Shown in pieces: positions 1 to 64,000 of a stretch of DNA of 64,000 bases. The DNA is from an uncultured Acidobacteriota bacterium (GTDB lineage Bacteria; Acidobacteriota; Vicinamibacteria; Vicinamibacterales; UBA8438): NCBI GenBank assembly GCA_913043225.1, contig CAJWLU010000003.1:64001-128000 (forward strand). The letters are read 5' to 3'. Position 1 is the first letter of the stretch. The number at the start of each line of letters is the position of its first letter. The notes under the pieces were generated by a model, which was not told the DNA's origin, made no database searches, and worked only from the letters and a program-made list of their open reading frames with translations. A program made the translations under genes and the position numbers.

Positions 1-1
1 T

Positions 2-790
2 TTCCCATCGTTTGATGAGAACCTCCGTCAGGCATTCCGGCGTGAGATGGAGCTGTTCGTCGACAGCGTCCTGCGCGGGGACGACAGCGTGCTCGAGCTA
101 CTGACTGCGGAACACACGTTCGTGAACGAGCGGCTCGCCAAGCACTACGGCATTCCCCACGTCTTCGGCAGCCGGTTCCGGCGGATCGAACTCGAGGAGG
201 AGTCGCGCCGGGGGCTACTCGGCAAGGGGGCGATCTTGACGCTGACCTCCTACGCCAACCGCACGTCGCCGGTGCTGCGAGGGAAGTGGGTGCTTGAGAA
301 CCTACTGTCGTCGCCGCCTCCTCCGCCGCCGCCTGATGTCCCGGCGCTTGACGAGACGACCGACGACGGTCGGCCGAGGTCGATGCGTGAGGCGATGGAG
401 CAGCACCGCGCCAACCCGGCGTGCGCCAGCTGTCACGCGCAGATGGACCCGCTCGGGTTCGCGTTGGAGAACTTCGACGCTATTGGCCGCTGGCGGGTCC
501 TGAGCGAGACGGGAAACCCGATCGACGCGAGCGGTCAGTTGCCGAGCGGCACCAGCTTCGAGGGTCCGGCAGGACTCCGTGATCAGATCCTGGCTTCGCC
601 CGACCGGTTCGTCACCACCGTCGTGGACAAGTTGCTGATGTACGCCCTCGGGCGCAACATCGAGGCCCAGGACTACCCGACCATCCGTTCCGTCGTGCGG
701 GATGCCGCGCGCGACCAGTATCAGTTTGCGACCATCGTCAACGGCATCGTCAAGAGCACTCCATTCCAGATGCGAAAGGCCCAGTCATGA
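2..790 (+). CDS. Partial (5'-truncated by window edge) DUF1592/DUF1588/DUF1585 c-type cytochrome protein, cassette copy 1
   Basis: Frame is open from base 2 (FPSFDENLRQAFRREM...). Motifs HTFVNERLAKHYG, RTSPVLRGKW, poly-Pro, CASCH, MDPLGFALENFD and YALGR are shared with the three full-length paralogs. Confidence 0.9.
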   Translation, partial: FPSFDENLRQAFRREMELFVDSVLRGDDSVLELLTAEHTFVNERLAKHYGIPHVFGSRFRRIELEEESRRGLLGKGAILTLTSYANRTSPVLRGKWVLENLLSSPPPPPPPDVPALDETTDDGRPRSMREAMEQHRANPACASCHAQMDPLGFALENFDAIGRWRVLSETGNPIDASGQLPSGTSFEGPAGLRDQILASPDRFVTTVVDKLLMYALGRNIEAQDYPTIRSVVRDAARDQYQFATIVNGIVKSTPFQMRKAQS

Positions 791-2148
791 TCATCTCCAA
801 AATGGCGCTCCCGCGCCGGACGTTCCTGCGTGGCCTCGGGGCGAGCGTGGCGCTGCCGTTGCTTGATGCCATGGTGCCAGCCGCCACCGCGTTGGCCCAG
901 ACGCCCGCCACTCCGGCGCCCCGGCTCGGTTTCGTCTATGTGCCCAATGGGGTCATCCAGGAGCAGTGGGTGCCGGCGGCCACCGGCTCCGGGTTCGAGC
1001 TGTCACCCATCCTGAGCCCACTGAGGCCGGTGCAGGATCGCCTCGTGGTCCTGAGCGGTCTGGCCCATCGTCAGGCCGACTCGTTCGGGGACGGGAACGG
1101 CGACCATCCGCGCGCCACGGCCGTGTGGCTGAGTGGAGTCCATGCCTGGGAACGGAATGGACGACTGGGGCCGACCAGCATCGAACTTGGCGTGACCGCC
1201 GACCAGATCGCGGCCCGGGAGCTCGGTCAGGCCACACCACTTCCATCACTCGAACTGGTGCTCGAGCGGCCGACCGCCATATCGTGCGATTCTGGCGACT
1301 GCTTCTACTCGAACACCATTACCTGGCGTGACGAGACGACGCCGCTCGAGATGGAGCCGCACCCGCGCGTCGTGTTCGAGCGGCTGTTTGGCGACGGCGG
1401 CAGCGCCGCCGACCGCAGAGCTCAGGCGCGTCACTCGGGCAGCATTCTCGACTCGGTGACCGAGGAAGCCCTGAACCTCGAGCGGACGCTGGGGGCCGGC
1501 GACCGGGGAAAACTGGCCGAATATCTCGACTCGGTCCGAGATCTCGAGCAGCGAATCGGCAAAGCCGAAGCCCGCGATGATCAGACCGAGATCGACCTAC
1601 CCGATCGTCCGATTGACATCCCGGAGGACTTCGAGGAATACGCCACACTTATGTTCGATCTGCTCGCCCTGGCCTACCAGGCTGATGTCACCCGAGTGAG
1701 TACGCTGATGATGGCCCGGGAAACCAGCCCGCGGACGTTTCCGCAGATCGGGGTGCCGGACCAGCATCACACCGTGTCGCACCACCGAAACGACCCAGAT
1801 TACATCGCCCGCAAGGCGAAGATCGACACCTACCACATCAGCTTGTTCGGGCGCTTCCTGGAGAAGCTCCGGGCCACCCCTGACGGCGACGGGAACCTGT
1901 TGGACCACTCGATGATCGTCTACGGCGGTGGTATCGGGAATGGCAACCTGCACGAGCACACAAACTTGCCGTGCCTCGTGGCGGGCGGTGGAACCGGACG
2001 GCTTAAGGGCGGGCGGCACCTGGCCTATCCGGAAGACACGCCGATGGCCAACCTGCTATTGACCGTGCTCGACAAGGCCGGGGTTCGTGCCGACAAACTT
2101 GGTGACAGTACAGGGCTCTTGAATACCGCCACGCTAGCGGACGTCTGA
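787..2148 (+). CDS. DUF1552 (HxxSHH) family Tat-exported protein, cassette copy 1
   Basis: LPRRTFLRG twin-arginine motif; YVPNG; GDH; CDSGDC; HHTVSHH; C-terminal GDSTG. ATGA overlap with the upstream gene. Confidence 0.9.
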   Translation: MIISKMALPRRTFLRGLGASVALPLLDAMVPAATALAQTPATPAPRLGFVYVPNGVIQEQWVPAATGSGFELSPILSPLRPVQDRLVVLSGLAHRQADSFGDGNGDHPRATAVWLSGVHAWERNGRLGPTSIELGVTADQIAARELGQATPLPSLELVLERPTAISCDSGDCFYSNTITWRDETTPLEMEPHPRVVFERLFGDGGSAADRRAQARHSGSILDSVTEEALNLERTLGAGDRGKLAEYLDSVRDLEQRIGKAEARDDQTEIDLPDRPIDIPEDFEEYATLMFDLLALAYQADVTRVSTLMMARETSPRTFPQIGVPDQHHTVSHHRNDPDYIARKAKIDTYHISLFGRFLEKLRATPDGDGNLLDHSMIVYGGGIGNGNLHEHTNLPCLVAGGGTGRLKGGRHLAYPEDTPMANLLLTVLDKAGVRADKLGDSTGLLNTATLADV

Positions 2149-2150
2149 TC

Positions 2151-3224
2151 ATGAAGCGCATCATCCTGGTTGAGACAGCGGCAGTGGTGCTACTCGTGGG
2201 GGGCATCGCCGCAGCGCAGGGCGATATCCCGCGCATGGCGAGTGGGAAGCCCGATCTGTCGGGAACCTACGACGCGGCCACACTGACGCCGTTGCAGCGG
2301 CCCACGGGCCTCGGCGAGAAGATGGCGCTGACCGACGAGGAGGCGGCCGAGCTGGCCGAGGGGATGCGGCAGGCGATGGCTGCTGCCAACCAGCCCAGTG
2401 ACCCGAACCGAGGTGCCCCTCCCGATGGCGGCGACGGGTCGCTTGGAGCGTCCGGTAACGTAGGTGGTTACAATGCGTTCTGGATTGACCCAGGGTCTGG
2501 TGCCTATCAGATCGACGGGCAGTGGCGGACCTCCATCCTGATCGATCCCCCCAACGGCCGGTTCCCGCCACGGGCGGCGGGTGCGCCCACCCGGAGCTTC
2601 AGTGGCCGCCAGAACGACGGCACCGCCTACTGGCTCGAGGATGGGCTCGACGCCGAAGGTCCCTACGACAACATGGAGCAGAGGCCCTACGCCGAGCGCT
2701 GCCTGCTCAGTTTCGGGTCCACCTCGGGACCACCGATGCTGCCGTCGCTCTACAACAACTTCAAGCGGATCGTTCAGAGCGAGGACACGGTCATCATCCT
2801 GGCCGAGATGGTGCACGATGCTCGCATTGTCAGGATGAACACCGAGCACGATCCACCGCACATCAAGAAGTGGCTGGGCGATTCGATCGGTTGGTGGGAA
2901 GGCGACACGCTGGTGGTCGAGACAACCAACTTCATCGACCGCCCCGCGTTCAGCCAGGGGACGGGAAGCATGACCGTTACCGAGCGCTTTCGCATGGAGA
3001 GCGCCGGCCAGCTGGTCTACAGCTTCACGGTCGAAGATCAGACGGTGTGGACCCGTCCATTCACCGGAGAGTACGCCTGGCCGCGTAGCCCTAACAAGCT
3101 ATTCGAGTACGCCTGCCACGAGGCGAATTACGCTCTGGAGGGCATCATGAAGGGCGCCCGTCTGCTGGAAGCGGAATTCAGAGGCGAAGAGCCGGAAGGT
3201 GTCGCCAATCCCACCGGCCGCTAG
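2151..3224 (+). CDS. Secreted uncharacterised protein of the 'GKPDLxG...ERC...EYACHE' family
   Basis: Signal peptide (AAAQ); GKPDLSG, TPLQRP, AERCL, WLGDSIGWWEGDTLVVET, FEYACHE. Starts 2 nt after the DUF1552 stop; paralogs at 7235 and 8255. Confidence 0.85.
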   Translation: MKRIILVETAAVVLLVGGIAAAQGDIPRMASGKPDLSGTYDAATLTPLQRPTGLGEKMALTDEEAAELAEGMRQAMAAANQPSDPNRGAPPDGGDGSLGASGNVGGYNAFWIDPGSGAYQIDGQWRTSILIDPPNGRFPPRAAGAPTRSFSGRQNDGTAYWLEDGLDAEGPYDNMEQRPYAERCLLSFGSTSGPPMLPSLYNNFKRIVQSEDTVIILAEMVHDARIVRMNTEHDPPHIKKWLGDSIGWWEGDTLVVETTNFIDRPAFSQGTGSMTVTERFRMESAGQLVYSFTVEDQTVWTRPFTGEYAWPRSPNKLFEYACHEANYALEGIMKGARLLEAEFRGEEPEGVANPTGR

Positions 3225-3266
3225 TTGATGATGGCCACATCATTGCTTGGGGTGTCCGGGCCAGTC

Positions 3267-4127
3267 TCATAGACTGCGGCGTCGAACACTGTTGCCGAGT
3301 TGACGAGCTTCGGCGAGTAGCGCCTGGGCGGCCTCAGCTAGCGGTCGCGATGTCGCCGTCTCGGCCGTGGCGGGAGGACTCTCGGCGATCGCGGCCTCGG
3401 TCTCGCCCGGGTCGCCTAGTCCAGCTCCGCGCTGGCGTGCGATTTGTTCCCGCAGCTGGTCGCGGATGGCCCACGCATCCTCTAGACCGCGGAAGTGACC
3501 GACGTGTAAGTTGTTTCCGCCGCTCCCGTCTCCTTCGTCAGATTTGCCCCCGCCTCCCGCCGTGTGCACCTCGAGCTCCGCAAGGCCGAAGAGGCGGTGC
3601 AGCGGGTCTTGCCGAATCTTCATGTTCTGGATGTTGGCGACCGTCATCGTCTGCTCGCGTAGTTTCCAGAGCCCTTCGCGGATCCGCAGGCTTTCGTCGC
3701 TCACCATGTACCAGTGCATCTCCCAGCGGAGGGTGACGAGCAGTCCCGAGAACACGAGCTGGGTCACATACCCAGTGATGGCCAAGCTTTCGAAGAAAAG
3801 GAGGATCTGGGTGCCGCCGAGCTCCACCCCAAGGATGCGGTCACTGATCCGGCCGATGACTCCCTGGCTCCGTTCGACGATGCCTAGGACCTCTTCCGGT
3901 GGTGCCTCACCGGTGTTAGGCATGAAGACGGGCAGTTCGCCACCGCTGAAGAACGACAGCGAGACGATGATACCGATGAGACCGCCGATCTGCGCCAGTG
4001 CCCACTGGATGCGGCGCACGGTCAGGTACCGCCGCGAGGCTCGGAAGACGTTGAGGCTGGGACCGGCATTGGGGGGTGGGGCCGGCTGCTCGGACACCCT
4101 TAACCACCGCAGCACCCTGTCCTTCAC
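3267..4127 (-). CDS. Membrane protein with bacterial PH domain (bPH_2, YdbS/YdbT-like)
   Basis: Two TM segments followed by Y...LRIREGL...IQN...QDPLHRLFGLAELEVHTAG. 4-nt overlap with the partner gene. Confidence 0.8.
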   Translation of the reverse strand: MKDRVLRWLRVSEQPAPPPNAGPSLNVFRASRRYLTVRRIQWALAQIGGLIGIIVSLSFFSGGELPVFMPNTGEAPPEEVLGIVERSQGVIGRISDRILGVELGGTQILLFFESLAITGYVTQLVFSGLLVTLRWEMHWYMVSDESLRIREGLWKLREQTMTVANIQNMKIRQDPLHRLFGLAELEVHTAGGGGKSDEGDGSGGNNLHVGHFRGLEDAWAIRDQLREQIARQRGAGLGDPGETEAAIAESPPATAETATSRPLAEAAQALLAEARQLGNSVRRRSL

Positions 4128-4699
4128 CGTGATGGCTCCGTTCCATCGCCGGGGCCACCGGTTGCCCGCGCCTCGAGGGCCCGCCGAAGTGCCGCTAGCT
4201 CGCGCGTCGTCGCCTTGAGTGCCCTTGCCACCGCTACCAGCTCATCGGCGCTGGCCGTCTCCGCCAGAGGCGGCGTCGAGTTTGAGCCTGATCGCGCCCC
4301 CCGCATACGGTCGTAGAGATAGTCCCGAACCTGCTCGTACTCAAGGAGCCCTTCAATCATCATCTCGGCCTTGGCGGAGCCGCTGGCGGTTTGGAGTTGC
4401 ACACGACCCAGACCGAGCCAACGTTCGAAGGCGTTGCTCTCTAGATGGATGTCCTGCAGACGAGCGTAGGTCAGACTGATGTCCTTGCGGAACAGGATCC
4501 CCCAGCGCATGTTCACGCCTTCATCGTCGAAACGGTAGCGGAGCGTCCGGTAGCGGAGCCAGCTCGCTAGCGCCGCGATCGGATAGAAGGGACCGGCCAG
4601 CAGCGAGGCGAGCAGGTAGTACTTCAGGAGGTTCGGGTGTGGCCGATCGATCGTGCTTACCTGCAGGTCTGGGGTAACTGGGGTGTTCATTACTCGCAT
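4124..4699 (-). CDS. Membrane protein with bacterial PH domain (bPH_2, YdbS-like)
   Basis: TM hairpin, then YRFDDEGVNMRWGILF...RLQDI...ERWLGLGRVQLQTA. Start could be 4690. Confidence 0.8.
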   Translation of the reverse strand: MRVMNTPVTPDLQVSTIDRPHPNLLKYYLLASLLAGPFYPIAALASWLRYRTLRYRFDDEGVNMRWGILFRKDISLTYARLQDIHLESNAFERWLGLGRVQLQTASGSAKAEMMIEGLLEYEQVRDYLYDRMRGARSGSNSTPPLAETASADELVAVARALKATTRELAALRRALEARATGGPGDGTEPSR

Positions 4700-4902
4700 C
4701 CAAGGGCTCTGGCCTGGTCGATACGCGGGGTCGAGAAGTCGTTGGCTCCGACGACGCCGAGATCGCCGTAGTCTTGATCGCCGGCCAGGATCAGCACGAA
4801 ATTAGGCTGGTTGGCCGGTGGGAACGTCTTTGGGTCGCGCCCCGCCGCGCCGCTGCAGCCAGCCAGGGCGAAGGCGAAGAGGACGCGCACTCGAGGCGGC
4901 AT
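4690..4902 (-). pseudogene. N-terminal remnant of a lipoprotein sulfatase
   Basis: MPPRVRVLFAFALAGC lipobox, then PNFVLILAGDQDYGDLGVVG...STPRID, a degenerate version of the sulfatase start PNxxxIxADDxGYGDL...TPxID. Stops after 70 aa. Confidence 0.7.
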
Positions 4903-5252
4903 GAGCAGCCTGAGTCTACTGCGCCGGGACAGGATCGGCGTACCGGTTCTTCGACCCCGAGATGCGGTCGTAAGGGACCAAGTTGACGGCCCATCGTTCA
5001 CGACTGCGTCGGAGAAGAACCGGACTCTGACCACCCTTACCCTCGCCTGGTAACCGGTAACCATCTAACCTAGGAGCTGCGCAGCGGCCGGTTGTGGCTC
5101 CGTCTTGGTCGGCGAGTAACCGTTCGCTGGTCCTGCCTGTCCAAATAGATCAGACGGTCCGGAAGATCCGGACCCCGCGGAGGGTCTCGATCCACAGGGG
5201 GCGACGGTCTCCGAAGTAGGTGACGCTAGCGCCTGACGTTAAGGGGTGCGTG

Positions 5253-5636
5253 ATGACGGTTCAAAGATGGTCTCGACGGGCGTTCGTGGGATTTGCGACG
5301 GCAGCCATGCTGCTGATCTCGGCCGATCTCACCCTGGGCCAGCGACGGACGGTGCGGCATCACCGGCATGGACATGTCGTGAAGACCCTGCCGCGTGGGC
5401 ACGCCAAGGTGGTGGTCCGAGGTGTGACATATCACTCGCGCGGCGGCGTCTTCCATCGACCCCAGGCTACGGGGTGGTTGGTGGTGGCCCCACCGATGGG
5501 CGCTGTGCTCACCGCGCTGCCGCCTGGGGCGCGCCTTGTGCGGGTGAAAGGGGTGCGAGATCACCTCCATAACGGCGTGCACTACCGTCCTATGATCCGC
5601 AACGGCGTGTCGGTCTACGTCGTCGCGCGGCTCTGA
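5253..5636 (+). CDS. Small exported protein, DUF6515-like
   Basis: SRRAFV signal; two LPxG...V.V.G..Y...GV.Y.P repeats; AAGGGG RBS upstream. Confidence 0.65.
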   Translation: MTVQRWSRRAFVGFATAAMLLISADLTLGQRRTVRHHRHGHVVKTLPRGHAKVVVRGVTYHSRGGVFHRPQATGWLVVAPPMGAVLTALPPGARLVRVKGVRDHLHNGVHYRPMIRNGVSVYVVARL

Positions 5637-5643
5637 CGAAGAG

Positions 5644-5678
5644 CGAACCGGGTGGCGTGCTCACCGCCGCCCGGTTCG
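5644..5678 (+). terminator. GC-rich hairpin, possible terminator
   Basis: CGAACCGGGTGGCG / CGCCGCCCGGTTCG inverted repeat just after the stop; no U-tract. Confidence 0.45.
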
Positions 5679-5712
5679 TCCGACCGGCGGCCCGTGATAC
5701 TTGATCTGGGCG

Positions 5713-6921
5713 ATGTCTGATCAAGTTACTTCCGCTCCCCGCCCGCTCGACGGTATCCGTGTCGTCGATCTCAGCCGTGTCGTCTCCGGTCCGTACTGCA
5801 CCATGCAGCTCGCCGACATGGGGGCCGAGGTCATCAAGATCGAGGAGCCGGGGCGGGGAGACGAATCGCGCGCCTTCGGCCCCCCGTTTCATGGCGGTGA
5901 GTCGCCCTACTACCTGTCGGTGAATCGTAACAAGCGGAGCTGCACCCTGAATCTCAAGAGCGAGGCGGGGCGCGAGGTGCTCTGGCGTCTGCTCGATCAG
6001 GCGGATGTGGTGATCGAGAACTTCCGGCCGGGCGCCGTGGCCAGGCTGGGGTTCGACTATGCGACGGTGTCCGCACGCTGTCCGCGGCTGATCTACTGTT
6101 CTATCTCCGGGTTTGGCGACAGCGGACCCGACGCCACCCGCCCCGGGTACGACCTGGTGGTACAGGGCGAGTCGGGATTGATGGATCTCACCGGCGAGGA
6201 AGGCGGACCGCCTACGCGGATCGGCACCTCGATCTGCGACCTGACGGCCGGCGTCATGGCCACCCAGGGCATCCTGCTTGCACTCTATGCCCGCCACACC
6301 ACGGGGCGCGGTCAGCAGGTGAAGGTGGCCATGCTCGACGCCATGGCCTCGTTCCTCACCTACACCGCCGGCATCTACTTCGCGTCCGGTGAGGTGACGA
6401 CCCGTCGGGGCAACGACCATCCTTTCGTGGTGCCGTACCAAACGCTCCGCGCGAAAGACGGCTGGATGAACCTCGGGATCGCGAACGACTCGCTGTGGCG
6501 GCGCTACTGTGACGCTATCGAGCGGCCCGATCTCCGGGATGATCCCCGCTTCGCGTTGGCACCGGATCGAGTGAAGCACCGCGACGTGCTCGTCCCGATC
6601 ATCGTGGAGCTGTCGGCCAGCCGGACGGTGAAGGAATGGGTGCAGCTGCTGGGCGAGGCCGGTGTTCCCTGTGGAGCGATCCGGAACGTGGGGGAAGTTT
6701 GCGAGCACCCGCAGCTTCTGGAGCGAGGTAAGGTCGTCGACGTTCCGCATCCCACTGCGGGCACGGTCAAGCTGATGGGGATGCCGATCGAGCTGAGCGA
6801 CACGCCGGGGCGTATCGAAGCCCACCCGCCACTTCTTGGCGAGCACACCGAGGAGGTGCTCGAGCAGGCCGGCTACTCTGACGTCGAGATCGCCACCCTT
6901 CGAGCTGGCGGGATCGTCTAG
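5713..6921 (+). CDS. Class III CoA-transferase (CaiB/BaiF family)
   Basis: PLDGIRVVDLS, LADMGAEVIKIE, NRNKRS, DVVIENFRPG, GYD, PPLLGEHT. Confidence 0.93.
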   Translation: MSDQVTSAPRPLDGIRVVDLSRVVSGPYCTMQLADMGAEVIKIEEPGRGDESRAFGPPFHGGESPYYLSVNRNKRSCTLNLKSEAGREVLWRLLDQADVVIENFRPGAVARLGFDYATVSARCPRLIYCSISGFGDSGPDATRPGYDLVVQGESGLMDLTGEEGGPPTRIGTSICDLTAGVMATQGILLALYARHTTGRGQQVKVAMLDAMASFLTYTAGIYFASGEVTTRRGNDHPFVVPYQTLRAKDGWMNLGIANDSLWRRYCDAIERPDLRDDPRFALAPDRVKHRDVLVPIIVELSASRTVKEWVQLLGEAGVPCGAIRNVGEVCEHPQLLERGKVVDVPHPTAGTVKLMGMPIELSDTPGRIEAHPPLLGEHTEEVLEQAGYSDVEIATLRAGGIV

Positions 6922-7221
6922 AACGTGCTCCCGGCGATTCGTCCGTCCGGACGGTGTTTCGACCGCTGTTACAGCCACCCCGGCTGCGCCCTTGGCCGCG
7001 CGTGACCAGACGAACGACTTGCCGGTCTTGCTCAATCCCCACACCCCGAATCGCCACGCGCGCCTCCAGCCGGCCGACACCTGTGGGCGTCTAGCAGCCA
7101 GAGGAAGGGACGGCGTCTGTGCGGTCACGGTCGGTGGGAGGAGCACGCCGCCGGCAGGCGCGAAGACCAGGCGCGCTCGAATACGCATAGGGGTGTTGTC
7201 CGGCACCTAAGGGTTGGCGCG

Positions 7222-7237
7222 TATAATCGGGCCGATG
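7222..7237 (+). promoter_or_regulatory. -10 element (TATAAT) 7 nt before ATG, probable leaderless start
   Basis: TATAAT at 7222-7227, ATG at 7235, no SD sequence in between. Confidence 0.55.
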
Positions 7238-8155
7238 CGTGGACATGCGGCAGCCGCCCTAACCGCGGTCCTGCTTGCTACCGGGGTGCCCCTGCACGCC
7301 CAGACGTCCGAGGTGCCCCGTTCCTCGTGGGGAACTCCGGACCTGAGTGGCTACTGGGAGTACCGCACCACGACGCCGCTACAGCGGCCAACCGAGTTCG
7401 GCGACAGGGCGGTTCTGACGCCGGAGGAAGTCGCCGCGTATCTACCCCGGCGGCTGGCCGATATCGGTCACGAACGGGATCTACAGCTCAACGCTGATTG
7501 GTGGCAACCAGGCGACCTCACCGACGGTCGCACGTCGCTCATCATCGACCCACCGGACGGACGCCTGCCCGAGCGCTCGGAGGCTGCGCTCGAACGGGCG
7601 CGGACACTGGGTCTCGCGTCGAGGTTGCGGCCTGCGGACGGTCCCGAGGACCGCGAACGCTACGAACGTTGCATCATGGGGCGGACGGTTCCGCTGCTCG
7701 CTGTGCCGCCTCCGCGACTGGTTCAGTTCTTCCAGAACGAGGACCACCTGATCATCCTGCACGAGCAGAAATCGGACATCCGGATCATCCCGATTGACGG
7801 TCCAACGGCGATCGCCGATGTGATTCGTCTGTGGTCTGGCCGATCGCGCGGTCATTGGGAGGGGGACACCCTGGTGGTGGAGACCACCCATCTCAACGGT
7901 GCCTGGACGGTCAACGGGACGAGCGCTGACATGCACGTGGAAGAGCGCTTTACCCGGACGGCGGAGGGCATAGATTTTGGCTTCACGATCACCGACCCTA
8001 CGTCGTTCGCCGCGCAGTGGTCGGTGGAGTTCCCGATCGCGCCTGGTAACGGGCCGCTCTTCGAGAACGCTTGTCACGAAGGGAACTACAGCATGCCGCT
8101 CATCCTGAGCGGAGCCAGGGCGGAAGAACGACGTGCGGCTGCCGGTAGCCGGTAG
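7235..8155 (+). CDS. Secreted 'ERC...ACHEGN' family protein, paralog 2
   Basis: Signal peptide (LHAQ); GTPDLSGYW, TPLQRP, YERCI, SRGHWEGDTLVVET, FENACHEGNY. Confidence 0.85.
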   Translation: MRGHAAAALTAVLLATGVPLHAQTSEVPRSSWGTPDLSGYWEYRTTTPLQRPTEFGDRAVLTPEEVAAYLPRRLADIGHERDLQLNADWWQPGDLTDGRTSLIIDPPDGRLPERSEAALERARTLGLASRLRPADGPEDRERYERCIMGRTVPLLAVPPPRLVQFFQNEDHLIILHEQKSDIRIIPIDGPTAIADVIRLWSGRSRGHWEGDTLVVETTHLNGAWTVNGTSADMHVEERFTRTAEGIDFGFTITDPTSFAAQWSVEFPIAPGNGPLFENACHEGNYSMPLILSGARAEERRAAAGSR

Positions 8156-8254
8156 AAGTCGGACTGGCTACCTTACCGGGCACGTGGTCATGCGTTTCGG
8201 GAACTAGATGCCTGGGGCAGAGCAGCAAGCGACATCATCGTTGCGGAGGTTTCC

Positions 8255-9283
8255 ATGACTCGACACACCCCACTTGTCATTCTCGTCTGGACGCTCGCTT
8301 CCACGATGGCTGCCACGGTGGTGGCACAGGAGTACGAACCTTCTCGTACCGGAGACGGCAAGCCCGACCTGCAGGGAGTCTGGGACTTTCGCACGTTGAC
8401 GCCTCTCGAGCGGCCCGAGAGCCGGGGCGATCAGGCGGTGCTGACGCCAGAGGAAGTGGCCGAGTTCGACGCTCAGTCGGTCGAGCGTGAGCGGGCGGCG
8501 TATGCACCGAGCGAGGTACGGGACGAGCCGCTCCCGGTGGGTGGCAACGTCGGTGCCTATAACAGCTACTGGGTGGATCAGGGGGCCTCGGTTGTCGACG
8601 GTGCTCGGACGTCGCTCATTGTCGACCCACCCGACGGGCGGTTACCCGCGCTGGCGCCAAGGGTCGAGATGGTGACACTGTCACTCGGTGAGGACCTTCC
8701 CGGCGAGCACCCGATCCGGGTCCGAGCGGCCGGGATCGGCGCCGACCACTGGGAGGATCGCGGGCTGGCTGAGCGCTGCCTGCTCGGGTTCAACTCCGGT
8801 CCGCCGATTGTGCCCGCCGGCTACAACCAGAACATCCAGATCTTCCAGACCCCGGACCACGTCGTGATCCTGAACGAGATGGTGCATGACGCGCGTATCG
8901 TTCCGCTCGACGGGCGTGACCATCTGCCCGAGGAGATCACCCAGTGGCTGGGAGACTCGCGGGGCTACTGGGATGGTGACGTGCTGGTCGTGGAGTCACA
9001 GAACTTCAGCGATAAGACCGCGAGCTTCAACCCGTCGGTCGCCCACTCGGTCGGAAGCGGCACCACCCTGCGGCTGACTGAGCGGTTCAGTCGCGCTGGC
9101 GACGATACGTTGCTCTACGAATACACGGTGACCGACCCCGCGACGTTCACCGCACCTTTCACCGTTTTGCTTCCGATGAAAAAGGGCGATGTGATGTACG
9201 AGTACGCCTGCCACGAAGGCAACTACGGCCTCCCGAATATGCTGTCCGGCGCCCGGGCACTGGAGTTGGCCCGTAGCCGGTGA
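8255..9283 (+). CDS. Secreted 'ERC...YACHEGN' family protein, paralog 3
   Basis: GGAGG RBS; signal peptide; GKPDLQGVW, AERCL, EMVHDAR, WLGDSRGYW, YEYACHEGNY. Confidence 0.87.
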   Translation: MTRHTPLVILVWTLASTMAATVVAQEYEPSRTGDGKPDLQGVWDFRTLTPLERPESRGDQAVLTPEEVAEFDAQSVERERAAYAPSEVRDEPLPVGGNVGAYNSYWVDQGASVVDGARTSLIVDPPDGRLPALAPRVEMVTLSLGEDLPGEHPIRVRAAGIGADHWEDRGLAERCLLGFNSGPPIVPAGYNQNIQIFQTPDHVVILNEMVHDARIVPLDGRDHLPEEITQWLGDSRGYWDGDVLVVESQNFSDKTASFNPSVAHSVGSGTTLRLTERFSRAGDDTLLYEYTVTDPATFTAPFTVLLPMKKGDVMYEYACHEGNYGLPNMLSGARALELARSR

Positions 9284-9326
9284 AGGCCCGCCCGTGCAGA
9301 ACGTGCGCGTTCCGGGAGCGCAGCGG

Positions 9327-10205
9327 CTAGTCCAGCTCGTTGTAGATCTTGGTCGTGTTCATCTCGGCGCTGGTCAGCGAGCCACGACTCATTGCGTAGT
9401 TGGCGTACCGAGCCGGAAGGTTGAGGTTCTCGGCCGCATCAGCGGCGGTGCGACCGGCTGCCTTCTCGCGCTGCACGGCGGCGAGGAAGTCGCGGTTGAA
9501 CTCGCCGAACTCTCGGAAGTCGGCCCAGGTCATGACCGGGCTGTGGCCGGGGATGACCATGTCGATCCCACTGATGCCGTCGGCGGCCGCCAGCAGCGTT
9601 TCGGGATAGCTCACACCGCTGCCACCGTTGTTCACGTCGATGTAGGGCACACCCTTCCATGCGAACAGGTCGCCGGTGTGGGCTACGCCCAGAGAACGGA
9701 AGACGACGATCGTGTCGCCGTTCGTATGGCCATGCCCGAAGTGGTAGAGGTCGATCGCCTCGTCACCATCGAGCAGCGTCATCCGGTCGGTGTACGTCTC
9801 GCCCGGAAGATACCCGCGTCCGCTGGCCGACTGGAAGGCGTCCATCCTCTCCATGTTGGCTTTTGTATTGGCGTGCGCCACCACGTTGACGCCGGCGTCA
9901 AAGTCGATGTTGCTTCCGACGTGGTCGCCGTGGGTATGGGTGTTGATGATGATCGACACTGGCTTGTCGGTAACCGTCCGCACCTGGGCGAGGATGGCGT
10001 CGCCCCAGCCGGGGTTCTTCGTATCGACCAGCACGACCCCATCGTCGGTCACGTAAGCTGCGGTGTTTCCGCCGCCGCCGGTGATCACATAGAGGTTGTC
10101 CTTGACGTTCGCGATCTCGGCCACGTTGGTCTGTGCGACCGGCCTGCTCATGGTTGCCACCACGCCCACGGCGATCAGCAGACCAAGTACGGCAGTGCGT
10201 CTCAT
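9327..10205 (-). CDS. Secreted metallo-beta-lactamase-fold hydrolase (cyclase-like)
   Basis: THTHGDH, GHTNGD, HTGD and PGH motifs; signal peptide from MRRTAVLG; AAGGGG RBS. Confidence 0.88.
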   Translation of the reverse strand: MRRTAVLGLLIAVGVVATMSRPVAQTNVAEIANVKDNLYVITGGGGNTAAYVTDDGVVLVDTKNPGWGDAILAQVRTVTDKPVSIIINTHTHGDHVGSNIDFDAGVNVVAHANTKANMERMDAFQSASGRGYLPGETYTDRMTLLDGDEAIDLYHFGHGHTNGDTIVVFRSLGVAHTGDLFAWKGVPYIDVNNGGSGVSYPETLLAAADGISGIDMVIPGHSPVMTWADFREFGEFNRDFLAAVQREKAAGRTAADAAENLNLPARYANYAMSRGSLTSAEMNTTKIYNELD

Positions 10206-10270
10206 GACGGGTCCCCTTCCTTGCGATAGTTCGAACGCCACAATATATGCCTGTCCGGTGAAGCTCTCGT

Positions 10271-11530
10271 TTAGCCAGGCTGGTAAGTGGTGAGATGATG
10301 GTCGAGCACCATCTGCTCGGTCAACTGGGTGCCGAATCCGGGTCCTGCGGGGGCGATCACCTCGCCGTTCTCCACCGGGCACGACATGGCGTCAAGGAGC
10401 GGGCCGGGCGGGAAGCTCTCGGCCATGGTGCAGCTGGGTGAGGTGAGCGCAATCGGGAAACCCCAGCAGCTAGCGCCGCGATGCGGGATGAGCTCGAGAC
10501 CGGCCGCCTCCACCAGGCGTGAAATGCGCCGACCCGCCGTCGTGCCTCCGCACCAGGTGATGTCTGGCTGCAGCACCTCGGCTGAGCGCAGCCGAGTCAG
10601 CACCTCAAACCCGTGCTCTGTGTACTCGTGCTCGCCGCACGCAATCTTGGTCCAGCCGGGACCGCCGCCTCCTATTCGTCGAACCAGCTCGGCGTAGCCG
10701 AAGACGTCGTCCGGCGAGAGCAGCTCCTCCATGAAGTAGAGGTTGGCCGGCCTTAGCCGCTCGGCCACTGGCAACGCCCACTCAACGGTGCCGTTCCTGG
10801 AGACACAGTCGGTCATGAGGTTGCCGTCGGGTCCGAGCTCGTCTCGCGCCGCCAGTACAACGTCGATGGCTCGATCTAGATCCGCGGCGGAGGTGTGCGG
10901 CCCCACCGGCAGGGAGCGTTTGAAGTTACGGATCCCTGCGGCTTTGCCCTGTGCGATGTCGCCGCCGGTCTGGTAGATCGGGATCCGGTCGCGCGTGGTA
11001 CCCCCGAGGAGCTCGTAGACCGGCTGGCCGGTATGCTTGCCGGCAATGTCCCACAGCGCGTTGTCGACCGCGCTGAGCGCCATGGCGAACACCCCGCGGC
11101 GTCCATAGAGGACGGCCGAGGTATACATCTGGTCCCAGAGTTGCTCGACGTTCAGCGGGTTGGCCCCGAGGACCAGGTACTTCAGGTGCCCGTCGATGAT
11201 CTCCACCGCCGCCGATCCGCCGGCCCCCATCCCGAAGCCCGTGATGCCCTGGTCGGTCTTGATGACTGCGATGATGGCCGAGGGCAGTTGCTCAAAGGGG
11301 CCTCCCCAACGCCAGCGACGTGGGTCGTCGTCGCCGTCGAAGGTGGGCGGGTCGAGGAGGCCTTCGGAACGCCGGTTGATGTAGATCGGGTAGGCATCGA
11401 CCGCGTCGACCCGGATCGACGGCGACTGGGCGGCGAAGAGCTCACGGCCAGAACCGCCGGCGGCCGCCAGAGCGGCCAGGCCTGCACTCTGGCGAAGGAA
11501 GCGGCGACGGCTGGGCAGAGACGTGGTCAT
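10271..11530 (-). CDS. Tat-exported mandelate racemase/enolase-superfamily enzyme (acid-sugar dehydratase-like)
   Basis: SRRRFLR; ALSAVDNALWDIAGK; metal ligands in MTDC, MEE and GEHEY; LQPDITWCGG; IPH. Confidence 0.85.
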   Translation of the reverse strand: MTTSLPSRRRFLRQSAGLAALAAAGGSGRELFAAQSPSIRVDAVDAYPIYINRRSEGLLDPPTFDGDDDPRRWRWGGPFEQLPSAIIAVIKTDQGITGFGMGAGGSAAVEIIDGHLKYLVLGANPLNVEQLWDQMYTSAVLYGRRGVFAMALSAVDNALWDIAGKHTGQPVYELLGGTTRDRIPIYQTGGDIAQGKAAGIRNFKRSLPVGPHTSAADLDRAIDVVLAARDELGPDGNLMTDCVSRNGTVEWALPVAERLRPANLYFMEELLSPDDVFGYAELVRRIGGGGPGWTKIACGEHEYTEHGFEVLTRLRSAEVLQPDITWCGGTTAGRRISRLVEAAGLELIPHRGASCWGFPIALTSPSCTMAESFPPGPLLDAMSCPVENGEVIAPAGPGFGTQLTEQMVLDHHLTTYQPG

Positions 11531-13035
11531 CGACTAGCCGGCACCGCCTCCATGAGATGCGCCAGGGCGGCGCGCAGGGCGCGGCCGCCGGCCCGCTGCC
11601 CCGCGTAGTGGCCTTGGCGAACGACTACCAGGTCGTGTGAAGGGATGATGAGCGTGGTCTGGCCGCCGGCGCCAGACATGTAGTACGCGTCGCGTGGCAC
11701 CGGGAACGTGCCCGTGCCATTGATCCAGAAGAATCCGCCGTAGATCGGCCGGCCGTCAGCTTCCCACGCCGGCGCCAGCGTGCTCACAAACTCGGCGTAG
11801 CCCTCCGGCAGAATCCGTTCGCCGTTCCACATCCCGTCCTGTAGATACAGGTTGCCGAGCCGAGCCCAGTCACGGGCCGGCGCCAGCTCGTAGCCCTGCA
11901 GCAGATAATTGCCATGCGGATCGGTCTCGAGCACGAACCCGCGGGCGCCGATCCTGTCGAACAGCTCGCGCTGCGGAAAAGACAGATACTCGTCGCTGCG
12001 TCCTTCCACACCGAGACGGACGAGATAGTTGATGAGCACCGGATCCGAGTTGCGATAGCGGCCGATGATGTTGGGCGGCCACTGCTGCGGTCGCGTCGCG
12101 GCCCACTCGAACGAGTTGACGGTGCCTGTGTAGACGTACAGGTGGTCCGGGTAGCCGAGCGTGGGGTCCAAGTCGGGGTCGGCCACGCCCTGGAACCTAA
12201 GGCCGCTCGACATTCGGAGGATGTCGGCGATCCGGATCTCCTGCCGCGGGTCACCCGGCTCCTGCCACTCGGGGATCGGCGCCGGCTGGTAGAGCTCGTA
12301 GGTCCCCTGCTGGATCAGCACGCCCATCAGCGTTGCGGTCAGACTCTTGCCCATCGACCAGCTCTCGAGTGGCGTGTGCATGGTGATGCCGTCGCCGTAG
12401 CGTTCCCCGATGATGCGCCCTTTGTGGGTGACGACCAGTGCCGCCGTCATCCCGGCCGGGTCGAATCCCGCGTCGAGCGCTTGGGCCAGGCGGTCCTGGT
12501 CGATCTCGGCCGGGAGGGGCGTTTCAGGGAGCATGTCGCCCAGAGGCCACGGCTGCGTGGATGGATCGGGGAGGGTGCTGGTGATCTCGACCGGCTCAAA
12601 AAAGACGTCGTCCTCGCCGATCGGTAACGCCACACAGCCGTGGTCGCCGTTGAACTTTGCGGTTCGCACCACGCCGTCCGGCAGCGACAGGCTGATCTGT
12701 CGCAGGTCGTGGTCAACCTCGATGGCGGTCACGTGACGCCGCTGTTCGTAGGGCGCGCTGAAGAACCCGACGTTCTCGGCCGCGAACTCCGGGTCGAGTC
12801 CAGTGACGAACACCGCCGAGCAAAGCGTCTTTGCGAATCCCGCCGTGTGATGCCAGATCGGGTCGCCCGGCGGCGCCTCGTACTCGGTGTCGAGCTCGAC
12901 CGCCGCGGCACGCGCCAGCAGGGCGTCACGTCCGCTTTGTGCTTCCGCCTCATTCGTTGAGGGCGAGGTCAGCGTCAGCATGGCGACCACAACACCCATG
13001 ACGGCAACGCCGCCCGCTCGGATGGATCTGGACAT
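11527..13035 (-). CDS. Secreted serine hydrolase, beta-lactamase class C-like
   Basis: SWSMGKS (SxxK), LRMSSGL, RYRN, GAGGQ; signal peptide; 4-nt overlap with the downstream gene. Confidence 0.85.
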   Translation of the reverse strand: MSRSIRAGGVAVMGVVVAMLTLTSPSTNEAEAQSGRDALLARAAAVELDTEYEAPPGDPIWHHTAGFAKTLCSAVFVTGLDPEFAAENVGFFSAPYEQRRHVTAIEVDHDLRQISLSLPDGVVRTAKFNGDHGCVALPIGEDDVFFEPVEITSTLPDPSTQPWPLGDMLPETPLPAEIDQDRLAQALDAGFDPAGMTAALVVTHKGRIIGERYGDGITMHTPLESWSMGKSLTATLMGVLIQQGTYELYQPAPIPEWQEPGDPRQEIRIADILRMSSGLRFQGVADPDLDPTLGYPDHLYVYTGTVNSFEWAATRPQQWPPNIIGRYRNSDPVLINYLVRLGVEGRSDEYLSFPQRELFDRIGARGFVLETDPHGNYLLQGYELAPARDWARLGNLYLQDGMWNGERILPEGYAEFVSTLAPAWEADGRPIYGGFFWINGTGTFPVPRDAYYMSGAGGQTTLIIPSHDLVVVRQGHYAGQRAGGRALRAALAHLMEAVPASR

Positions 13036-13101
13036 GGTCTCTCCTTGGCTTGCAATCGAAGCCTAGCACGGGCGACATCGGTTGACTTCCCCGGTCTTCT
13101 C

Positions 13102-14613
13102 ATGTCTCCTGTCTCCTGGCTTCTGTCTACTGACGGACCCTCCTCCTTGCTGTTCACAGACCCCACTTTTCTCCTGCGTTTCCTCCCACTGTCGCTTGCC
13201 GCGTTCTTTCTGGCGCTGGCGGTGACGCCGCGGTCGTGGCGCGTATCGGGGCGGCGATTTACCTTCGCCAATCTGGTGTTGCTGACCAGTGGCCTCTGGT
13301 TCTTGTTGGTCGGAGCCGGCGTCTACGCGCCATGGCTGGTGGGGCTGGTGGTGGGGAACTACGTGGCTGGGTTGAGCATCGACCGTCTCCGCCAGCGTGC
13401 CGAGGCAACCGGCGCCTCGACTCCGTTGCCAGAGGCGATGTTGACACTCGCGCTGACCGCCAACCTCGTCATGCTACTGGTCAGCAAGTACGCGCTGGCG
13501 TTACCAGAGCCTGTGGGTGCCACGGGGTTTGCGATGCCCCAACTCCTGGCGCCACTCGGCATGCTGGTGGTCGTATGCCAGGCCACCTCCTACGTCGTGG
13601 ACGTGTTCCGCGGCGAGTTTCCGGCGCAGCGCAGTCCGATCCGGGCCGGCGTCTACATGCTGTGTTTTCCGTTGCTCTGCGCAGGGCCGCTCGTCCGGTA
13701 CGGTGAGTTGGGGCGTCAGCTGGCCGATCGACGTGTCACCCTGGCCGGTTTCTCGTACGGCGTGAGGAGATGGCTTGTCGGCTACTGCAAGGTGGCACTC
13801 TTTGCGCGGATTCTCGGTGAGCCTGTCGACCTGATGTTCGGCTTGGGTGCCAGCGAGCTCGGTGTCGGAACGGCGTGGCTCGGGGCCGTCTTCTTCACCC
13901 TGCAGATCTATCTGGATCTTTCCGGGTACGCCGACATGGCCATCGGCTTCGGCCGCATGTACGGGTTCCGGGTGGGCGAGCACTTCCGGTGGCCCTACGG
14001 GGCCGATTCGCTCACCGAGTTCTGGCGCCGCTGGCAGGTGACACTGGGCGACTGGTGCGCGGCCTACCTCCGCGTGTCGCTCGATCCTGAGTCCGAGCGG
14101 TCACGTTGGCTGGACGTCCGATCGGTACTCCTGCTGTTTCTGGCGCTGGCCTTGTGGCACGGACCGGGGTGGACCGTGGCGCTCTGGGCGGGGCTGCACG
14201 GGCTTCTGGTCGTGGTCGAGCGGCATTGGTTGAGTGCTTGGCTCACGCGGCTGCCCGTGTCGGTGCGCCGGGTTTACCTGCTGCTGACATTGGCCGTGCT
14301 TTGGGTGCTGTTCCGGGCTCCGTCGCTCGATGGTGCCGGAATCGTGCTGCGGGCGATGCTGGGGCTGGGAGCCGCCGGGAAACCGATCGCGTTCGAGCTC
14401 GAGCTGTTCGAATGGGTCGCCATCGCTTTGGCGGCCCTGTCGACCGTGCCCGTATGGCCCAGCTTCAGTCGCTGGCTGGTGGCGGTGGATGCGCTCACCA
14501 CTTCCACCATCATCCTGCTGTCGGCCAGTTTCCTCTATTTGTGGCGTAGCCTCGTACGCGGTTTGTGGTTTGCCACCGGTCGCTCCGAGCGTCATGACGA
14601 GCCTGAGAAGTAG
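13102..14613 (+). CDS. MBOAT family O-acyltransferase (AlgI/DltB-like)
   Basis: SYVVDVFR, FPLLCAGPLVR, LQIYLDLSGYADMAIG, EFWRRWQ, LWHG. Start uncertain. Confidence 0.88.
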   Translation: MSPVSWLLSTDGPSSLLFTDPTFLLRFLPLSLAAFFLALAVTPRSWRVSGRRFTFANLVLLTSGLWFLLVGAGVYAPWLVGLVVGNYVAGLSIDRLRQRAEATGASTPLPEAMLTLALTANLVMLLVSKYALALPEPVGATGFAMPQLLAPLGMLVVVCQATSYVVDVFRGEFPAQRSPIRAGVYMLCFPLLCAGPLVRYGELGRQLADRRVTLAGFSYGVRRWLVGYCKVALFARILGEPVDLMFGLGASELGVGTAWLGAVFFTLQIYLDLSGYADMAIGFGRMYGFRVGEHFRWPYGADSLTEFWRRWQVTLGDWCAAYLRVSLDPESERSRWLDVRSVLLLFLALALWHGPGWTVALWAGLHGLLVVVERHWLSAWLTRLPVSVRRVYLLLTLAVLWVLFRAPSLDGAGIVLRAMLGLGAAGKPIAFELELFEWVAIALAALSTVPVWPSFSRWLVAVDALTTSTIILLSASFLYLWRSLVRGLWFATGRSERHDEPEK

Positions 14614-14804
14614 CGGCCGGGCATAGCGCCGAACACCGAGCGGAACATCGCGACGAACGCATTGGAACTGTCATAGCCAACGTGGAGCGCCACCGATGTG
14701 CCGTCGGGCAGCAGCACTAGCGATCGATGTAGTCGGACCTGACTGCGCCACGGTTGAAACGACAGCCCGTTCTCGGCGAGAAAGCGTGCGAGGTGTGAAT
14801 TGGC
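14592..14804 (-). pseudogene. C-terminal HTH remnant of an AraC-family regulator
   Basis: Hand translation: RFLAENGLSFQPWRSQVRLHRSLVLLPDGTSVALHVGYDSSNAFVAMFRSVFGAMPGRY. No start codon; not in the ORF track. Confidence 0.75.
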
Positions 14805-15671
14805 CTACGCCTCTTCAGGTTTCCGTGCCTGCATGCCGCTGACCCGCTTGCCCTTAACCGTGATTGGCCAGCGTGACGGCTCGTGGTGCGCGAGATACTC
14901 GCGGCGCGAGACCGAGCCGATGATCATCGACTTGGTTAGCCACCAGTTCTTGGGGCGCGCCCCGAAAATGATGTGCGCCACGCTCAGACCGGCAAGCGAG
15001 AGTCCGGTCATGCCGTGAAAGACATACACCCATCCCCAGGTGCCTTCGCCCAGGATGTAGGGATTTGGGGTGATGAACGGGGTGCCCATCCGCCACAGCA
15101 TCACCATGCCGGTCAGGCTCACCGTGCAGCCCACGAAGGTGAGTACTAGGTGGTAGAGCCGGTTCCCGATCGGGTACTTGGCCGGGTGCGGTCCGGGTAC
15201 GTCGTGCCCTGCTTCCCGCATTACCTCGGCCTTGAACTCGGGAATATCCTTGGGACCGACCCAAATCGACCAGAAGTCGAGGAAGAAGACCGTGTGAAAG
15301 ATGTGATAGACGATGGCGCCGGTGAGCACAAGCCCTGCCGTGTAGTGGATAGTGACCCAATCGAATTGCCACCCCATGATCGGGAAGAACGCGGTGCCCA
15401 GTAGCGTGAAGATGGAGCCTGCCATCACCCAGTGGAACAGCCGCGCCATGAACGTGTGGCGCTTTACCCGCTTCGGCAGTTCGGGATACCTGGTCTCGAG
15501 CTCGTCGGTGTCCTGCTCGGCCCGCACCCGGTGCGCCGACAGGATGATGTAGGACGCGTGTGCGACCAGGAAGGTGATGAACACGAACACCGAGACCCAG
15601 AGCGCGTTCCAGGCCACGTGCGTGAGGACCGTGCGTCCCCACGGATCTGTAGCGGTTTCAAGGAAATCCAA
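14805..15671 (-). CDS. Membrane b-type cytochrome (formate dehydrogenase gamma / Ni-hydrogenase cyt b family)
   Basis: RHTFMARLFHW, IHY, AKYPIGNRLYH, VFHG...AHI; 4-5 TM helices; TTG start. Confidence 0.8.
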   Translation of the reverse strand: MDFLETATDPWGRTVLTHVAWNALWVSVFVFITFLVAHASYIILSAHRVRAEQDTDELETRYPELPKRVKRHTFMARLFHWVMAGSIFTLLGTAFFPIMGWQFDWVTIHYTAGLVLTGAIVYHIFHTVFFLDFWSIWVGPKDIPEFKAEVMREAGHDVPGPHPAKYPIGNRLYHLVLTFVGCTVSLTGMVMLWRMGTPFITPNPYILGEGTWGWVYVFHGMTGLSLAGLSVAHIIFGARPKNWWLTKSMIIGSVSRREYLAHHEPSRWPITVKGKRVSGMQARKPEEA

Positions 15672-15723
15672 GGCGCAGCGATTCTAACAGGTCAACCAAA
15701 GCCCAAAGTCGGGGTGAGCGTCC

Positions 15724-18246
15724 CTATCGCATATACCCGAGACTGCGGAGCCGCTGGATCTCCTCGGGGCTCATGTCGGCCGCGGCGTCCTCGTCGGTAG
15801 GCAGTTTTCTAGCTTCGGCGTAGCGGAGCCGCTCGGCTAGCGCGTCCTTGAGCCGTTCGACGATCTCTGGGTGGTCGGCCGCCACGTCGTGGTGGTTGAT
15901 CGGGTCCTCGGCGTGGTTGTAGAGCTCCCATTCGGTCATCTCCTCGGGAGGGTCGACGTTCTGGACCAGTTTCCATCCGTCCAGCACCACCGCGTACTGA
16001 TCCACATCGTCGAGCGCACGCTCACGGTTGCTTGGTATCCGTTTCCGCTCGGTGAAGGCGGCCCGCTCGACCCAGCCAGTGGCTGCTGGATCCTCAGGGC
16101 TGGCTATGAGTGGAAGCAGACTCTGTCCCTGGACGAGCTCTGGCACAGGAACCCCGGCTAGCTCAAGTAGTGTTGGCATCATACTGAGCGTTTCGACCGT
16201 GTCCTCGACGATGAGCCCCGACGGCAGTACGCCGGGCCAGTGCATCAGCAGCGGCACGTTCACCGCTTCGCCATACACGGTGTTGCCATGCCAGCCCCAG
16301 CCATGGTCGAGAAACTCCTCTCCGTGGTCGCTGACGAAGGTTAGCAGCGTGTCCGCCGCGAGCCCCCGTTGTTCGAGTCCCTCCATGAGCCGGGCCACCT
16401 CCGCGTCCATGCCGCGGATCGACCCGTCGTACCAGTCGAGCTGGTGTGCGGCGTAGGCGTCGGCGTCGACACCGGCCGCTTCCAGTTCCTCCCGGTTGGG
16501 GAACCGTTCCGGATCGAAACGGTTGCCATCGGCGCGGCGGCGCTCCTCCCCGAGCGAGTCGTTCACTGCTTCGAGATCCGTCTCGTGTCGCTCTTTCCCG
16601 TCAGCGGCGGCATACAGCAGGTCGTACGGCGGATAGGGCTCGTAGCGATCGTGGGGGTCGAACGCATGAAGGAAGGCGAAGAACGGGACGTCGTGGCGGT
16701 CGTCCAGCCAGGTGAGGAACCGGTCGACGTAGGTGCGCGCGGTCTTCGAGCTGCTGTGGCCTAAGCTGTCGTTGTCGATCGACGCCCGTTCGTGCAGCAC
16801 CTCCATGCCCTGGTGCAGGTTGCTCAGCCGTCCAGTGAATGGCACCGACGAGGTGCCAAAGGTGGCGTAGCCAGCTCTGCGAAACGCCTCGGCCAGCGTC
16901 GTGGCGCTCGATGACAGCCGATCGGGTGGACCGAGGATGCCCGTGGACGTCGGGTAGACGCCGCTCATCAGCGACGGCACGGCCACCTTCGTCCAGGTGC
17001 CCGGTGAGATTGGGTCGGCAAAGCGGACCCCGTTCTCGGCGAGCGCTGTCAACGTCGGAGCCGTCTCGCGGCTATGCCCCCAGGCGTCGAGGTGGTCGTG
17101 GCGCAGGGTGTCGCCGAGGAAGATGATCACCCCCTGGGGCGCACGGGCGCCGCCGTCAGCGAGAGCCGCGCGCGCCTCGGTGATGTTGTCCGCATTCGGG
17201 ACGAACTCGGCGCCGCTGTTGCGTACCACCGGTGTTCCCCAGTAGCCGACAAGCCCGTCTTCGGCGCCGTCGAGAGACAGCGTGAGCGTTATGTCCTGTC
17301 CATTGAATGCCGACAGATCGATCCGCTGCGGCTCCCATCGTCTCGGCAGGGTCACGGTGCGCTGCCAGATCGAAGCGTCGTCGACCCTGACGTCGAAGGT
17401 GACCGGATGGTCCTCGACGGTCCCGACCGCCAGATCGAGCCAGGGGGTGTCGGGCAGCGTGAGGTCGAGCGACACCGACTCCGGCGCGCGGCTCACGATC
17501 GTCTCCCGGAAGACGTTGTCGAGCCCCTGCCAGCCTGGCCCCGAGGGGATTGACCGCAGGTGCTCCTTCTGTGCGATCAGCCGGACCGATTCGATGGCGA
17601 ACTCCGCATCGGCGACGTCAGTCGGCCGGATCAGGATGTTACGGGTGCCCCCGGCCGAGAACGACTGCCCGGGGTTCTCGAGTCGGTAGGTGTGAAATTC
17701 GTCGCCCGGTTCCAGATCGGCGTGCAGCGGATCCTCGGCCGACTCACGGACGCTTCGGAGGGTCCGCTCCTCGTCGAGTTTGCTGGCCCCGCTGAACCGC
17801 ACGCCGAGCTGCGAGCCGGCCGACACCCGCATGCTGATTTCGACCGCATGCAGAATGTCGTTCTCGTCGAGTACGTTCTCTGGACGCACGGCGTGGAGGA
17901 CCGGAAGCTCGCCGGTTGTGCCCACCAGTTGACCGTCGACGACCTCCAGGTCCTCGACGTCGTTCAGTGCCCGCCAGCCGAACGTGTCGGTCAGGTCTTC
18001 CGGCTCTTCGGCGTTCTCTTCCTCGTCGTCGTCCTCGGACGGCTCGGGAGGCTCTGGTAGCCCGATTGTGCCGTTGCCGTCGAACCGCCATCCGGTCGGT
18101 TCGCCGGGCAGGACGTCTACCGTGCCGCTGACGGTGGCGTCGTCGAACACGTCGACGATCCTCAGTGCGATGCCGTCTGGCGCAGTGCCGCACGAGGCGA
18201 GAGCAATTGTGCCGAGGGCAGCGGTGAGGGCATGCAGCGCGCGCAT
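15724..18246 (-). CDS. Lipoprotein of the sulfatase/alkaline phosphatase superfamily with an N-terminal beta-rich extension
   Basis: LASC lipobox; DTLRHDHL, DPHD, YDG, SDHGEEF, HG, ELYN, RLRSLGY; AGGAG RBS before ATG 18246. Confidence 0.85.
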   Translation of the reverse strand: MRALHALTAALGTIALASCGTAPDGIALRIVDVFDDATVSGTVDVLPGEPTGWRFDGNGTIGLPEPPEPSEDDDEEENAEEPEDLTDTFGWRALNDVEDLEVVDGQLVGTTGELPVLHAVRPENVLDENDILHAVEISMRVSAGSQLGVRFSGASKLDEERTLRSVRESAEDPLHADLEPGDEFHTYRLENPGQSFSAGGTRNILIRPTDVADAEFAIESVRLIAQKEHLRSIPSGPGWQGLDNVFRETIVSRAPESVSLDLTLPDTPWLDLAVGTVEDHPVTFDVRVDDASIWQRTVTLPRRWEPQRIDLSAFNGQDITLTLSLDGAEDGLVGYWGTPVVRNSGAEFVPNADNITEARAALADGGARAPQGVIIFLGDTLRHDHLDAWGHSRETAPTLTALAENGVRFADPISPGTWTKVAVPSLMSGVYPTSTGILGPPDRLSSSATTLAEAFRRAGYATFGTSSVPFTGRLSNLHQGMEVLHERASIDNDSLGHSSSKTARTYVDRFLTWLDDRHDVPFFAFLHAFDPHDRYEPYPPYDLLYAAADGKERHETDLEAVNDSLGEERRRADGNRFDPERFPNREELEAAGVDADAYAAHQLDWYDGSIRGMDAEVARLMEGLEQRGLAADTLLTFVSDHGEEFLDHGWGWHGNTVYGEAVNVPLLMHWPGVLPSGLIVEDTVETLSMMPTLLELAGVPVPELVQGQSLLPLIASPEDPAATGWVERAAFTERKRIPSNRERALDDVDQYAVVLDGWKLVQNVDPPEEMTEWELYNHAEDPINHHDVAADHPEIVERLKDALAERLRYAEARKLPTDEDAAADMSPEEIQRLRSLGYMR

Positions 18247-18586
18247 CGGGCTTTCTCCTGATCCTTCAGCCGAGTGAGTTCCAATCATACAGGTCGTGTG
18301 GTGCGAGCTGAGGGTTGCGGCTCGAAGAACAAGAACCGAGTCGCGTCGCGTGGTCGGTCATACAATGGGCGTTCCTGGTGCTCATTGCTCATGAACACGC
18401 GCCGACGGGGCGTCTCGCTGCTGCCGAGGCGCTGCGACGGTTCGGGTTGTCGGAGGACGCCGACGCCGCGTGAACGCGCAGGGGTTCGGCGGCAGTTTCG
18501 CATCTACGTGCCGCAGCTACTCGACAAGAGCCTGGCCGACCTGGATTAGGCGCGACGCTCACCACTCACACCGGAGGAATACATCT

Positions 18587-19672
18587 ATGTCGCTCGATCA
18601 CTACGTTACGCTAGGCCGTTCAGGTCTTCGGGTAAGCCAGTTTTGTCTCGGTGCCATGACCTTCGGCGAAGACTGGGGCTGGGGCTCCAGCGTCGACGAT
18701 TCCGAGGCCATCCTGACCCGGTTCGTTGATGCCGGAGGCAACTTCATTGACACTGCCAACGCCTACACCAAGGGACATTCGGAGCGGATCATCGGCGACT
18801 ACATCCGAAGCCGCGACGTGCGACGCGACCAGCTGGTGATCGCGACCAAGTTCTTTGCCAACCTCTATCCGTCGGATCCGAACGGTGGCGGCGCGAACCG
18901 GAAGTCGGTGGTGGCCGCCTGCGAGCAGTCCCTTCGACGTCTTCAGACTGACTACATTGATCTGTACTGGATGCACCTGTGGGATCGCTTCACGCCGATC
19001 GAAGAGACGATGCGTGCACTCGACGATCTCGTGGCGGCGGGCAAAGTGCGCTATGTCGGTTTCTCTGACACGCCTGCCTGGAAGGTAGCGCAGGCGCAGG
19101 TCACCGCAAGCTTCCGCGGTTGGGCACCGTTGGTGGCGCTGCAGATCGAGTACTCGTTGATCGAACGCACCGTCGAGGGCGAGCTGATTCCGATGGCCCA
19201 GGAGCTCGGCCTGGGCGTCACGCCGTGGTCGCCGCTCCGCGGTGGCGTGTTGTCGGGCAAGTACACACGTGAGAACAAAGATACGGTCGACCCCGGTCGC
19301 GGCGAGCGGGTGAGGATGTTCCTGACCGAGCGCACGTTTGGGATCATCGACGAGCTGATCCGGATTGCGGGCGAGCTCGGCACCAATCCGGCAGCGGTGG
19401 CGCTGGCGTGGGTACAGTCGCGCCCGGGCGTCGATGCCACCATCATCGGGGCGCGGACGCTGTCTCAGCTGGAAGGCAACCTGGCGGGTTTGGAGGTGAC
19501 GCTCGACGAGACCCAGGTTGTGGCGCTCGACGATGCTTCGACGCCGACTCACAGCTTCCCCACGCCGTTTCTGCAGATGGCGCCGACCATCATGCACGCG
19601 GGCGCTACGGTCGACGGCGTGCCGTCGGAACCGTGGCCGATGGCGCCCAACAACGACGAGGAGCGGTACTAG
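18587..19672 (+). CDS. Aldo/keto reductase
   Basis: GRSGLRVS, DTANAY, ATK, SLRRLQTDYIDLY, WSPL; GGAGG RBS. Confidence 0.93.
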   Translation: MSLDHYVTLGRSGLRVSQFCLGAMTFGEDWGWGSSVDDSEAILTRFVDAGGNFIDTANAYTKGHSERIIGDYIRSRDVRRDQLVIATKFFANLYPSDPNGGGANRKSVVAACEQSLRRLQTDYIDLYWMHLWDRFTPIEETMRALDDLVAAGKVRYVGFSDTPAWKVAQAQVTASFRGWAPLVALQIEYSLIERTVEGELIPMAQELGLGVTPWSPLRGGVLSGKYTRENKDTVDPGRGERVRMFLTERTFGIIDELIRIAGELGTNPAAVALAWVQSRPGVDATIIGARTLSQLEGNLAGLEVTLDETQVVALDDASTPTHSFPTPFLQMAPTIMHAGATVDGVPSEPWPMAPNNDEERY

Positions 19673-19674
19673 TG

Positions 19675-21252
19675 TTAGGGCTGGTCGGTGGCGCCGAGCG
19701 GGACGTCGCGCAGTCGTTCCTGCACGGTGCCCGCGATTCCGAGACTGGTGTCGGCGCCGAGCCGCGCCAGCAACTCAGCGGTTTCCGGCCAGCTCTGGAA
19801 CTGGAACGACTGCTTGGCTCCCTCCGCCATTCGGTAGGCGGTGCGGCCGCGGAAGTCGCGGGCATCGATGTCGGCACCCTGAGCGACGAGATACTCTACG
19901 ACCTCATTCAGACCACGGAAGGTCGCGCCGTGTAACGCCGTAAAGTCGGCCTCGTTGGTGGCGTTGACGTCCGCCCCCGCCTCTAGCAGGAACGCCACGG
20001 CCGCCTCAGCACTACGCGCCCGCACCCCGCGTGGTTCGCGCGGCGTGTAGGTCGCCTTGCCCAGTCCGGCTGCCGCCATCAACGGGGTGGTGCCGTCGTC
20101 AGTGGCCAGGGTGAGATTGGCGCCGCCGTCAATCAGGGCCTGCAGCACCTCGACGCTGCTCGACTGGAAGCTTGGGATCACGCTGTAGATCAGGCTGGGG
20201 GCGCCATTCATCTCGAAGGCGGCGACCCAGAGCGGCGTGGCGCCGCGCAGATCACCGGTACCCGGAGCAAACGGTTCAAAGGCGCCCTTCTTGGGATAGC
20301 CGATGTAGAACATCAGCATCGCCGAACTCGTGATCCGCGCGTTCGGCTCGGCGCCCCGGGAGAGCAGATCCTGGACGAGGCCAAGCCGGGCGTCGGCGCG
20401 AAGCCGACCGCCTCCGATCGGGCCGTGGCGCCGGGTCCACTCTGAGACCCAGGTCGACACCGAGCCGGCGGCTGCGTGGAGGGCGCTGAAGCCGCCCATC
20501 CAGCTGTTCGCGTCGGCGCCCTCTTCGAGCAGGAAGTGCGCGAATGGCGCTCGGCCTGCTGCGATGGCGAATGCCAGGGCGTGAGTGCCGTCCCCGCTGG
20601 GGGTGTTGACGTCGACGCCTGCCTCGAGGAGCGCTCGACCCATCTCGATGTCACCGGTGCGCGCGGCGAACATCAACGGTGTGAAGCCGGGGTTCGCCTC
20701 GATCGTGGGATCGGCGCCGCGCGCTAGCAGCAGACGCACGATCTTATGGTGGGGTGCCGCCAGCGCCCACATCAGCGCGGTGCTGTTGGTGTCGCGCGTT
20801 ACCGCGTTCACCTGCGCCCGGTGGTCGAGCAGCAGCTGGACTAGCTCGACGTTGCCGGTGTGGGAGGCGGTCATCAGCGGCGTCAGTCCGCTGGTTTGCA
20901 CCGCGGCTGCGTTGGCCCCGGCGTTGAGGAGCGTCGTGGCCATGGCCACGCTCGCGTTCTCGGCGGCCCGCTCCAGCGGGGTCACCCCGTGGTCGTCGGC
21001 CAGGTTTGGGTCGGCTCCGGCCGCCAGCAGGCCAGCTGCCGCGTCGAGAGCGTTCCAGTGTGCAGCCCAGAGCAACCCTGTAGTGCCGTCGGCGCGAGCG
21101 ACGTCGGGGTTGCCCCCCTCGTCGAGCAACGTCTGCACCTCGGCCCATTGCTGGTCGGCGGCAAACTGGACGAGGGCGGGGGTCTGGGCCGTCACCGGCG
21201 TGGCGACCGTGACGACGGCGAGCGAGAGAAGCGCGGAAAGCAGGCGAGGCAT
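19675..21252 (-). CDS. Secreted ankyrin-repeat protein
   Basis: Signal peptide (VTAQ); many GxTPL/TALxxAA...GADxN repeats; divergent from cassette copy 2. Confidence 0.92.
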   Translation of the reverse strand: MPRLLSALLSLAVVTVATPVTAQTPALVQFAADQQWAEVQTLLDEGGNPDVARADGTTGLLWAAHWNALDAAAGLLAAGADPNLADDHGVTPLERAAENASVAMATTLLNAGANAAAVQTSGLTPLMTASHTGNVELVQLLLDHRAQVNAVTRDTNSTALMWALAAPHHKIVRLLLARGADPTIEANPGFTPLMFAARTGDIEMGRALLEAGVDVNTPSGDGTHALAFAIAAGRAPFAHFLLEEGADANSWMGGFSALHAAAGSVSTWVSEWTRRHGPIGGGRLRADARLGLVQDLLSRGAEPNARITSSAMLMFYIGYPKKGAFEPFAPGTGDLRGATPLWVAAFEMNGAPSLIYSVIPSFQSSSVEVLQALIDGGANLTLATDDGTTPLMAAAGLGKATYTPREPRGVRARSAEAAVAFLLEAGADVNATNEADFTALHGATFRGLNEVVEYLVAQGADIDARDFRGRTAYRMAEGAKQSFQFQSWPETAELLARLGADTSLGIAGTVQERLRDVPLGATDQP

Positions 21253-21378
21253 GGGTCCCTCGTTATTGGTTGGAGCTTCCGGCACTATAGCGCAGACTTG
21301 CCGTGGGGGGCACGCTGATCGGCAGGAGCTGAGGTAACATACGCGAGCTACCTCGTCAATCTAGGGATAGGGAGCGCG

Positions 21379-23739
21379 ATGCAGCTGGTATGGCGAACGG
21401 CCGTGCGAAGCGTCTGGACGTTGGGTGTGGCGGTATGTGTCCTCGCCGCCGTCGCACCGGCGCGGGCGCAGCTGGCGACCTCCGACGGCCAGGGGTTGGT
21501 CCAGGACTACTGCGTACGCTGCCACAATGATCGCCGACTCACGGGCGGACTGTCGCTCGAGGGGGTTCAGGCGGACGATCCAACCGCGCACGCGGAGATT
21601 TGGGAGAAGGTCCTCCGGAAGCTGCAGGCCCGCTCCATGCCGCCGGTCGGATCGCCTCGTCCAGACGAGGTTGTTTACGCCCAGGTGATCCGTGCGCTGG
21701 AGCTCGCGATCGATCGCGAGGCGGATGCCACCCCGCGCCCAGGTCGAACGGCCTCTTTCCATCGACTCAGTCGCACCGAGTATCAGCACGCCGTCCGCGA
21801 TCTGCTAGATCTCGAGGTGGACGTGGGTGGCTGGTTGCCGGGAGACGACGCAGCCTATGGCTTCGACAACAACGGCGACGTGCTGTCGATGTCGCCCGTG
21901 CTGCTCGATGCGTATCTCACGGCGGCAAGCCGGATCAGCCGTCTGGCCGTCGGCGATATGTCGGCCGGCGCCGATGTGGCCAGCTATCGGTTCTCGAAGT
22001 CGCTCCTGCAAGAAAACCGGATCGAGGGGCTGCCGTTCGGTTCGCGTGGTGGGGGTGCCGTGCGCCATTACTTCCCGCTGAACGGGGAGTATGTGCTGAA
22101 ACTCGATCTGGCCGGTCCGAGGACGCAGTCCGAGACCATCGAGATTCGCCTCGACGGCGTCAAAGTCGGCGAGGTTGCCTCCAACGCTCGCCCACCCTTT
22201 GGTGGCGAGGCGATAGGCACTCAGGTGCGGATCCAGGTCGAGGCGGGCGCGCATACTCTCGGTGTCGTTTTCCTCAAGAGAATGCTCGCCCCCGAGGGCC
22301 GCTTCCCCGCCTACTTCCCGTGGGCCAACAGTGCGGTCTTCTCGACCACTTTTGGAGCCAAGACGTATCTCCATCTGGACGGGATCGAGATCACGGGGCC
22401 GTTTGAGCCGACCGGTCTCGGCGATACACCGAGTCGTCGCCGCATCTTCAGCTGTCGGCCCGGAGGCGACGTTCAAGCCGAGGTGTGCGCCCGCAGCATC
22501 TTCGAGCGGCTGGCCCGCCGCGCCTACCGACGCCCAGCGACTGAGGACGACCTCGAGGTGCTGCTCAGCTTCTACCGCGACGGGCGCGCCGAGGGCGGGA
22601 GCTTCGACGATGGCGTCCGTGTTGCCCTCAGCCGTCTTCTGGTCGACCCCGACTTCTTGTATCGGGCCGAGCTGGATCCGCCGGGCGTCACCCTGCCGTA
22701 TCGGTTGTCCGATCTAGAGCTGGCATCCCGGCTGTCGTTCTTCCTGTGGAGCAGCCTGCCGGACGACGAGCTGCTCTCAGTGGCTGAAGAGGGACGGCTG
22801 TCGTCGCCTGCGGAGTTGGCAACTCAGGTACGACGGATGCTGGCAGACGAACGGGCCACGGCACTCGTCTCCGATTTCGCCGCACAGTGGCTATTTCTGC
22901 GCAATCTGCGGATGGTCTCACCGGACCAGTTCCAGTTCCCGGAGTGGGACGACGACCTCCGGGCGGCGATGGCGCGTGAGACTGAGCTCTTCCTCGATCA
23001 CCAGAGACGCGAGAATCGTCCGGTGGCCGAGCTGCTGATCGCCGACTACACGTTCGTCAATGAGCGCCTGGCTCGCCACTACGGGCTCGACGACATCTAC
23101 GGCACGCAGTTCCGACAGGTGGAGCTCTCGAACCCGCGACGAGCTGGCCTGCTCGGGCACGCGAGCATCCTGACGGTAACGTCGATGCCGAATCGCACGT
23201 CGCCGGTGCTCAGGGGGAAGTGGTTGCTCGAGAATCTGCTGGGCATGCCGCCGCCCGCGCCGCCGCCTGACATACCCGAGCTGCCAGAGAACGAGCGGGG
23301 CGACGCGCCACGTTCGATTCGCGAGCGGCTCGAGCAGCATCGCGAGAACCCGGTCTGCGCGAGCTGCCACGCCACGATGGATCCGCTGGGCTTCGCGTTG
23401 GAGCCGTTCGACGCCATCGGACGTTGGCGCACGCGCGATGATGGTCTGCCGGTGGATGCGCGCGGCGCACTGGTCGATGGCACGGAGATTGACGGCCCTC
23501 GTGGACTGCGCGAGATGCTCGTCACCCGACAGGACGAGTTCGTGCGGACGTTCATCGAGAAGCTGATGACCTTCGCGCTCGGTCGTGGCGTCGAGTACTA
23601 CGACATGCCGGCCGTCCGGAAGATCCTGCGCGAGACCGCCGATCAGGGTCACACGTGGGAGTCGGTGATTCTCGGCATCGCGAACAGCGTACCGTTCAAG
23701 ATGCGGGAGCGACGCGACGGTGCCATCCCGGTCAACTGA
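21379..23739 (+). CDS. Diheme DUF1587/1595/1592/1588/1585 protein, cassette copy 2
   Basis: Signal peptide; CVRCH...MPP; RLSRTEY; ELASRLSFFLWSS; CASCH. Confidence 0.92.
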   Translation: MQLVWRTAVRSVWTLGVAVCVLAAVAPARAQLATSDGQGLVQDYCVRCHNDRRLTGGLSLEGVQADDPTAHAEIWEKVLRKLQARSMPPVGSPRPDEVVYAQVIRALELAIDREADATPRPGRTASFHRLSRTEYQHAVRDLLDLEVDVGGWLPGDDAAYGFDNNGDVLSMSPVLLDAYLTAASRISRLAVGDMSAGADVASYRFSKSLLQENRIEGLPFGSRGGGAVRHYFPLNGEYVLKLDLAGPRTQSETIEIRLDGVKVGEVASNARPPFGGEAIGTQVRIQVEAGAHTLGVVFLKRMLAPEGRFPAYFPWANSAVFSTTFGAKTYLHLDGIEITGPFEPTGLGDTPSRRRIFSCRPGGDVQAEVCARSIFERLARRAYRRPATEDDLEVLLSFYRDGRAEGGSFDDGVRVALSRLLVDPDFLYRAELDPPGVTLPYRLSDLELASRLSFFLWSSLPDDELLSVAEEGRLSSPAELATQVRRMLADERATALVSDFAAQWLFLRNLRMVSPDQFQFPEWDDDLRAAMARETELFLDHQRRENRPVAELLIADYTFVNERLARHYGLDDIYGTQFRQVELSNPRRAGLLGHASILTVTSMPNRTSPVLRGKWLLENLLGMPPPAPPPDIPELPENERGDAPRSIRERLEQHRENPVCASCHATMDPLGFALEPFDAIGRWRTRDDGLPVDARGALVDGTEIDGPRGLREMLVTRQDEFVRTFIEKLMTFALGRGVEYYDMPAVRKILRETADQGHTWESVILGIANSVPFKMRERRDGAIPVN

Positions 23740-23785
23740 CCGGAGCGAGTGAACATCAAGGGTCGGGTAGCTACAGGAGTCCCTC

Positions 23786-25138
23786 ATGTACATCACTAGC
23801 AAGGCGTTGCCACGACGCACGGTGCTCCGTGGCCTGGGCGCCACCATCGGGTTGCCGCTCCTCAACAGCATGGTGCCGGCGATGACCGCTCTGGCGCGGA
23901 CCGCCGCCGATCCGGTCAGGCGTTTCGCGACCGTGTATGTCGGTAATGGCGCCGCGGTTGGCTATTTCACCCCCGAGCAGGAGGGGGCTGGCTACGAGCT
24001 GACACCGATTCTTGAGCCGTTGGCACCGATGCGCGATCGGGCGCTGGTGCTCACCGGCATCGACAATCCACCCGCACTAGCCCTCGAGGGCGAGCCACGT
24101 GGTGGACATGGCCGGATCCCGTCTGCGTTCATGAGCGGCATTCACGCCAAGCCCACCATCGGCGCCGACTATCAGTCCGGCATCACGATCGATCAGATCG
24201 CTGCCAACCATCTTGGAGACGACACCCAGCTGCGGTCTCTCGAGCTGTCCATGGACTCGCCGGAGTTTGGCGGGACCTGCGACACGGGTTTTGCCTGCGT
24301 CTACACCAACACGCTGTCCTGGCGCGGACCGACCACGCCGCAGCCGATGCAGAACAACCCGCGGCTGGTGTTCGAGCGCATGTTCGGCGAGGGTGGGACC
24401 ACCGATCCTGCCGTGCGCCTGGCCCGCTGGCGGCAGCGGGCCAGCATTCTCGACTCGGTGCGAGACAAGGTCGACGGGTTGGGAGGCACCCTGGATCCGG
24501 AGGACCGAGCCAAGCTCGACGAGTATCTCGAGGCGATTCGCAACATTGAGCGGCGCATCCAACTGGCCGAGGAGCAGAGCGACCGGGAGATTCCCGAGGT
24601 GATCCAGCCGGCCGGGGTGCCTGCGACTTTTGCCGAGCACGCGGAGCTGATGTTTGATCTTCAGGTGCTGGCCTTCCAGGCCGACCTCACGCGCGTTACC
24701 ACGTTCATGCTCGCTCGCGAGCTGAGCGGCCGCGCCTACCCCGAGATCGGGGTATCTGAGGGCTTCCATGCCATTTCGCATCACGGCAACAACCCGGAGA
24801 AGATCGCTGACCAGGCCAAGATCAACGCCTATCACACGGCTAAGGTCGTCTACTTCCTTGAGCGGCTGCAGTCGGTGCCTGACGGCGACGGGACGCTACT
24901 TGACAACAGTCTGGTGCTGTTCGGCAGCGGGATGGGAAACAGCAACGAGCACGATCCACGTCAGCTTCCGCTAGTCCTGGCCGGCGGGGTGGGCGGTCGT
25001 CTGAAGGGTGGACGCCACATTCGCTATCCGTCGGGTACGAGGCTGACCAACCTGCACATGACGTTGCTCGCCAAGCTCGGCGTCCCGGTCGAGTCGATCG
25101 GCGACAGTACCGGCCATCTCGAGGTGGGTCTGCTGTGA
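23786..25138 (+). CDS. DUF1552 (HxxSHH) Tat protein, cassette copy 2
   Basis: LPRRTVLRG; CDTGFAC; HAISHH; GDSTG; AGGAG RBS. Confidence 0.92.
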   Translation: MYITSKALPRRTVLRGLGATIGLPLLNSMVPAMTALARTAADPVRRFATVYVGNGAAVGYFTPEQEGAGYELTPILEPLAPMRDRALVLTGIDNPPALALEGEPRGGHGRIPSAFMSGIHAKPTIGADYQSGITIDQIAANHLGDDTQLRSLELSMDSPEFGGTCDTGFACVYTNTLSWRGPTTPQPMQNNPRLVFERMFGEGGTTDPAVRLARWRQRASILDSVRDKVDGLGGTLDPEDRAKLDEYLEAIRNIERRIQLAEEQSDREIPEVIQPAGVPATFAEHAELMFDLQVLAFQADLTRVTTFMLARELSGRAYPEIGVSEGFHAISHHGNNPEKIADQAKINAYHTAKVVYFLERLQSVPDGDGTLLDNSLVLFGSGMGNSNEHDPRQLPLVLAGGVGGRLKGGRHIRYPSGTRLTNLHMTLLAKLGVPVESIGDSTGHLEVGLL

Positions 25139-26679
25139 GCCGTCTGCGCACGAGACTGATCGCGTTGGCGTTGGCCGGGGTCGGTCTAGCCTCGGGTGCG
25201 CGAGCGGCCGTCGACGCGCCACTGGTCGAGGCAGCTTCTCGCGGCGACGCGGGGGCGGTCCGAGTGCTGCTCGACGAGGGAGCGGATCCGGACGAACGCC
25301 AGGGTGATGGCGCCACGGCGTTGCATTGGGCCGTCCACCGGGGCGATGTCTCGATGGTTGAGACGCTTCTGGCGACCGGCGCCACAGTAGACGCCGTCAA
25401 CGAGCTGGAGGTGACGCCGCTGCTCCTCGCCGCGTCGAACGGGCAGGTCGCGGTGGTTGATCGACTACTGGCTGCCGGCGCAGACCCGGAGGGTGGCATA
25501 ACAGACCGCGAGCGTCCCCTCATGCGCGCGGCGTGGGTCGGTAGCACGGCCGTGGTGCGGGCGCTGCTCGACGCTGGCGCCGATCCGAACGGGATGGAGC
25601 CGGCGCGTCAGCAGACTGCGCTCATGTGGGCCGTATCCGAGCGCCATCCCGACGTGGTCCAGCTCCTGCTCGATCGTGGCGCGGACGTCGCCGCTGCCAC
25701 GGTGACGCATCGGACTGGGCGGGCGGCCACACGTGACATCGTAGGCTACACGCCGTTGCTCTTCGCGGCGCGCGTAGGCGATGCCGAGTCACTAAGGCTA
25801 CTGATCGATTTCGGGGCGGATCCCAACGCCGCGTCGAGCGACGGGATGAGCGCGCTGATTCTGGCCACCGTGCGCGGTTATCCGGATGTTGCCATGCAGC
25901 TTCTCGACGCCGGCGCCGATCCGAACGCGGCGGATCCTGGCTATTCGGCTCTGCACTGGGCGGCAGGCTGGTGGGAGACCACACTCACCACCACCGACTT
26001 CCGTCCGGACCGCGAAGGCAACGACGAGTGGAACAGCCTGCCCGGGTTGACCGAAGGGAAGGCCGAGCTGGTCGCGGCGCTCCTGGCTACGGGGGCCGAT
26101 CCGAACTTGCCGATGGAGCGGACGCCACCCAGAGCGGGCGCCACCCGGAATCCCAGCATGCCCGAGCTGCGCGGCGCCACCCCGTATCTGCTGGCCGCCG
26201 CGGCCGGCGACGCGGAGGTGATGCGGCTGCTGGCGGGTGCAGGGGCGGATCTGACGCTGACTACCGACGCCGGCGCTACCCCGTTGATGGCGGCGGCCGG
26301 TTTTGGCCGAATGCTCGGTGAGAACACCGTCGACGAGGAGCGTATTATCGAGGCTGCTCGCCTCGCGCTCGAGCTTGGGGCCGACCTCAGCGCGACCGAC
26401 GAAGTGGAGAACACGGCTTTGCACTACGCGGCGTATCATCGGCTGACGTCACTCGTCGGGCACCTGGTCGAGCAGGGGGCCGTGCTGGGGCAGCGGAATA
26501 AGTTCGGCGAAACGCCGCTTTGGTTGTCTGAGCTCGCGATTCAGTTTTACGGCGGCGGGACATACCAGATCGTGCCCACGGTGACCGGTGATCTCTTGCG
26601 TACCCTAGGCGCCGATCCCACGACGCCGTTCTACGATCGGGCCCGCCCTCGCGACTGGCCCGATCTCCAGCTTCAGTAG
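25135..26679 (+). CDS. Secreted ankyrin-repeat protein, third gene of cassette copy 2
   Basis: GTGA overlap with the DUF1552 stop; signal peptide; multiple ankyrin repeats. Confidence 0.92.
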   Translation: MSRLRTRLIALALAGVGLASGARAAVDAPLVEAASRGDAGAVRVLLDEGADPDERQGDGATALHWAVHRGDVSMVETLLATGATVDAVNELEVTPLLLAASNGQVAVVDRLLAAGADPEGGITDRERPLMRAAWVGSTAVVRALLDAGADPNGMEPARQQTALMWAVSERHPDVVQLLLDRGADVAAATVTHRTGRAATRDIVGYTPLLFAARVGDAESLRLLIDFGADPNAASSDGMSALILATVRGYPDVAMQLLDAGADPNAADPGYSALHWAAGWWETTLTTTDFRPDREGNDEWNSLPGLTEGKAELVAALLATGADPNLPMERTPPRAGATRNPSMPELRGATPYLLAAAAGDAEVMRLLAGAGADLTLTTDAGATPLMAAAGFGRMLGENTVDEERIIEAARLALELGADLSATDEVENTALHYAAYHRLTSLVGHLVEQGAVLGQRNKFGETPLWLSELAIQFYGGGTYQIVPTVTGDLLRTLGADPTTPFYDRARPRDWPDLQLQ

Positions 26680-26688
26680 CTCATCCCG

Positions 26689-27009
26689 ATGAGTCTCGTG
26701 CGTCCCTTGCTGCACGGCGTGCTGCATGTGGCCGCGCCAGTCGTCCTGGCCTTTGTCGCGTGGCGCTCGACCTGGCGTCGGGCCGCCGCAATCATGCTGA
26801 CCACGCTCCTGGTCGATCTCGACCACTTGCTGGCCGATCCCATCTACGATTCGGACCGCTGCAGCATCGGGACCCACCTGCTGCACACTCCTCTGCCGAT
26901 CGTTGTCTATGTCCTGCTGGCCAGCTGGCCGAAGACCCGTCTGGTCGGGGTCGGGCTGTTGCTTCATATGCTGCTCGACGGTGTTGACTGTTGGTGGGTG
27001 GGGCACTGA
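26689..27009 (+). CDS. Small membrane protein, DUF6122-like
   Basis: VDLDHLLADPIYDSDRCSIGTHLLH motif; hydrophobic. Confidence 0.75.
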   Translation: MSLVRPLLHGVLHVAAPVVLAFVAWRSTWRRAAAIMLTTLLVDLDHLLADPIYDSDRCSIGTHLLHTPLPIVVYVLLASWPKTRLVGVGLLLHMLLDGVDCWWVGH

Positions 27010-27111
27010 GCCGCCCGCCCCTGCCCGTTCGGCACCGCTGACCGAGGGTGCCAGCCGGGGAGAGTGTCCACGATCGGTTGACACCGGTCGCCGCTGCGCG
27101 AGAGCCTTCCG

Positions 27112-28482
27112 ATGGCCGTGGACCAGACATCTCACGTCTCGCCGCTCACTCTTCCCCGGTTCGCGCGGTTCTACGCCCCGCTGGCGGCTACCAGTCTGCT
27201 GCTGACGTTGACCAACCCGCTGCTGGCGAGCGCGCTCTCGCGCAACGTGAATCCGGCCATCGCTCTCGCCGGGTTTGGCGTCGCCTTCTCGTTGTGCGGC
27301 GTCCTCTACAGTCCATTACTGGTAGGGCAGCAGGTGGCCGCGACGCGCCTTCTCGACGGGCACCGGTTTGGTCCGGTCTTGGCGTTCTGGGTTCGGATTG
27401 GCGCACTGCTGTCGGTCGTGACACTGTTGATCGGAACGACCCGCTTGGGCGATTGGGTGCTCGGCGGCCTAATCGGCGTTTCGGGCGACGTCTTCGAGGA
27501 GGCCAGCACCGCGCTCCTGCTGCTGTCGCCGGTCCCAGTGTTGACGGCGGTCCGGGCGGCTCACCAGGGACGATTGGTGGCCGGGCATCGGACCCAGCCG
27601 ATTGCGGCGGCGACCGGAGTCCGTACCGCGGTCCTGGCGTTGGTGGCGGTCTCGCTGACCCTGCTCACATCGGGTGGGGCCTGGGTGGGTGGCGCGGCGT
27701 TCTCGGTGGGGCTGTTGGTCGAGACGGTGCTGGTGGTATTGGCCCGGTCCGGGGTTGGTGCTCCGGCCGGTCCGGTGGCTTCCGAAGAGGGAGCCCTAGG
27801 GGTGAGCGAAGCGAGGCTACTCCGTTTTTCGACGCCGCTCGCGGTGAACACCCTACTCTGGTGGAGCACGCCGCTCCTGATCAACAGCGTGCTCGCACGT
27901 TCTCCGTTCCCGGCTGAGGCGATCGCGGCGTTCATCGTGGTCGAAGCGGTGGCTTGGTTTCTGGTGGCTCCGGTGGGCCAACTGCAGCACGTGGGCATCG
28001 CGCTCGTCGACTGTAAGCCGGCCCACCGTGCCGTGCAGATGTGGTCCCTTGCCCTGGCGATGGGGGTCGCGCTGCTGATTGCGGTGATCTCTACGCCTCC
28101 GGTGCGGCGCACCCTGCTCGGGGCGGTGTTTGGCCTCGACGCCGGCCTGCTCGGTGACATCGGGGCGGCGTTGCCGTTTGCCGTGGCCTATCCGCTACTC
28201 TACGCCCACCGGCAGTACTACCAGGGGCTCTTCACCCGCTGCGGGCGCCCCGACGCCGTCGGATGGGGTGGGGCGCTCCGGGTGGTGACGGTCTTCCTGG
28301 TGGCGGTGGCGGCGCTCGGGCCGCTCGGCCACGTGGGAGCCACGCTGGGGGTTTTGGCCGCGGTCGCCGGCCTGGCCCTGGAAGGCGTGTTTCTTGAACG
28401 CACGGCGCGGCGGCAGGTGATGACGGTCCTCCCGGAGTCTGAACCGGCTGTCCGGCAGCCGCTGTCGGAGAGCGTGACATGA
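27112..28482 (+). CDS. Multi-TM MATE/MOP-superfamily (ANKH-like) transporter
   Basis: Two similar halves, each starting RFxxPLA; LAGFGVAFSL; many TM segments. Confidence 0.7.
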   Translation: MAVDQTSHVSPLTLPRFARFYAPLAATSLLLTLTNPLLASALSRNVNPAIALAGFGVAFSLCGVLYSPLLVGQQVAATRLLDGHRFGPVLAFWVRIGALLSVVTLLIGTTRLGDWVLGGLIGVSGDVFEEASTALLLLSPVPVLTAVRAAHQGRLVAGHRTQPIAAATGVRTAVLALVAVSLTLLTSGGAWVGGAAFSVGLLVETVLVVLARSGVGAPAGPVASEEGALGVSEARLLRFSTPLAVNTLLWWSTPLLINSVLARSPFPAEAIAAFIVVEAVAWFLVAPVGQLQHVGIALVDCKPAHRAVQMWSLALAMGVALLIAVISTPPVRRTLLGAVFGLDAGLLGDIGAALPFAVAYPLLYAHRQYYQGLFTRCGRPDAVGWGGALRVVTVFLVAVAALGPLGHVGATLGVLAAVAGLALEGVFLERTARRQVMTVLPESEPAVRQPLSESVT

Positions 28483-29156
28483 AGTTTTCCGAGGCCAGTC
28501 GATCTTGCGGACGACGGTTCATGGCCGTCGTGACCACCATGCTTGCGATCGGATGCGGAGCGCCGGCCTCCGTTCCGCCGACCGACAACACCGTCCAGAG
28601 CCATCTGCCCGACGGCTATGCGCTGCGTCTCGATCGGCCGAATCGCCAGCGCAGCGATTTCGGCGCCTCGTTCGAGGCGGGGCGCCTGGAGATCGAGACC
28701 GGGCCGGCCGGCATCCTCTATGAGCCCGACCGAGAGATCGAAGCGTCGAGTTTCCGAGTGGGGGCGACTTTTACCCAGCTCGCGGCGCCCATGGGGCATC
28801 GGGAGGGGTACGGGTTGTTCGTGGGAGGGCAGGGTCTGGCCGGGCCTGATCAGCGTTACTTGTATTTCCTGGTGCGTGCCGATGGCCGGTATCTCGTGAA
28901 GCGTCGCGACGGGGAGCGCACCACCGAGCTTTCTGGCGGCTGGCAACCGTCAGAGGCGGTCAGTGTGCCAGCCGAGCCGGGGGCCGAGGTCATGAACGAC
29001 CTGGCGGTGGAGGCGACCGATGGACGGCTGCGACTGTTATGCAACGGCGAGACGGTGGCTGAGCTGGCGGTCGAACCGGCCGATGTGACCGGGGTGTTCG
29101 GGGTGCGAGTGAACCACAACCTACGGGTGCGTGTGGACGATTTCGGTACTCGATGA
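28479..29156 (+). CDS. Lipoprotein, probable beta-sandwich (DUF1080/ConA-like), function unknown
   Basis: LAIGC lipobox; EGYGLFVGG, YLYFLVRADGRYLVK; ATGA overlap with the upstream gene. Confidence 0.65.
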   Translation: MKFSEASRSCGRRFMAVVTTMLAIGCGAPASVPPTDNTVQSHLPDGYALRLDRPNRQRSDFGASFEAGRLEIETGPAGILYEPDREIEASSFRVGATFTQLAAPMGHREGYGLFVGGQGLAGPDQRYLYFLVRADGRYLVKRRDGERTTELSGGWQPSEAVSVPAEPGAEVMNDLAVEATDGRLRLLCNGETVAELAVEPADVTGVFGVRVNHNLRVRVDDFGTR

Positions 29157-29232
29157 GTTGCCCGCCTCCCCGGTGTTGCGCCCGGTGGTGGCGGTATACT
29201 GAAACCCGACGGTACAACAGCAGGAGGACGTC

Positions 29233-31632
29233 ATGCACGCGCGACTCGCGGTGATCGCGGCGGTGGCGGCCGGCCTCGTGGCGCCGGACGCCGGGTGGCT
29301 CGGGATCCAGGCCGCCGGACAGCCATCCGTAGAGGTGCCCTCGCGCGCCCTCCTCGATCAGTACTGCGTCACCTGTCACAACGACCGTCTGCAGACCGCC
29401 GAGCTGTCGCTCGATGGCGTGGACGTCTCGGATCCGGCCGCGCATCGTGACGTGCTCGAACGGGTCGTACGGAAGCTCCGTAAGGGGCAGATGCCGCCCG
29501 AGGGCCGTCCTCGACCGCCGGCGGACCAGATCGAACAGTTCGTGAGCCGGCTCGAAGTGTCACTGGATCGGGTGGCCGAGTCGAGATCCGACCCGGGCCG
29601 CGTGGCGTCCCGCCGGCTCAATCGAGCCGAGTATGTCAGCGTCATCGAGGACCTGCTGGCACTGGAGGTCAATGGCGAGGAGCTTCTGCCGTCCGACATG
29701 GCTGGCTTCGGGTTTGACAACAACGCCGAGGTGCTGTCGATCACGCCCGGGCTGATGTCGCGCTATATCGCCGCCGCCACGAAGATCAGTCGGGCGGCGA
29801 TCGGGAGTCCGGACATCCGTCCGGTGATGCAGCTCTACGAATTGGGCTACGAGCGCCGCGACGTCCGGGCCGGCGAGGCTCTGCCGTTCGCGACCCATGG
29901 TGGTCTGGCCGTTCGGCATCACTTCCCCCTGGACGGGGAGTATCTGTTCGCCATCCGCCTGAAGCGGAACGAGACCATCGAGACGATCGACGGTATCGCC
30001 GAGGACGAGCATCAGATCGAGCTGCGCATCGACCACGCGCTGGTCGAGCAGTTTGCCATCGGCGGTCGCTATCCTGGGCCGGATCCAGGGCAGCTCATCG
30101 CGGTGCCCGAGGATGACGTCGAGGGGCAGCGGCTCCATGAGTATCGGATGACGGCCGACCACGCGCTCGAACTCCGCGTCCCGGTCGAGGCGGGTACCCG
30201 GCTGGTGTCGGTGTCTTTCACCGATGCTGCCCCGTCACCTCATCCCAGCCCGCAGCTGCCAGGCATCGACAAGGTCTTCGTGTCGGGCCCCTTCGATGGT
30301 CGGGTGCCCGAGGACACGCCGAGTCGTCGTCGCATCTTTGTCTGCCAGCCTGAATCGGCGGTCGACGAAGAGCCGTGCGCGCGACAGATTCTGGCGTCGC
30401 TTGCGCGGCGAGCCTATCGACGGCCGGTGCAGACCGAGGACATCGATCCGCTCCTGGGGCTCTATCGTGAGGGTCGTGTAGAGCGGGACTTCGAGTTTGG
30501 GATCGAGCGGGCCCTCGAGGCGCTGCTCGCGATGCCCGAGTTCCTCATGCGGATAGAGGAGCATCCGGTGGACACGGCGCCGGGTGGGGTGTATCCGGTC
30601 AGCGATTTAGAGCTAGCCACCCGCCTGTCTTTCTTCCTCTGGAAGAGTCTTCCGGACGAGGAGCTGCTCGGGCTGGCTGAGGAGGGCCGGCTGCGAGAGT
30701 CTGGGGTGCTCGCGGCGCAGGTGGCCCGGATGCTTGGGGACGAGCGGGCCACGCGGTTCATGCACGACTTCGCCGGTCAGTGGCTGCACCTCCGCAACAT
30801 CGACGACCAGGCGCCAGACGGGGCACTCTTTGCCGGGTTCAATGATTCGCTGCGGAAGGCCATGGTCACCGAGACCCAGCTGTTCTTCCGTAGCCAGGTG
30901 AGCGCCGATCGACCGGTCACCGAGCTCCTGTCAGCTAATTACACGTTCCTGAATGAGCAACTCGCCCGCCACTACGGTGTCGATGATTTGTATGGCAGCC
31001 ACTTCCGCCGTTACGAGTGGCAGGACGATCGGCGTCACGGGCTCCTTGGCCAGGCCAGTTTGTTGACCGTGACCTCCTACGCCAACCGTACCTCGGTGGT
31101 GCTGCGCGGGCTGTGGGTGCTCGAGACGCTGCTGGGCGCGCCCCCGCCGCCCCCCCCGCCCAACGTGCCGCCGTTGCCTGAGAGCGACCGTCGAGCCCCC
31201 ACGTCGCTGCGGGAACGGATGGAGCAGCACCGGGCGAGCCCCGTGTGCGCCTCCTGTCACACGCAGATGGATCCGCTCGGGTTCGCCCTCGAGCACTACG
31301 ACGCGATCGGCCGATGGCGGGAGACCGACGGCGGAGCGCCAATCAACGCCACGATCACCTGGCAGGGAGACACCATCGACAGCCCGCGCGCGTTCCGGGA
31401 GATGCTGCTCGGATCCGGCGATGAAGTCGTACGCACGATTACCGAGAAGCTGATGACCTACGCGCTCGGTCGCGGAGTGGATCATGCCGATGCCCCCGCG
31501 GTGCGCCGGATCGTGCGGGAGCTTGCCGCCTCTGATCACCGCTGGTCCGCTTTGGTGCTCGGGATTGTCGAGAGCGATCAGTTCCAGCGGCGCCGTGCCC
31601 CGGAAGCCGTCGACGCGACCGCCGCCCAGTAG
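29233..31632 (+). CDS. Diheme DUF1587/1595/1592/1588/1585 protein, cassette copy 3
   Basis: TATACT -10 and AGGAGG RBS upstream; CVTCH...MPP; RLNRAEY; CASCH. Confidence 0.92.
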   Translation: MHARLAVIAAVAAGLVAPDAGWLGIQAAGQPSVEVPSRALLDQYCVTCHNDRLQTAELSLDGVDVSDPAAHRDVLERVVRKLRKGQMPPEGRPRPPADQIEQFVSRLEVSLDRVAESRSDPGRVASRRLNRAEYVSVIEDLLALEVNGEELLPSDMAGFGFDNNAEVLSITPGLMSRYIAAATKISRAAIGSPDIRPVMQLYELGYERRDVRAGEALPFATHGGLAVRHHFPLDGEYLFAIRLKRNETIETIDGIAEDEHQIELRIDHALVEQFAIGGRYPGPDPGQLIAVPEDDVEGQRLHEYRMTADHALELRVPVEAGTRLVSVSFTDAAPSPHPSPQLPGIDKVFVSGPFDGRVPEDTPSRRRIFVCQPESAVDEEPCARQILASLARRAYRRPVQTEDIDPLLGLYREGRVERDFEFGIERALEALLAMPEFLMRIEEHPVDTAPGGVYPVSDLELATRLSFFLWKSLPDEELLGLAEEGRLRESGVLAAQVARMLGDERATRFMHDFAGQWLHLRNIDDQAPDGALFAGFNDSLRKAMVTETQLFFRSQVSADRPVTELLSANYTFLNEQLARHYGVDDLYGSHFRRYEWQDDRRHGLLGQASLLTVTSYANRTSVVLRGLWVLETLLGAPPPPPPPNVPPLPESDRRAPTSLRERMEQHRASPVCASCHTQMDPLGFALEHYDAIGRWRETDGGAPINATITWQGDTIDSPRAFREMLLGSGDEVVRTITEKLMTYALGRGVDHADAPAVRRIVRELAASDHRWSALVLGIVESDQFQRRRAPEAVDATAAQ

Positions 31633-31666
31633 TGTCGGCCGAAAGCAAAAAACTCCGAGTGCAACC

Positions 31667-33016
31667 ATGTTCATCACCAAGACGCATTTGCCCCGCCGGA
31701 CCGTACTTCGCGGACTTGGCGCCAGCCTCGCGCTGCCGCTGCTCGACGGTATGGTACCGGCGCTCACCGCTCAGAGCCGGACGGCCGCCGCACCGGTGAA
31801 ACGGTTCGGCGTGTTCTACGTGCCCAACGGCATGTCGATGCCCTATTGGTACCCGGCCACTGAGGGTCCGCTCGACGAGATGCCGCCGATCTTGCGGTCG
31901 CTTGAGCCGTTTCGCGACCGGGTGTTGATCTGCGGCGGGCTCGACGACGAGTCGGCAAACCTGGTGAAGGGAGGCGGCGACCACGCGCGGTCGGCCGGAA
32001 CGTTCCTTACGTGCGTGCCCTACAAGATCACGGCCGGCGCCGACGTCTCGGCGGCGGTATCAATGGACCAGCTCGCCGCCCGAGAGCTGGCTAAGGAGAC
32101 CCAGATCTCCTCGCTCGAACTTGGGATCGAGTCGAACGCCATGGTTGGCAACTGCGATGGTGGGGCGAGCTGCGCCTACACCAACACCATCGCCTGGCGG
32201 ACGCCTACTACCCCGCTGCCGATAGAGAACGACCCGCGAGCCGTGTTCGAGCGTCTGTTCGGGACGACCGGGAGCACGGATCCGGCTGCGAGACAGGCGC
32301 GCCTGGAGCGGGACCGTAGCATTCTCGATCTGGTGAACGAGGAGCTCGCCGGACTGGAACGCGTGATCGGGCCAGGAGATCGGCTGAAGCTCGACGAGTA
32401 CCTGGAGTCGGTGCGGGACATCGAACGTCGCATCTCAATGGCCGAGGAGCAGAGTGCCCGCGAGCTACCGGTGGTCGACCAACCCGTCGGAGTGCCCGGT
32501 GACTACGCTGAGCACGCGAAGCTGCAGATGGACCTGCTGGCGCTGGCGTATCAGACCGACCTGACCCGGGTCAGTACCTTCATGCTGGCGCGTGAGGTCA
32601 GCGGCCGTGCCTATCCTGAGATCGGCGTGCCCGATTCCCACCACCCGCTCTCGCACCATCAAGACGAGCCGGCGAAGTTGGAACGGTTGCACAAGATCAA
32701 CGAGTTCCATCTGCAGCAATTTGCCTATCTGGTGGAGAAGATGGACACCCTGCCGGAAGGTGACGGAAGCCTCCTGGATTCGACCCTCTTCATGTACGGC
32801 ACCGGTATCAGCGACAGCAACACGCACTTCCACGACGATCTTCCGATCGCCCTGGTGGGTGGGCGCTCGGCCGGCATCCGGGGCGGGCGCTACGTCCGCT
32901 ACGCGGAGGACACCCCGCTCGCGAATCTCCACGTATCGATCCTGGAGATGCTGGGGGTTCCGGTCGAGGCGCTGGGCGACAGCACCGGGAAACTGGATCG
33001 ACTGACGAATTTATGA
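31667..33016 (+). CDS. DUF1552 (HxxSHH) Tat protein, cassette copy 3
   Basis: Start reassigned to MFITKTHLPRRTVLRG by comparison with paralogs; GDH; CDGGASC; HHPLSHH. Confidence 0.92.
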   Translation: MFITKTHLPRRTVLRGLGASLALPLLDGMVPALTAQSRTAAAPVKRFGVFYVPNGMSMPYWYPATEGPLDEMPPILRSLEPFRDRVLICGGLDDESANLVKGGGDHARSAGTFLTCVPYKITAGADVSAAVSMDQLAARELAKETQISSLELGIESNAMVGNCDGGASCAYTNTIAWRTPTTPLPIENDPRAVFERLFGTTGSTDPAARQARLERDRSILDLVNEELAGLERVIGPGDRLKLDEYLESVRDIERRISMAEEQSARELPVVDQPVGVPGDYAEHAKLQMDLLALAYQTDLTRVSTFMLAREVSGRAYPEIGVPDSHHPLSHHQDEPAKLERLHKINEFHLQQFAYLVEKMDTLPEGDGSLLDSTLFMYGTGISDSNTHFHDDLPIALVGGRSAGIRGGRYVRYAEDTPLANLHVSILEMLGVPVEALGDSTGKLDRLTNL

Positions 33017-33462
33017 TCGCCGTCCGCCGTGTCGCCGCGCTGCTCGTTGCGGGGCTGGGGTTGGCCGCGGCGGCGGCCGCCCAGACCGCCTATCCGATTT
33101 TCACTCCGGACCATCTCGACGCGACGATGAAGACGCTGGGGCCGAATGTGGCCGGAGTGCACGCGGCGATCAGGGCTGGCGACATGACATTGGCCAAGGA
33201 GCGGGCCATCCGTAGCCGAGAGCAACTCGCGACCACCATAACGTTCTGGCGTGATCGGGGCCGTGATGATGCGGTCCGGATTCTGCGAGTCACGTTGCGG
33301 GCGTTCGACACACTCGATACCGCTTTGTCCCAGACGCCGGCCGACCCGGCCGCGGTGGATGCCGCCAACGGAACCGTAGGCGGTGGGTGCACCGCTTGCC
33401 ACGCGATCTACAGGCAGGGTGAAGATGGAGATTATCGGTTGAACGAGGCCGCGCTACGATGA
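33013..33462 (+). CDS. Small secreted cytochrome c'-like (class II) protein, third gene of cassette copy 3
   Basis: Signal peptide; helical sequence; C-terminal CTACHAIYR; ATGA overlap. Confidence 0.8.
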   Translation: MIAVRRVAALLVAGLGLAAAAAAQTAYPIFTPDHLDATMKTLGPNVAGVHAAIRAGDMTLAKERAIRSREQLATTITFWRDRGRDDAVRILRVTLRAFDTLDTALSQTPADPAAVDAANGTVGGGCTACHAIYRQGEDGDYRLNEAALR

Positions 33463-34739
33463 CGGGGATGGCAATGAGACTACAGATTGGGTTCGTGCTT
33501 CTGGTGCTGGCCGTGGGATGTGCTCCGGCGGACGACGCCGCAACTGACGATGGGGCGATGGCGGAGACCGCCGACGGGGCGCCGGTGGATCCGGTCGCGG
33601 TCCGGCCGTTCATGATCGACGTGCCCCAGATGGTGCTCGACGACCTCCAGACAAGGCTCGAACAGACACGGCTGCCTGACCAGCTCGACGGTGCGGGGTG
33701 GGACTATGGAACCGAGCTCGATTACTTCACCGAGTTCCTGACCTACTGGCGCGACGAGTTCGACTGGCGCGCCGCCGAGGCCCGGTTGAATGAGTTCGAT
33801 CAGTTTAAGACGGTACTGGACGGGCTCGATACTCACTTCATTCATCAGCGGTCGCCCGAGCCGGATGCCATGCCGATCATCATCACTCACGGGTGGCCTG
33901 GGTCGATCGCCGAGTTCACGAAGATCATCGGTCCGCTGACCGACCCGGTGGCTCACGGTGGCGATGCGGCCGACGCGTTTCACGTCGTCGCGCCGTCGAT
34001 GCCGGGCTACGGGTTCTCGGACAAGCCGACCCAGCGCGGCTTTGGCCCCGAGCAGATCGCCGAGGTGGGCGCCGCATTGATGGAACGGTTGGGATACGAC
34101 CGCTACGGGATCCAGGGCGGCGACTGGGGCTCGATCGTCAGCCGGTGGCACGCATTCAACTATCCGGACCGGGCGCTCGGTCTCCACCTGAACATGCTGG
34201 TGGGAGGACGCCCACCGGAAGGCGAAGATCCGTCGAGTCCCGAAGAGATCGAGCGGGCGCGGTCACGTTCGTCGTTCTACAACACGGCGGAGAACGCGTA
34301 CGCGCAGATCCAGGGCACGAAGCCCCAGACGGTCGGCTATGCCCTGCACGATTCGCCGTCGGGCCAAGCGGCCTGGATCGTCGAGAAGTTCAGGGCCTGG
34401 TGTGATTGTGACGGTGACGCCGGGTCGGTCTTCACCCGTGACGAGCTGCTGACCAACATCATGATCTACTGGGTGACCGGCACCGCCACCTCGTCGGCCC
34501 GCCTCTACTACGAGAGCGGGAACGCCCCGACATCTCGCCCGATGGGGTACATCGAGGTGCCGACTGGCGCGGCCATCTTCCCCTACGAGCTCTTCATCAC
34601 TCCCCGCGCCTGGGCCGAGACCGCCTACAACATCGTGCACTGGACCGAGATGGAGCGCGGAGGCCACTTTGCGGCCATGGAGCAGCCCGAGGCGTTCGTG
34701 GAGGACCTCCGCACGTTCTTCCGGCCGCTACGAGACTGA
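33459..34739 (+). CDS. Lipoprotein epoxide hydrolase (microsomal/EHN type)
   Basis: LAVGC lipobox; FDWRAAE, HGWPGS, PSMPGYGFS, QGGDWG, GGHFAAMEQP. Confidence 0.9.
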   Translation: MTGMAMRLQIGFVLLVLAVGCAPADDAATDDGAMAETADGAPVDPVAVRPFMIDVPQMVLDDLQTRLEQTRLPDQLDGAGWDYGTELDYFTEFLTYWRDEFDWRAAEARLNEFDQFKTVLDGLDTHFIHQRSPEPDAMPIIITHGWPGSIAEFTKIIGPLTDPVAHGGDAADAFHVVAPSMPGYGFSDKPTQRGFGPEQIAEVGAALMERLGYDRYGIQGGDWGSIVSRWHAFNYPDRALGLHLNMLVGGRPPEGEDPSSPEEIERARSRSSFYNTAENAYAQIQGTKPQTVGYALHDSPSGQAAWIVEKFRAWCDCDGDAGSVFTRDELLTNIMIYWVTGTATSSARLYYESGNAPTSRPMGYIEVPTGAAIFPYELFITPRAWAETAYNIVHWTEMERGGHFAAMEQPEAFVEDLRTFFRPLRD

Positions 34740-34748
34740 GGGTGCGCG

Positions 34749-35822
34749 ATGACGATGAGCCGATCGCCGAAGGTGCACGATAGCCACGGTGTTTCCCGGC
34801 GGGTCTTTCTCGGGGCGCTCGGCGCCGCGGCGGTGGCGCCGCGTGGGTTCGCACAGGGTGGGCCTCCGATTCCGGTCACGTCGATCAACCACATGACGAT
34901 CAACGTCACAGATCCCGCGCGGTCGCTCAAGTGGTACCAGGGGCTCTTCGGGACGCCGATCGCGGCGCGTCAGGCCGACACCGTGGTCTTGCGAGTGGGT
35001 GACGGGCCGCAGTTTCTCGCGATCGGTGGTGGCGCGAGCGACAACCCGCGTATCAACCATTTGTGTTTGGAGACGCCAGGGTTCGATGCGGATCGGATAG
35101 TGGGCATTCTCGAAGATCACGGCGTGTCGTCCGAACGGATGTCTGGCCCGATGTCGGTGCGGGTGCGGATGCGTGGCGCCGAGTTCGGGGGTGCTCCCGA
35201 AGGTACGCCGGAGCTCTACTTCGGCGATCCGGATGGGTTGGTGATCCAGTTGCAGGATTCGACCTACTGTGGCGGGGCCGGCGTGATGGGGGAGGAATGC
35301 CTCTCGACGCCCGAGCTGGCGCCGACCGCTGGACTACTCTCGCTTGGCGAGTACAACCATTTTACGCTGTTCGTGACTGATGCCGAGCGTTCGATTGCGC
35401 TTTATCAGCGGCTATTTGGCATGCCGATCGACACCTACCAGGGCGCACTTCCGGTGCTGCGGGTCGGGCAAGGCCGGCAGTTTCTCGCGTTGGCTGGTGC
35501 TGGCCGCGGTCCGACCGGGCCGATCATCCACCACGCTAGCCTGAGCGTGGCGGACTTCGACGTCGACCGGATCTTCGGCGTGTTGGAGGACTACGGGCTT
35601 GAGGTCCTGGGTGAGGGTGGGGCTGCGAGTGGTCCGTTACAGACGTACGTGACTATGCGGGGGCCGGAGAGGGGCGGCGCCGAGGGTGGCACGCCCGAGC
35701 TGTACTTCACCGATCCTGACGGGATCCTGATTCAGCTCCAGGATCCTAGCTACTGCGGTGGGAACGGCTATCTCGGTGAGGACTGCGGTACGGTCGAGAA
35801 CCCGACCGGTCGCAACGCGTGA
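34749..35822 (+). CDS. Tat-exported internally duplicated VOC/glyoxalase-superfamily protein
   Basis: SRRVFL; two halves, each with NH.T..V.D..RS..YQ.LFG and ELYF.DPDG..IQLQD..YCGG.G..GE.C. Confidence 0.85.
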   Translation: MTMSRSPKVHDSHGVSRRVFLGALGAAAVAPRGFAQGGPPIPVTSINHMTINVTDPARSLKWYQGLFGTPIAARQADTVVLRVGDGPQFLAIGGGASDNPRINHLCLETPGFDADRIVGILEDHGVSSERMSGPMSVRVRMRGAEFGGAPEGTPELYFGDPDGLVIQLQDSTYCGGAGVMGEECLSTPELAPTAGLLSLGEYNHFTLFVTDAERSIALYQRLFGMPIDTYQGALPVLRVGQGRQFLALAGAGRGPTGPIIHHASLSVADFDVDRIFGVLEDYGLEVLGEGGAASGPLQTYVTMRGPERGGAEGGTPELYFTDPDGILIQLQDPSYCGGNGYLGEDCGTVENPTGRNA

Positions 35823-35868
35823 GCACCGGGGTGGGAACGACGATCGCCGGCGGGGAGAGGATGAGGCG

Positions 35869-36597
35869 ATGACGGTGCCGTTCGGTGGACTAGCGGGATG
35901 GGCGTTCTGGTTGGCTGCGGCCGGCGCCGTCTTGGTGATAGGCGGGCCGGTCTTGCATCGGCTTGGTGTCTTGGGACTCGGCCCGGCGTTGCTGGCCGTG
36001 CCGCTCGGGGGGTTCCTGTCGTTGCTGGCCGTGATTCTCACGGCGTTCATCTTCGTCGGCGGGCGCCCGATGCCGGCTGGTCGGACGCCGACCCTCGCGG
36101 CCGCCGGGCTCGCCATCCTCACCGGCGTCGTGCCCTTGATGCTGGTGGTGCCCGGTTTCGGCGTGCCTCAGATCCATGACATTACGACCGACCCGGACGA
36201 TCCCCCGCGGTTCCTGGCGGTGATGCCGCTCCGGGGTGAGACCGCCAACTCTCTCGATTACCCGCCCGAGACGGCTCGCGCTCAGCGTGAGGGCTATTCC
36301 GACCTGAGCACGGTCACGATGTCCGGCGAGCCGGCGGCCCTGGTCGAGCGCTCGCGTGAGGTTGCTGCCGAACTAGGGTGGGACATCGTCGATGTCGACC
36401 CGGAGGGAGGGCGCCTTGAGGCGTCAGAGACGACTTTCTGGTTCGGGTTCATCGACGATGTCGTGGTTCGTATCCGTCCCGCTGGCGGGGGAAGCGAAAT
36501 CGACGTCAGATCAGTTTCCAGGGTCGGTGTCAGCGACCTTGGTGCTAACGCGGCCAGAATCCGCCGCTTTATCGACCGTCTCCAGTCCAGCTCCTAG
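35869..36597 (+). CDS. DUF1499 family membrane protein
   Basis: IHDITTD, TFWFGFIDDVVVR, DVRSVSRVGVSDLGANAARI. Confidence 0.85.
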   Translation: MTVPFGGLAGWAFWLAAAGAVLVIGGPVLHRLGVLGLGPALLAVPLGGFLSLLAVILTAFIFVGGRPMPAGRTPTLAAAGLAILTGVVPLMLVVPGFGVPQIHDITTDPDDPPRFLAVMPLRGETANSLDYPPETARAQREGYSDLSTVTMSGEPAALVERSREVAAELGWDIVDVDPEGGRLEASETTFWFGFIDDVVVRIRPAGGGSEIDVRSVSRVGVSDLGANAARIRRFIDRLQSSS

Positions 36598-36605
36598 TAC
36601 TCCCA

Positions 36606-36663
36606 TGGGGCTTCGCCCCAAACCCCACGCGGCGCTAACGGGCGGAACGTTTGACCCCGCGTG
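36606..36663. repeat. REP-like palindromic element (single copy in window)
   Basis: TGGGGC-TTC-GCCCCA hairpin, then AACCCC, then a CACGCGG...CCGCGTG stem. Confidence 0.35.
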
Positions 36664-36814
36664 CCTCTCGCAGGATGTCCCGCAACCCCCGGTTTCCCTC
36701 ATGACGGGCGAACCGGTTGCGTTGTCTGGGGAGCGGCATTGTGCTCCCGAGGTGTCGGGCTATCCCCCGAGGGTGATTCCGGGGCAGAATAGCGGACCGA
36801 ACACGGGCTTCCGC

Positions 36815-37153
36815 ATGCGATGCAGTGATGAGCGGGTCGAAGGGGATGTCGTGGTCCTGTCGTTGGCGGTCCAGGGGCTGGGTGACTTGGCGGCTGGCGT
36901 CACAGAGTGGGTGCGAGATCTCGCCTCTGACGGCCATCGCCGGTTCGTGTTGAATCTCGACGGGCTGGCGGGGCTGGACAGCCATGCGCTTGGCGATCTG
37001 GTGGCCAGCCAGCAGGCGGCGGAGACGGTGGGTGCCCGGGTGGCGCTCTGCAAAGTCCATCCCTATGTGTCCGAGCCGCTGGCGATTATGAACGTGGCTT
37101 CGCTCTTCGACACCTTCGAGACGGTGCAGGACGCCGTCCGCGGTCTTTCCTGA
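36815..37153 (+). CDS. STAS-domain anti-sigma factor antagonist
   Basis: 112 aa; FVLNLDGLAGLDSHALGDLV (DS phospho-acceptor position); LFDTFETVQDAV. Confidence 0.75.
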   Translation: MRCSDERVEGDVVVLSLAVQGLGDLAAGVTEWVRDLASDGHRRFVLNLDGLAGLDSHALGDLVASQQAAETVGARVALCKVHPYVSEPLAIMNVASLFDTFETVQDAVRGLS

Positions 37154-37170
37154 CCACCTGGCGTCCGGCG

Positions 37171-38970
37171 ATGTCCTTTCCAGACTTGCGCGCGTTCCTC
37201 GACCAACTCCGCCGTGACGGCGATCTCGTCGAGGTGGGGGCCGAGGTCGATCCTGTCCAGGAGGCGGCCGAGATCCATCGCCGGGTAGTGGCGGCTGGGG
37301 GGCCGGCGCTGCTGTTTACCCGTCCCTCCGGTGCGGACTTCCCGCTGGTCACCAACCTGTTCGGCACGGCTCGGCGAGCTGAGCTCGCGTTCGGCGAGCG
37401 GCCACAGGGGTTCATCCGGCGACTGGTCGAGACGGTCGAGACGGCGCTACCACCAACCATCGGGAGTCTCTGGGGCGCGCGGGACGTCGCGGCCCAGGTG
37501 CTGAAGGTCGGCCTCCGCCGAGGCCGGCGAGGACCGGTGACCGAAGTAGTCACCGACGACGTGCGGCTGGACCGTCTGCCGGCGTTGACGACGTGGCCCG
37601 AGGATGGCGGCCCTTTCATCACGCTGCCGCTGGTCTTCACTGAGCATCCCGATGGTCGAGGACACAACCTCGGCATGTATCGACTGCAGGTGCACGATGC
37701 CACCGCAACCGGCATGCATTGGCAGATTGGCAAGGGCGGCGGATTTCACTACCGGGTGGCCGAGGGCCGTGGCGAGTCGCTTCCGGTCACGGTGTTTCTC
37801 GGCGGTCCGCCGGCGTTGACGCTGGCCGCCATCGCGCCACTGCCCGAGAACGTACCGGAGTTGTTACTGGCGTCGTTGATCGCCGGTGAGCGACTCGGCC
37901 TGGTTGAGGGTGTGGGTCCGCACCCCTTGGTCGCCCGCGCGGAGTTCGCGCTCATGGGCAGCGTCGCTCCCCTCATCCGCCGCCCGGAGGGTCCCTTCGG
38001 CGATCACTACGGCTACTACTCACTAACGCACGATTATCCGGTCTTCCAAGTATCGAGGATCGCACGTCGCCGTGACGCGATCTTCCCTGCCACGGTCGTG
38101 GGCAAGCCTCGTCAGGAGGACTTCTTCATTGGCGACTTGCTGCAGGATCTCCTTTCCCCGCTGTTCCCGCTGGTGATGCCAGGCGTGACGGACCTCTGGT
38201 CCTACGGCGAAACGGGCTATCACTCCTTGTCGGCGGCGGTCGTGAAGCAGCGGTATGCGCGCGAGGCGATGGCGAGTGCATTCCGTATCCTGGGCGAGGG
38301 GCAGCTGTCACTGACCAAGTTTCTGCTCGTTACTGACCAGCCGGTCGACCTGAAGGACTTCAGAGCGACGCTCGAGCATCTGCTGGCCAGGACCAATACC
38401 GAGACGGACCTTTACGTGTTCTCCAATTTGTCCATGGACACCCTGGACTACACCGGTCCGGAGGTAAACCTGGGGTCGAAGGGGATCTGGCTGGGACTTG
38501 GCGAGCCCGTGCGTTCGCTCCCGGAACAATTCTCGGCATCGGAGCTGCCGTCCGGTTGCGGGTCGGTGGAGGTTTTCTGCCGAGGGTGCCTCGTCGTTGG
38601 GGGCCCGCCGAAGGCCGATGATCCGGACCTGGCTAGTCGGGTCGCCAGCCATCCGGCCTTCGCCGACTGGCCCCTGGTGGTGTTGACCGACGAGCCGGCA
38701 CGGGCGGTCCGAAGCGCGATGAATTTCCTGTGGACGACCTTCACCCGGTTCGAGCCGGCCGCCGACGTGCATGCGGCAGCAACCCGGGTTGTTCGTAATC
38801 ATCTGGTGTACACCGCGCCGATCGTGATCGACGCTCGTCTCGCGCCTAGCTTCCCCGGGGAGTTGCACTGCGATCCGGAGGTCGCTGATACGGTGTCGAC
38901 CCGCTGGAAGGAGTACTTTCCTGATGGCCGGGTCGAGATGGGCGACGCCGAGCGCGGCCACCTCGATTGA
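37171..38970 (+). CDS. UbiD-family prFMN-dependent decarboxylase (possibly menaquinone/futalosine pathway)
   Basis: NLFGT, DGGPFITLP, NLGMYRLQ, MHWQ, EGPFGDHYGYY, DTLD. Confidence 0.9.
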   Translation: MSFPDLRAFLDQLRRDGDLVEVGAEVDPVQEAAEIHRRVVAAGGPALLFTRPSGADFPLVTNLFGTARRAELAFGERPQGFIRRLVETVETALPPTIGSLWGARDVAAQVLKVGLRRGRRGPVTEVVTDDVRLDRLPALTTWPEDGGPFITLPLVFTEHPDGRGHNLGMYRLQVHDATATGMHWQIGKGGGFHYRVAEGRGESLPVTVFLGGPPALTLAAIAPLPENVPELLLASLIAGERLGLVEGVGPHPLVARAEFALMGSVAPLIRRPEGPFGDHYGYYSLTHDYPVFQVSRIARRRDAIFPATVVGKPRQEDFFIGDLLQDLLSPLFPLVMPGVTDLWSYGETGYHSLSAAVVKQRYAREAMASAFRILGEGQLSLTKFLLVTDQPVDLKDFRATLEHLLARTNTETDLYVFSNLSMDTLDYTGPEVNLGSKGIWLGLGEPVRSLPEQFSASELPSGCGSVEVFCRGCLVVGGPPKADDPDLASRVASHPAFADWPLVVLTDEPARAVRSAMNFLWTTFTRFEPAADVHAAATRVVRNHLVYTAPIVIDARLAPSFPGELHCDPEVADTVSTRWKEYFPDGRVEMGDAERGHLD

Positions 38971-38976
38971 TCCGGC

Positions 38977-39014
38977 TGGACAACCCCAAGCGCCGGCAGT
39001 AGGGTCGATACATG
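38977..39014 (+). promoter_or_regulatory. Sigma70-type promoter with leaderless start
   Basis: TGGACA (38977-82), 17 nt, TAGGGT (39000-05), 6 nt, ATG 39012. Confidence 0.5.
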
Positions 39015-39503
39015 GGTGCGCTCGCGATCCGCACGGTTCTAGTCACGGCCGGATTCCTTGCCGCGCTGGTTGGTTCGGCAGCCGCACAGCAGGATCTGGA
39101 GATCGAGAACCTTGAGGGGGTTCGCGAAGTCAACGTCGTGGTCGAGGATCTGGCCGACGACGCTGAGGATGCCGGTCTGACCCGCCGGGGCCTGCAGAAC
39201 GCCGCCGAGGCAGCGCTCGAGGGCTGTGGCATCGAGATCGGCGGAAGCTCAGCCGACCTGTACATCAACGTCGCCACGCACCAGGGGGCGACCGGACTCT
39301 ACGCCTACTATGCCCGGGTATCTCTCCAGCAGATGGCGACGATCGAGGGCAACCAGCTCCGTGCGCTGCTTGATACGTGGGATATGGCGAGCCTGGGCGC
39401 GGTTGGTGGCGCCAATCTCCCGCAGGTCGAGGGCGTGGTTGTGCAGCTCGTGGAGCTGTTTTGCGACCAGTACTTCGAGATTAACGAGCCACGCGCGCGG
39501 TGA
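39012..39503 (+). CDS. Secreted hypothetical protein
   Basis: Signal peptide (AAAQQ); acidic; fills the gap between genes. Confidence 0.7.
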   Translation: MGALAIRTVLVTAGFLAALVGSAAAQQDLEIENLEGVREVNVVVEDLADDAEDAGLTRRGLQNAAEAALEGCGIEIGGSSADLYINVATHQGATGLYAYYARVSLQQMATIEGNQLRALLDTWDMASLGAVGGANLPQVEGVVVQLVELFCDQYFEINEPRAR

Positions 39504-39606
39504 GTCGAGCGTCCGTCGAACCTTTTGAGGCGCTATGATTGTCTTCATTGAGAGTTGTGCGACGCTGGCGACGTTTGTTCACCGCCTTTCATTGACGGAG
39601 AGATTC

Positions 39607-40926
39607 ATGCTGAATCATGGTGTGGCCTTGGCCCTCGCGCTGGCGGTTGTCGTTGGTGTCCCGTCGTTCGGTGTGGCTCAGGAAGTTACCTTTACCGCAC
39701 ACGTTGCTCCGATCTTCTTTGAGAATTGCACGACCTGCCATCGACCGGGCCAGGTAGGGCCGATGTCCCTGCTGACCTACGAAGACGCGCGCCCGTGGGC
39801 TCGTTCGATCAAGCAGAAGGTGGCGGACCGGGACATGCCTCCGTGGGACGCCGACCCAGCGGTTGGCACGTTCGCCAACGACCGGAGCTTGAGCGACGAC
39901 GAGATCGAGACGATCATCGCTTGGGCCGACGCCGGGGCTCCCCGCGGTGACGCGGCGGTCACGCCGGCCGCGCCGTCGTATGCGGACAGCCACTGGACGA
40001 TCGGCGAGCCGGATGCGGTGTTTAGTATTCCGCCGTTCGAAGTGCCAGCCGAGGGGACGGTCGACTACACCTATTTCGAGGTGCCGACCAATCTGACCGA
40101 GGATAAATGGGTTCAGGCGATCGAAGTCAAGCCGGGTGCGATGGCCGCAGTCCACCATATCATCGTCACCCAGCGTGCCGAGTTGAGTGAGGAAGAGATC
40201 GCCGAGCTGCGTCACTTTGACCCGGGCATCCGGCTCGACCGCGAACTGCTGCCGGGACGCGAGATCGAGTGGAATCCCGGCGTGGTCCAGCTCGAGGGGC
40301 GGGGCAAGGGAACCCCCCTTGGCGGCACGACCGTGGGTAACGATGGTGTCTCGGTGTTCCAACTGGGTACGGCGCGACGGCTCCGGGCCGGTACGACGCT
40401 GGTGTTCGAGGTGCACTACACCCCGACCGGAGAGACCCACATCGACGAGTCGAAGATAGGGCTCGTGTTCACCGATGAGCCGCCGACCCAGACCGTTATG
40501 GACGGCGCTATTGTGCACGGCCAGTTCACGATTCCGCCCGGCGAGGCCAACTACAAGATCGAGGCGGATCTGACCTTCTCCAAGGACGCCAAGCTGCTCA
40601 ATCTGTTGCCGCATTCGCACCTGCGCGGCGTGCGTTGGGACTACGAGGCGGTGTATCCGGACGGGCGTCGCCAGGCAATCCTCTCGGTGCCGAGCTACGA
40701 CTTCAACTGGCAGATCGACTACATCTTCGACGAGCCGATCACGATGCCTGCCGGCTCGAAGATCCACGCCGTGGCGTACTACGACAACTCAGCGGCCAAC
40801 CGCTCGAACCCCGATCCGACGGCGGAAGTGCGCTGGGGCGAGCAGACCGACGAAGAGATGTTCTTCACCGCCCTGTCCTACCTGCTCGATGAGGAGGACG
40901 CGGAGGAGACGCAGCAGGAGCAGTAG
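39607..40926 (+). CDS. Secreted cytochrome c-fused copper type II (PHM/DBH-like) monooxygenase-like protein
   Basis: CTTCH...MPPW; VHH, VHY, PHSHLRG, YDFNWQ, EEM; GGAG RBS before ATG 39607. Confidence 0.8.
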   Translation: MLNHGVALALALAVVVGVPSFGVAQEVTFTAHVAPIFFENCTTCHRPGQVGPMSLLTYEDARPWARSIKQKVADRDMPPWDADPAVGTFANDRSLSDDEIETIIAWADAGAPRGDAAVTPAAPSYADSHWTIGEPDAVFSIPPFEVPAEGTVDYTYFEVPTNLTEDKWVQAIEVKPGAMAAVHHIIVTQRAELSEEEIAELRHFDPGIRLDRELLPGREIEWNPGVVQLEGRGKGTPLGGTTVGNDGVSVFQLGTARRLRAGTTLVFEVHYTPTGETHIDESKIGLVFTDEPPTQTVMDGAIVHGQFTIPPGEANYKIEADLTFSKDAKLLNLLPHSHLRGVRWDYEAVYPDGRRQAILSVPSYDFNWQIDYIFDEPITMPAGSKIHAVAYYDNSAANRSNPDPTAEVRWGEQTDEEMFFTALSYLLDEEDAEETQQEQ

Positions 40927-40946
40927 GTTATCTGCTGGCATGTCTT

Positions 40947-40986
40947 AGGGCCGTGTCGGTCATTGGACCGCACGGCCCTTTTCTTG
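40947..40986 (+). terminator. Rho-independent terminator
   Basis: AGGGCCGTG-T-CGGTC-ATTG-GACCG-CACGGCCCT followed by TTTCTT. Confidence 0.8.
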
Positions 40987-41162
40987 TGCGGCGTCGTCTG
41001 CCGGATGGAATAACCGACGCCGGGTCCTAGTCTCCTTCTATAGCAATGGACGACGCCCTGGCGTTGCCTGTTGCCGGGCGCCGCAAGACGGCATGCTACT
41101 CGGTTCGAACTCAAGATACTCGATGCGGGACTCGGAGCCCGCTCGCTCTCAAGGAGGCGACG

Positions 41163-41696
41163 ATGTTGGCAAACTGGAGAAACCGACGTTGGTTGGTGAC
41201 GACCGGTGTGATCGCGGTCCTGGGGATGTTCACGGCGGTAGATGTCGCCCTGAGCCAGCCGCCTGAAGGTCGAAGTCGGTCAGGGCGGATGATGCGCGGT
41301 CCTGGTGGGCTCAGCGGTGGAATGGGGCTCCCGCTCGGCCGTCTAGACCTCACCGAGGATCAACGCACGCAGGTCCGGAACGTGCTGGACCAAAACCGGG
41401 CCGCGACGCGCGAGGCCGAGGCGCGCGTCTATGCCGCGCGCGGCGCACTCTCTGATGCGGTTAACGCGGAGGTGCTGAACGAGGGCGCGATCCGTGCCGT
41501 CGCGAGTGAGCTCGGTCTGTCCGAGGGAGAGGCGGCGATCCAGCGGGCCTATGTGAGGAGTCAGCTTTGGCAGCTGCTGACTCCAAACCAGCAAGCGGTG
41601 GCACTCAAAACCCAGGCCGAAATCGAGGAACGACAGGATCACCGCCGAGAGCGGATGCGTGAGCGCCGGGGGCGCCGTCGGGGCGCGGACCAGTAG
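41163..41696 (+). CDS. Spy/CpxP-family periplasmic protein
   Basis: AAGGAGG RBS; signal peptide; LDLTEDQ and LLTPNQ (LTxxQ) motifs. Confidence 0.8.
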   Translation: MLANWRNRRWLVTTGVIAVLGMFTAVDVALSQPPEGRSRSGRMMRGPGGLSGGMGLPLGRLDLTEDQRTQVRNVLDQNRAATREAEARVYAARGALSDAVNAEVLNEGAIRAVASELGLSEGEAAIQRAYVRSQLWQLLTPNQQAVALKTQAEIEERQDHRRERMRERRGRRRGADQ

Positions 41697-41751
41697 CACT
41701 CCATCGATTCACCAGCGGGGGACGCAGGCATATGCCGCGTCGCCCGCTGGC

Positions 41752-43659
41752 TCATCCCCCCAGCTCGGCCTTCATCTCCCGCCAGGCTTGGCGTGCTTCT
41801 TCGACCGACCCCTCGTCCTCGATCGTTGTGATGTCACCCGGATCCGTGTCTAGGGTGACTGCTCGGAGCACGCGGCGCATGATCTTGCCGCTTCTGGTCT
41901 TTGGCAGCATCGACACGAAGTTGAGCTCTCCCACGACCGCGACTGGCCCGAGCTCCCGGCGCAGGGTGGCCACGACCTCGTCGCGAAGCGCATCGGACCC
42001 GGTCTGTCCCTGCTTGAGCAGGACGAAGGCCGAGATCACTTCTCCGCGGGTCTCGTCGGGGCGGCCGATCACGCCGCACTCAGCAACCGCTGGATGCTTG
42101 AGGCAGGCGCTCTCCACCTCGATGGTGCCGATGCGGTGTGCGGCGATCTTGATGATCTCGTCCGCTCGACCGCCAAACCAGACGTAGCCGTCTTCGTCGA
42201 CGCGGGCCGAATCGCCGCTGTAGTAGAACCCCGGGATCTTGTTCCAGTAGTCGTCTCCGTACCGCTCCGGTTCGCCCCAGAGTGAGGCGACTAGCCCCGG
42301 GAACGGCCGCCGGATGACCATGATGCCTTCTTGGTTCGGTTCGCACGGCGTGCCGTCTTGGTTGACAATCGCCGCATCGATGCCGGGTAGCGCCATGGTG
42401 GCTGAGCCTGGTTTGATAGGTAGCATGCCGAGCCCATAGGGATTGCCAAAGATCGGCCCGCTGGTTTCGGTCTGCCACATGTGGTCGATGACCGGGATAC
42501 GGCCCTGCAGGATCGTGTTCTGGAGCCAGTCCCAGGCGGGCGGATTCAGCACCTCACCCGCCGAGAAGATCCGGGCGACGCGACTGTGGTCGATCGTGCG
42601 CAGCGGATCGTCCCCGTAGCGCATGAGCGCGCGTACCGCCGTCGCCGAAGTGAAGATGCCGGTGGCGCCGATCTCCTCGACCACTGCACGCCAGATGCTG
42701 TCCGGTTCGGGGTAGTCGAGCGCACCCTCGAAGACGACTGTGGTGCAGCCGATGAGAAGCGGGGCGTAGACCATGTAGCTGTGGCCGACGATCCACCCGA
42801 TGTCGGAGGTAGCCCACCACACGTCGGCAGGGCTCATCCCAAAGCACCACTTGGCCATGCTGGCGATGTGCACCTGATAGCCGCCATGGACGTGCACCGC
42901 TAGCTTTGGCTTGGCGGTGGTCCCGGACGTGGCTAGTATGAACGCCGGTTCGTTCGCCTCCATCGATTCGTAGCCGTCGTCCTGTCCTTGGCCTCCGGTG
43001 ATGAACTGCGTCCACGATAGCTCGCGGTCGGAGTCCAGGGAGGGCGGGTCGGGTGATCGCTCCAGGACGACCACCCGTTCGACTGGGTGGCCCGGTGCGG
43101 CGAGCGCCTGGTCCACGATTGGCTTGAGCGGTACATCCTTGCCTTTGCGGTAGGTGACATCGGCGGTGAAGACCACCTTCGAACCGCTGGCGCTGATTCG
43201 ATCCGAGAGTGCCTGGGCGCCAAACCCGGCGAACACCACAGAGTGGATTGCCCCGATCCGGGCGCACGCTAGCATCAGGACCACCGCCTCGGGACAGGTG
43301 GGCATCGACAGCGTGACGCGGTCACCTTTGCCCACGCCCAGGCCCCTGAGCGCGGCGGCGACCTGCCGTATCTCGTGGTGGAGCTGGGAATAGGTCAACA
43401 CCACTCGGCCGCCGCGCTCGTCGAGCGAGACCAGGGCCGTGCGTCCTCCCTCTCCCGTGGCCACATGGCGGTCGACCGCGTTGTACGAAAGGTTCGTCCG
43501 GGCTCCGAGAAACCATCGAAACGATGGGGTGTCGGCCTGATAGACCTGATCCCAGGTCCTGAACCAGGGAAGTTCCCGCGCGGCACGTTCCCAGAAACCT
43601 TCGAGGTCTGAGAGACCGTCTTCACGCCATCGTCGAAAGGTCGGTGTCGTGAGTTGCAT
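41752..43659 (-). CDS. acs: Acetate--CoA ligase (acetyl-CoA synthetase family)
   Basis: RIGAIHSVVFAGF, TSGTTAKPK, SDIGWIVGHSY, WQTET, YYSGD, PKTRSGKIMRR. Confidence 0.88.
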   Translation of the reverse strand: MQLTTPTFRRWREDGLSDLEGFWERAARELPWFRTWDQVYQADTPSFRWFLGARTNLSYNAVDRHVATGEGGRTALVSLDERGGRVVLTYSQLHHEIRQVAAALRGLGVGKGDRVTLSMPTCPEAVVLMLACARIGAIHSVVFAGFGAQALSDRISASGSKVVFTADVTYRKGKDVPLKPIVDQALAAPGHPVERVVVLERSPDPPSLDSDRELSWTQFITGGQGQDDGYESMEANEPAFILATSGTTAKPKLAVHVHGGYQVHIASMAKWCFGMSPADVWWATSDIGWIVGHSYMVYAPLLIGCTTVVFEGALDYPEPDSIWRAVVEEIGATGIFTSATAVRALMRYGDDPLRTIDHSRVARIFSAGEVLNPPAWDWLQNTILQGRIPVIDHMWQTETSGPIFGNPYGLGMLPIKPGSATMALPGIDAAIVNQDGTPCEPNQEGIMVIRRPFPGLVASLWGEPERYGDDYWNKIPGFYYSGDSARVDEDGYVWFGGRADEIIKIAAHRIGTIEVESACLKHPAVAECGVIGRPDETRGEVISAFVLLKQGQTGSDALRDEVVATLRRELGPVAVVGELNFVSMLPKTRSGKIMRRVLRAVTLDTDPGDITTIEDEGSVEEARQAWREMKAELGG

Positions 43660-43714
43660 CGCTCGGAGTATACCCGCGGCGTCTTGCCATGGCGGGCCGG
43701 GATAGACTGACCGG

Positions 43715-44683
43715 ATGTCCCGCGAGTTGAGGGTCGGACTACACGCCGCGATCGTGGCGGTGACCGGCGAGCAGCCACGTGTGCTGACCGTGCCAGATCC
43801 GGCGGGGGATCTGCCGACCGCCCTGCCGTTCGGCCCGCTTGATCCGGATCAGCACCGCACCCTTGAGCTCGGCCTCCGCGCCTGGGTACAGGAGCAGACG
43901 GGTATGGAGCTTGCCTATGTCGAGCAGCTCTACACGTTCGGTGACCGCGATCGCGCGAGTTCGGATGCCGACGGCGCTAGGGTGCTGGCGGTGGCTTATC
44001 TGGCGCTGGTTCGGGAGCGTCAGCTGGCCGAGGAGCGGGGCGCTTGGGAGTCGGTCTACGCCGTGCTCCCATGGGAGGATCGCCGGGAAGGCGAGCCGAA
44101 CGTACTCCGTGACCATATCCGTCCGCGGCTGGGGGCCTGGGTGCGAGAGGGGGCGGATACAGCCACTCGCCGGTTGCGGCGCGGGCGGGTCGACATCACC
44201 TTCGGCAGCGACTCGGCCGGATGGGACAGCGAGCGTGTGCTCGACCGTTTCGAATTGCTCTACGAAGCGGGTCTGGTGGCCGAAGCGTACCGTGACCGGG
44301 CTGGTTCGACCCGCACACAGCCGGATCCCGGGTTTGACGAGCCGCTGGCGTTGGACCATCGGCGGATCCTGGCTACCGCGTTGGGCCGGCTCAGGGGAAA
44401 ACTGAAGTACCGGCCGCTGGTGTTCGAGTTGTTGCCCGAGACCTTCACCCTATTACGGCTACAGCGTACCGTGGAGGCGCTGGTCGGGGTCCGGCTGCAC
44501 AAGCAGAACTTTCGACGCTTGGTCGAACGTGGCCGTCTGGTTGAAGGTACGGGGCGGCTCGAGTCGGCGACTGGTGGACGACCGGCCGAGCTGTTCCGCT
44601 TTCGTCGAGAGGTACTGCACGAACGTCCCGCGCCCGGGGTCGGTCTGCCCGGCCTTCCACCCAAACGGTCGCGGCGCGCCTGA
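43715..44683 (+). CDS. nadQ: Nudix-related NAD biosynthesis regulator, NadQ type (COG4111-like)
   Basis: LPFGP.DP..HRTLE.GLR.WV..QTG, YVEQLYTFGDR, DHRRILATALGRLRGKLKYRP, LHKQNFRRLV, GGRPAELFRF; lies directly upstream of nadABC. Confidence 0.8.
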   Translation: MSRELRVGLHAAIVAVTGEQPRVLTVPDPAGDLPTALPFGPLDPDQHRTLELGLRAWVQEQTGMELAYVEQLYTFGDRDRASSDADGARVLAVAYLALVRERQLAEERGAWESVYAVLPWEDRREGEPNVLRDHIRPRLGAWVREGADTATRRLRRGRVDITFGSDSAGWDSERVLDRFELLYEAGLVAEAYRDRAGSTRTQPDPGFDEPLALDHRRILATALGRLRGKLKYRPLVFELLPETFTLLRLQRTVEALVGVRLHKQNFRRLVERGRLVEGTGRLESATGGRPAELFRFRREVLHERPAPGVGLPGLPPKRSRRA

Positions 44684-44693
44684 TGCCGCAAAC

Positions 44694-44722
44694 TTGACAC
44701 GCCTTATACTCAGGTCTAGACT
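44694..44722 (+). promoter_or_regulatory. Sigma70 promoter of nadABC
   Basis: TTGACA (44694-99), 17 nt, TAGACT (44717-22); locally AT-rich. Confidence 0.75.
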
Positions 44723-44753
44723 AATAGGTAGTAAATTCTCACTTTGAGCATAA
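44704..44753. promoter_or_regulatory. Tandem NadQ-type operators
   Basis: TTATACTCAggtCTAGACTAA (44704-24, good left half only) and AAATTCTCActtTGAGCATAA (44733-53) resemble the NadQ palindrome as recalled (ttATRCTCA-n3-TGAGYATaa). Confidence 0.7.
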
Positions 44754-44762
44754 TGAGGGCCA

Positions 44763-45794
44763 ATGTCATCCGTAATTCACACCGACGCCAAGCTCGAGTA
44801 CACGCCAGAGGTGGCGGCCGCGACCGCTGAGCTTTATGAGCGGGTGCGCGCGGTCGTGCCCGAAGTCGAGTGGCCCGTCCACGCGCCGTATGTCGATGCC
44901 ATCGAGCGTCTGAAGGCGGCGCGCGGCGCGGTCGTGCTTGCGCACAACTACCAGACGCCGGAAATCTTCCACGGGGTAGCTGATCTCGTCGGCGATTCGT
45001 TGGCACTCGCGAAGCAGGCGGCCGCGACCGACGCCGACGTCATCGTCATGTGCGGTGTGCACTTCATGGCCGAAACGGCCAAAATGCTCAGTCCGGACAA
45101 GACCGTACTGATCCCGGATCTCGAGGCCGGTTGCTCTTTGGCCGCGTCGATCACGGGCGCCGATGTACGACTCCTCCGCGAGCGGTATCCCGGAGTTCCG
45201 GTGGTGACCTACGTGAATACCTCGGTCGAGGTGAAGGCCGAGTCCGATATTTGCTGCACCTCGTCGAACGCGGTGGAGGTCGTCGAGTCGCTCGGTGCCG
45301 ACCGGGTGATCTTCCTGCCCGACGAGTATCTGGGTCGGTACGTGGCCGGCAAAACCGACGTCGAGGTTGTGCTCTGGCAGGGCCACTGTGAAGTACACGA
45401 ACGGTTCACCGCCGAGGATCTCCGGAGCTATCGGGATGCCTACCCCGGGGTGCAGATCTACGCGCATCCCGAGTGCCCGCCGGACGTACTGGCCGAGGCC
45501 GACTATGTGGGATCGACCTCGGGGCTGCTCCGCCATGTGGACGCTACCCGTCCAGACCGGGTCGTATTGGTCACGGAGTGTTCGATGAGTGACAACGTGG
45601 CCGTGGCGTACCCGGAGATCGAGTTCATTCGCCCCTGCAACCTCTGTCCCCACATGAAGCAGATCACGCTGCCAGGGATTTATGCGGCGCTGCGCGATCT
45701 CCAGCACGAAGTCCTTGTAGACCCCGCGGTCGCGGCCCGGGGGCGTACCGCCGTGGAGAGGATGCTCCGGGTCGGACGAGGTGCTGGCGGATGA
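44763..45794 (+). CDS. nadA: Quinolinate synthase
   Basis: [45 protein letters not shown]. Confidence 0.96.
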
Positions 45795-47341
45795 GGAGTG
45801 GTCGCCTTGCGAGTCGCGTCGACCGGGTGACGACCCACGATGTGGCCGTGGTAGGAAGCGGCGTGGCCGGTTTGACGGTGGCGCTCGAGACGTCCGGTCT
45901 GGACGTGGCAGTCCTGACACCAGCCCGGCCCGGTGAGACTGGCTCGAGTCAGATGGCGCAGGGCGGTGTGGCGGCGGCAGTGGGGCCTGGAGATTCTCCC
46001 GCGTCACATGCCGCGGACACGTTGGCGGCCGCTGACGGCCACGCTAACCCGGCCCGCGTACGCATGTTGACCGAAGAGGGCCCGGCGCGGGTGGCAGCGC
46101 TGCTGGCGATCGGCGCTCGCTTGGACCTGGACCGGCGGGGCGGTCTCGCCCTGGGGCGCGAGGCGGCGCATAGTCACCCACGCATAGTTCACGCGAACGG
46201 CGACGCCACTGGTGCCGAGATCGTGCGCGCGCTCGGCGCGGAGGTCCGCGCGACAGAGCATGTCCGGTGTTATGAGCAGACCACCGCGCAGGAGATCGTC
46301 GTGCAGCAAGGACGGGCCGTCGGCGTGCTCGCGCTGGACGGTCAGGGTGCGCGGGTGCTGCATCTTGCGCGAGCCGTCGTGCTTGCCACTGGCGGCATCG
46401 GACAGCTCTATCGCCACACAACGAACCCGCCCGGTAACGTCGGCGACGGTCTGGCGATGGCGTCGAGGATCGGCGCTCGGCTCGAGGATCTCGAGTTCGT
46501 GCAGTTTCACCCGACGGCCCTGGCCGTCGGCGCCGACCCGATGCCGCTCCTAACCGAGGCGCTGCGGGGTGCCGGCGCCACGCTGATTGATGAGCAGGGA
46601 TACCCTCTAATGCGTGGCCAGCACCCGGCCGGCGACCTGGCCTCTCGCGATGTCGTGGCCCGTACGCTTTGGCAGCGGTTGGCAGACGGTGGGGGAGTAC
46701 GGCTCGATGCCCGCCCGATCGTGGACCGTGACCTCGAGAAGACGTTTCCCACCGCCGTGCGGCACTGCCGTGCGCATGGGTTCGATTTGACCCGTGACCC
46801 GGTGCCGGTGACCCCGGCCGCCCATTACCACATGGGAGGCATCGCCGTTGATGGCGATGGACGGACTACCGTGCCCGGGTTGTGGGCGTGTGGAGAGGTG
46901 AGCGCCGTGGGTGTCCACGGCGCCAACCGGTTGGCGAGCAATTCCCTTCTTGAGGGGCTGGTCTTTGGCGCTCGGGTGGGTCGCGACCTTGTGCGGACGA
47001 CGTCCGAGGTGCCTCCGATCAAGGTGGATGTCGTGTCTCGACGGGCAGATCCGCTCACCAGCCTGTCGTCTGACGAGGCGCTGACGATTCGTACCGAGGT
47101 GAGAGACATCATGTGGGAGCGGGTCGGATTGGTGCGAGACGCCGATGGGCTGCACGAGGCCCGTGCCGCACTTGCCGACGTCGCTGCCCGGCTGCCCGAC
47201 GGTTTGTCACCGTCCCGTCGCTTCGTCGATGTCGCCCGGCTGGTCACCGAAGCGGCCCTGGCGCGCCCAGAGAGTCGCGGTGCCCACTTCCGTCGCGACG
47301 GCTGGGCCGCTGGTTCGGTTCGGGAGGCGGGCCGCCGATGA
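45791..47341 (+). CDS. nadB: L-aspartate oxidase
   Basis: [55 protein letters not shown]. Confidence 0.95.
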
Positions 47342-48225
47342 CACCCGATCCGCGTCGCCCACCTGCACCGCATCACTATGCCGAGCTCGTCCGTCGCGAG
47401 CTGGCTACCGACCTTGGCAGCGCTGGAGACGTGACCACCGACGTGACGGTGCCAGCGGGGACCCGGGGGACGGGGCGGTTCGTGGCCCGGCGCGAAGGGC
47501 GCGTCTGTGGTCTCGATGTCGCCCTGTCAGTGTTCGACGAGCTGCGCGGCGCGGTCCGCGACGCGGTGCACGTCGAGGTCCAGGCCGGCGATGGTGACGA
47601 CGTTGAGACCGGCGGCGTCATCGCCAGAGTGGAGGGATCTGCCCGGCTCCTCCTGTCGGGCGAACGCACGGCCCTGAATCTCCTCGGGCACCTGTCGGGT
47701 GTCGCCACGGTTACGCGCGATTTGGTTCGCCTGGTGGCCGACGCCGGTCCCGCCGTGGTGACATGCACGCGGAAGACCACGCCCGGGCTACGCGCGCTCG
47801 AGAAGTACGCGGTACGGGTTGGCGGCGGAGTCAATCATCGGTTCGGACTCCACGACGCCGTCCTCATTAAGGACAACCATCGAGAGATGGCAGGTGGTGT
47901 GGCGCCAGCGGTGGTAGCGGCTCGCGCCGCGCTGGGGCATCTCGTCAAGCTGGAAGCCGAGGTCGACACGTTGCCACAGCTTGCCGAGGCGCTTGACGCG
48001 GGAGTTGACGCGGTGTTGCTCGACAACATGACCGTCGAACAGTTGCGACAAGCCGTGGAGATGGCCCGTGGTCGCGCCACAACTGAGGCGTCTGGCGGTA
48101 TCACCAGCCAGAGCATCCAAGCGGTTGCGGCCACTGGTGTCGACGTGATCTCTGTGGGGTGGATCACTCACAGCGCGCCTGCGTTCGATGTGAGCCTCGA
48201 CTTAACGCTGTCGCCGCCATCGTAG
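47338..48225 (+). CDS. nadC: Nicotinate-nucleotide diphosphorylase (quinolinate phosphoribosyltransferase)
   Basis: ATGA overlap with nadB; GDVTT, ERTALN, TRKTTPG, NHRFGL, LIKDNH, LLDN, EASGG. Confidence 0.95.
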   Translation: MTPDPRRPPAPHHYAELVRRELATDLGSAGDVTTDVTVPAGTRGTGRFVARREGRVCGLDVALSVFDELRGAVRDAVHVEVQAGDGDDVETGGVIARVEGSARLLLSGERTALNLLGHLSGVATVTRDLVRLVADAGPAVVTCTRKTTPGLRALEKYAVRVGGGVNHRFGLHDAVLIKDNHREMAGGVAPAVVAARAALGHLVKLEAEVDTLPQLAEALDAGVDAVLLDNMTVEQLRQAVEMARGRATTEASGGITSQSIQAVAATGVDVISVGWITHSAPAFDVSLDLTLSPPS

Positions 48226-48229
48226 GCGT

Positions 48230-48310
48230 GGCCGCGACGGCGACCAGACCTGGGAAGAGATGCACTACACCGGTATGAACTACAGCGTGGCTCGCGAGGC
48301 CGACGAGTAG
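48230..48310 (+). pseudogene. 3'-terminal remnant of a third copper-monooxygenase-like gene
   Basis: Hand translation GRDGDQTWEEMHYTGMNYSVAREADE* aligns with RWGEQTDEEMFFTALSY at the end of 39607..40926. Confidence 0.65.
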
Positions 48311-48330
48311 GATCGCACTAGTACCCGTAG

Positions 48331-48383
48331 CCGTACACGGGAAAAGCCCCGGCCATCGCGACCGGGGCTCTTCCTGTGTACGG
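48331..48383. terminator. Long hairpin between convergent genes, probable bidirectional terminator
   Basis: CCGTACACGGGAAAAGCCCCGG ... CCGGGGCTCTTCCTGTGTACGG near-perfect inverted repeat. Confidence 0.75.
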
Positions 48384-48397
48384 GAGATCTGGTCGAG

Positions 48398-49840
48398 TTA
48401 TTGCTCGCCTTCGGTGGTTGCCCGAGCCGCCTCGCGTTCGGCGAGACGGCGCTCGTACTGCTCGTCGGTCATGAACGCGATGTCGGTCCAGCCGTGTCCC
48501 ATCTCATCCATCGTGCGGGCACCCCAGCCGATCCAGGCCGACGGGTCGGGATTGTGTCGATTGTTGGTGGTGTTGTCGTGCCACGACACCGTGTGGAGAA
48601 TGGTGCCCTTCGGGAACAGGTGCGGCTCAGCGTAGGGATAGACGATCTGCCAGGTCTGCTCGTAGTTGGTGACGTCGGTGAGAACCTCGCGCCGACCATC
48701 GAGATGGATCGCCTCGATCAGCATCCGTGAGCCGCGGAAATGCATGTGCGGCTGGAAGCTGAGGATGAGCGCAGCTTGGGGGAGCGGCCAGAACCGCTCG
48801 TGGCGGGCGACTGTGTTGGGCGGGATGCTCATCTGGGCCACGCCGTTCAGGGTGTTGTCGTCGATGAGGAGTCCGGTGGGCATCCGGTCGGCGTGTAGCG
48901 GCAGGTCAACGCCCGCGCGCAGCAGCCGGTCTTCGACCGCTTCCTGGTTCAGTTCCCAGTCGTGGCCGATGCCCGTCCGCAGGCGGTGCGCAGTTACGAT
49001 GAGCTCCGGCACCTCGCCTTTGGGGTAGAACTTGATACCCACCTTCTGGCGGTCAATCGTCTCCTCACCCCATGGGTGATAGTGCGGCGCGAAACGGAAG
49101 AGGCCGCCAGCGGGGAGCTTCCGACCCGTTCCCTGAGGGTAGTACTGTCCGGTGGATCCCATCGCGTATTCGATCAGATCGATTTCACGCGTGTTCGAGC
49201 CCATCCCGAGGCGATACTCGTCGCGGTCCTGGATGTCTTCTGGCACGCTGACATAGACGTGAGAGTGGTGTACGCAGCAGTACGCCTCAGGAATAATTTG
49301 GACCCACTTCACGTAACGGTCTTCGGTCAGGCCCGGGTCGACGATCTCCGAGGGGTAGAAGTCGGCGCCCTCAGCGGGAATGGCGAAGCCTTCCTGCATC
49401 TGGACGACGAGATCCGGCTCGCCGTAGGTCCACTCGTTGAGCTCATGGAACTCGAGGGGCGGCGGCGCATCGGCCGGATTGCCCCGCGCGGCACCGCCGG
49501 CGACCCAGTCGACGATCGTCTGGATCTCGTCATCGCTCAGCGACGGGTCGGCGACGTAGTCGCCGATGCTGCGGTCAAGGTGCCACGGGGGCATCTGTCT
49601 GGCGACGACACGGTCCCGGATCGAGCGCGCCCACGGGCGGGTTTCCTCATACGTCAGCAGCGACATAGGCGCGCCGGTGCCCGCCCGATGACATTGCTGA
49701 CAGGAGCGTTGCAGGAGTGGCAACACATCCCGCGTGAAGGTTGGGTCGGACGCGGTCTGCCCCTGGGCGGGCGAGGCCGGGACGAGCGCGGCGACGACGA
49801 GCAGGCTCAGGGTCGTGATACCTGCGGACACAACGCGCAT
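48398..49840 (-). CDS. Secreted cytochrome c-fused copper type II monooxygenase-like protein, paralog 2
   Basis: GGAGG RBS; signal peptide; CQQCH...MPPW; CCVHHSH, PHY, PHMHFRG, DEM. Confidence 0.8.
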   Translation of the reverse strand: MRVVSAGITTLSLLVVAALVPASPAQGQTASDPTFTRDVLPLLQRSCQQCHRAGTGAPMSLLTYEETRPWARSIRDRVVARQMPPWHLDRSIGDYVADPSLSDDEIQTIVDWVAGGAARGNPADAPPPLEFHELNEWTYGEPDLVVQMQEGFAIPAEGADFYPSEIVDPGLTEDRYVKWVQIIPEAYCCVHHSHVYVSVPEDIQDRDEYRLGMGSNTREIDLIEYAMGSTGQYYPQGTGRKLPAGGLFRFAPHYHPWGEETIDRQKVGIKFYPKGEVPELIVTAHRLRTGIGHDWELNQEAVEDRLLRAGVDLPLHADRMPTGLLIDDNTLNGVAQMSIPPNTVARHERFWPLPQAALILSFQPHMHFRGSRMLIEAIHLDGRREVLTDVTNYEQTWQIVYPYAEPHLFPKGTILHTVSWHDNTTNNRHNPDPSAWIGWGARTMDEMGHGWTDIAFMTDEQYERRLAEREAARATTEGEQ

Positions 49841-49953
49841 ACAATCCTCCAGAGGTTCGGTAGCCTGGCAAGTCTACCAGGATAGTCCACCGGCCAGGTT
49901 GTGAAGGTCCGGTCCCGCGTGATACACCGTGACCGCGGCAAACACGGGAGGAC

Positions 49954-50730
49954 GTGATGGATCTCTTCCGCACGTGGGTGAGACGTGCACTGGTTGGTGG
50001 GGTGGGGCTGATGGGGCCCCTCGCGACCGCAGGGTATGCGCAGCAAGAGCCGGTCTACCCGGTTTATGACGGCTTTCACGTGACCGAGGATGGGGTGTAC
50101 GTCCTGTCGTTCGCCTACTTCAGCCACAATTTCGAGCCCGTGTCGGTGTCCCCGGGGCCAGACAATCGCTTCCTCACGGGAGCCGAAGACCGCCAGCAAC
50201 CGACCCGGTTTCTACCAGGTCACAATCGCTACCAGTGCGTCATGGTGATGGACGCTGGCTTCGAGGGCGGTGTGCGCTGGCACCTCGAGCGCGCGGGCGT
50301 CGTTTCCTCTACCAGCGAGGACATGCTGCAATACAACTGGGAGCTGGAGTCCGGATCCGTGCGGCAGATCCTGCGTGACGTGGACGTGGCGGCTGCTCCC
50401 CGAGGCGTCTGTCTCAACCGGGCGCCCACCGTGAGGTTCCTCGGGTTGCGCAATGGTCCCGCCGGCGCTCCTCCCGAGGTCGCCGTCGAGGTTGGCGCCG
50501 AGCTGAAGCTGTTTGGCAGCGTTCGGGATGAGGGGTTGCCTAGAACCGGCGAGCTCAAGAGTCGCTGGAGCAAGCTCTCGGGACCAGGGGAGGTTGTCTT
50601 CAGCGCACCGAACGAGCCGCGTACGCTCGCGACCTTCGAAGCGGCTGGCAGCTACGAACTGGAACTCTGGGCGAGTGATGGCAAGCGCGAAGGTGCCAGT
50701 CGAGTTGTGGTGATAGCCACCACTGACTGA
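49954..50730 (+). CDS. Secreted hypothetical protein with a C-terminal PKD/Ig-like domain
   Basis: Signal peptide (AYAQ-like); YPVYDGF, QPTRFLPG; NRAP...WSKLSGPG...GSYELELWASDG. Confidence 0.7.
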   Translation: MMDLFRTWVRRALVGGVGLMGPLATAGYAQQEPVYPVYDGFHVTEDGVYVLSFAYFSHNFEPVSVSPGPDNRFLTGAEDRQQPTRFLPGHNRYQCVMVMDAGFEGGVRWHLERAGVVSSTSEDMLQYNWELESGSVRQILRDVDVAAAPRGVCLNRAPTVRFLGLRNGPAGAPPEVAVEVGAELKLFGSVRDEGLPRTGELKSRWSKLSGPGEVVFSAPNEPRTLATFEAAGSYELELWASDGKREGASRVVVIATTD

Positions 50731-50741
50731 GAGCGAAGCTG

Positions 50742-51395
50742 ATGCAGCTTATCTTCGAGCAGATCCGAACCGGGGGTGATCGCAACTTTGCCTACCTGCT
50801 CGGCGATCGGGATGCGGGCCGCGGTGTTGTCATCGACCCGTCCTACACCCCCAATGTCGTCTGTCAGCGCGCCACGGACCAGGGGCTGACCGTGACCCAC
50901 GTGGTCAACACTCATGGCCATCCCGACCATACCGAGGGCAATGAGACGGCGGTTGCCATCACCGGTGCGCCGGTAGCAGCACACCCAGACCTCCTGGGGG
51001 GGGTGGGTCACCCGCTGGCCGACGGCGATACGCTCGCGGTGGGCGCCTTCGGCCTCCGCTGTTTTCATGCGCCTGGCCACTGCCCGGACCACCTCGTGCT
51101 CTACGAGCCGTCGGCGAGGCTCCTCATCACCGGTGACCTGCTATTTGTAGGCAAGGTCGGGGGTACGAAGACCGAGGAGGATGCTCGGGTCGAATGGGAG
51201 AGCCTGCAGCATGTGCTCGATGTCGTGCCGGATGATGCGACCGTCTGGCCCGGGCACGATTACGGCGCCCGACCCAGTTCCACCATCGCGCTCGAACGCT
51301 TGAGTAACCCGTTCCTGTGCTGCAGGAGCGTCGACGAGTTTCTCGACTTGCGCACCGAGTGGCGCGACTACAAGCGGCGTCTCGGACTGAGGTAA
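50742..51395 (+). CDS. Metallo-beta-lactamase-fold hydrolase, glyoxalase II/ETHE1-like
   Basis: NFAYL, IDP, THGHPDH, PGHC, TGDLLF, WPGHDY, NPF. Confidence 0.9.
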   Translation: MQLIFEQIRTGGDRNFAYLLGDRDAGRGVVIDPSYTPNVVCQRATDQGLTVTHVVNTHGHPDHTEGNETAVAITGAPVAAHPDLLGGVGHPLADGDTLAVGAFGLRCFHAPGHCPDHLVLYEPSARLLITGDLLFVGKVGGTKTEEDARVEWESLQHVLDVVPDDATVWPGHDYGARPSSTIALERLSNPFLCCRSVDEFLDLRTEWRDYKRRLGLR

Positions 51396-51443
51396 GCCGT
51401 GGTCGCCGACCACGGCGACGTTCCCGTCATCATCGGCGGCTCC

Positions 51444-52736
51444 TCATGGCGGTCCGAGTTCCTGATGCCAGGCCGCTGGTAGGTGCGGTTTGGTGTCACG
51501 CACGATCTCCAGGATCGTCCATCGTTCTTCGCTCGTCAGGTGCCGGGAACTTGCATGGTCGGTCGTCAGAGTCGTGAGAAGCCGCGCGTAGATCGTGTTA
51601 CGCACGTCGGATGGTAGGTTGTCGAGAAGCGGGCTGTAGATCAGATAGCTGAGTCGATAGCGAAAAAGACTGGTCTCGAGATCGAATTCACGTAGTGAGC
51701 GCCCCAGTCGGTCGCGAGGGCCGCCCGCCGAGAAGGTCTCGGTGAATGTGGAGACGCCCCGGATCGGCGCCGACAGAGGTGCTTCGTCGGCGAACAGCAT
51801 GTACCGCACGATCTCCTCAACGAGAGCAGCGCGGTCCTCCTTTTCGCTCGCATCCAGTAAGCCGTCGTGCTCGGCGATGCGAGCCTCCCAGCCGGCTCGG
51901 GTGAAGAGATTAAGCAGATGGGCCTGGTGCTCCAGGGTCATCAGCGCCACCAGATCGCTCGTCGGCACCGGGTAGTCGTCCGGATCGATGAACCGGGTCA
52001 GTGTCGTGAGGTTTTGGTTTGCCGGGTCGACGAATCCGGCTGGGGTCGAGGGGTCTCGGGCGACGGCGTTGCCGCGGTGGCGCTGGTCGCCATGTTCACC
52101 CGTGACATACCAGCCTCCCCATCGCTGCTCGAAGGGGGTGTCGTGGCTGGTGACCACGGTGCCCAGGGTGAAGTCGGGGCGGCCGGTGGCGGTGGTGGAG
52201 ACCGATCCAACATAGGGGCCGGGCACGCCGAGGGTGGCCGCCGCCTGATGACACTGCAAGCAGACGTTCGGTCGAGCGACCCGGGGGGCGCCGTCCGGCG
52301 AGCGGCCGAAGGTGTAGAAGCGGGCGCCGTCTTCCGGGACGAACGCCATTACCTCGAGCAGCGCTGCCCCCGGCACGAAGCCGATGGCCACAGTCTCGTT
52401 GAAGTAGAGGGCCCGCGGCTGCCGCGGACCGATGTGGTTCGACAGCAGACTGGTCTGCGAGAACACCAGGGCCTGGGAGTCGACCGGCACGTCCAGGCGC
52501 TCCAGAAGAGCAGGCAGGTAGCCAAAGCGTTCGTCGTGTTCGAGGGTGGTGGAGGCCGCCTCGAGCTGGCTGGCCAACTGCGCCACGATGTCGTCCGACT
52601 GTCGGCGGTGGTAGTCGATCGCCGGATGTCCGGCCGGCAGGTTGGCCCGATATGGTCCCGGCGGCGGCACCTGAGCTTCTGCGATGGCGGGCACGAACGC
52701 GAGCACGAGCGCGGCGAGGGTGCGCGAGGTGGCCAC
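51444..52736 (-). CDS. Secreted monoheme c-type uncharacterised protein
   Basis: Signal peptide (AEAQ); CLQCH; RWGGWYVTG; SDLVALMTLEHQ; divergent from cassette copy 4. Confidence 0.78.
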   Translation of the reverse strand: MATSRTLAALVLAFVPAIAEAQVPPPGPYRANLPAGHPAIDYHRRQSDDIVAQLASQLEAASTTLEHDERFGYLPALLERLDVPVDSQALVFSQTSLLSNHIGPRQPRALYFNETVAIGFVPGAALLEVMAFVPEDGARFYTFGRSPDGAPRVARPNVCLQCHQAAATLGVPGPYVGSVSTTATGRPDFTLGTVVTSHDTPFEQRWGGWYVTGEHGDQRHRGNAVARDPSTPAGFVDPANQNLTTLTRFIDPDDYPVPTSDLVALMTLEHQAHLLNLFTRAGWEARIAEHDGLLDASEKEDRAALVEEIVRYMLFADEAPLSAPIRGVSTFTETFSAGGPRDRLGRSLREFDLETSLFRYRLSYLIYSPLLDNLPSDVRNTIYARLLTTLTTDHASSRHLTSEERWTILEIVRDTKPHLPAAWHQELGPP

Positions 52737-52839
52737 GCTCGGATTTTACGCCGATGCCGCACGGAGCGGAGCGTCGGGGCGAAATCCCTTCGGGTTCGCG
52801 AGCGGGATCGGCTAATCTGTGCCCGGACCTGTGGTAGAC

Positions 52840-55197
52840 ATGCGCCTACTCACGTTTACGGCGGTCTTGTCGCTGGTCGCGGCTGGAGGAGGCCTTGCCC
52901 AGGTGCTCCCTGATCGGGCCCTGCTTGACCGCTACTGCATGAGCTGTCACAGCGACCAGTCGCGACAGGGTGACCTCTCACTGGCCGACATCGACCTCGC
53001 CCGGCCAGCGGCGTATGCCCCAGTCCTCGAGAAGGTGGCTCGGAAGCTTCGCGCCGGTCTGATGCCGCCTCCTGGTCGACCCCGGCCAGAAGCCGATGTC
53101 GTCGATCAGTTCATCCTGGATATCGAGACTTCGATAGACGTTGCCGCAGCCAGCGAGCCGAACCCCGGGCGGCCGGTGCTACATCGCCTGAACCGCACGG
53201 AATACGCCAACGTAGTCAGGGATCTGCTGGGCTTGGAGGTACGCGCCGAGACGCTCCTGCCGCCCGATGACATGAGTCAGGGCTACGACAACATGTCGGA
53301 CGTGCTGACCGTATCGCCGGCGTTACTCGAGAGCTACATTTCGGCGGCGGGCAAGATCAGCCGTCTCGCGATCGGTGATCCGGATGTCAACCCGGCGGTT
53401 GAGACCTACGTGGTGCCCCAGGCGGTATCCCAGATGACTCACGTGCCGGGGACGCCGTTCGGCACCAGGGGTGGGCTGGCTGTCACGCACAATTTCCCCG
53501 CGGATGGGAAGTACGCGTTCCGGTTGTCGTTCTATTACTCAAGCATCGGTCCAATCTTCGGAGACAACATTCCCGCCGAAGGTGAGCAGATCGAGATCGC
53601 GATCGATGGCGAGCGGGTTGCGCTGCTCGACTTCGATCGGAAGCTCAAGACGACCGAGGATCTGCGCACGCCGCCGATAGCGATCACGGCCGGACCGCAT
53701 CAGCTGTCTGCCGCCTTTATCAAGCGCGCCGCCGGACCGGTGCAGGATTTCGTGATGCCGTTCGACCGCGTGTTGGCCGACCTCTCCACCGGTCATTTTC
53801 CCGGCCTGACTGGCCTGCCGCACCTCCGGAATCTCGGGATCGACGGTCCGTATGACGTGACCGGCGTCAGCGAGACGCCCAGTCGTGGCCGCGTGCTGAG
53901 CTGTCGACCCGCAACGCCAGAGGCGGAGCTCGGGTGTGCTCGGGAGATTGTGGGGCGTCTCGCGCGACGAGCCTTTAGGCGCCCGGTCGCGGACACCGAT
54001 CTCGATCGACTCCTAACGCTTTATGCCGAAGGGCGCGACGCTGGCGGTTTCGACGCAGGCATCCGACTGGCCCTCCAGGCGGTGCTTGCCGATCCCGAGT
54101 TCGTCTTCCGCTTCGAACGGACGCCATCTGATGCCGAGGTAGGCGAGAGCTACCAGATTAGTGACCTGGAGCTAGCGTCCAGGTTGTCCTTTTTCCTGTG
54201 GAGCAGCGTCCCGGATGAGGTGCTGCTTGCGGTTGCCGATGAGGGACGGCTGTCCGACCCGGCTGAATTGGAGCGGCAGGTACGCCGCATGCTCGACGAC
54301 TCGCGCGCCGAAGCGTTGTCGACGAGCTTTGCGTCACACTGGCTCCGTTTGCAGAACCTCAGCGACGCACATCCGGATGTCTATCTGTTCCCCAATTGGG
54401 ACGAGAACCTAAACCGATCGATGCGGCGTGAGACCGAGATGCTGTTCGACCACGTCGTGCGGGCGGATCGAAGTCTGCTGGAGCTGCTCGACGCCGACTA
54501 CACCTTTGTGAACGAGCGGCTGGCCGGACACTACGGGATCCCGAATGTCGTGGGCTCACGTTTTCGGCGCGTCGAGGTCGCCGCGCCGGAACGCCGAGGC
54601 CTGCTCGGTCACGCGAGCATCTTGACGTTGACCTCGGTGTCCAACCGCACGGCGCCGGTCATCCGGGGCGCGTGGGTGCTCGACGTGTTGCTAGGGACGC
54701 CGCCGCCGCGACCCCCGGCCGACGTCCCTCCTCTCGAGGAGAACGAGACGCACCAGGTACTGACATCGGTTCGGGATCGGGTGATCGCCCACCGGGCGAA
54801 TCCGGCCTGTGCGTCGTGCCACAACGTGATGGATCCGGTTGGGTTCGCGCTCGAGAACTTCGACGCGGTTGGGGCCTGGCGGACCATGGACGGACCGGAC
54901 CGGGTCGACCCGTCGGGCACGTTGTACGACGGGACGCCGGTTGACGGGCCCAGCGCCCTCCGCGGATTCTTGCTGGCCAACCATGATCTGTTTCTGACGA
55001 ATTTCGCACGCAACCTGTTGATGTACGCGACTGGTCGAGTCTTCCAGCCCTACGACATGCCGGCTGTACGGGAAGTGGTGTCGGAGGCTGCTGCGGCCGA
55101 CCATCGCTTCTCTGCCTACGTCCTGGGGGTGGTGAACAGTACACCCTTCAGGATGCGCCGTGCTGACCAGGTGCCAGATGACGTGGCGGTGCAATGA
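52840..55197 (+). CDS. Diheme DUF1587/1595/1592/1588/1585 protein, cassette copy 4
   Basis: Signal peptide; CMSCH...MPP; RLNRTEY; ELASRLSFFLWSS; CASCH. Confidence 0.92.
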   Translation: MRLLTFTAVLSLVAAGGGLAQVLPDRALLDRYCMSCHSDQSRQGDLSLADIDLARPAAYAPVLEKVARKLRAGLMPPPGRPRPEADVVDQFILDIETSIDVAAASEPNPGRPVLHRLNRTEYANVVRDLLGLEVRAETLLPPDDMSQGYDNMSDVLTVSPALLESYISAAGKISRLAIGDPDVNPAVETYVVPQAVSQMTHVPGTPFGTRGGLAVTHNFPADGKYAFRLSFYYSSIGPIFGDNIPAEGEQIEIAIDGERVALLDFDRKLKTTEDLRTPPIAITAGPHQLSAAFIKRAAGPVQDFVMPFDRVLADLSTGHFPGLTGLPHLRNLGIDGPYDVTGVSETPSRGRVLSCRPATPEAELGCAREIVGRLARRAFRRPVADTDLDRLLTLYAEGRDAGGFDAGIRLALQAVLADPEFVFRFERTPSDAEVGESYQISDLELASRLSFFLWSSVPDEVLLAVADEGRLSDPAELERQVRRMLDDSRAEALSTSFASHWLRLQNLSDAHPDVYLFPNWDENLNRSMRRETEMLFDHVVRADRSLLELLDADYTFVNERLAGHYGIPNVVGSRFRRVEVAAPERRGLLGHASILTLTSVSNRTAPVIRGAWVLDVLLGTPPPRPPADVPPLEENETHQVLTSVRDRVIAHRANPACASCHNVMDPVGFALENFDAVGAWRTMDGPDRVDPSGTLYDGTPVDGPSALRGFLLANHDLFLTNFARNLLMYATGRVFQPYDMPAVREVVSEAAAADHRFSAYVLGVVNSTPFRMRRADQVPDDVAVQ

Positions 55198-55242
55198 CCA
55201 GAGATCTGGGAAGATAGAGGGGAAGACGCGGGAGAAAGCGGC

Positions 55243-56616
55243 ATGTACATCACACGGAAGCACATCTCGAGACGTAAAGCGCTACGTGGTGTCGGGGTTA
55301 CCCTGGCGCTGCCGTGGCTCGAAGCCATGATGCCGGCGCAGACGGCGATTCGTGGGTCGGCGGCCCAGCCTCGTACCCGGTTTGCCGCGCTTGAGATGGT
55401 GCACGGGTCGGCGGGCAGCACGGGTGAAGGCACCAGGCTGCACTACTGGTCGCCTCGCACCGTCGGTCGGAATTTCGAGACCACTCCGATCCTGCGTCCC
55501 CTCGAGCCGTATCAGGACTATGTGACGATCGTTAGCCACACGGACATCGCTCCCGCCACGGCACAGACCGAGGCCGAGGCGGGCGCCGACCACACCCGTT
55601 CGTCGGCCGCGTTCTTGACGTCGGCGCACGCCAAGATGACCGAGGGCGCCGACATCTACAACGGGACGTCGGTAGATCAGCTCTATGCCAGGGCCCATGG
55701 TCAGGACACACCGCTGCCGTCGATCCAGCTTTGCGTGGAGGATGTGGGCTCGCTGACGGGCGCCTGCGGTTACGGCTACAGCTGCGTCTATGCCAACACG
55801 ATCTCCTGGTCGTCTCCGACCACGCCGCTCCCGATGGAGCGGGACCCACGCGTGGTCTTCGAGCGGTTGTTCGGCGACGGTGCGACGCCCGAGCAGCGGA
55901 TGCAGCGACGGCAGGCCAACGCGAGCATCCTCGACGCCATTCTCGGGAAGGTCGCCGAGCTGCAGCGTGACTTGGGCGCTGCGGACCGGGCCCGCCTCAG
56001 CGACTATCTCGAGGATGTTCGAGAGATCGAGCGCCGCATAGAGCTGGTCGAGGGGCAAAATGCGACTCGGCGGGGTGTCGATCTGCCGGACGCCCCGGTT
56101 GGGGTGCCGGATGCCTGGACCGATCACATCCGCATGATGTTCGACCTGCAGGTCTTGGCGTTCACGACCGACGTGACCCGGGTGTCGGCGTTCAAGATGG
56201 GGCGTGACGTTAGTTCACGGGTCTACACCGAGAGCGGCGTGGAGACGCCATTCCACTCGCTGTCCCACCACGGCAACCGGTCGGACAAGCTGGCGGAGTT
56301 CGCCAAGCTGAACGAGTTCCACGTCGATCAGGTCGCCTACTTCATCGATCGATTGAAGAATACGCCCGACGGCGATGGCAACCTGCTGGATCACTCGATG
56401 GTGCTCTACGGCAGCCCCATGGGCGATGGTAGCGTCCACAATCATCTGCGGGTTCCGCTGTTCCTGGCCGGTCACGCCAATGGCCAGCTGAAGGGCAACT
56501 CTCATGTGCTGTGCGAGGACGGGACGCCGATGGCGAACCTGCTGCTGACGATGATGCACAAGCTCGAAGTGGGCGTTGACAGCGTCGGCGACAGTACCGG
56601 CGAGATCGCGATCTGA
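55243..56616 (+). CDS. DUF1552 (HxxSHH) Tat protein, cassette copy 4
   Basis: ISRRKALRG; ADH; CGYGYSC; HSLSHH; GDSTG. Confidence 0.92.
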   Translation: MYITRKHISRRKALRGVGVTLALPWLEAMMPAQTAIRGSAAQPRTRFAALEMVHGSAGSTGEGTRLHYWSPRTVGRNFETTPILRPLEPYQDYVTIVSHTDIAPATAQTEAEAGADHTRSSAAFLTSAHAKMTEGADIYNGTSVDQLYARAHGQDTPLPSIQLCVEDVGSLTGACGYGYSCVYANTISWSSPTTPLPMERDPRVVFERLFGDGATPEQRMQRRQANASILDAILGKVAELQRDLGAADRARLSDYLEDVREIERRIELVEGQNATRRGVDLPDAPVGVPDAWTDHIRMMFDLQVLAFTTDVTRVSAFKMGRDVSSRVYTESGVETPFHSLSHHGNRSDKLAEFAKLNEFHVDQVAYFIDRLKNTPDGDGNLLDHSMVLYGSPMGDGSVHNHLRVPLFLAGHANGQLKGNSHVLCEDGTPMANLLLTMMHKLEVGVDSVGDSTGEIAI

Positions 56617-56618
56617 CG

Positions 56619-58184
56619 ATGAAGAGCCTGGCGCACCTTTTGTGCACCGCGGCGTTCGTCGGTGGGTTGGTCCTGCCGGCGGCCGCGGCTGACGCGCCTG
56701 TCGCCGATGCGGCGCAGGAGGCGGACCTGACGACGGTGCTCGCCCTGATCGGGCAAGGGGCCGACGTCAACGTTTCTCAAGGCGATGGCATGACCGCCAT
56801 GCACTGGGCGGCATTCCACGATGACTTGGAGTTGGCCCGGGCGCTCCTGTCGGTCCGGGCAGACGTCGATCGGGGCACCCGCGTGGGTGGGTTGCAGCCG
56901 CTCTGGATGGCGGCGACCAATGGTAGCGCGGAGATGATCCGCGTACTGGTTGACGCTGGCGCCAACGTCAATGCTGCAAATGGCACCGGGGCTACACCGC
57001 TCATGGCCGCGGCCATGTCTGGCAGCGTCGACGCTGTAGTGCTCTTGCTCGACGAAGGCGCGTTCGCCAACGCACGCGAGACGGCGAACGGCCAGACCCC
57101 GCTCATGTTCGCTGCCTGGGAAGATCGTGCAGACGTCATCCGCTTGCTCATCGACCGAGGCGCCCATGTGGGGTTGACGTCGTGGGTGGTGTCGATGGCC
57201 GAGCAACAGTACGACTCCGACGGGAATCTTCTGCCGACGCGTCGCCCGCGGGCGCCGGGCGGGAACTCGGTTATGGGTGGGATGACCGCCCTTCTGTTCG
57301 CCGCTCGAGATGGTCATCTGGCTGCGGTCGAGGCCCTGGTCGAGGGGGGCGTGAATGTGGACCAGGTGGCCGGGAGCGAAGGCTCCAGCCCCATGGTGAT
57401 CGCGATCGCCAACGGGCACTACACGGTGGCGAAGTATTTGCTCGATGCCGGGGCAGACCCCAACGTGGAGAACGTGGATGGGCTAGCCCCGCTATACGCC
57501 ACGATCAACATGCGGTTCGCGCCGGTGTCGTGGGCCCCGAATCCCCGCACGGATCAGGAACGGGTAGACGCCGTGACTCTGGTGGCGGCACTGCTCGATG
57601 CCGGGGCAGATCCCGATGCTCGGATCGCCCGTGGGTTGTGGTTTAGTCCCACCTCGCACAATCGGCTCTGGATCAACCCGGCCGGTGCCACCCCGTTCTG
57701 GCGTGCTGCCCAGGCCAGTGACGTGGAGTCGATGCGGTTGCTGCTTCGCGCCGGTGCCGATCCGCATCTTGCCACCACCGATGGCACCACCCCGCTGATG
57801 GTGGCGTCGGGCATCGGGTGGCGCGGCAACTTCAGCCAGAACGCGCTAGGTGCCTGGATGGACGCGGTGCGCTTCCTGGTGGAATTGGGCGCGGATGTAA
57901 CGGCGAGCGACCGTAGCGGCTACACCGCGCTGCACGGGGCCGCCGCGCTCGGCGATAACGAGATGGTCGAGTATCTCGTGTCGCACGGGGCCGGCGTAGA
58001 TGCCATTGACCGGCGCGGTAACTCTCCGGCCGACATGGCGTTTGGCCCGTCGAGATTCTTCATTCCCAAGCCGAAAACTGTCGAGTTGCTGGTTCGACTC
58101 GGCTCGCCGTTCCAGGACAAGTGCCGATCCGACCAGTGCGTGGACGGGAAGTTCTTCGGGGGTGCGTCAACCACTCCGCGCTGA
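56619..58184 (+). CDS. Secreted ankyrin-repeat protein, third gene of cassette copy 4
   Basis: Starts 2 nt after the DUF1552 stop; signal peptide; many ankyrin repeats; C-terminal CRSDQC. Confidence 0.92.
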   Translation: MKSLAHLLCTAAFVGGLVLPAAAADAPVADAAQEADLTTVLALIGQGADVNVSQGDGMTAMHWAAFHDDLELARALLSVRADVDRGTRVGGLQPLWMAATNGSAEMIRVLVDAGANVNAANGTGATPLMAAAMSGSVDAVVLLLDEGAFANARETANGQTPLMFAAWEDRADVIRLLIDRGAHVGLTSWVVSMAEQQYDSDGNLLPTRRPRAPGGNSVMGGMTALLFAARDGHLAAVEALVEGGVNVDQVAGSEGSSPMVIAIANGHYTVAKYLLDAGADPNVENVDGLAPLYATINMRFAPVSWAPNPRTDQERVDAVTLVAALLDAGADPDARIARGLWFSPTSHNRLWINPAGATPFWRAAQASDVESMRLLLRAGADPHLATTDGTTPLMVASGIGWRGNFSQNALGAWMDAVRFLVELGADVTASDRSGYTALHGAAALGDNEMVEYLVSHGAGVDAIDRRGNSPADMAFGPSRFFIPKPKTVELLVRLGSPFQDKCRSDQCVDGKFFGGASTTPR

Positions 58185-58240
58185 ACGATACGGACCCCCC
58201 TGGCACGGCGGTATGCACCGCGACTCGGAGCCGGACGCTC

Positions 58241-58456
58241 GAGGAGCTACTTGGCGGCCGTGGCGCTGACTATATGAGCGCGCTGGCCGATGCCGTGGCT
58301 TTCGAGGCCAGTTCGTTCGATGTGGTCCATGTGTTTCTGCCCCGTTCGTTCCGGAAGCTTCCGGTGGTAGACGCTGAGCGCTGGGTGGCGGGGCAGGTCA
58401 GTCGCTGGCACGTGCTCTTGGCCATCGACTCGTCGCGCGATAATTCCCGGTTGTTC
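58241..58456 (+). pseudogene. Degenerate CBS-domain remnant
   Basis: GGRGADYMS...SSFDVVHVFL..SFRKLPVVD...AGQVSRWHVLLAI matches the CBS pattern DYMS...RRLPVVD...VGQISRRDVL. The first CBS of a pair is missing, and the frame runs on antisense into the next gene. Confidence 0.6.
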
Positions 58457-58524
58457 TGGGTGGCCGAGTGTCGACCCGCCGGTGACGCCGTCGGCGATTC
58501 CGGCATGCGGGTCGCCCGCGGGTG

Positions 58525-60162
58525 TCAGCGGGTGAAGCGGTCGTCTGCACCGGTGGTGCGCACGAGGACCGCGTCGTTCGAGATCTCGCGCACGATCTCT
58601 ACGCCCGTCCCTTCAAGCTGCATTTCTCGAGCTCCCAGCGTCGTGGTGACCACGATGGTGCCTGCCGGCCCGCCGGTTTCCCATTCATCGACCGGACGCC
58701 GCAGGTAATACTCGATGCCGAACTGCCACGTGCGGTGGAGTCCGTAGCTCCGAACCGGCGCGCTGCTGGCGAGCGCCGAGGCTTTCTCGGCCACGCTCCT
58801 CGTGCTGATGAACGGGTCGAGTGTTGGCATCAGGAACAGGCTGAGCTGCCACAGCGCGAGGGTGACTCCGAGGGCGGTAGTGGCGACCACGGGCAGGAGC
58901 TGCCGACGTGCACCGAAGAATAGGCTCCCGAGTCCGGCCAGGCCCATGATCGCCCCGAGCGGTCGGACAGCGCCAGGCGCCACTCCCGCGCTTTCCACCC
59001 CAGGCGCGACGAGGAATGCAACCGACATCGCGAGTAGGGTGCCGGCGGTGCTCATGCCGAGGGCGCGCACTGCGCGTCGCTGCTCTAGAGTGACCGCGAT
59101 GCTCCGGGCTAGGAGCAGGATGGCTGGTGGCACCGACGGGAGCACATAGCCGGGGAGCTTCGATTGGGACAGACTGAAGAACGCGATGGGGAACACGACC
59201 CAGCATGCGAGAAAGATCGACGCCGATCCTTTCCGGGCACGCGTCTGGAGTGCGGCGCGTCCCTCGCGAGCCACGCCGACGATCCAGGCCGACCAGGGAG
59301 CTAGCGCCAGGATCATGACGGGGCCGTAGAACCAGAACGGCTGGACATGGCGGAAGACCGGCGTGAGGAACCGCTCGACGTTGTGCGAGATGAGGAAGAC
59401 CTGTACGAACTCTGGGTTGGCGAGGCCGACGAGCACGTACCAGGGCGATGCGACCACGCAGAAGGTCAGGATGGCCCAGGGAGAGGCCAGGCGCCAGATG
59501 CGCTCGGGACGCCCCACCAGCACAGACGCGATTACGCTCGATGACCCAGCCAGGAGGACGCCGGCGGGGCCCTTCGCGAGGACTGCCAGACCAAGTGCCC
59601 CACCCCAACCTACTTCGAAGCCGCGTCCGGCTTCACCTTGGGGCCGGATGACGATCGGCAGGGCCAGGGCCAGGGCCAGGATCAAGGTCGACGTGAAGAT
59701 GGTGTCGGTGGTGGCAGCCCTCGCAAACACCAGCGTAGCGATGCTTGAGGGATACAGGACCGTAAAGAGCAGGGTGGTCGTGCGGCCAAAGTATCGCCAC
59801 CCCAGCCAGCCGGCCGCCAGCATCGAGATCAGGGACCCGAGAATCGACGGAAGACGGGCGGCGAGCTCGCCCTCACCGAGCAGCTGGTAGCCTGCGGCGG
59901 CGATCCAGTAGTAAAGGATAGGTTTTTCCAGCCAGGCTTCCCCGTACAGTTTCGGTGTAACCCAGTCGCCGCTTTCTGCCATGGCTCTGGCGATTGCTGC
60001 ATAGCGGGGTTCGTCTGGGCCGACGAGGCCGAAGACGGTCATCCCGCTGAAGAAGCTCACGTAGCAGGCGAGTCCGGCAATGGCGACGAGCGTCCATTCG
60101 AAGGGGCTTAGCGACAGGGGGGGCGCTTCGGCGGGGGTCGTTGGCGGATTGGTGTGGCTCAT
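58525..60162 (-). CDS. ArnT/PMT-family (GT-C) membrane glycosyltransferase
   Basis: PDEPRYA, EKPILYYW, ARLPS, LAKGP, PWY, SKLPGYVLP; many TM segments. Confidence 0.88.
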   Translation of the reverse strand: MSHTNPPTTPAEAPPLSLSPFEWTLVAIAGLACYVSFFSGMTVFGLVGPDEPRYAAIARAMAESGDWVTPKLYGEAWLEKPILYYWIAAAGYQLLGEGELAARLPSILGSLISMLAAGWLGWRYFGRTTTLLFTVLYPSSIATLVFARAATTDTIFTSTLILALALALPIVIRPQGEAGRGFEVGWGGALGLAVLAKGPAGVLLAGSSSVIASVLVGRPERIWRLASPWAILTFCVVASPWYVLVGLANPEFVQVFLISHNVERFLTPVFRHVQPFWFYGPVMILALAPWSAWIVGVAREGRAALQTRARKGSASIFLACWVVFPIAFFSLSQSKLPGYVLPSVPPAILLLARSIAVTLEQRRAVRALGMSTAGTLLAMSVAFLVAPGVESAGVAPGAVRPLGAIMGLAGLGSLFFGARRQLLPVVATTALGVTLALWQLSLFLMPTLDPFISTRSVAEKASALASSAPVRSYGLHRTWQFGIEYYLRRPVDEWETGGPAGTIVVTTTLGAREMQLEGTGVEIVREISNDAVLVRTTGADDRFTR

Positions 60163-60419
60163 TGGCGAACGGCCAGCTGACGGGCAGATTGTATGCCGAG
60201 CCCGCGTCGTCCGGTAGTGTGGAGCCCGTTCGGATAGGTGACGATGGGAGCGTTGAGTGCGACTTCTTACGAGGTTGACCGAATTGGGTGAAAATTGACG
60301 AAATTGATCTGCGCGGATCGTTGTCGAACATGTTATTGTCGACTACGTGGCAGAGTGGGCTGGGTAGAGATTCCAGGCCCCCGAAGGAAATTCGGCAGAA
60401 CGAGGGAGGTGATCGCCCT

Positions 60420-61064
60420 ATGAATCAGGAGATCATCGAGTTGACTGAGGAAGCGACCGAGCAGGGCGTTTCCCGACGTGGTTTCATCAAGGGCGCCATT
60501 GCGGCCAGCGCAGCTGTGTCGTCGTCGAACTACCTGTTCCGTGGGAACGGCGGGACGGCGCTTGCACAGTCGCCAGCGGCCGGAGCCGTTGAGCGTCTCA
60601 TCACGCTCAATATCAACGGTCGCAGCCGTCGAGTGCAGGCGCCTCCGATGGAGACCCTGTCGACGACGTTGCGCTATACCCTGGGCCTGACCGGCACCAA
60701 GATTGGGTGCGATCGTGCCGAGTGCGGCGCTTGTACCGTGCTGCTCGACGGTCAGCCGCACTATGGCTGTTCCGTGCTCACTCACTCGGTGCGTGGCCGT
60801 GAGGTCACCAGCATCGAGGGGCTCGAGGGCGAGGACGGCACGCTGCATCCGATGCAGCAGGCCGTGCTCGAGGAGCAGGGCTTCCAATGCGCGTTCTGCA
60901 TGTCGGGGTTCATCATGAACACCGTGGCACTGCTCAATGAGAACCAGAACCCGACGCGGAAGGACGCCGCCGAGTGGCTCTCGGGCAACCTGTGTCGGTG
61001 TGCAGACTACGACAAGATCCTGACGTCCGTCATGCGGGCGGCGGAAATCACGCGGGGGGCCTGA
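60420..61064 (+). CDS. Xanthine dehydrogenase-family 2Fe-2S subunit with Tat signal (PaoA/CoxS-like)
   Basis: GGAGG RBS; SRRGFIK; GCDRAECGACTV; QCAFC; GNLCRC. Confidence 0.9.
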   Translation: MNQEIIELTEEATEQGVSRRGFIKGAIAASAAVSSSNYLFRGNGGTALAQSPAAGAVERLITLNINGRSRRVQAPPMETLSTTLRYTLGLTGTKIGCDRAECGACTVLLDGQPHYGCSVLTHSVRGREVTSIEGLEGEDGTLHPMQQAVLEEQGFQCAFCMSGFIMNTVALLNENQNPTRKDAAEWLSGNLCRCADYDKILTSVMRAAEITRGA

Positions 61065-61065
61065 C

Positions 61066-63528
61066 GTGGCTGATTACAAACTGCTCGGTAAGGACTACCA
61101 AACGCCAGACCTCTACGCGAAGGTCACCGGTCGCTCCAAGTACGCCGAGGACCATCGCGCCGAAGGCATGGTCTTCGCCAAGCTGCTGGTTAGCCCGATG
61201 CCGCACGCCCGCGTGCGCTCGATCGACACCAGCCGCGCCGAGGCCCTTCCGGGCGTCGAAGGCATCCTGACAGCCGATGACCTGCCGGAAGTGGACGAAC
61301 CAAATGAGGCGGCCCTAACCAACGAGCCGCTGTACGAGGGCGAGCCGATTCTCGCGGTCGCGGCCGTGAGCGAGCAGGTCGCTTCCGAGGCGATTGAACT
61401 CATCGAAATCGACTACGAACCGCTGCCGTTCATTCTCGACCCGCTCGACAGCCTCATGCCGGGTAGCCACAACGCCCGCACCGTCACTGTCGACGGCGAG
61501 GCGGTGAGCGCCAATACGATGGTTGGTCGCGACCCGGGCGAGGTTAAGTGGTCCGAGTCGGACGTCGCCGGCCTTGCTCCGGGTGAGATTCCGATGGACG
61601 CTCCGGCGGCCGCCGAGTGGTCGTATGGCGACGTCGAGGCCGGGTTCGCCGAGGCGGACGTCATCATCGAGGAGAACTCCTATCACCAGTCGCTGTCGCA
61701 CCAGCCGCTTGAGAGCCGGACGACGATGGCCTACTGGGAAGGCAACAAGGTCTACGTCTACCCGTCGGTGCAGAGCACGGCCCGCAGCGTTGGACCGCTG
61801 GCTCGGTTAGCTGGCGTGGAGCCGTCGGACATCGTTGTCATCAACGAATTCACCGGTGGTGGGTTCGGCAGCAAGATCAGCGGGTATGTCCAGGCACAGA
61901 TTCCCATCCTGCTGTCGAAGAAGATCGGCAAGCCGGTGCAGATGCGCGTCACCCGGCGGGACGAGACCTCGTTCGGTCGCGCCCGTCCAGGCACGCAGGC
62001 TCGCATTAAGCTCGGTATGCGGTCTGACGGTCGGATCACCGCGGTCGACATCCACGCCATTGGCGACGGCGGCCCCTACGGGCGGTCGGGCGACCATATG
62101 AACGTGGGCGGCATCGGGTCGCTCTGCTACACGCCGATGGCGATGCGGCAGCGGGGCACCGGGGTCTGGACGAACACTCCGCCGAGAGGGGCGCAGCGTG
62201 CGCCTGGTGGTGTGCAGTCGATGACCATGCTCGAGCCGATTATCCAGAAGGCGGCCAAGCGCCTGGGGCTCGATCAGGTGGCGGTCCGCCGGCTCAACGC
62301 CCCCGAAGGGCAGGCCAAGTATGGCGCGCCTGGTCGCGATGGCGAGCAGGGTAACGTGTCGAGCGCGTTCGTGAAGGAAGCGATCGACGCTGGCGCCGGG
62401 GCCTTCAACTGGAGCGAGCGTATCCAGCGGAGCGGTGAGCGTAACGGCTCCAAGGTGACCGGCTTTGGTGTCTGCGTGAGCTCGTATGCCGCCGGTGCGT
62501 CCGGTGTTGACGGGCTGTTCGTCATCAAGCCCGATGGCCGGATGTATATCCAGTCCGGAATCGGGAATCTGGGTACCGAGTCGACCTTCGACACGATGCG
62601 CGCAGCGGCCGAGGGTATGGACATGCCCTGGGAAAAGTGCGATGTGGTCTGGGGCGATTCCTCGCGCCATCTGCCCTGGAGCTGTTCGCAGGGTGGTAGC
62701 TCGACGGTGCATGCGCACACCCGCGCCAACTGGGCGGCTGTCGAAGACGCCACCCAGAAGATGAAGGAGGTCGCGGCGCGTGACCTCGGTGGTTCGCCCG
62801 ACAGCTACGAGATTGGTGGCGAGCGGGTCTACCGTCGCGGCAATCGGGGCCAGGGCCTGAGCTTCGCCCAGGTTGCGCAGCGTGCCATCGACCTGGGCGG
62901 CAAGTACGACGGCAATGAGCTCCCGGAGGACATCAACGGCATGACCACCGCGTCGGCGACTGCGCTTGCCGGCCAGGGCCTGATGGGTGTCGCGAAGGAC
63001 AACTACGAAGAAGGCGGCCGCCGTATGTCGTTTGCGGTCGGTTTCGCCGAGGTCGAGGTCGACATCGAGACAGGGGACATCAAGATCATCGACTATGCGG
63101 CCGGCACCGATGCTGGCACCATCATTCACCCCAGGGCCTACGGTGCGCAGGTGCTTGCCGGCGCAATTCAAGGTTTCTCTGTTGCCTTGAGCCAGAAGTG
63201 GGTCTATGACCGTCGATGGGGCCTGTTGGTAGCGAAGCGGTTCTACAGCAACCGCCCGCCTAGCATCATGGACGTGCCCCATGAGCGGCCGATGGAGTGG
63301 GTGAATGCCGACCTACCGGATCCCTTCAACCCTCTTGGTGCGAAGGGTATCGGTGAGGCAGCGCAGGGCGCCGGTTCGGGTGCGGTGGTCAACGCCATCG
63401 CCGACGCGCTGGATTCTCTGGGCGACGATACGGGCGACTTCTATCGCTCGCCAGTCACACGAGATATGATTCTGACCAAGCTCGAGCAGGCTCCGATTGG
63501 TCACGACCGGCTGACGGCTCACGTCTAA
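61066..63528 (+). CDS. Xanthine dehydrogenase-family molybdopterin-binding subunit
   Basis: AKVTGRSKY, SPMPHARV, GGGFGSK, AQRAPG, AKGIGE. Confidence 0.92.
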   Translation: MADYKLLGKDYQTPDLYAKVTGRSKYAEDHRAEGMVFAKLLVSPMPHARVRSIDTSRAEALPGVEGILTADDLPEVDEPNEAALTNEPLYEGEPILAVAAVSEQVASEAIELIEIDYEPLPFILDPLDSLMPGSHNARTVTVDGEAVSANTMVGRDPGEVKWSESDVAGLAPGEIPMDAPAAAEWSYGDVEAGFAEADVIIEENSYHQSLSHQPLESRTTMAYWEGNKVYVYPSVQSTARSVGPLARLAGVEPSDIVVINEFTGGGFGSKISGYVQAQIPILLSKKIGKPVQMRVTRRDETSFGRARPGTQARIKLGMRSDGRITAVDIHAIGDGGPYGRSGDHMNVGGIGSLCYTPMAMRQRGTGVWTNTPPRGAQRAPGGVQSMTMLEPIIQKAAKRLGLDQVAVRRLNAPEGQAKYGAPGRDGEQGNVSSAFVKEAIDAGAGAFNWSERIQRSGERNGSKVTGFGVCVSSYAAGASGVDGLFVIKPDGRMYIQSGIGNLGTESTFDTMRAAAEGMDMPWEKCDVVWGDSSRHLPWSCSQGGSSTVHAHTRANWAAVEDATQKMKEVAARDLGGSPDSYEIGGERVYRRGNRGQGLSFAQVAQRAIDLGGKYDGNELPEDINGMTTASATALAGQGLMGVAKDNYEEGGRRMSFAVGFAEVEVDIETGDIKIIDYAAGTDAGTIIHPRAYGAQVLAGAIQGFSVALSQKWVYDRRWGLLVAKRFYSNRPPSIMDVPHERPMEWVNADLPDPFNPLGAKGIGEAAQGAGSGAVVNAIADALDSLGDDTGDFYRSPVTRDMILTKLEQAPIGHDRLTAHV

Positions 63529-63562
63529 GGCATAGACGAAAGAGCCTGGGGAGGCATTCAAG

Positions 63563-64000
63563 ATGGCCGTAATTCGCGACGTAATTCCTCAACTTGAGCT
63601 GTTCCAGCCGTCAAGTACTGACGACGCGTTGGCATTGCTGGCCGAGCACGGGTCGGATGCTTGGGTCTATGCCGGTGGGCTGGACACGCTCGACTGGTTC
63701 AAGGATCGAGTGAAGCGACCGCGCGTGGTTGTCGATCTCGGTGGCATTGACTCGATGCGTGAGATTCGGTCGACCTCAGATGGCATAGAAATTGGTGCCA
63801 TGGCGACCCTGATCTCTGTCATCGACAACCCGGAAGTACGGTCGCAGTTCCCGGCGCTGGCCTACTCGGCCAAGTCGGCAGCGTCGCCGCAGATCCGGCA
63901 TCAGGGCACCATTGGCGGGAACATCGGGCAAGACACCCGCTGCTGGTACTACCGGGACGGCTGGACCTGCTATCGGGCAGGCGGCAACATCTGCTACGCC
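63563..64000 (+). CDS. Partial FAD-binding subunit of the xanthine dehydrogenase family (PaoB/HcrB-like), truncated by the window end
   Basis: Hand translation MAVIRD...AGGLD...IGAM...ASPQIRHQGTIGGN...RCWYYR..WTCYRAGGNIC; GGAGG RBS; not in the ORF track. Confidence 0.88.
   Translation, partial: MAVIRDVIPQLELFQPSSTDDALALLAEHGSDAWVYAGGLDTLDWFKDRVKRPRVVVDLGGIDSMREIRSTSDGIEIGAMATLISVIDNPEVRSQFPALAYSAKSAASPQIRHQGTIGGNIGQDTRCWYYRDGWTCYRAGGNICYA

Follow-up and report, generated by a model that had tools for sequence, protein, structure and literature searches.

We propose that a gene pair recurring four times in the window, the whole 64,000-nucleotide stretch of acidobacterial DNA analysed here, encodes a periplasmic heme-coupled metal oxidoreductase with a four-histidine centre, whose substrate would be selected by a variable CBM-like insert in its heme protein. 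We put the probability of this reading at about 0.55. In the proposed mechanism the second protein of the pair (B, DUF1552), with its sulfatase-like fold, would bind one transition-metal ion through four conserved His, and the first (A, a DUF1592/PSCyt3 protein), with two heme-binding motifs, would pass electrons between the metal in B and the respiratory chain. The pair is suggested to work as a metal-and-heme redox enzyme because A carries two heme-binding motifs and B is a likely exported protein with a predicted sulfatase-like fold and four His. A and B belong to the PSCyt3/DUF1552 pair, a large protein system that occurs in environmental bacteria and still lacks an explanation.

The gene pair in the window and the genome

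A sequence-only reading had described the same gene pair four times, always as A then B, at 2-2148, 21379-25138, 29233-33016 and 52840-56616. A Pfam profile search combined with gene coordinates located all four pairs (4/4) there, in that order. The pairs and their neighbours are as follows.

2..790, + strand: A1, C-terminal third (end of PSD4, PSCyt3 with CASCH, PSD2); gene start upstream of the window
787..2148, + strand: B1, DUF1552 protein with a twin-Arg signal and the four conserved His
2151..3224, + strand: protein of the separate 88-copy YACHE family, beside copy 1
19675..21285, − strand: ankyrin-repeat protein, likely signal peptide, divergent from A2
21379..23739, + strand: A2, 786 aa, likely Sec signal, cytochrome c domain (C45xxC48H49, M87), PSD3, CBM-like beta-sandwich insert (193-345), PSD5-PSD4-PSCyt3 (C660xxC663H664)-PSD2
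23786..25138, + strand: B2, 450 aa, DUF1552, predicted alkaline-phosphatase/sulfatase fold; reference numbering H108, H328, H332, H389
25135..26679, + strand: ankyrin-repeat protein, likely signal peptide, overlapping B2 by 4 nt
29233..31632, + strand: A3, 799 aa, two CxxCH
31667..33016, + strand: B3, DUF1552, start ATG 31667
33013..33462, + strand: cytochrome c'-like protein with a single CxxCH (PF01322 E 1e-4, below its cut-off)
52840..55197, + strand: A4, 785 aa, two CxxCH
55243..56616, + strand: B4, DUF1552
56619..58184, + strand: ankyrin-repeat protein, likely signal peptide, 2 nt after B4

In the Pfam check that the earlier reading had suggested, the domain order of A was PSD3-PSD5-PSD4-PSCyt3-PSD2, with the PSD/PSCyt3 domains of the three full-length copies all exceeding their cut-offs, and B matched PF07586 (DUF1552). 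A1 is truncated by the window edge alone, as the whole gene (G000:C3:62424-64790) has both heme motifs. The motifs described earlier were all recovered, namely an N-terminal CxxCH...MPP and a C-terminal CASCH in A, and in B a twin-Arg motif, a His in GDH, GGH, GDH or ADH, a Cys pair, HxxSHH and a late His. The twin-Arg motif of B4 (SRRKAL) is atypical, and signal peptides were assessed by eye. The third pair also stood, with the start of B3 moved to the ATG at 31667 from 31484. The B copies share 42-49% identity with the first one aligned and the A copies 49-54%, indicating that the window copies are old paralogues. RNA-library contigs from four marine runs, which are blind to transcription and operon structure, covered 21-28 of the 30 bins between 19000 and 34000, with a likeness of 90-99%.

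The third gene had been described as an interchangeable subunit, tightly coupled to each pair. The spacing was as described (2-nt gaps in copies 1 and 4, 4-nt overlaps in copies 2 and 3). The ankyrin gene at 19675-21285 beside copy 2 had been overlooked. The ankyrin gene of copy 1 lies just beyond the window at C3:60679-62292, and copy 3 has no flanking ankyrin. Across the genome an ankyrin gene with a signal peptide flanks 21 of the 26 pairs, whereas YACHE is an independent 88-copy family for which an Atlas lookup returned unnamed clusters only. We therefore dropped the idea of a swappable third subunit, the ankyrin being the regular partner and YACHE a separate family. The YACHE gene is probably not a cassette subunit, and the ankyrin protein is likely a non-catalytic, clade-specific assembly factor or cap. 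In relatives, three ankyrin-free copies are flanked by GH31 and GH106 genes.

The genome-wide copy count, also suggested by the earlier reading, gave 26 A-B pairs plus six extra A genes, with the pairs occupying 2.9% of the bases in 3.85 Mb. B lies directly behind A in 26/26 cases at a spacing of −4 to 90 nt, so the adjacency is not due to chance. FastTree phylogenies of A and B, whose deep branches have little resolution, agree in 5-6 of 20-23 splits compared with at most 3 in 2000 relabellings, although one well-supported pair of splits conflicts between the trees in two of three runs. The view of A and B as one unit is thus upheld by both adjacency and shared splits. Two CxxCH motifs are present in 31 of 32 A proteins and an RR motif in all 26 B proteins, and the genome encodes TatC, cytochrome c assembly genes (three PF01578 genes) and a heme-copper oxidase. 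Judging from these sequences, B is likely exported by Tat and A by Sec. The six A genes without an adjacent B group with a B-paired A in a single clade (support 1.0), which fits a shared B. Genes neighbouring the pairs in this genome are not mainly glycan genes, and sulfatases are few (6 matches). B matches 29,128 clusters at 50% identity (E up to 0.001).

The sequence-only reading had considered the system undescribed. This did not hold for the pair itself, which was published by He et al. 2017 (PMC5615132), nor for the idea of a heme wire and a Tat enzyme, which Kamneva et al. 2012 (PMC3542564) put forward for the sister family DUF1501; the literature searched does assign no function to the pair. 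Our proteins correspond to the Group III combination of He et al., with PSCyt3 and PSD4 (usually accompanied by PSD2, PSD3 and PSD5) and an adjacent DUF1552. The available text of that paper has the same domains and adjacency, mentions carbohydrate-binding add-ons and states that the function is unknown. What differs here is an acidobacterial genome with 26 pairs, the ankyrin partner and the CBM-like insert, and the text available to us gives neither a fold nor a metal site for DUF1552. The module of DUF1501 with PSCyt1/PSCyt2/PSD1 likewise joins a Tat protein to a cytochrome, proposed in the accessible part of Kamneva et al. to be enzyme and electron carrier, but consists of other Pfam families with the motifs WDxH, EFGR and GRDH.

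The DUF1552 protein and its candidate metal site

An AF2 model of B (pLDDT 90.6) had as its best VIA match the sulfatase 7stt (Z 17.1, rmsd 3.8, 268 residues aligned), and ENPP7 matched with Z 16.8 and rmsd 3.3. Nearly all of the 50 structural rows belong to the alkaline-phosphatase (AP) superfamily (Z 13-17, rmsd 3.3-5.9, 227-274 residues aligned), which Foldseek also matched at E 9e-6. B is thus predicted to have an alkaline-phosphatase/sulfatase fold. Known members of this fold are hydrolases or transferases, and we know of no redox member. PDB sequence searches with the A and B profiles returned nothing significant, and no NCBIfam family was found for either protein. At the profile level B is homologous to DUF1501 (hhalign probability 82-94%, E 1e-5 to 2e-8), and both H108 and H389 fall opposite His in the alignment. 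Its alignment to sulfatases was weak, reaching a probability of 4% and E 0.0094 with a small template containing mis-picked rows. The templates comprised 9 sulfatase rows (3 of them mis-picked ORFs), 6 NPP rows and 9 DUF1501 rows (2 mis-picked), with loci of the unpublished genome G024 omitted.

To B positions we apply what we take to be the roles of the sulfatase and NPP motif residues as nucleophile and metal ligands. H108 aligns with the Cys of the sulfatase CxPSR motif, at the nucleophile position. The DD/DG motif after strand 1 is replaced by N/H/M-G, SDHG is replaced by GSGM, and HxxSH stands where NPP has DxxGH. By motif order and secondary structure, HxxxH and H389 of B may correspond to the first-metal ligands of NPP (DxxxH plus a late His); the profile alignment to NPP was not significant (E 0.43). 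H108, H328, H332 and H389 are kept in 148, 150, 150 and 149 of 150 rows, respectively, in 40/40 acidobacterial B proteins, and in 56/57 at each position in a mostly gammaproteobacterial group. From their mapping by motif onto the predicted fold, we infer that the four His probably form a metal site. The proposal that B is a metal-loaded catalytic subunit now appears likely, with the predicted enzyme fold and conserved His giving it a structural basis.

Other site models were rejected. The Cys pair, which had been placed in the core metal site, is present in 115/150 rows and absent from the gammaproteobacterial group. A six-His binuclear site was discarded because H327 and H333, like the Cys pair variable between the two groups, are not kept outside the acidobacterial one. 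We also rejected a model in which B acts as a conventional sulfatase or phosphatase. Relative to formylglycine sulfatases (S1), B has His for Cys, no PxR, and N/H/M-G and GSGM at the motif positions; relative to two-metal NPP and alkaline phosphatases, the Ser/Thr nucleophile and the second-metal ligands (DG, SDHG) are gone. Thus B resembles the superfamily (sulfatases S1, NPP, PafA) in predicted fold and in the positions of site residues, but differs in its His for the Ser/Thr/Cys nucleophile, in the loss of second-metal ligands, in a first-metal Asp apparently changed to His and in a fixed cytochrome partner, at 6-15% identity.

The heme protein and its relatives

The insert of A is 26% identical among 24 paralogues compared with 50-61% for the core domains. 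In fold searches it resembles CBM6/35/36 (Z about 10), a beta-sandwich likeness that is no proof of sugar binding. The fast-evolving insert may choose the substrate. The C-terminal CxxCH is invariant (136/136 and 73/73 rows), and a fixed Met ligand is missing nearby, M667 being Ile in 12/36 acidobacterial and 35/37 other rows. A His 5-6 residues before the motif, present in 36/36 acidobacterial and about 33/37 other rows, could by its position be the sixth heme ligand. Fold searches with full-length A gave no clear structural match for the helical core; because the beta-sandwich insert took up their rows, the core was barely probed. An Atlas search with the core gave only leads under 0.9, and comparison with DUF1501 partner proteins gave E 0.011 and 0.044. 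A co-fold of A2 356-780 and B2 40-450 with heme and two Zn, containing partial A and no ankyrin, had a score of 0.01 and a mark of 0.32, which speaks neither for binding nor against it.

A2 matches a Cbp2D-type protein of Cellvibrio mixtus (28% over 365 aa, E 9e-33 by BLAST), and behind that gene stands a DUF1552 gene with the four His. In five Cellvibrio/Catenovulum genomes, 22/22 PSD4 genes are followed by DUF1552. Window A proteins and the X183-DUF1587-X132 proteins Cbp2D and Cbp2E have in common a cytochrome c domain, DUF1587 and a C-terminal helical CxxCH core. Window A proteins are missing the CBM2, YceI (X158) and FN3 modules, which places them in the same family as Cbp2D but not as its orthologues. 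Further differences are that Cbp2D-type loci have no ankyrin and that the internal beta-sandwich of A is not found in Cbp2D-type proteins, where BLAST skips it. Cellvibrio A is fused to CBM2 and YceI, and its heme domain matches Cbp2D X183 (PDB 7b21, E 1.3e-18); no CBM2/YceI fusion was seen among the best 120 listed of long A relatives. A Sphingobium locus has the order A-B-cytochrome c'-cytochrome b561. From gene order, the DUF1552 gene is likely an overlooked catalytic partner of Cbp2D-type proteins.

According to the portions available of the respective papers, X183 is a His/Met c-type cytochrome able to donate electrons to LPMOs, with covalent heme shown for the X183 domain of Cbp2D (Branch 2021, PMC8981238), and a strain already without the LPMO and three other genes no longer grows on insoluble cellulose once cbp2D is deleted (Kakacek 2025, PMC12542752). 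The searched text and supplements of the Cbp2D papers (PMC8981238, PMC10916295, PMC12542752) do not mention DUF1552, and the gene was apparently not treated there as a partner. The growth phenotype could instead stem from the CBM2 or YceI parts of cbp2D. In Pseudoalteromonas, A carries a fused CBM26 together with a glucose/sorbosone dehydrogenase-like domain. A glucose/sorbosone dehydrogenase-like domain pair taken from a related Teredinibacter protein showed neither PQQ binding nor glucose dehydrogenase activity, as far as the accessible text reports (Rajagopal 2024, PMC10916295), which weakens the argument for a built-in electron source.

Proposed activity and alternatives

As for the direction of electron flow, we tentatively favour, at less than even odds, electrons passing from heme to metal to O2 or H2O2, for an LPMO-like oxidative attack on sugars or other dissolved organics, over a dehydrogenase feeding the respiratory chain, which we rate somewhat lower. 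A bolder version, which we regard as doubtful, would make DUF1552 a redox enzyme on the alkaline-phosphatase/sulfatase fold whose His4 Fe or Cu centre, with a diheme partner, carries out oxidative cleavage of glycans and organics in thousands of clusters, with 26 substrate-specific versions here, and would identify it as the catalytic subunit still missing from the account of why Cellvibrio cbp2D mutants show an LPMO-independent cellulose phenotype. If the redox reading is true, it would mean new chemistry for the alkaline-phosphatase superfamily and possibly a new oxidative route of polysaccharide breakdown. The concrete candidate site, together with the tractable Cellvibrio cbp2E-cbp2D-DUF1552 locus and its known phenotype, makes DUF1552 approachable by genetics.

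We consider it improbable that B is instead a one-metal phospho- or sulfo-esterase or transferase with His108 as nucleophile, and A its redox switch, scaffold or substrate-binding partner. The predicted fold is that of hydrolases, His108 coincides exactly with the site of the nucleophile, S-D/E is retained in place of SDHG in the gammaproteobacterial group (54/57 acidic), GH31 and GH106 lie beside the ankyrin-free copies in relatives, and He 2017 (PMC5615132), in the text available, places PSCyt genes near sulfatases. However, the acidobacterial group keeps neither the second-metal ligands nor the Arg with which CxPxR binds substrate, and group transfer leaves unexplained both the tie of every B examined to CxxCH and the cytochrome c', b561 and YceI neighbours.

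Less probable again is a catalytic centre at the second heme of A, peroxidase- or MauG-like in a novel helical domain, with B and the ankyrin as maturation or metal-delivery factors. The invariant C-terminal CxxCH with no fixed Met ligand, the helical core with no clear structural match and the six A genes without an adjacent B would suit such a centre, but the preceding His may fill the sixth position, B keeps an enzyme fold and a four-residue invariant core across phyla, and the orphan A clade, which includes a B-paired A, fits a shared B. To a role of the unit in periplasmic sensing (of redox state or ligands) or in metal handling (reduction and uptake), rather than in catabolism, we give the lowest probability. 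The many diverged paralogues and their variable insert of a binding type, ankyrin partners suggestive of a protein-protein relay and a His-rich site are consistent with it; against it, the loci read contain no recurrent membrane receptor, transporter or regulator alongside the pairs, and Cbp2D deletion, in the text available of PMC12542752, gives a catabolic growth phenotype.

Number, spread and third genes of the A–B pairs

Four pairs of a diheme DUF1592/PSCyt3 gene (A) and a twin-Arg DUF1552 gene (B) had been described from the sequence alone, and all four (copies 1–4) are present in the window as described. The window is C3:64001-128000 of its source genome (3.85 Mb, 55 contigs, 96% complete), for which the names given to close homologues indicate Acidobacteriota and probably Vicinamibacterales. 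Profile searches of all six frames of this genome recovered 32 A genes and 26 B genes, together 2.9% of the genome. A precedes every B with a spacing of -4 to 90 nt, and median pairwise identity is 48% within both families. Of 151 genomes sampled from the phylum, 30 contain the DUF1552 family PF07586, versus 0 of 14 control genomes; B is present in 37/61 genomes of the order, and three family-level relatives have at least 25–27 B matches each. This type of gene pair is known, though unexplained; the cassette is an old and expanded member of it, in a variant that carries ankyrin genes. Adjacency of PSCyt3/PSD and DUF1552 genes is already published, with the function stated there as unknown (He 2017, PMC5615132).

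A and B appear from their phylogenies to have evolved jointly. The congruence check proposed in the sequence-only reading gave splits in common well above those of relabelled trees: FastTree trees of the 26 pairs, which resolve deep branches poorly and in 2 of 3 runs hold a well-supported pair of conflicting splits, have 5 of 23 splits in common (6 of 21 without two long branches), compared with a mean of 0.25–0.28 and a maximum of 3 in 2000 relabelled trees. Patristic distances correlate with rho 0.71–0.78. Six A genes have no adjacent B, five of them clearly; the sixth reaches a contig edge and its B may be absent from the assembly. All six fall in a single clade (support 1.0) with a B-bearing A, a pattern consistent with several A proteins sharing one B.

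Source-genome contigs C8:74098-106630, C35:20718-23168, C37:106-2607: clade of seven A genes (median identity 63%) with a single adjacent B, beside the A at C8:74098

The proposal of an interchangeable third subunit did not hold. Ankyrin genes lie beside 21 of the 26 pairs (~0.3 expected by chance), and 22 of the genome's 23 long ankyrin proteins flank a pair (11 lie downstream, 5 upstream in the same orientation, 5 are divergent and 1 is convergent); the YACHE gene behind copy 1, named by its motif, belongs to an 88-copy family. Among the window's four copies, ankyrins accompany copies 1, 2 (which has two) and 4, with none flanking copy 3. When one best locus per genome was counted in windows of ≤9.5 kb, five of which stop at contig ends, ankyrins were found at 13/20 loci from the order, 15/20 from the rest of the phylum, 1/4 plasmid loci and 0/32 gammaproteobacterial loci. 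Ankyrin is a regular partner and, being frequent at acidobacterial loci and absent from the gammaproteobacterial ones, a clade-limited one, not one among interchangeable subunits. Four ankyrin-free acidobacterial pairs in relatives adjoin GH31 (two), GH106 and an esterase/gluconolactonase gene. YACHE genes lie alongside 4 of the 26 pairs (~1.3 expected), directly behind B in only 2. The cytochrome c' behind B in copy 3 recurs in Sphingobium herbicidovorans, followed there by cytochrome b561, and this locus gives the cytochrome c' variant a model in a culturable organism.

Plasmid pMSHV, locus L117:6707-10853: DUF1592, DUF1552, cytochrome c' and cytochrome b561 run

The DUF1592 protein of this run has no Pfam match for an N-terminal cytochrome. 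A TonB receptor and an AraC regulator are nearby.

Predicted structures and the putative metal site

The AF2 model of B, built with 150 sequences, is confident (pLDDT 90.6) and resembles the alkaline-phosphatase/sulfatase superfamily (Foldseek E 9e-6; VIA Z 17.1, rmsd 3.8 over 268 residues) at 6–15% identity to the structural matches. In sulfatases the nucleophile is the Cys of C-x-P-S-R; SDHG, the Asp after strand 1 and, in NPP, DxxGH and a late His also have canonical roles. In B (numbering of copy 2), His108 stands at a helix start with the spacing H-x8-T-G, compared with C-x-P-S-R-x4-T-G in the nucleophile motif, and a weak hhalign alignment (prob 4%, E 0.0094) pairs it with the sulfatase Cys. 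The Asp position after strand 1 holds N, H or M followed by an invariant Gly, the SDHG position reads GSGM, and motif mapping puts HxxSH and His389 at the places of the NPP DxxGH and late His. H108, H328, H332 and H389 are near-invariant (each 148–150 of 150 rows), being kept in 40/40 acidobacterial proteins and, per position, in 56/57 of the gammaproteobacterial and plasmid group, which lacks H327, H333 and the Cys pair and again has an acidic residue at the SDHG position. DUF1501, of a sister system, is homologous to B (prob 82–94%) with His aligned at positions 108 and 389. The economical reading of the model and alignments is that B would form one His4 metal site without a hydrolytic nucleophile. 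A hydrolase or transferase with a His nucleophile, for which the fold and the place of His108 can be cited, seems unlikely. Residues 8–32, around the twin-Arg region RRxxLRGxGxxxALPxLxxMxPA, are unusually conserved among acidobacterial B, which may point to a chaperone of its own or to an anchor that stays uncleaved.

In the model of A (pLDDT 89.5), cytochrome c motifs of the His/Met type (C45, C48, H49 and M87 of the copy 2 protein, in 135/136 rows) lie at the N-terminus, followed by PSD3, a beta-sandwich at 193–345 that is similar to CBM6/35/36 (Z about 10), and a helical core that holds the second CxxCH. The most variable part of A is this beta-sandwich insert, with median identity of 26% versus 50–61% in core domains. 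Also in the genome are genes for cytochrome c assembly proteins, for TatC and for a subunit of a heme-copper oxidase.

Relation to Cbp2D and candidate mechanisms

The available text of Branch 2021 (PMC8981238) gives Cellvibrio Cbp2D as CBM2-X158-FN3-X183-DUF1587-X132 and includes a CBM26 form from Pseudoalteromonas sp. Bsw20308. The copy 2 A core matches a Bsw20308 'starch-binding protein' (tblastn E 8e-37), which we paired with that entry by organism and architecture rather than accession; it carries CBM26, a glucose/sorbosone dehydrogenase-like domain, cytochrome c and all five PSD/PSCyt3 domains, and the next gene is DUF1552. DUF1552 follows 22/22 PSD4 genes in five Cellvibrio/Catenovulum genomes. 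Four of these loci, covered in full, run in the order CBM2-YceI gene, CBM2-YceI-cytochrome-PSD gene and DUF1552 with the four His kept; the heme domain at one of them matches Cbp2D structure 7b21 (E 1.3e-18). By gene order, C. japonicus CJA_2617 would be DUF1552. In the parts of Kakacek 2025 (PMC12542752) available, CJA_2617 is up with cbp2D and cbp2E (log2 2.2, 2.3 and 2.7, Table S2), an in-frame cbp2D deletion leads to a lag on filter paper, loss of cbp2D in an LPMO-lacking quadruple mutant stops growth, and direct cleavage by Cbp2D/E is proposed.

We consider it somewhat favored (about 55%), from sequence and models, that A–B is a periplasmic heme-coupled His4 metal oxidoreductase, in which electrons would pass through both hemes of A while its insert would keep substrate close to B. 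The pair now carries a testable catalytic hypothesis. Catalysis at heme 2, in the helical core of A, appears improbable beside the near-invariant His of B, and sensing or metal handling more improbable still. Reductive O2 activation is a tentative direction for the oxidoreductase, and dehydrogenation a more doubtful one; the tilt comes from the quinone-binding YceI and dehydrogenase-like fusions and the b561 neighbor, all of which could instead be electron sinks. Against the favored direction, the accessible portion of Rajagopal 2024 (PMC10916295) reports neither PQQ binding nor glucose dehydrogenase activity for a related pair of dehydrogenase-like domains; it also describes X132 as having no known characterized homologue. 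For the DUF1501 module, a cytochrome plus Tat enzyme is proposed in the part available of Kamneva 2012 (PMC3542564), and that of PMC2754498 has a DUF1552 gene only as an entry in a stress-induced list. In the literature searched, partly accessible and covering few subscription journals, no paper came up that assigns DUF1552 a fold or a metal site or connects it with an ankyrin or with Cbp2D.

Other genes in the window and genome

The sister DUF1501 system is also in the source genome, where five DUF1501 genes adjoin two-CxxCH partners and two adjoin heme-less partners.

C1:87467, C1:242424, C8:118489, C9:107728, C22:33271, C14:58759, C1:32582: DUF1501 genes

The YACHEGN-motif family is an unexplained expansion larger than the A–B cassette. 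Its members are likely secreted proteins of ~340 aa, 83 with a CHE-type motif; Pfam and NCBIfam gave no match, and Atlas matches were unnamed clusters at 0.97.

2151-3224, 7214-8155, 8255-9283: YACHEGN-motif genes

Two further products are possible heme-fed copper monooxygenases, judging from their motifs. Only one has a Cu2_monoox_C match, which is weak and under the cut-off (E 0.024); the other gave no hit when searched against PDB sequences.

39535-40926 (+) and 48398-49840 (-): N-terminal CxxCH, copper type II monooxygenase-like His/Met motifs, likely signal peptide
51444-52736 (-): 430 aa, a single CxxCH, gene divergent from A of copy 4; no match in Pfam or NCBIfam
33459-35822: epoxide hydrolase and twin-Arg glyoxalase-family gene, behind copy 3
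60288-64000: xanthine-dehydrogenase-type molybdoenzyme with twin-Arg 2Fe-2S subunit, at the window end
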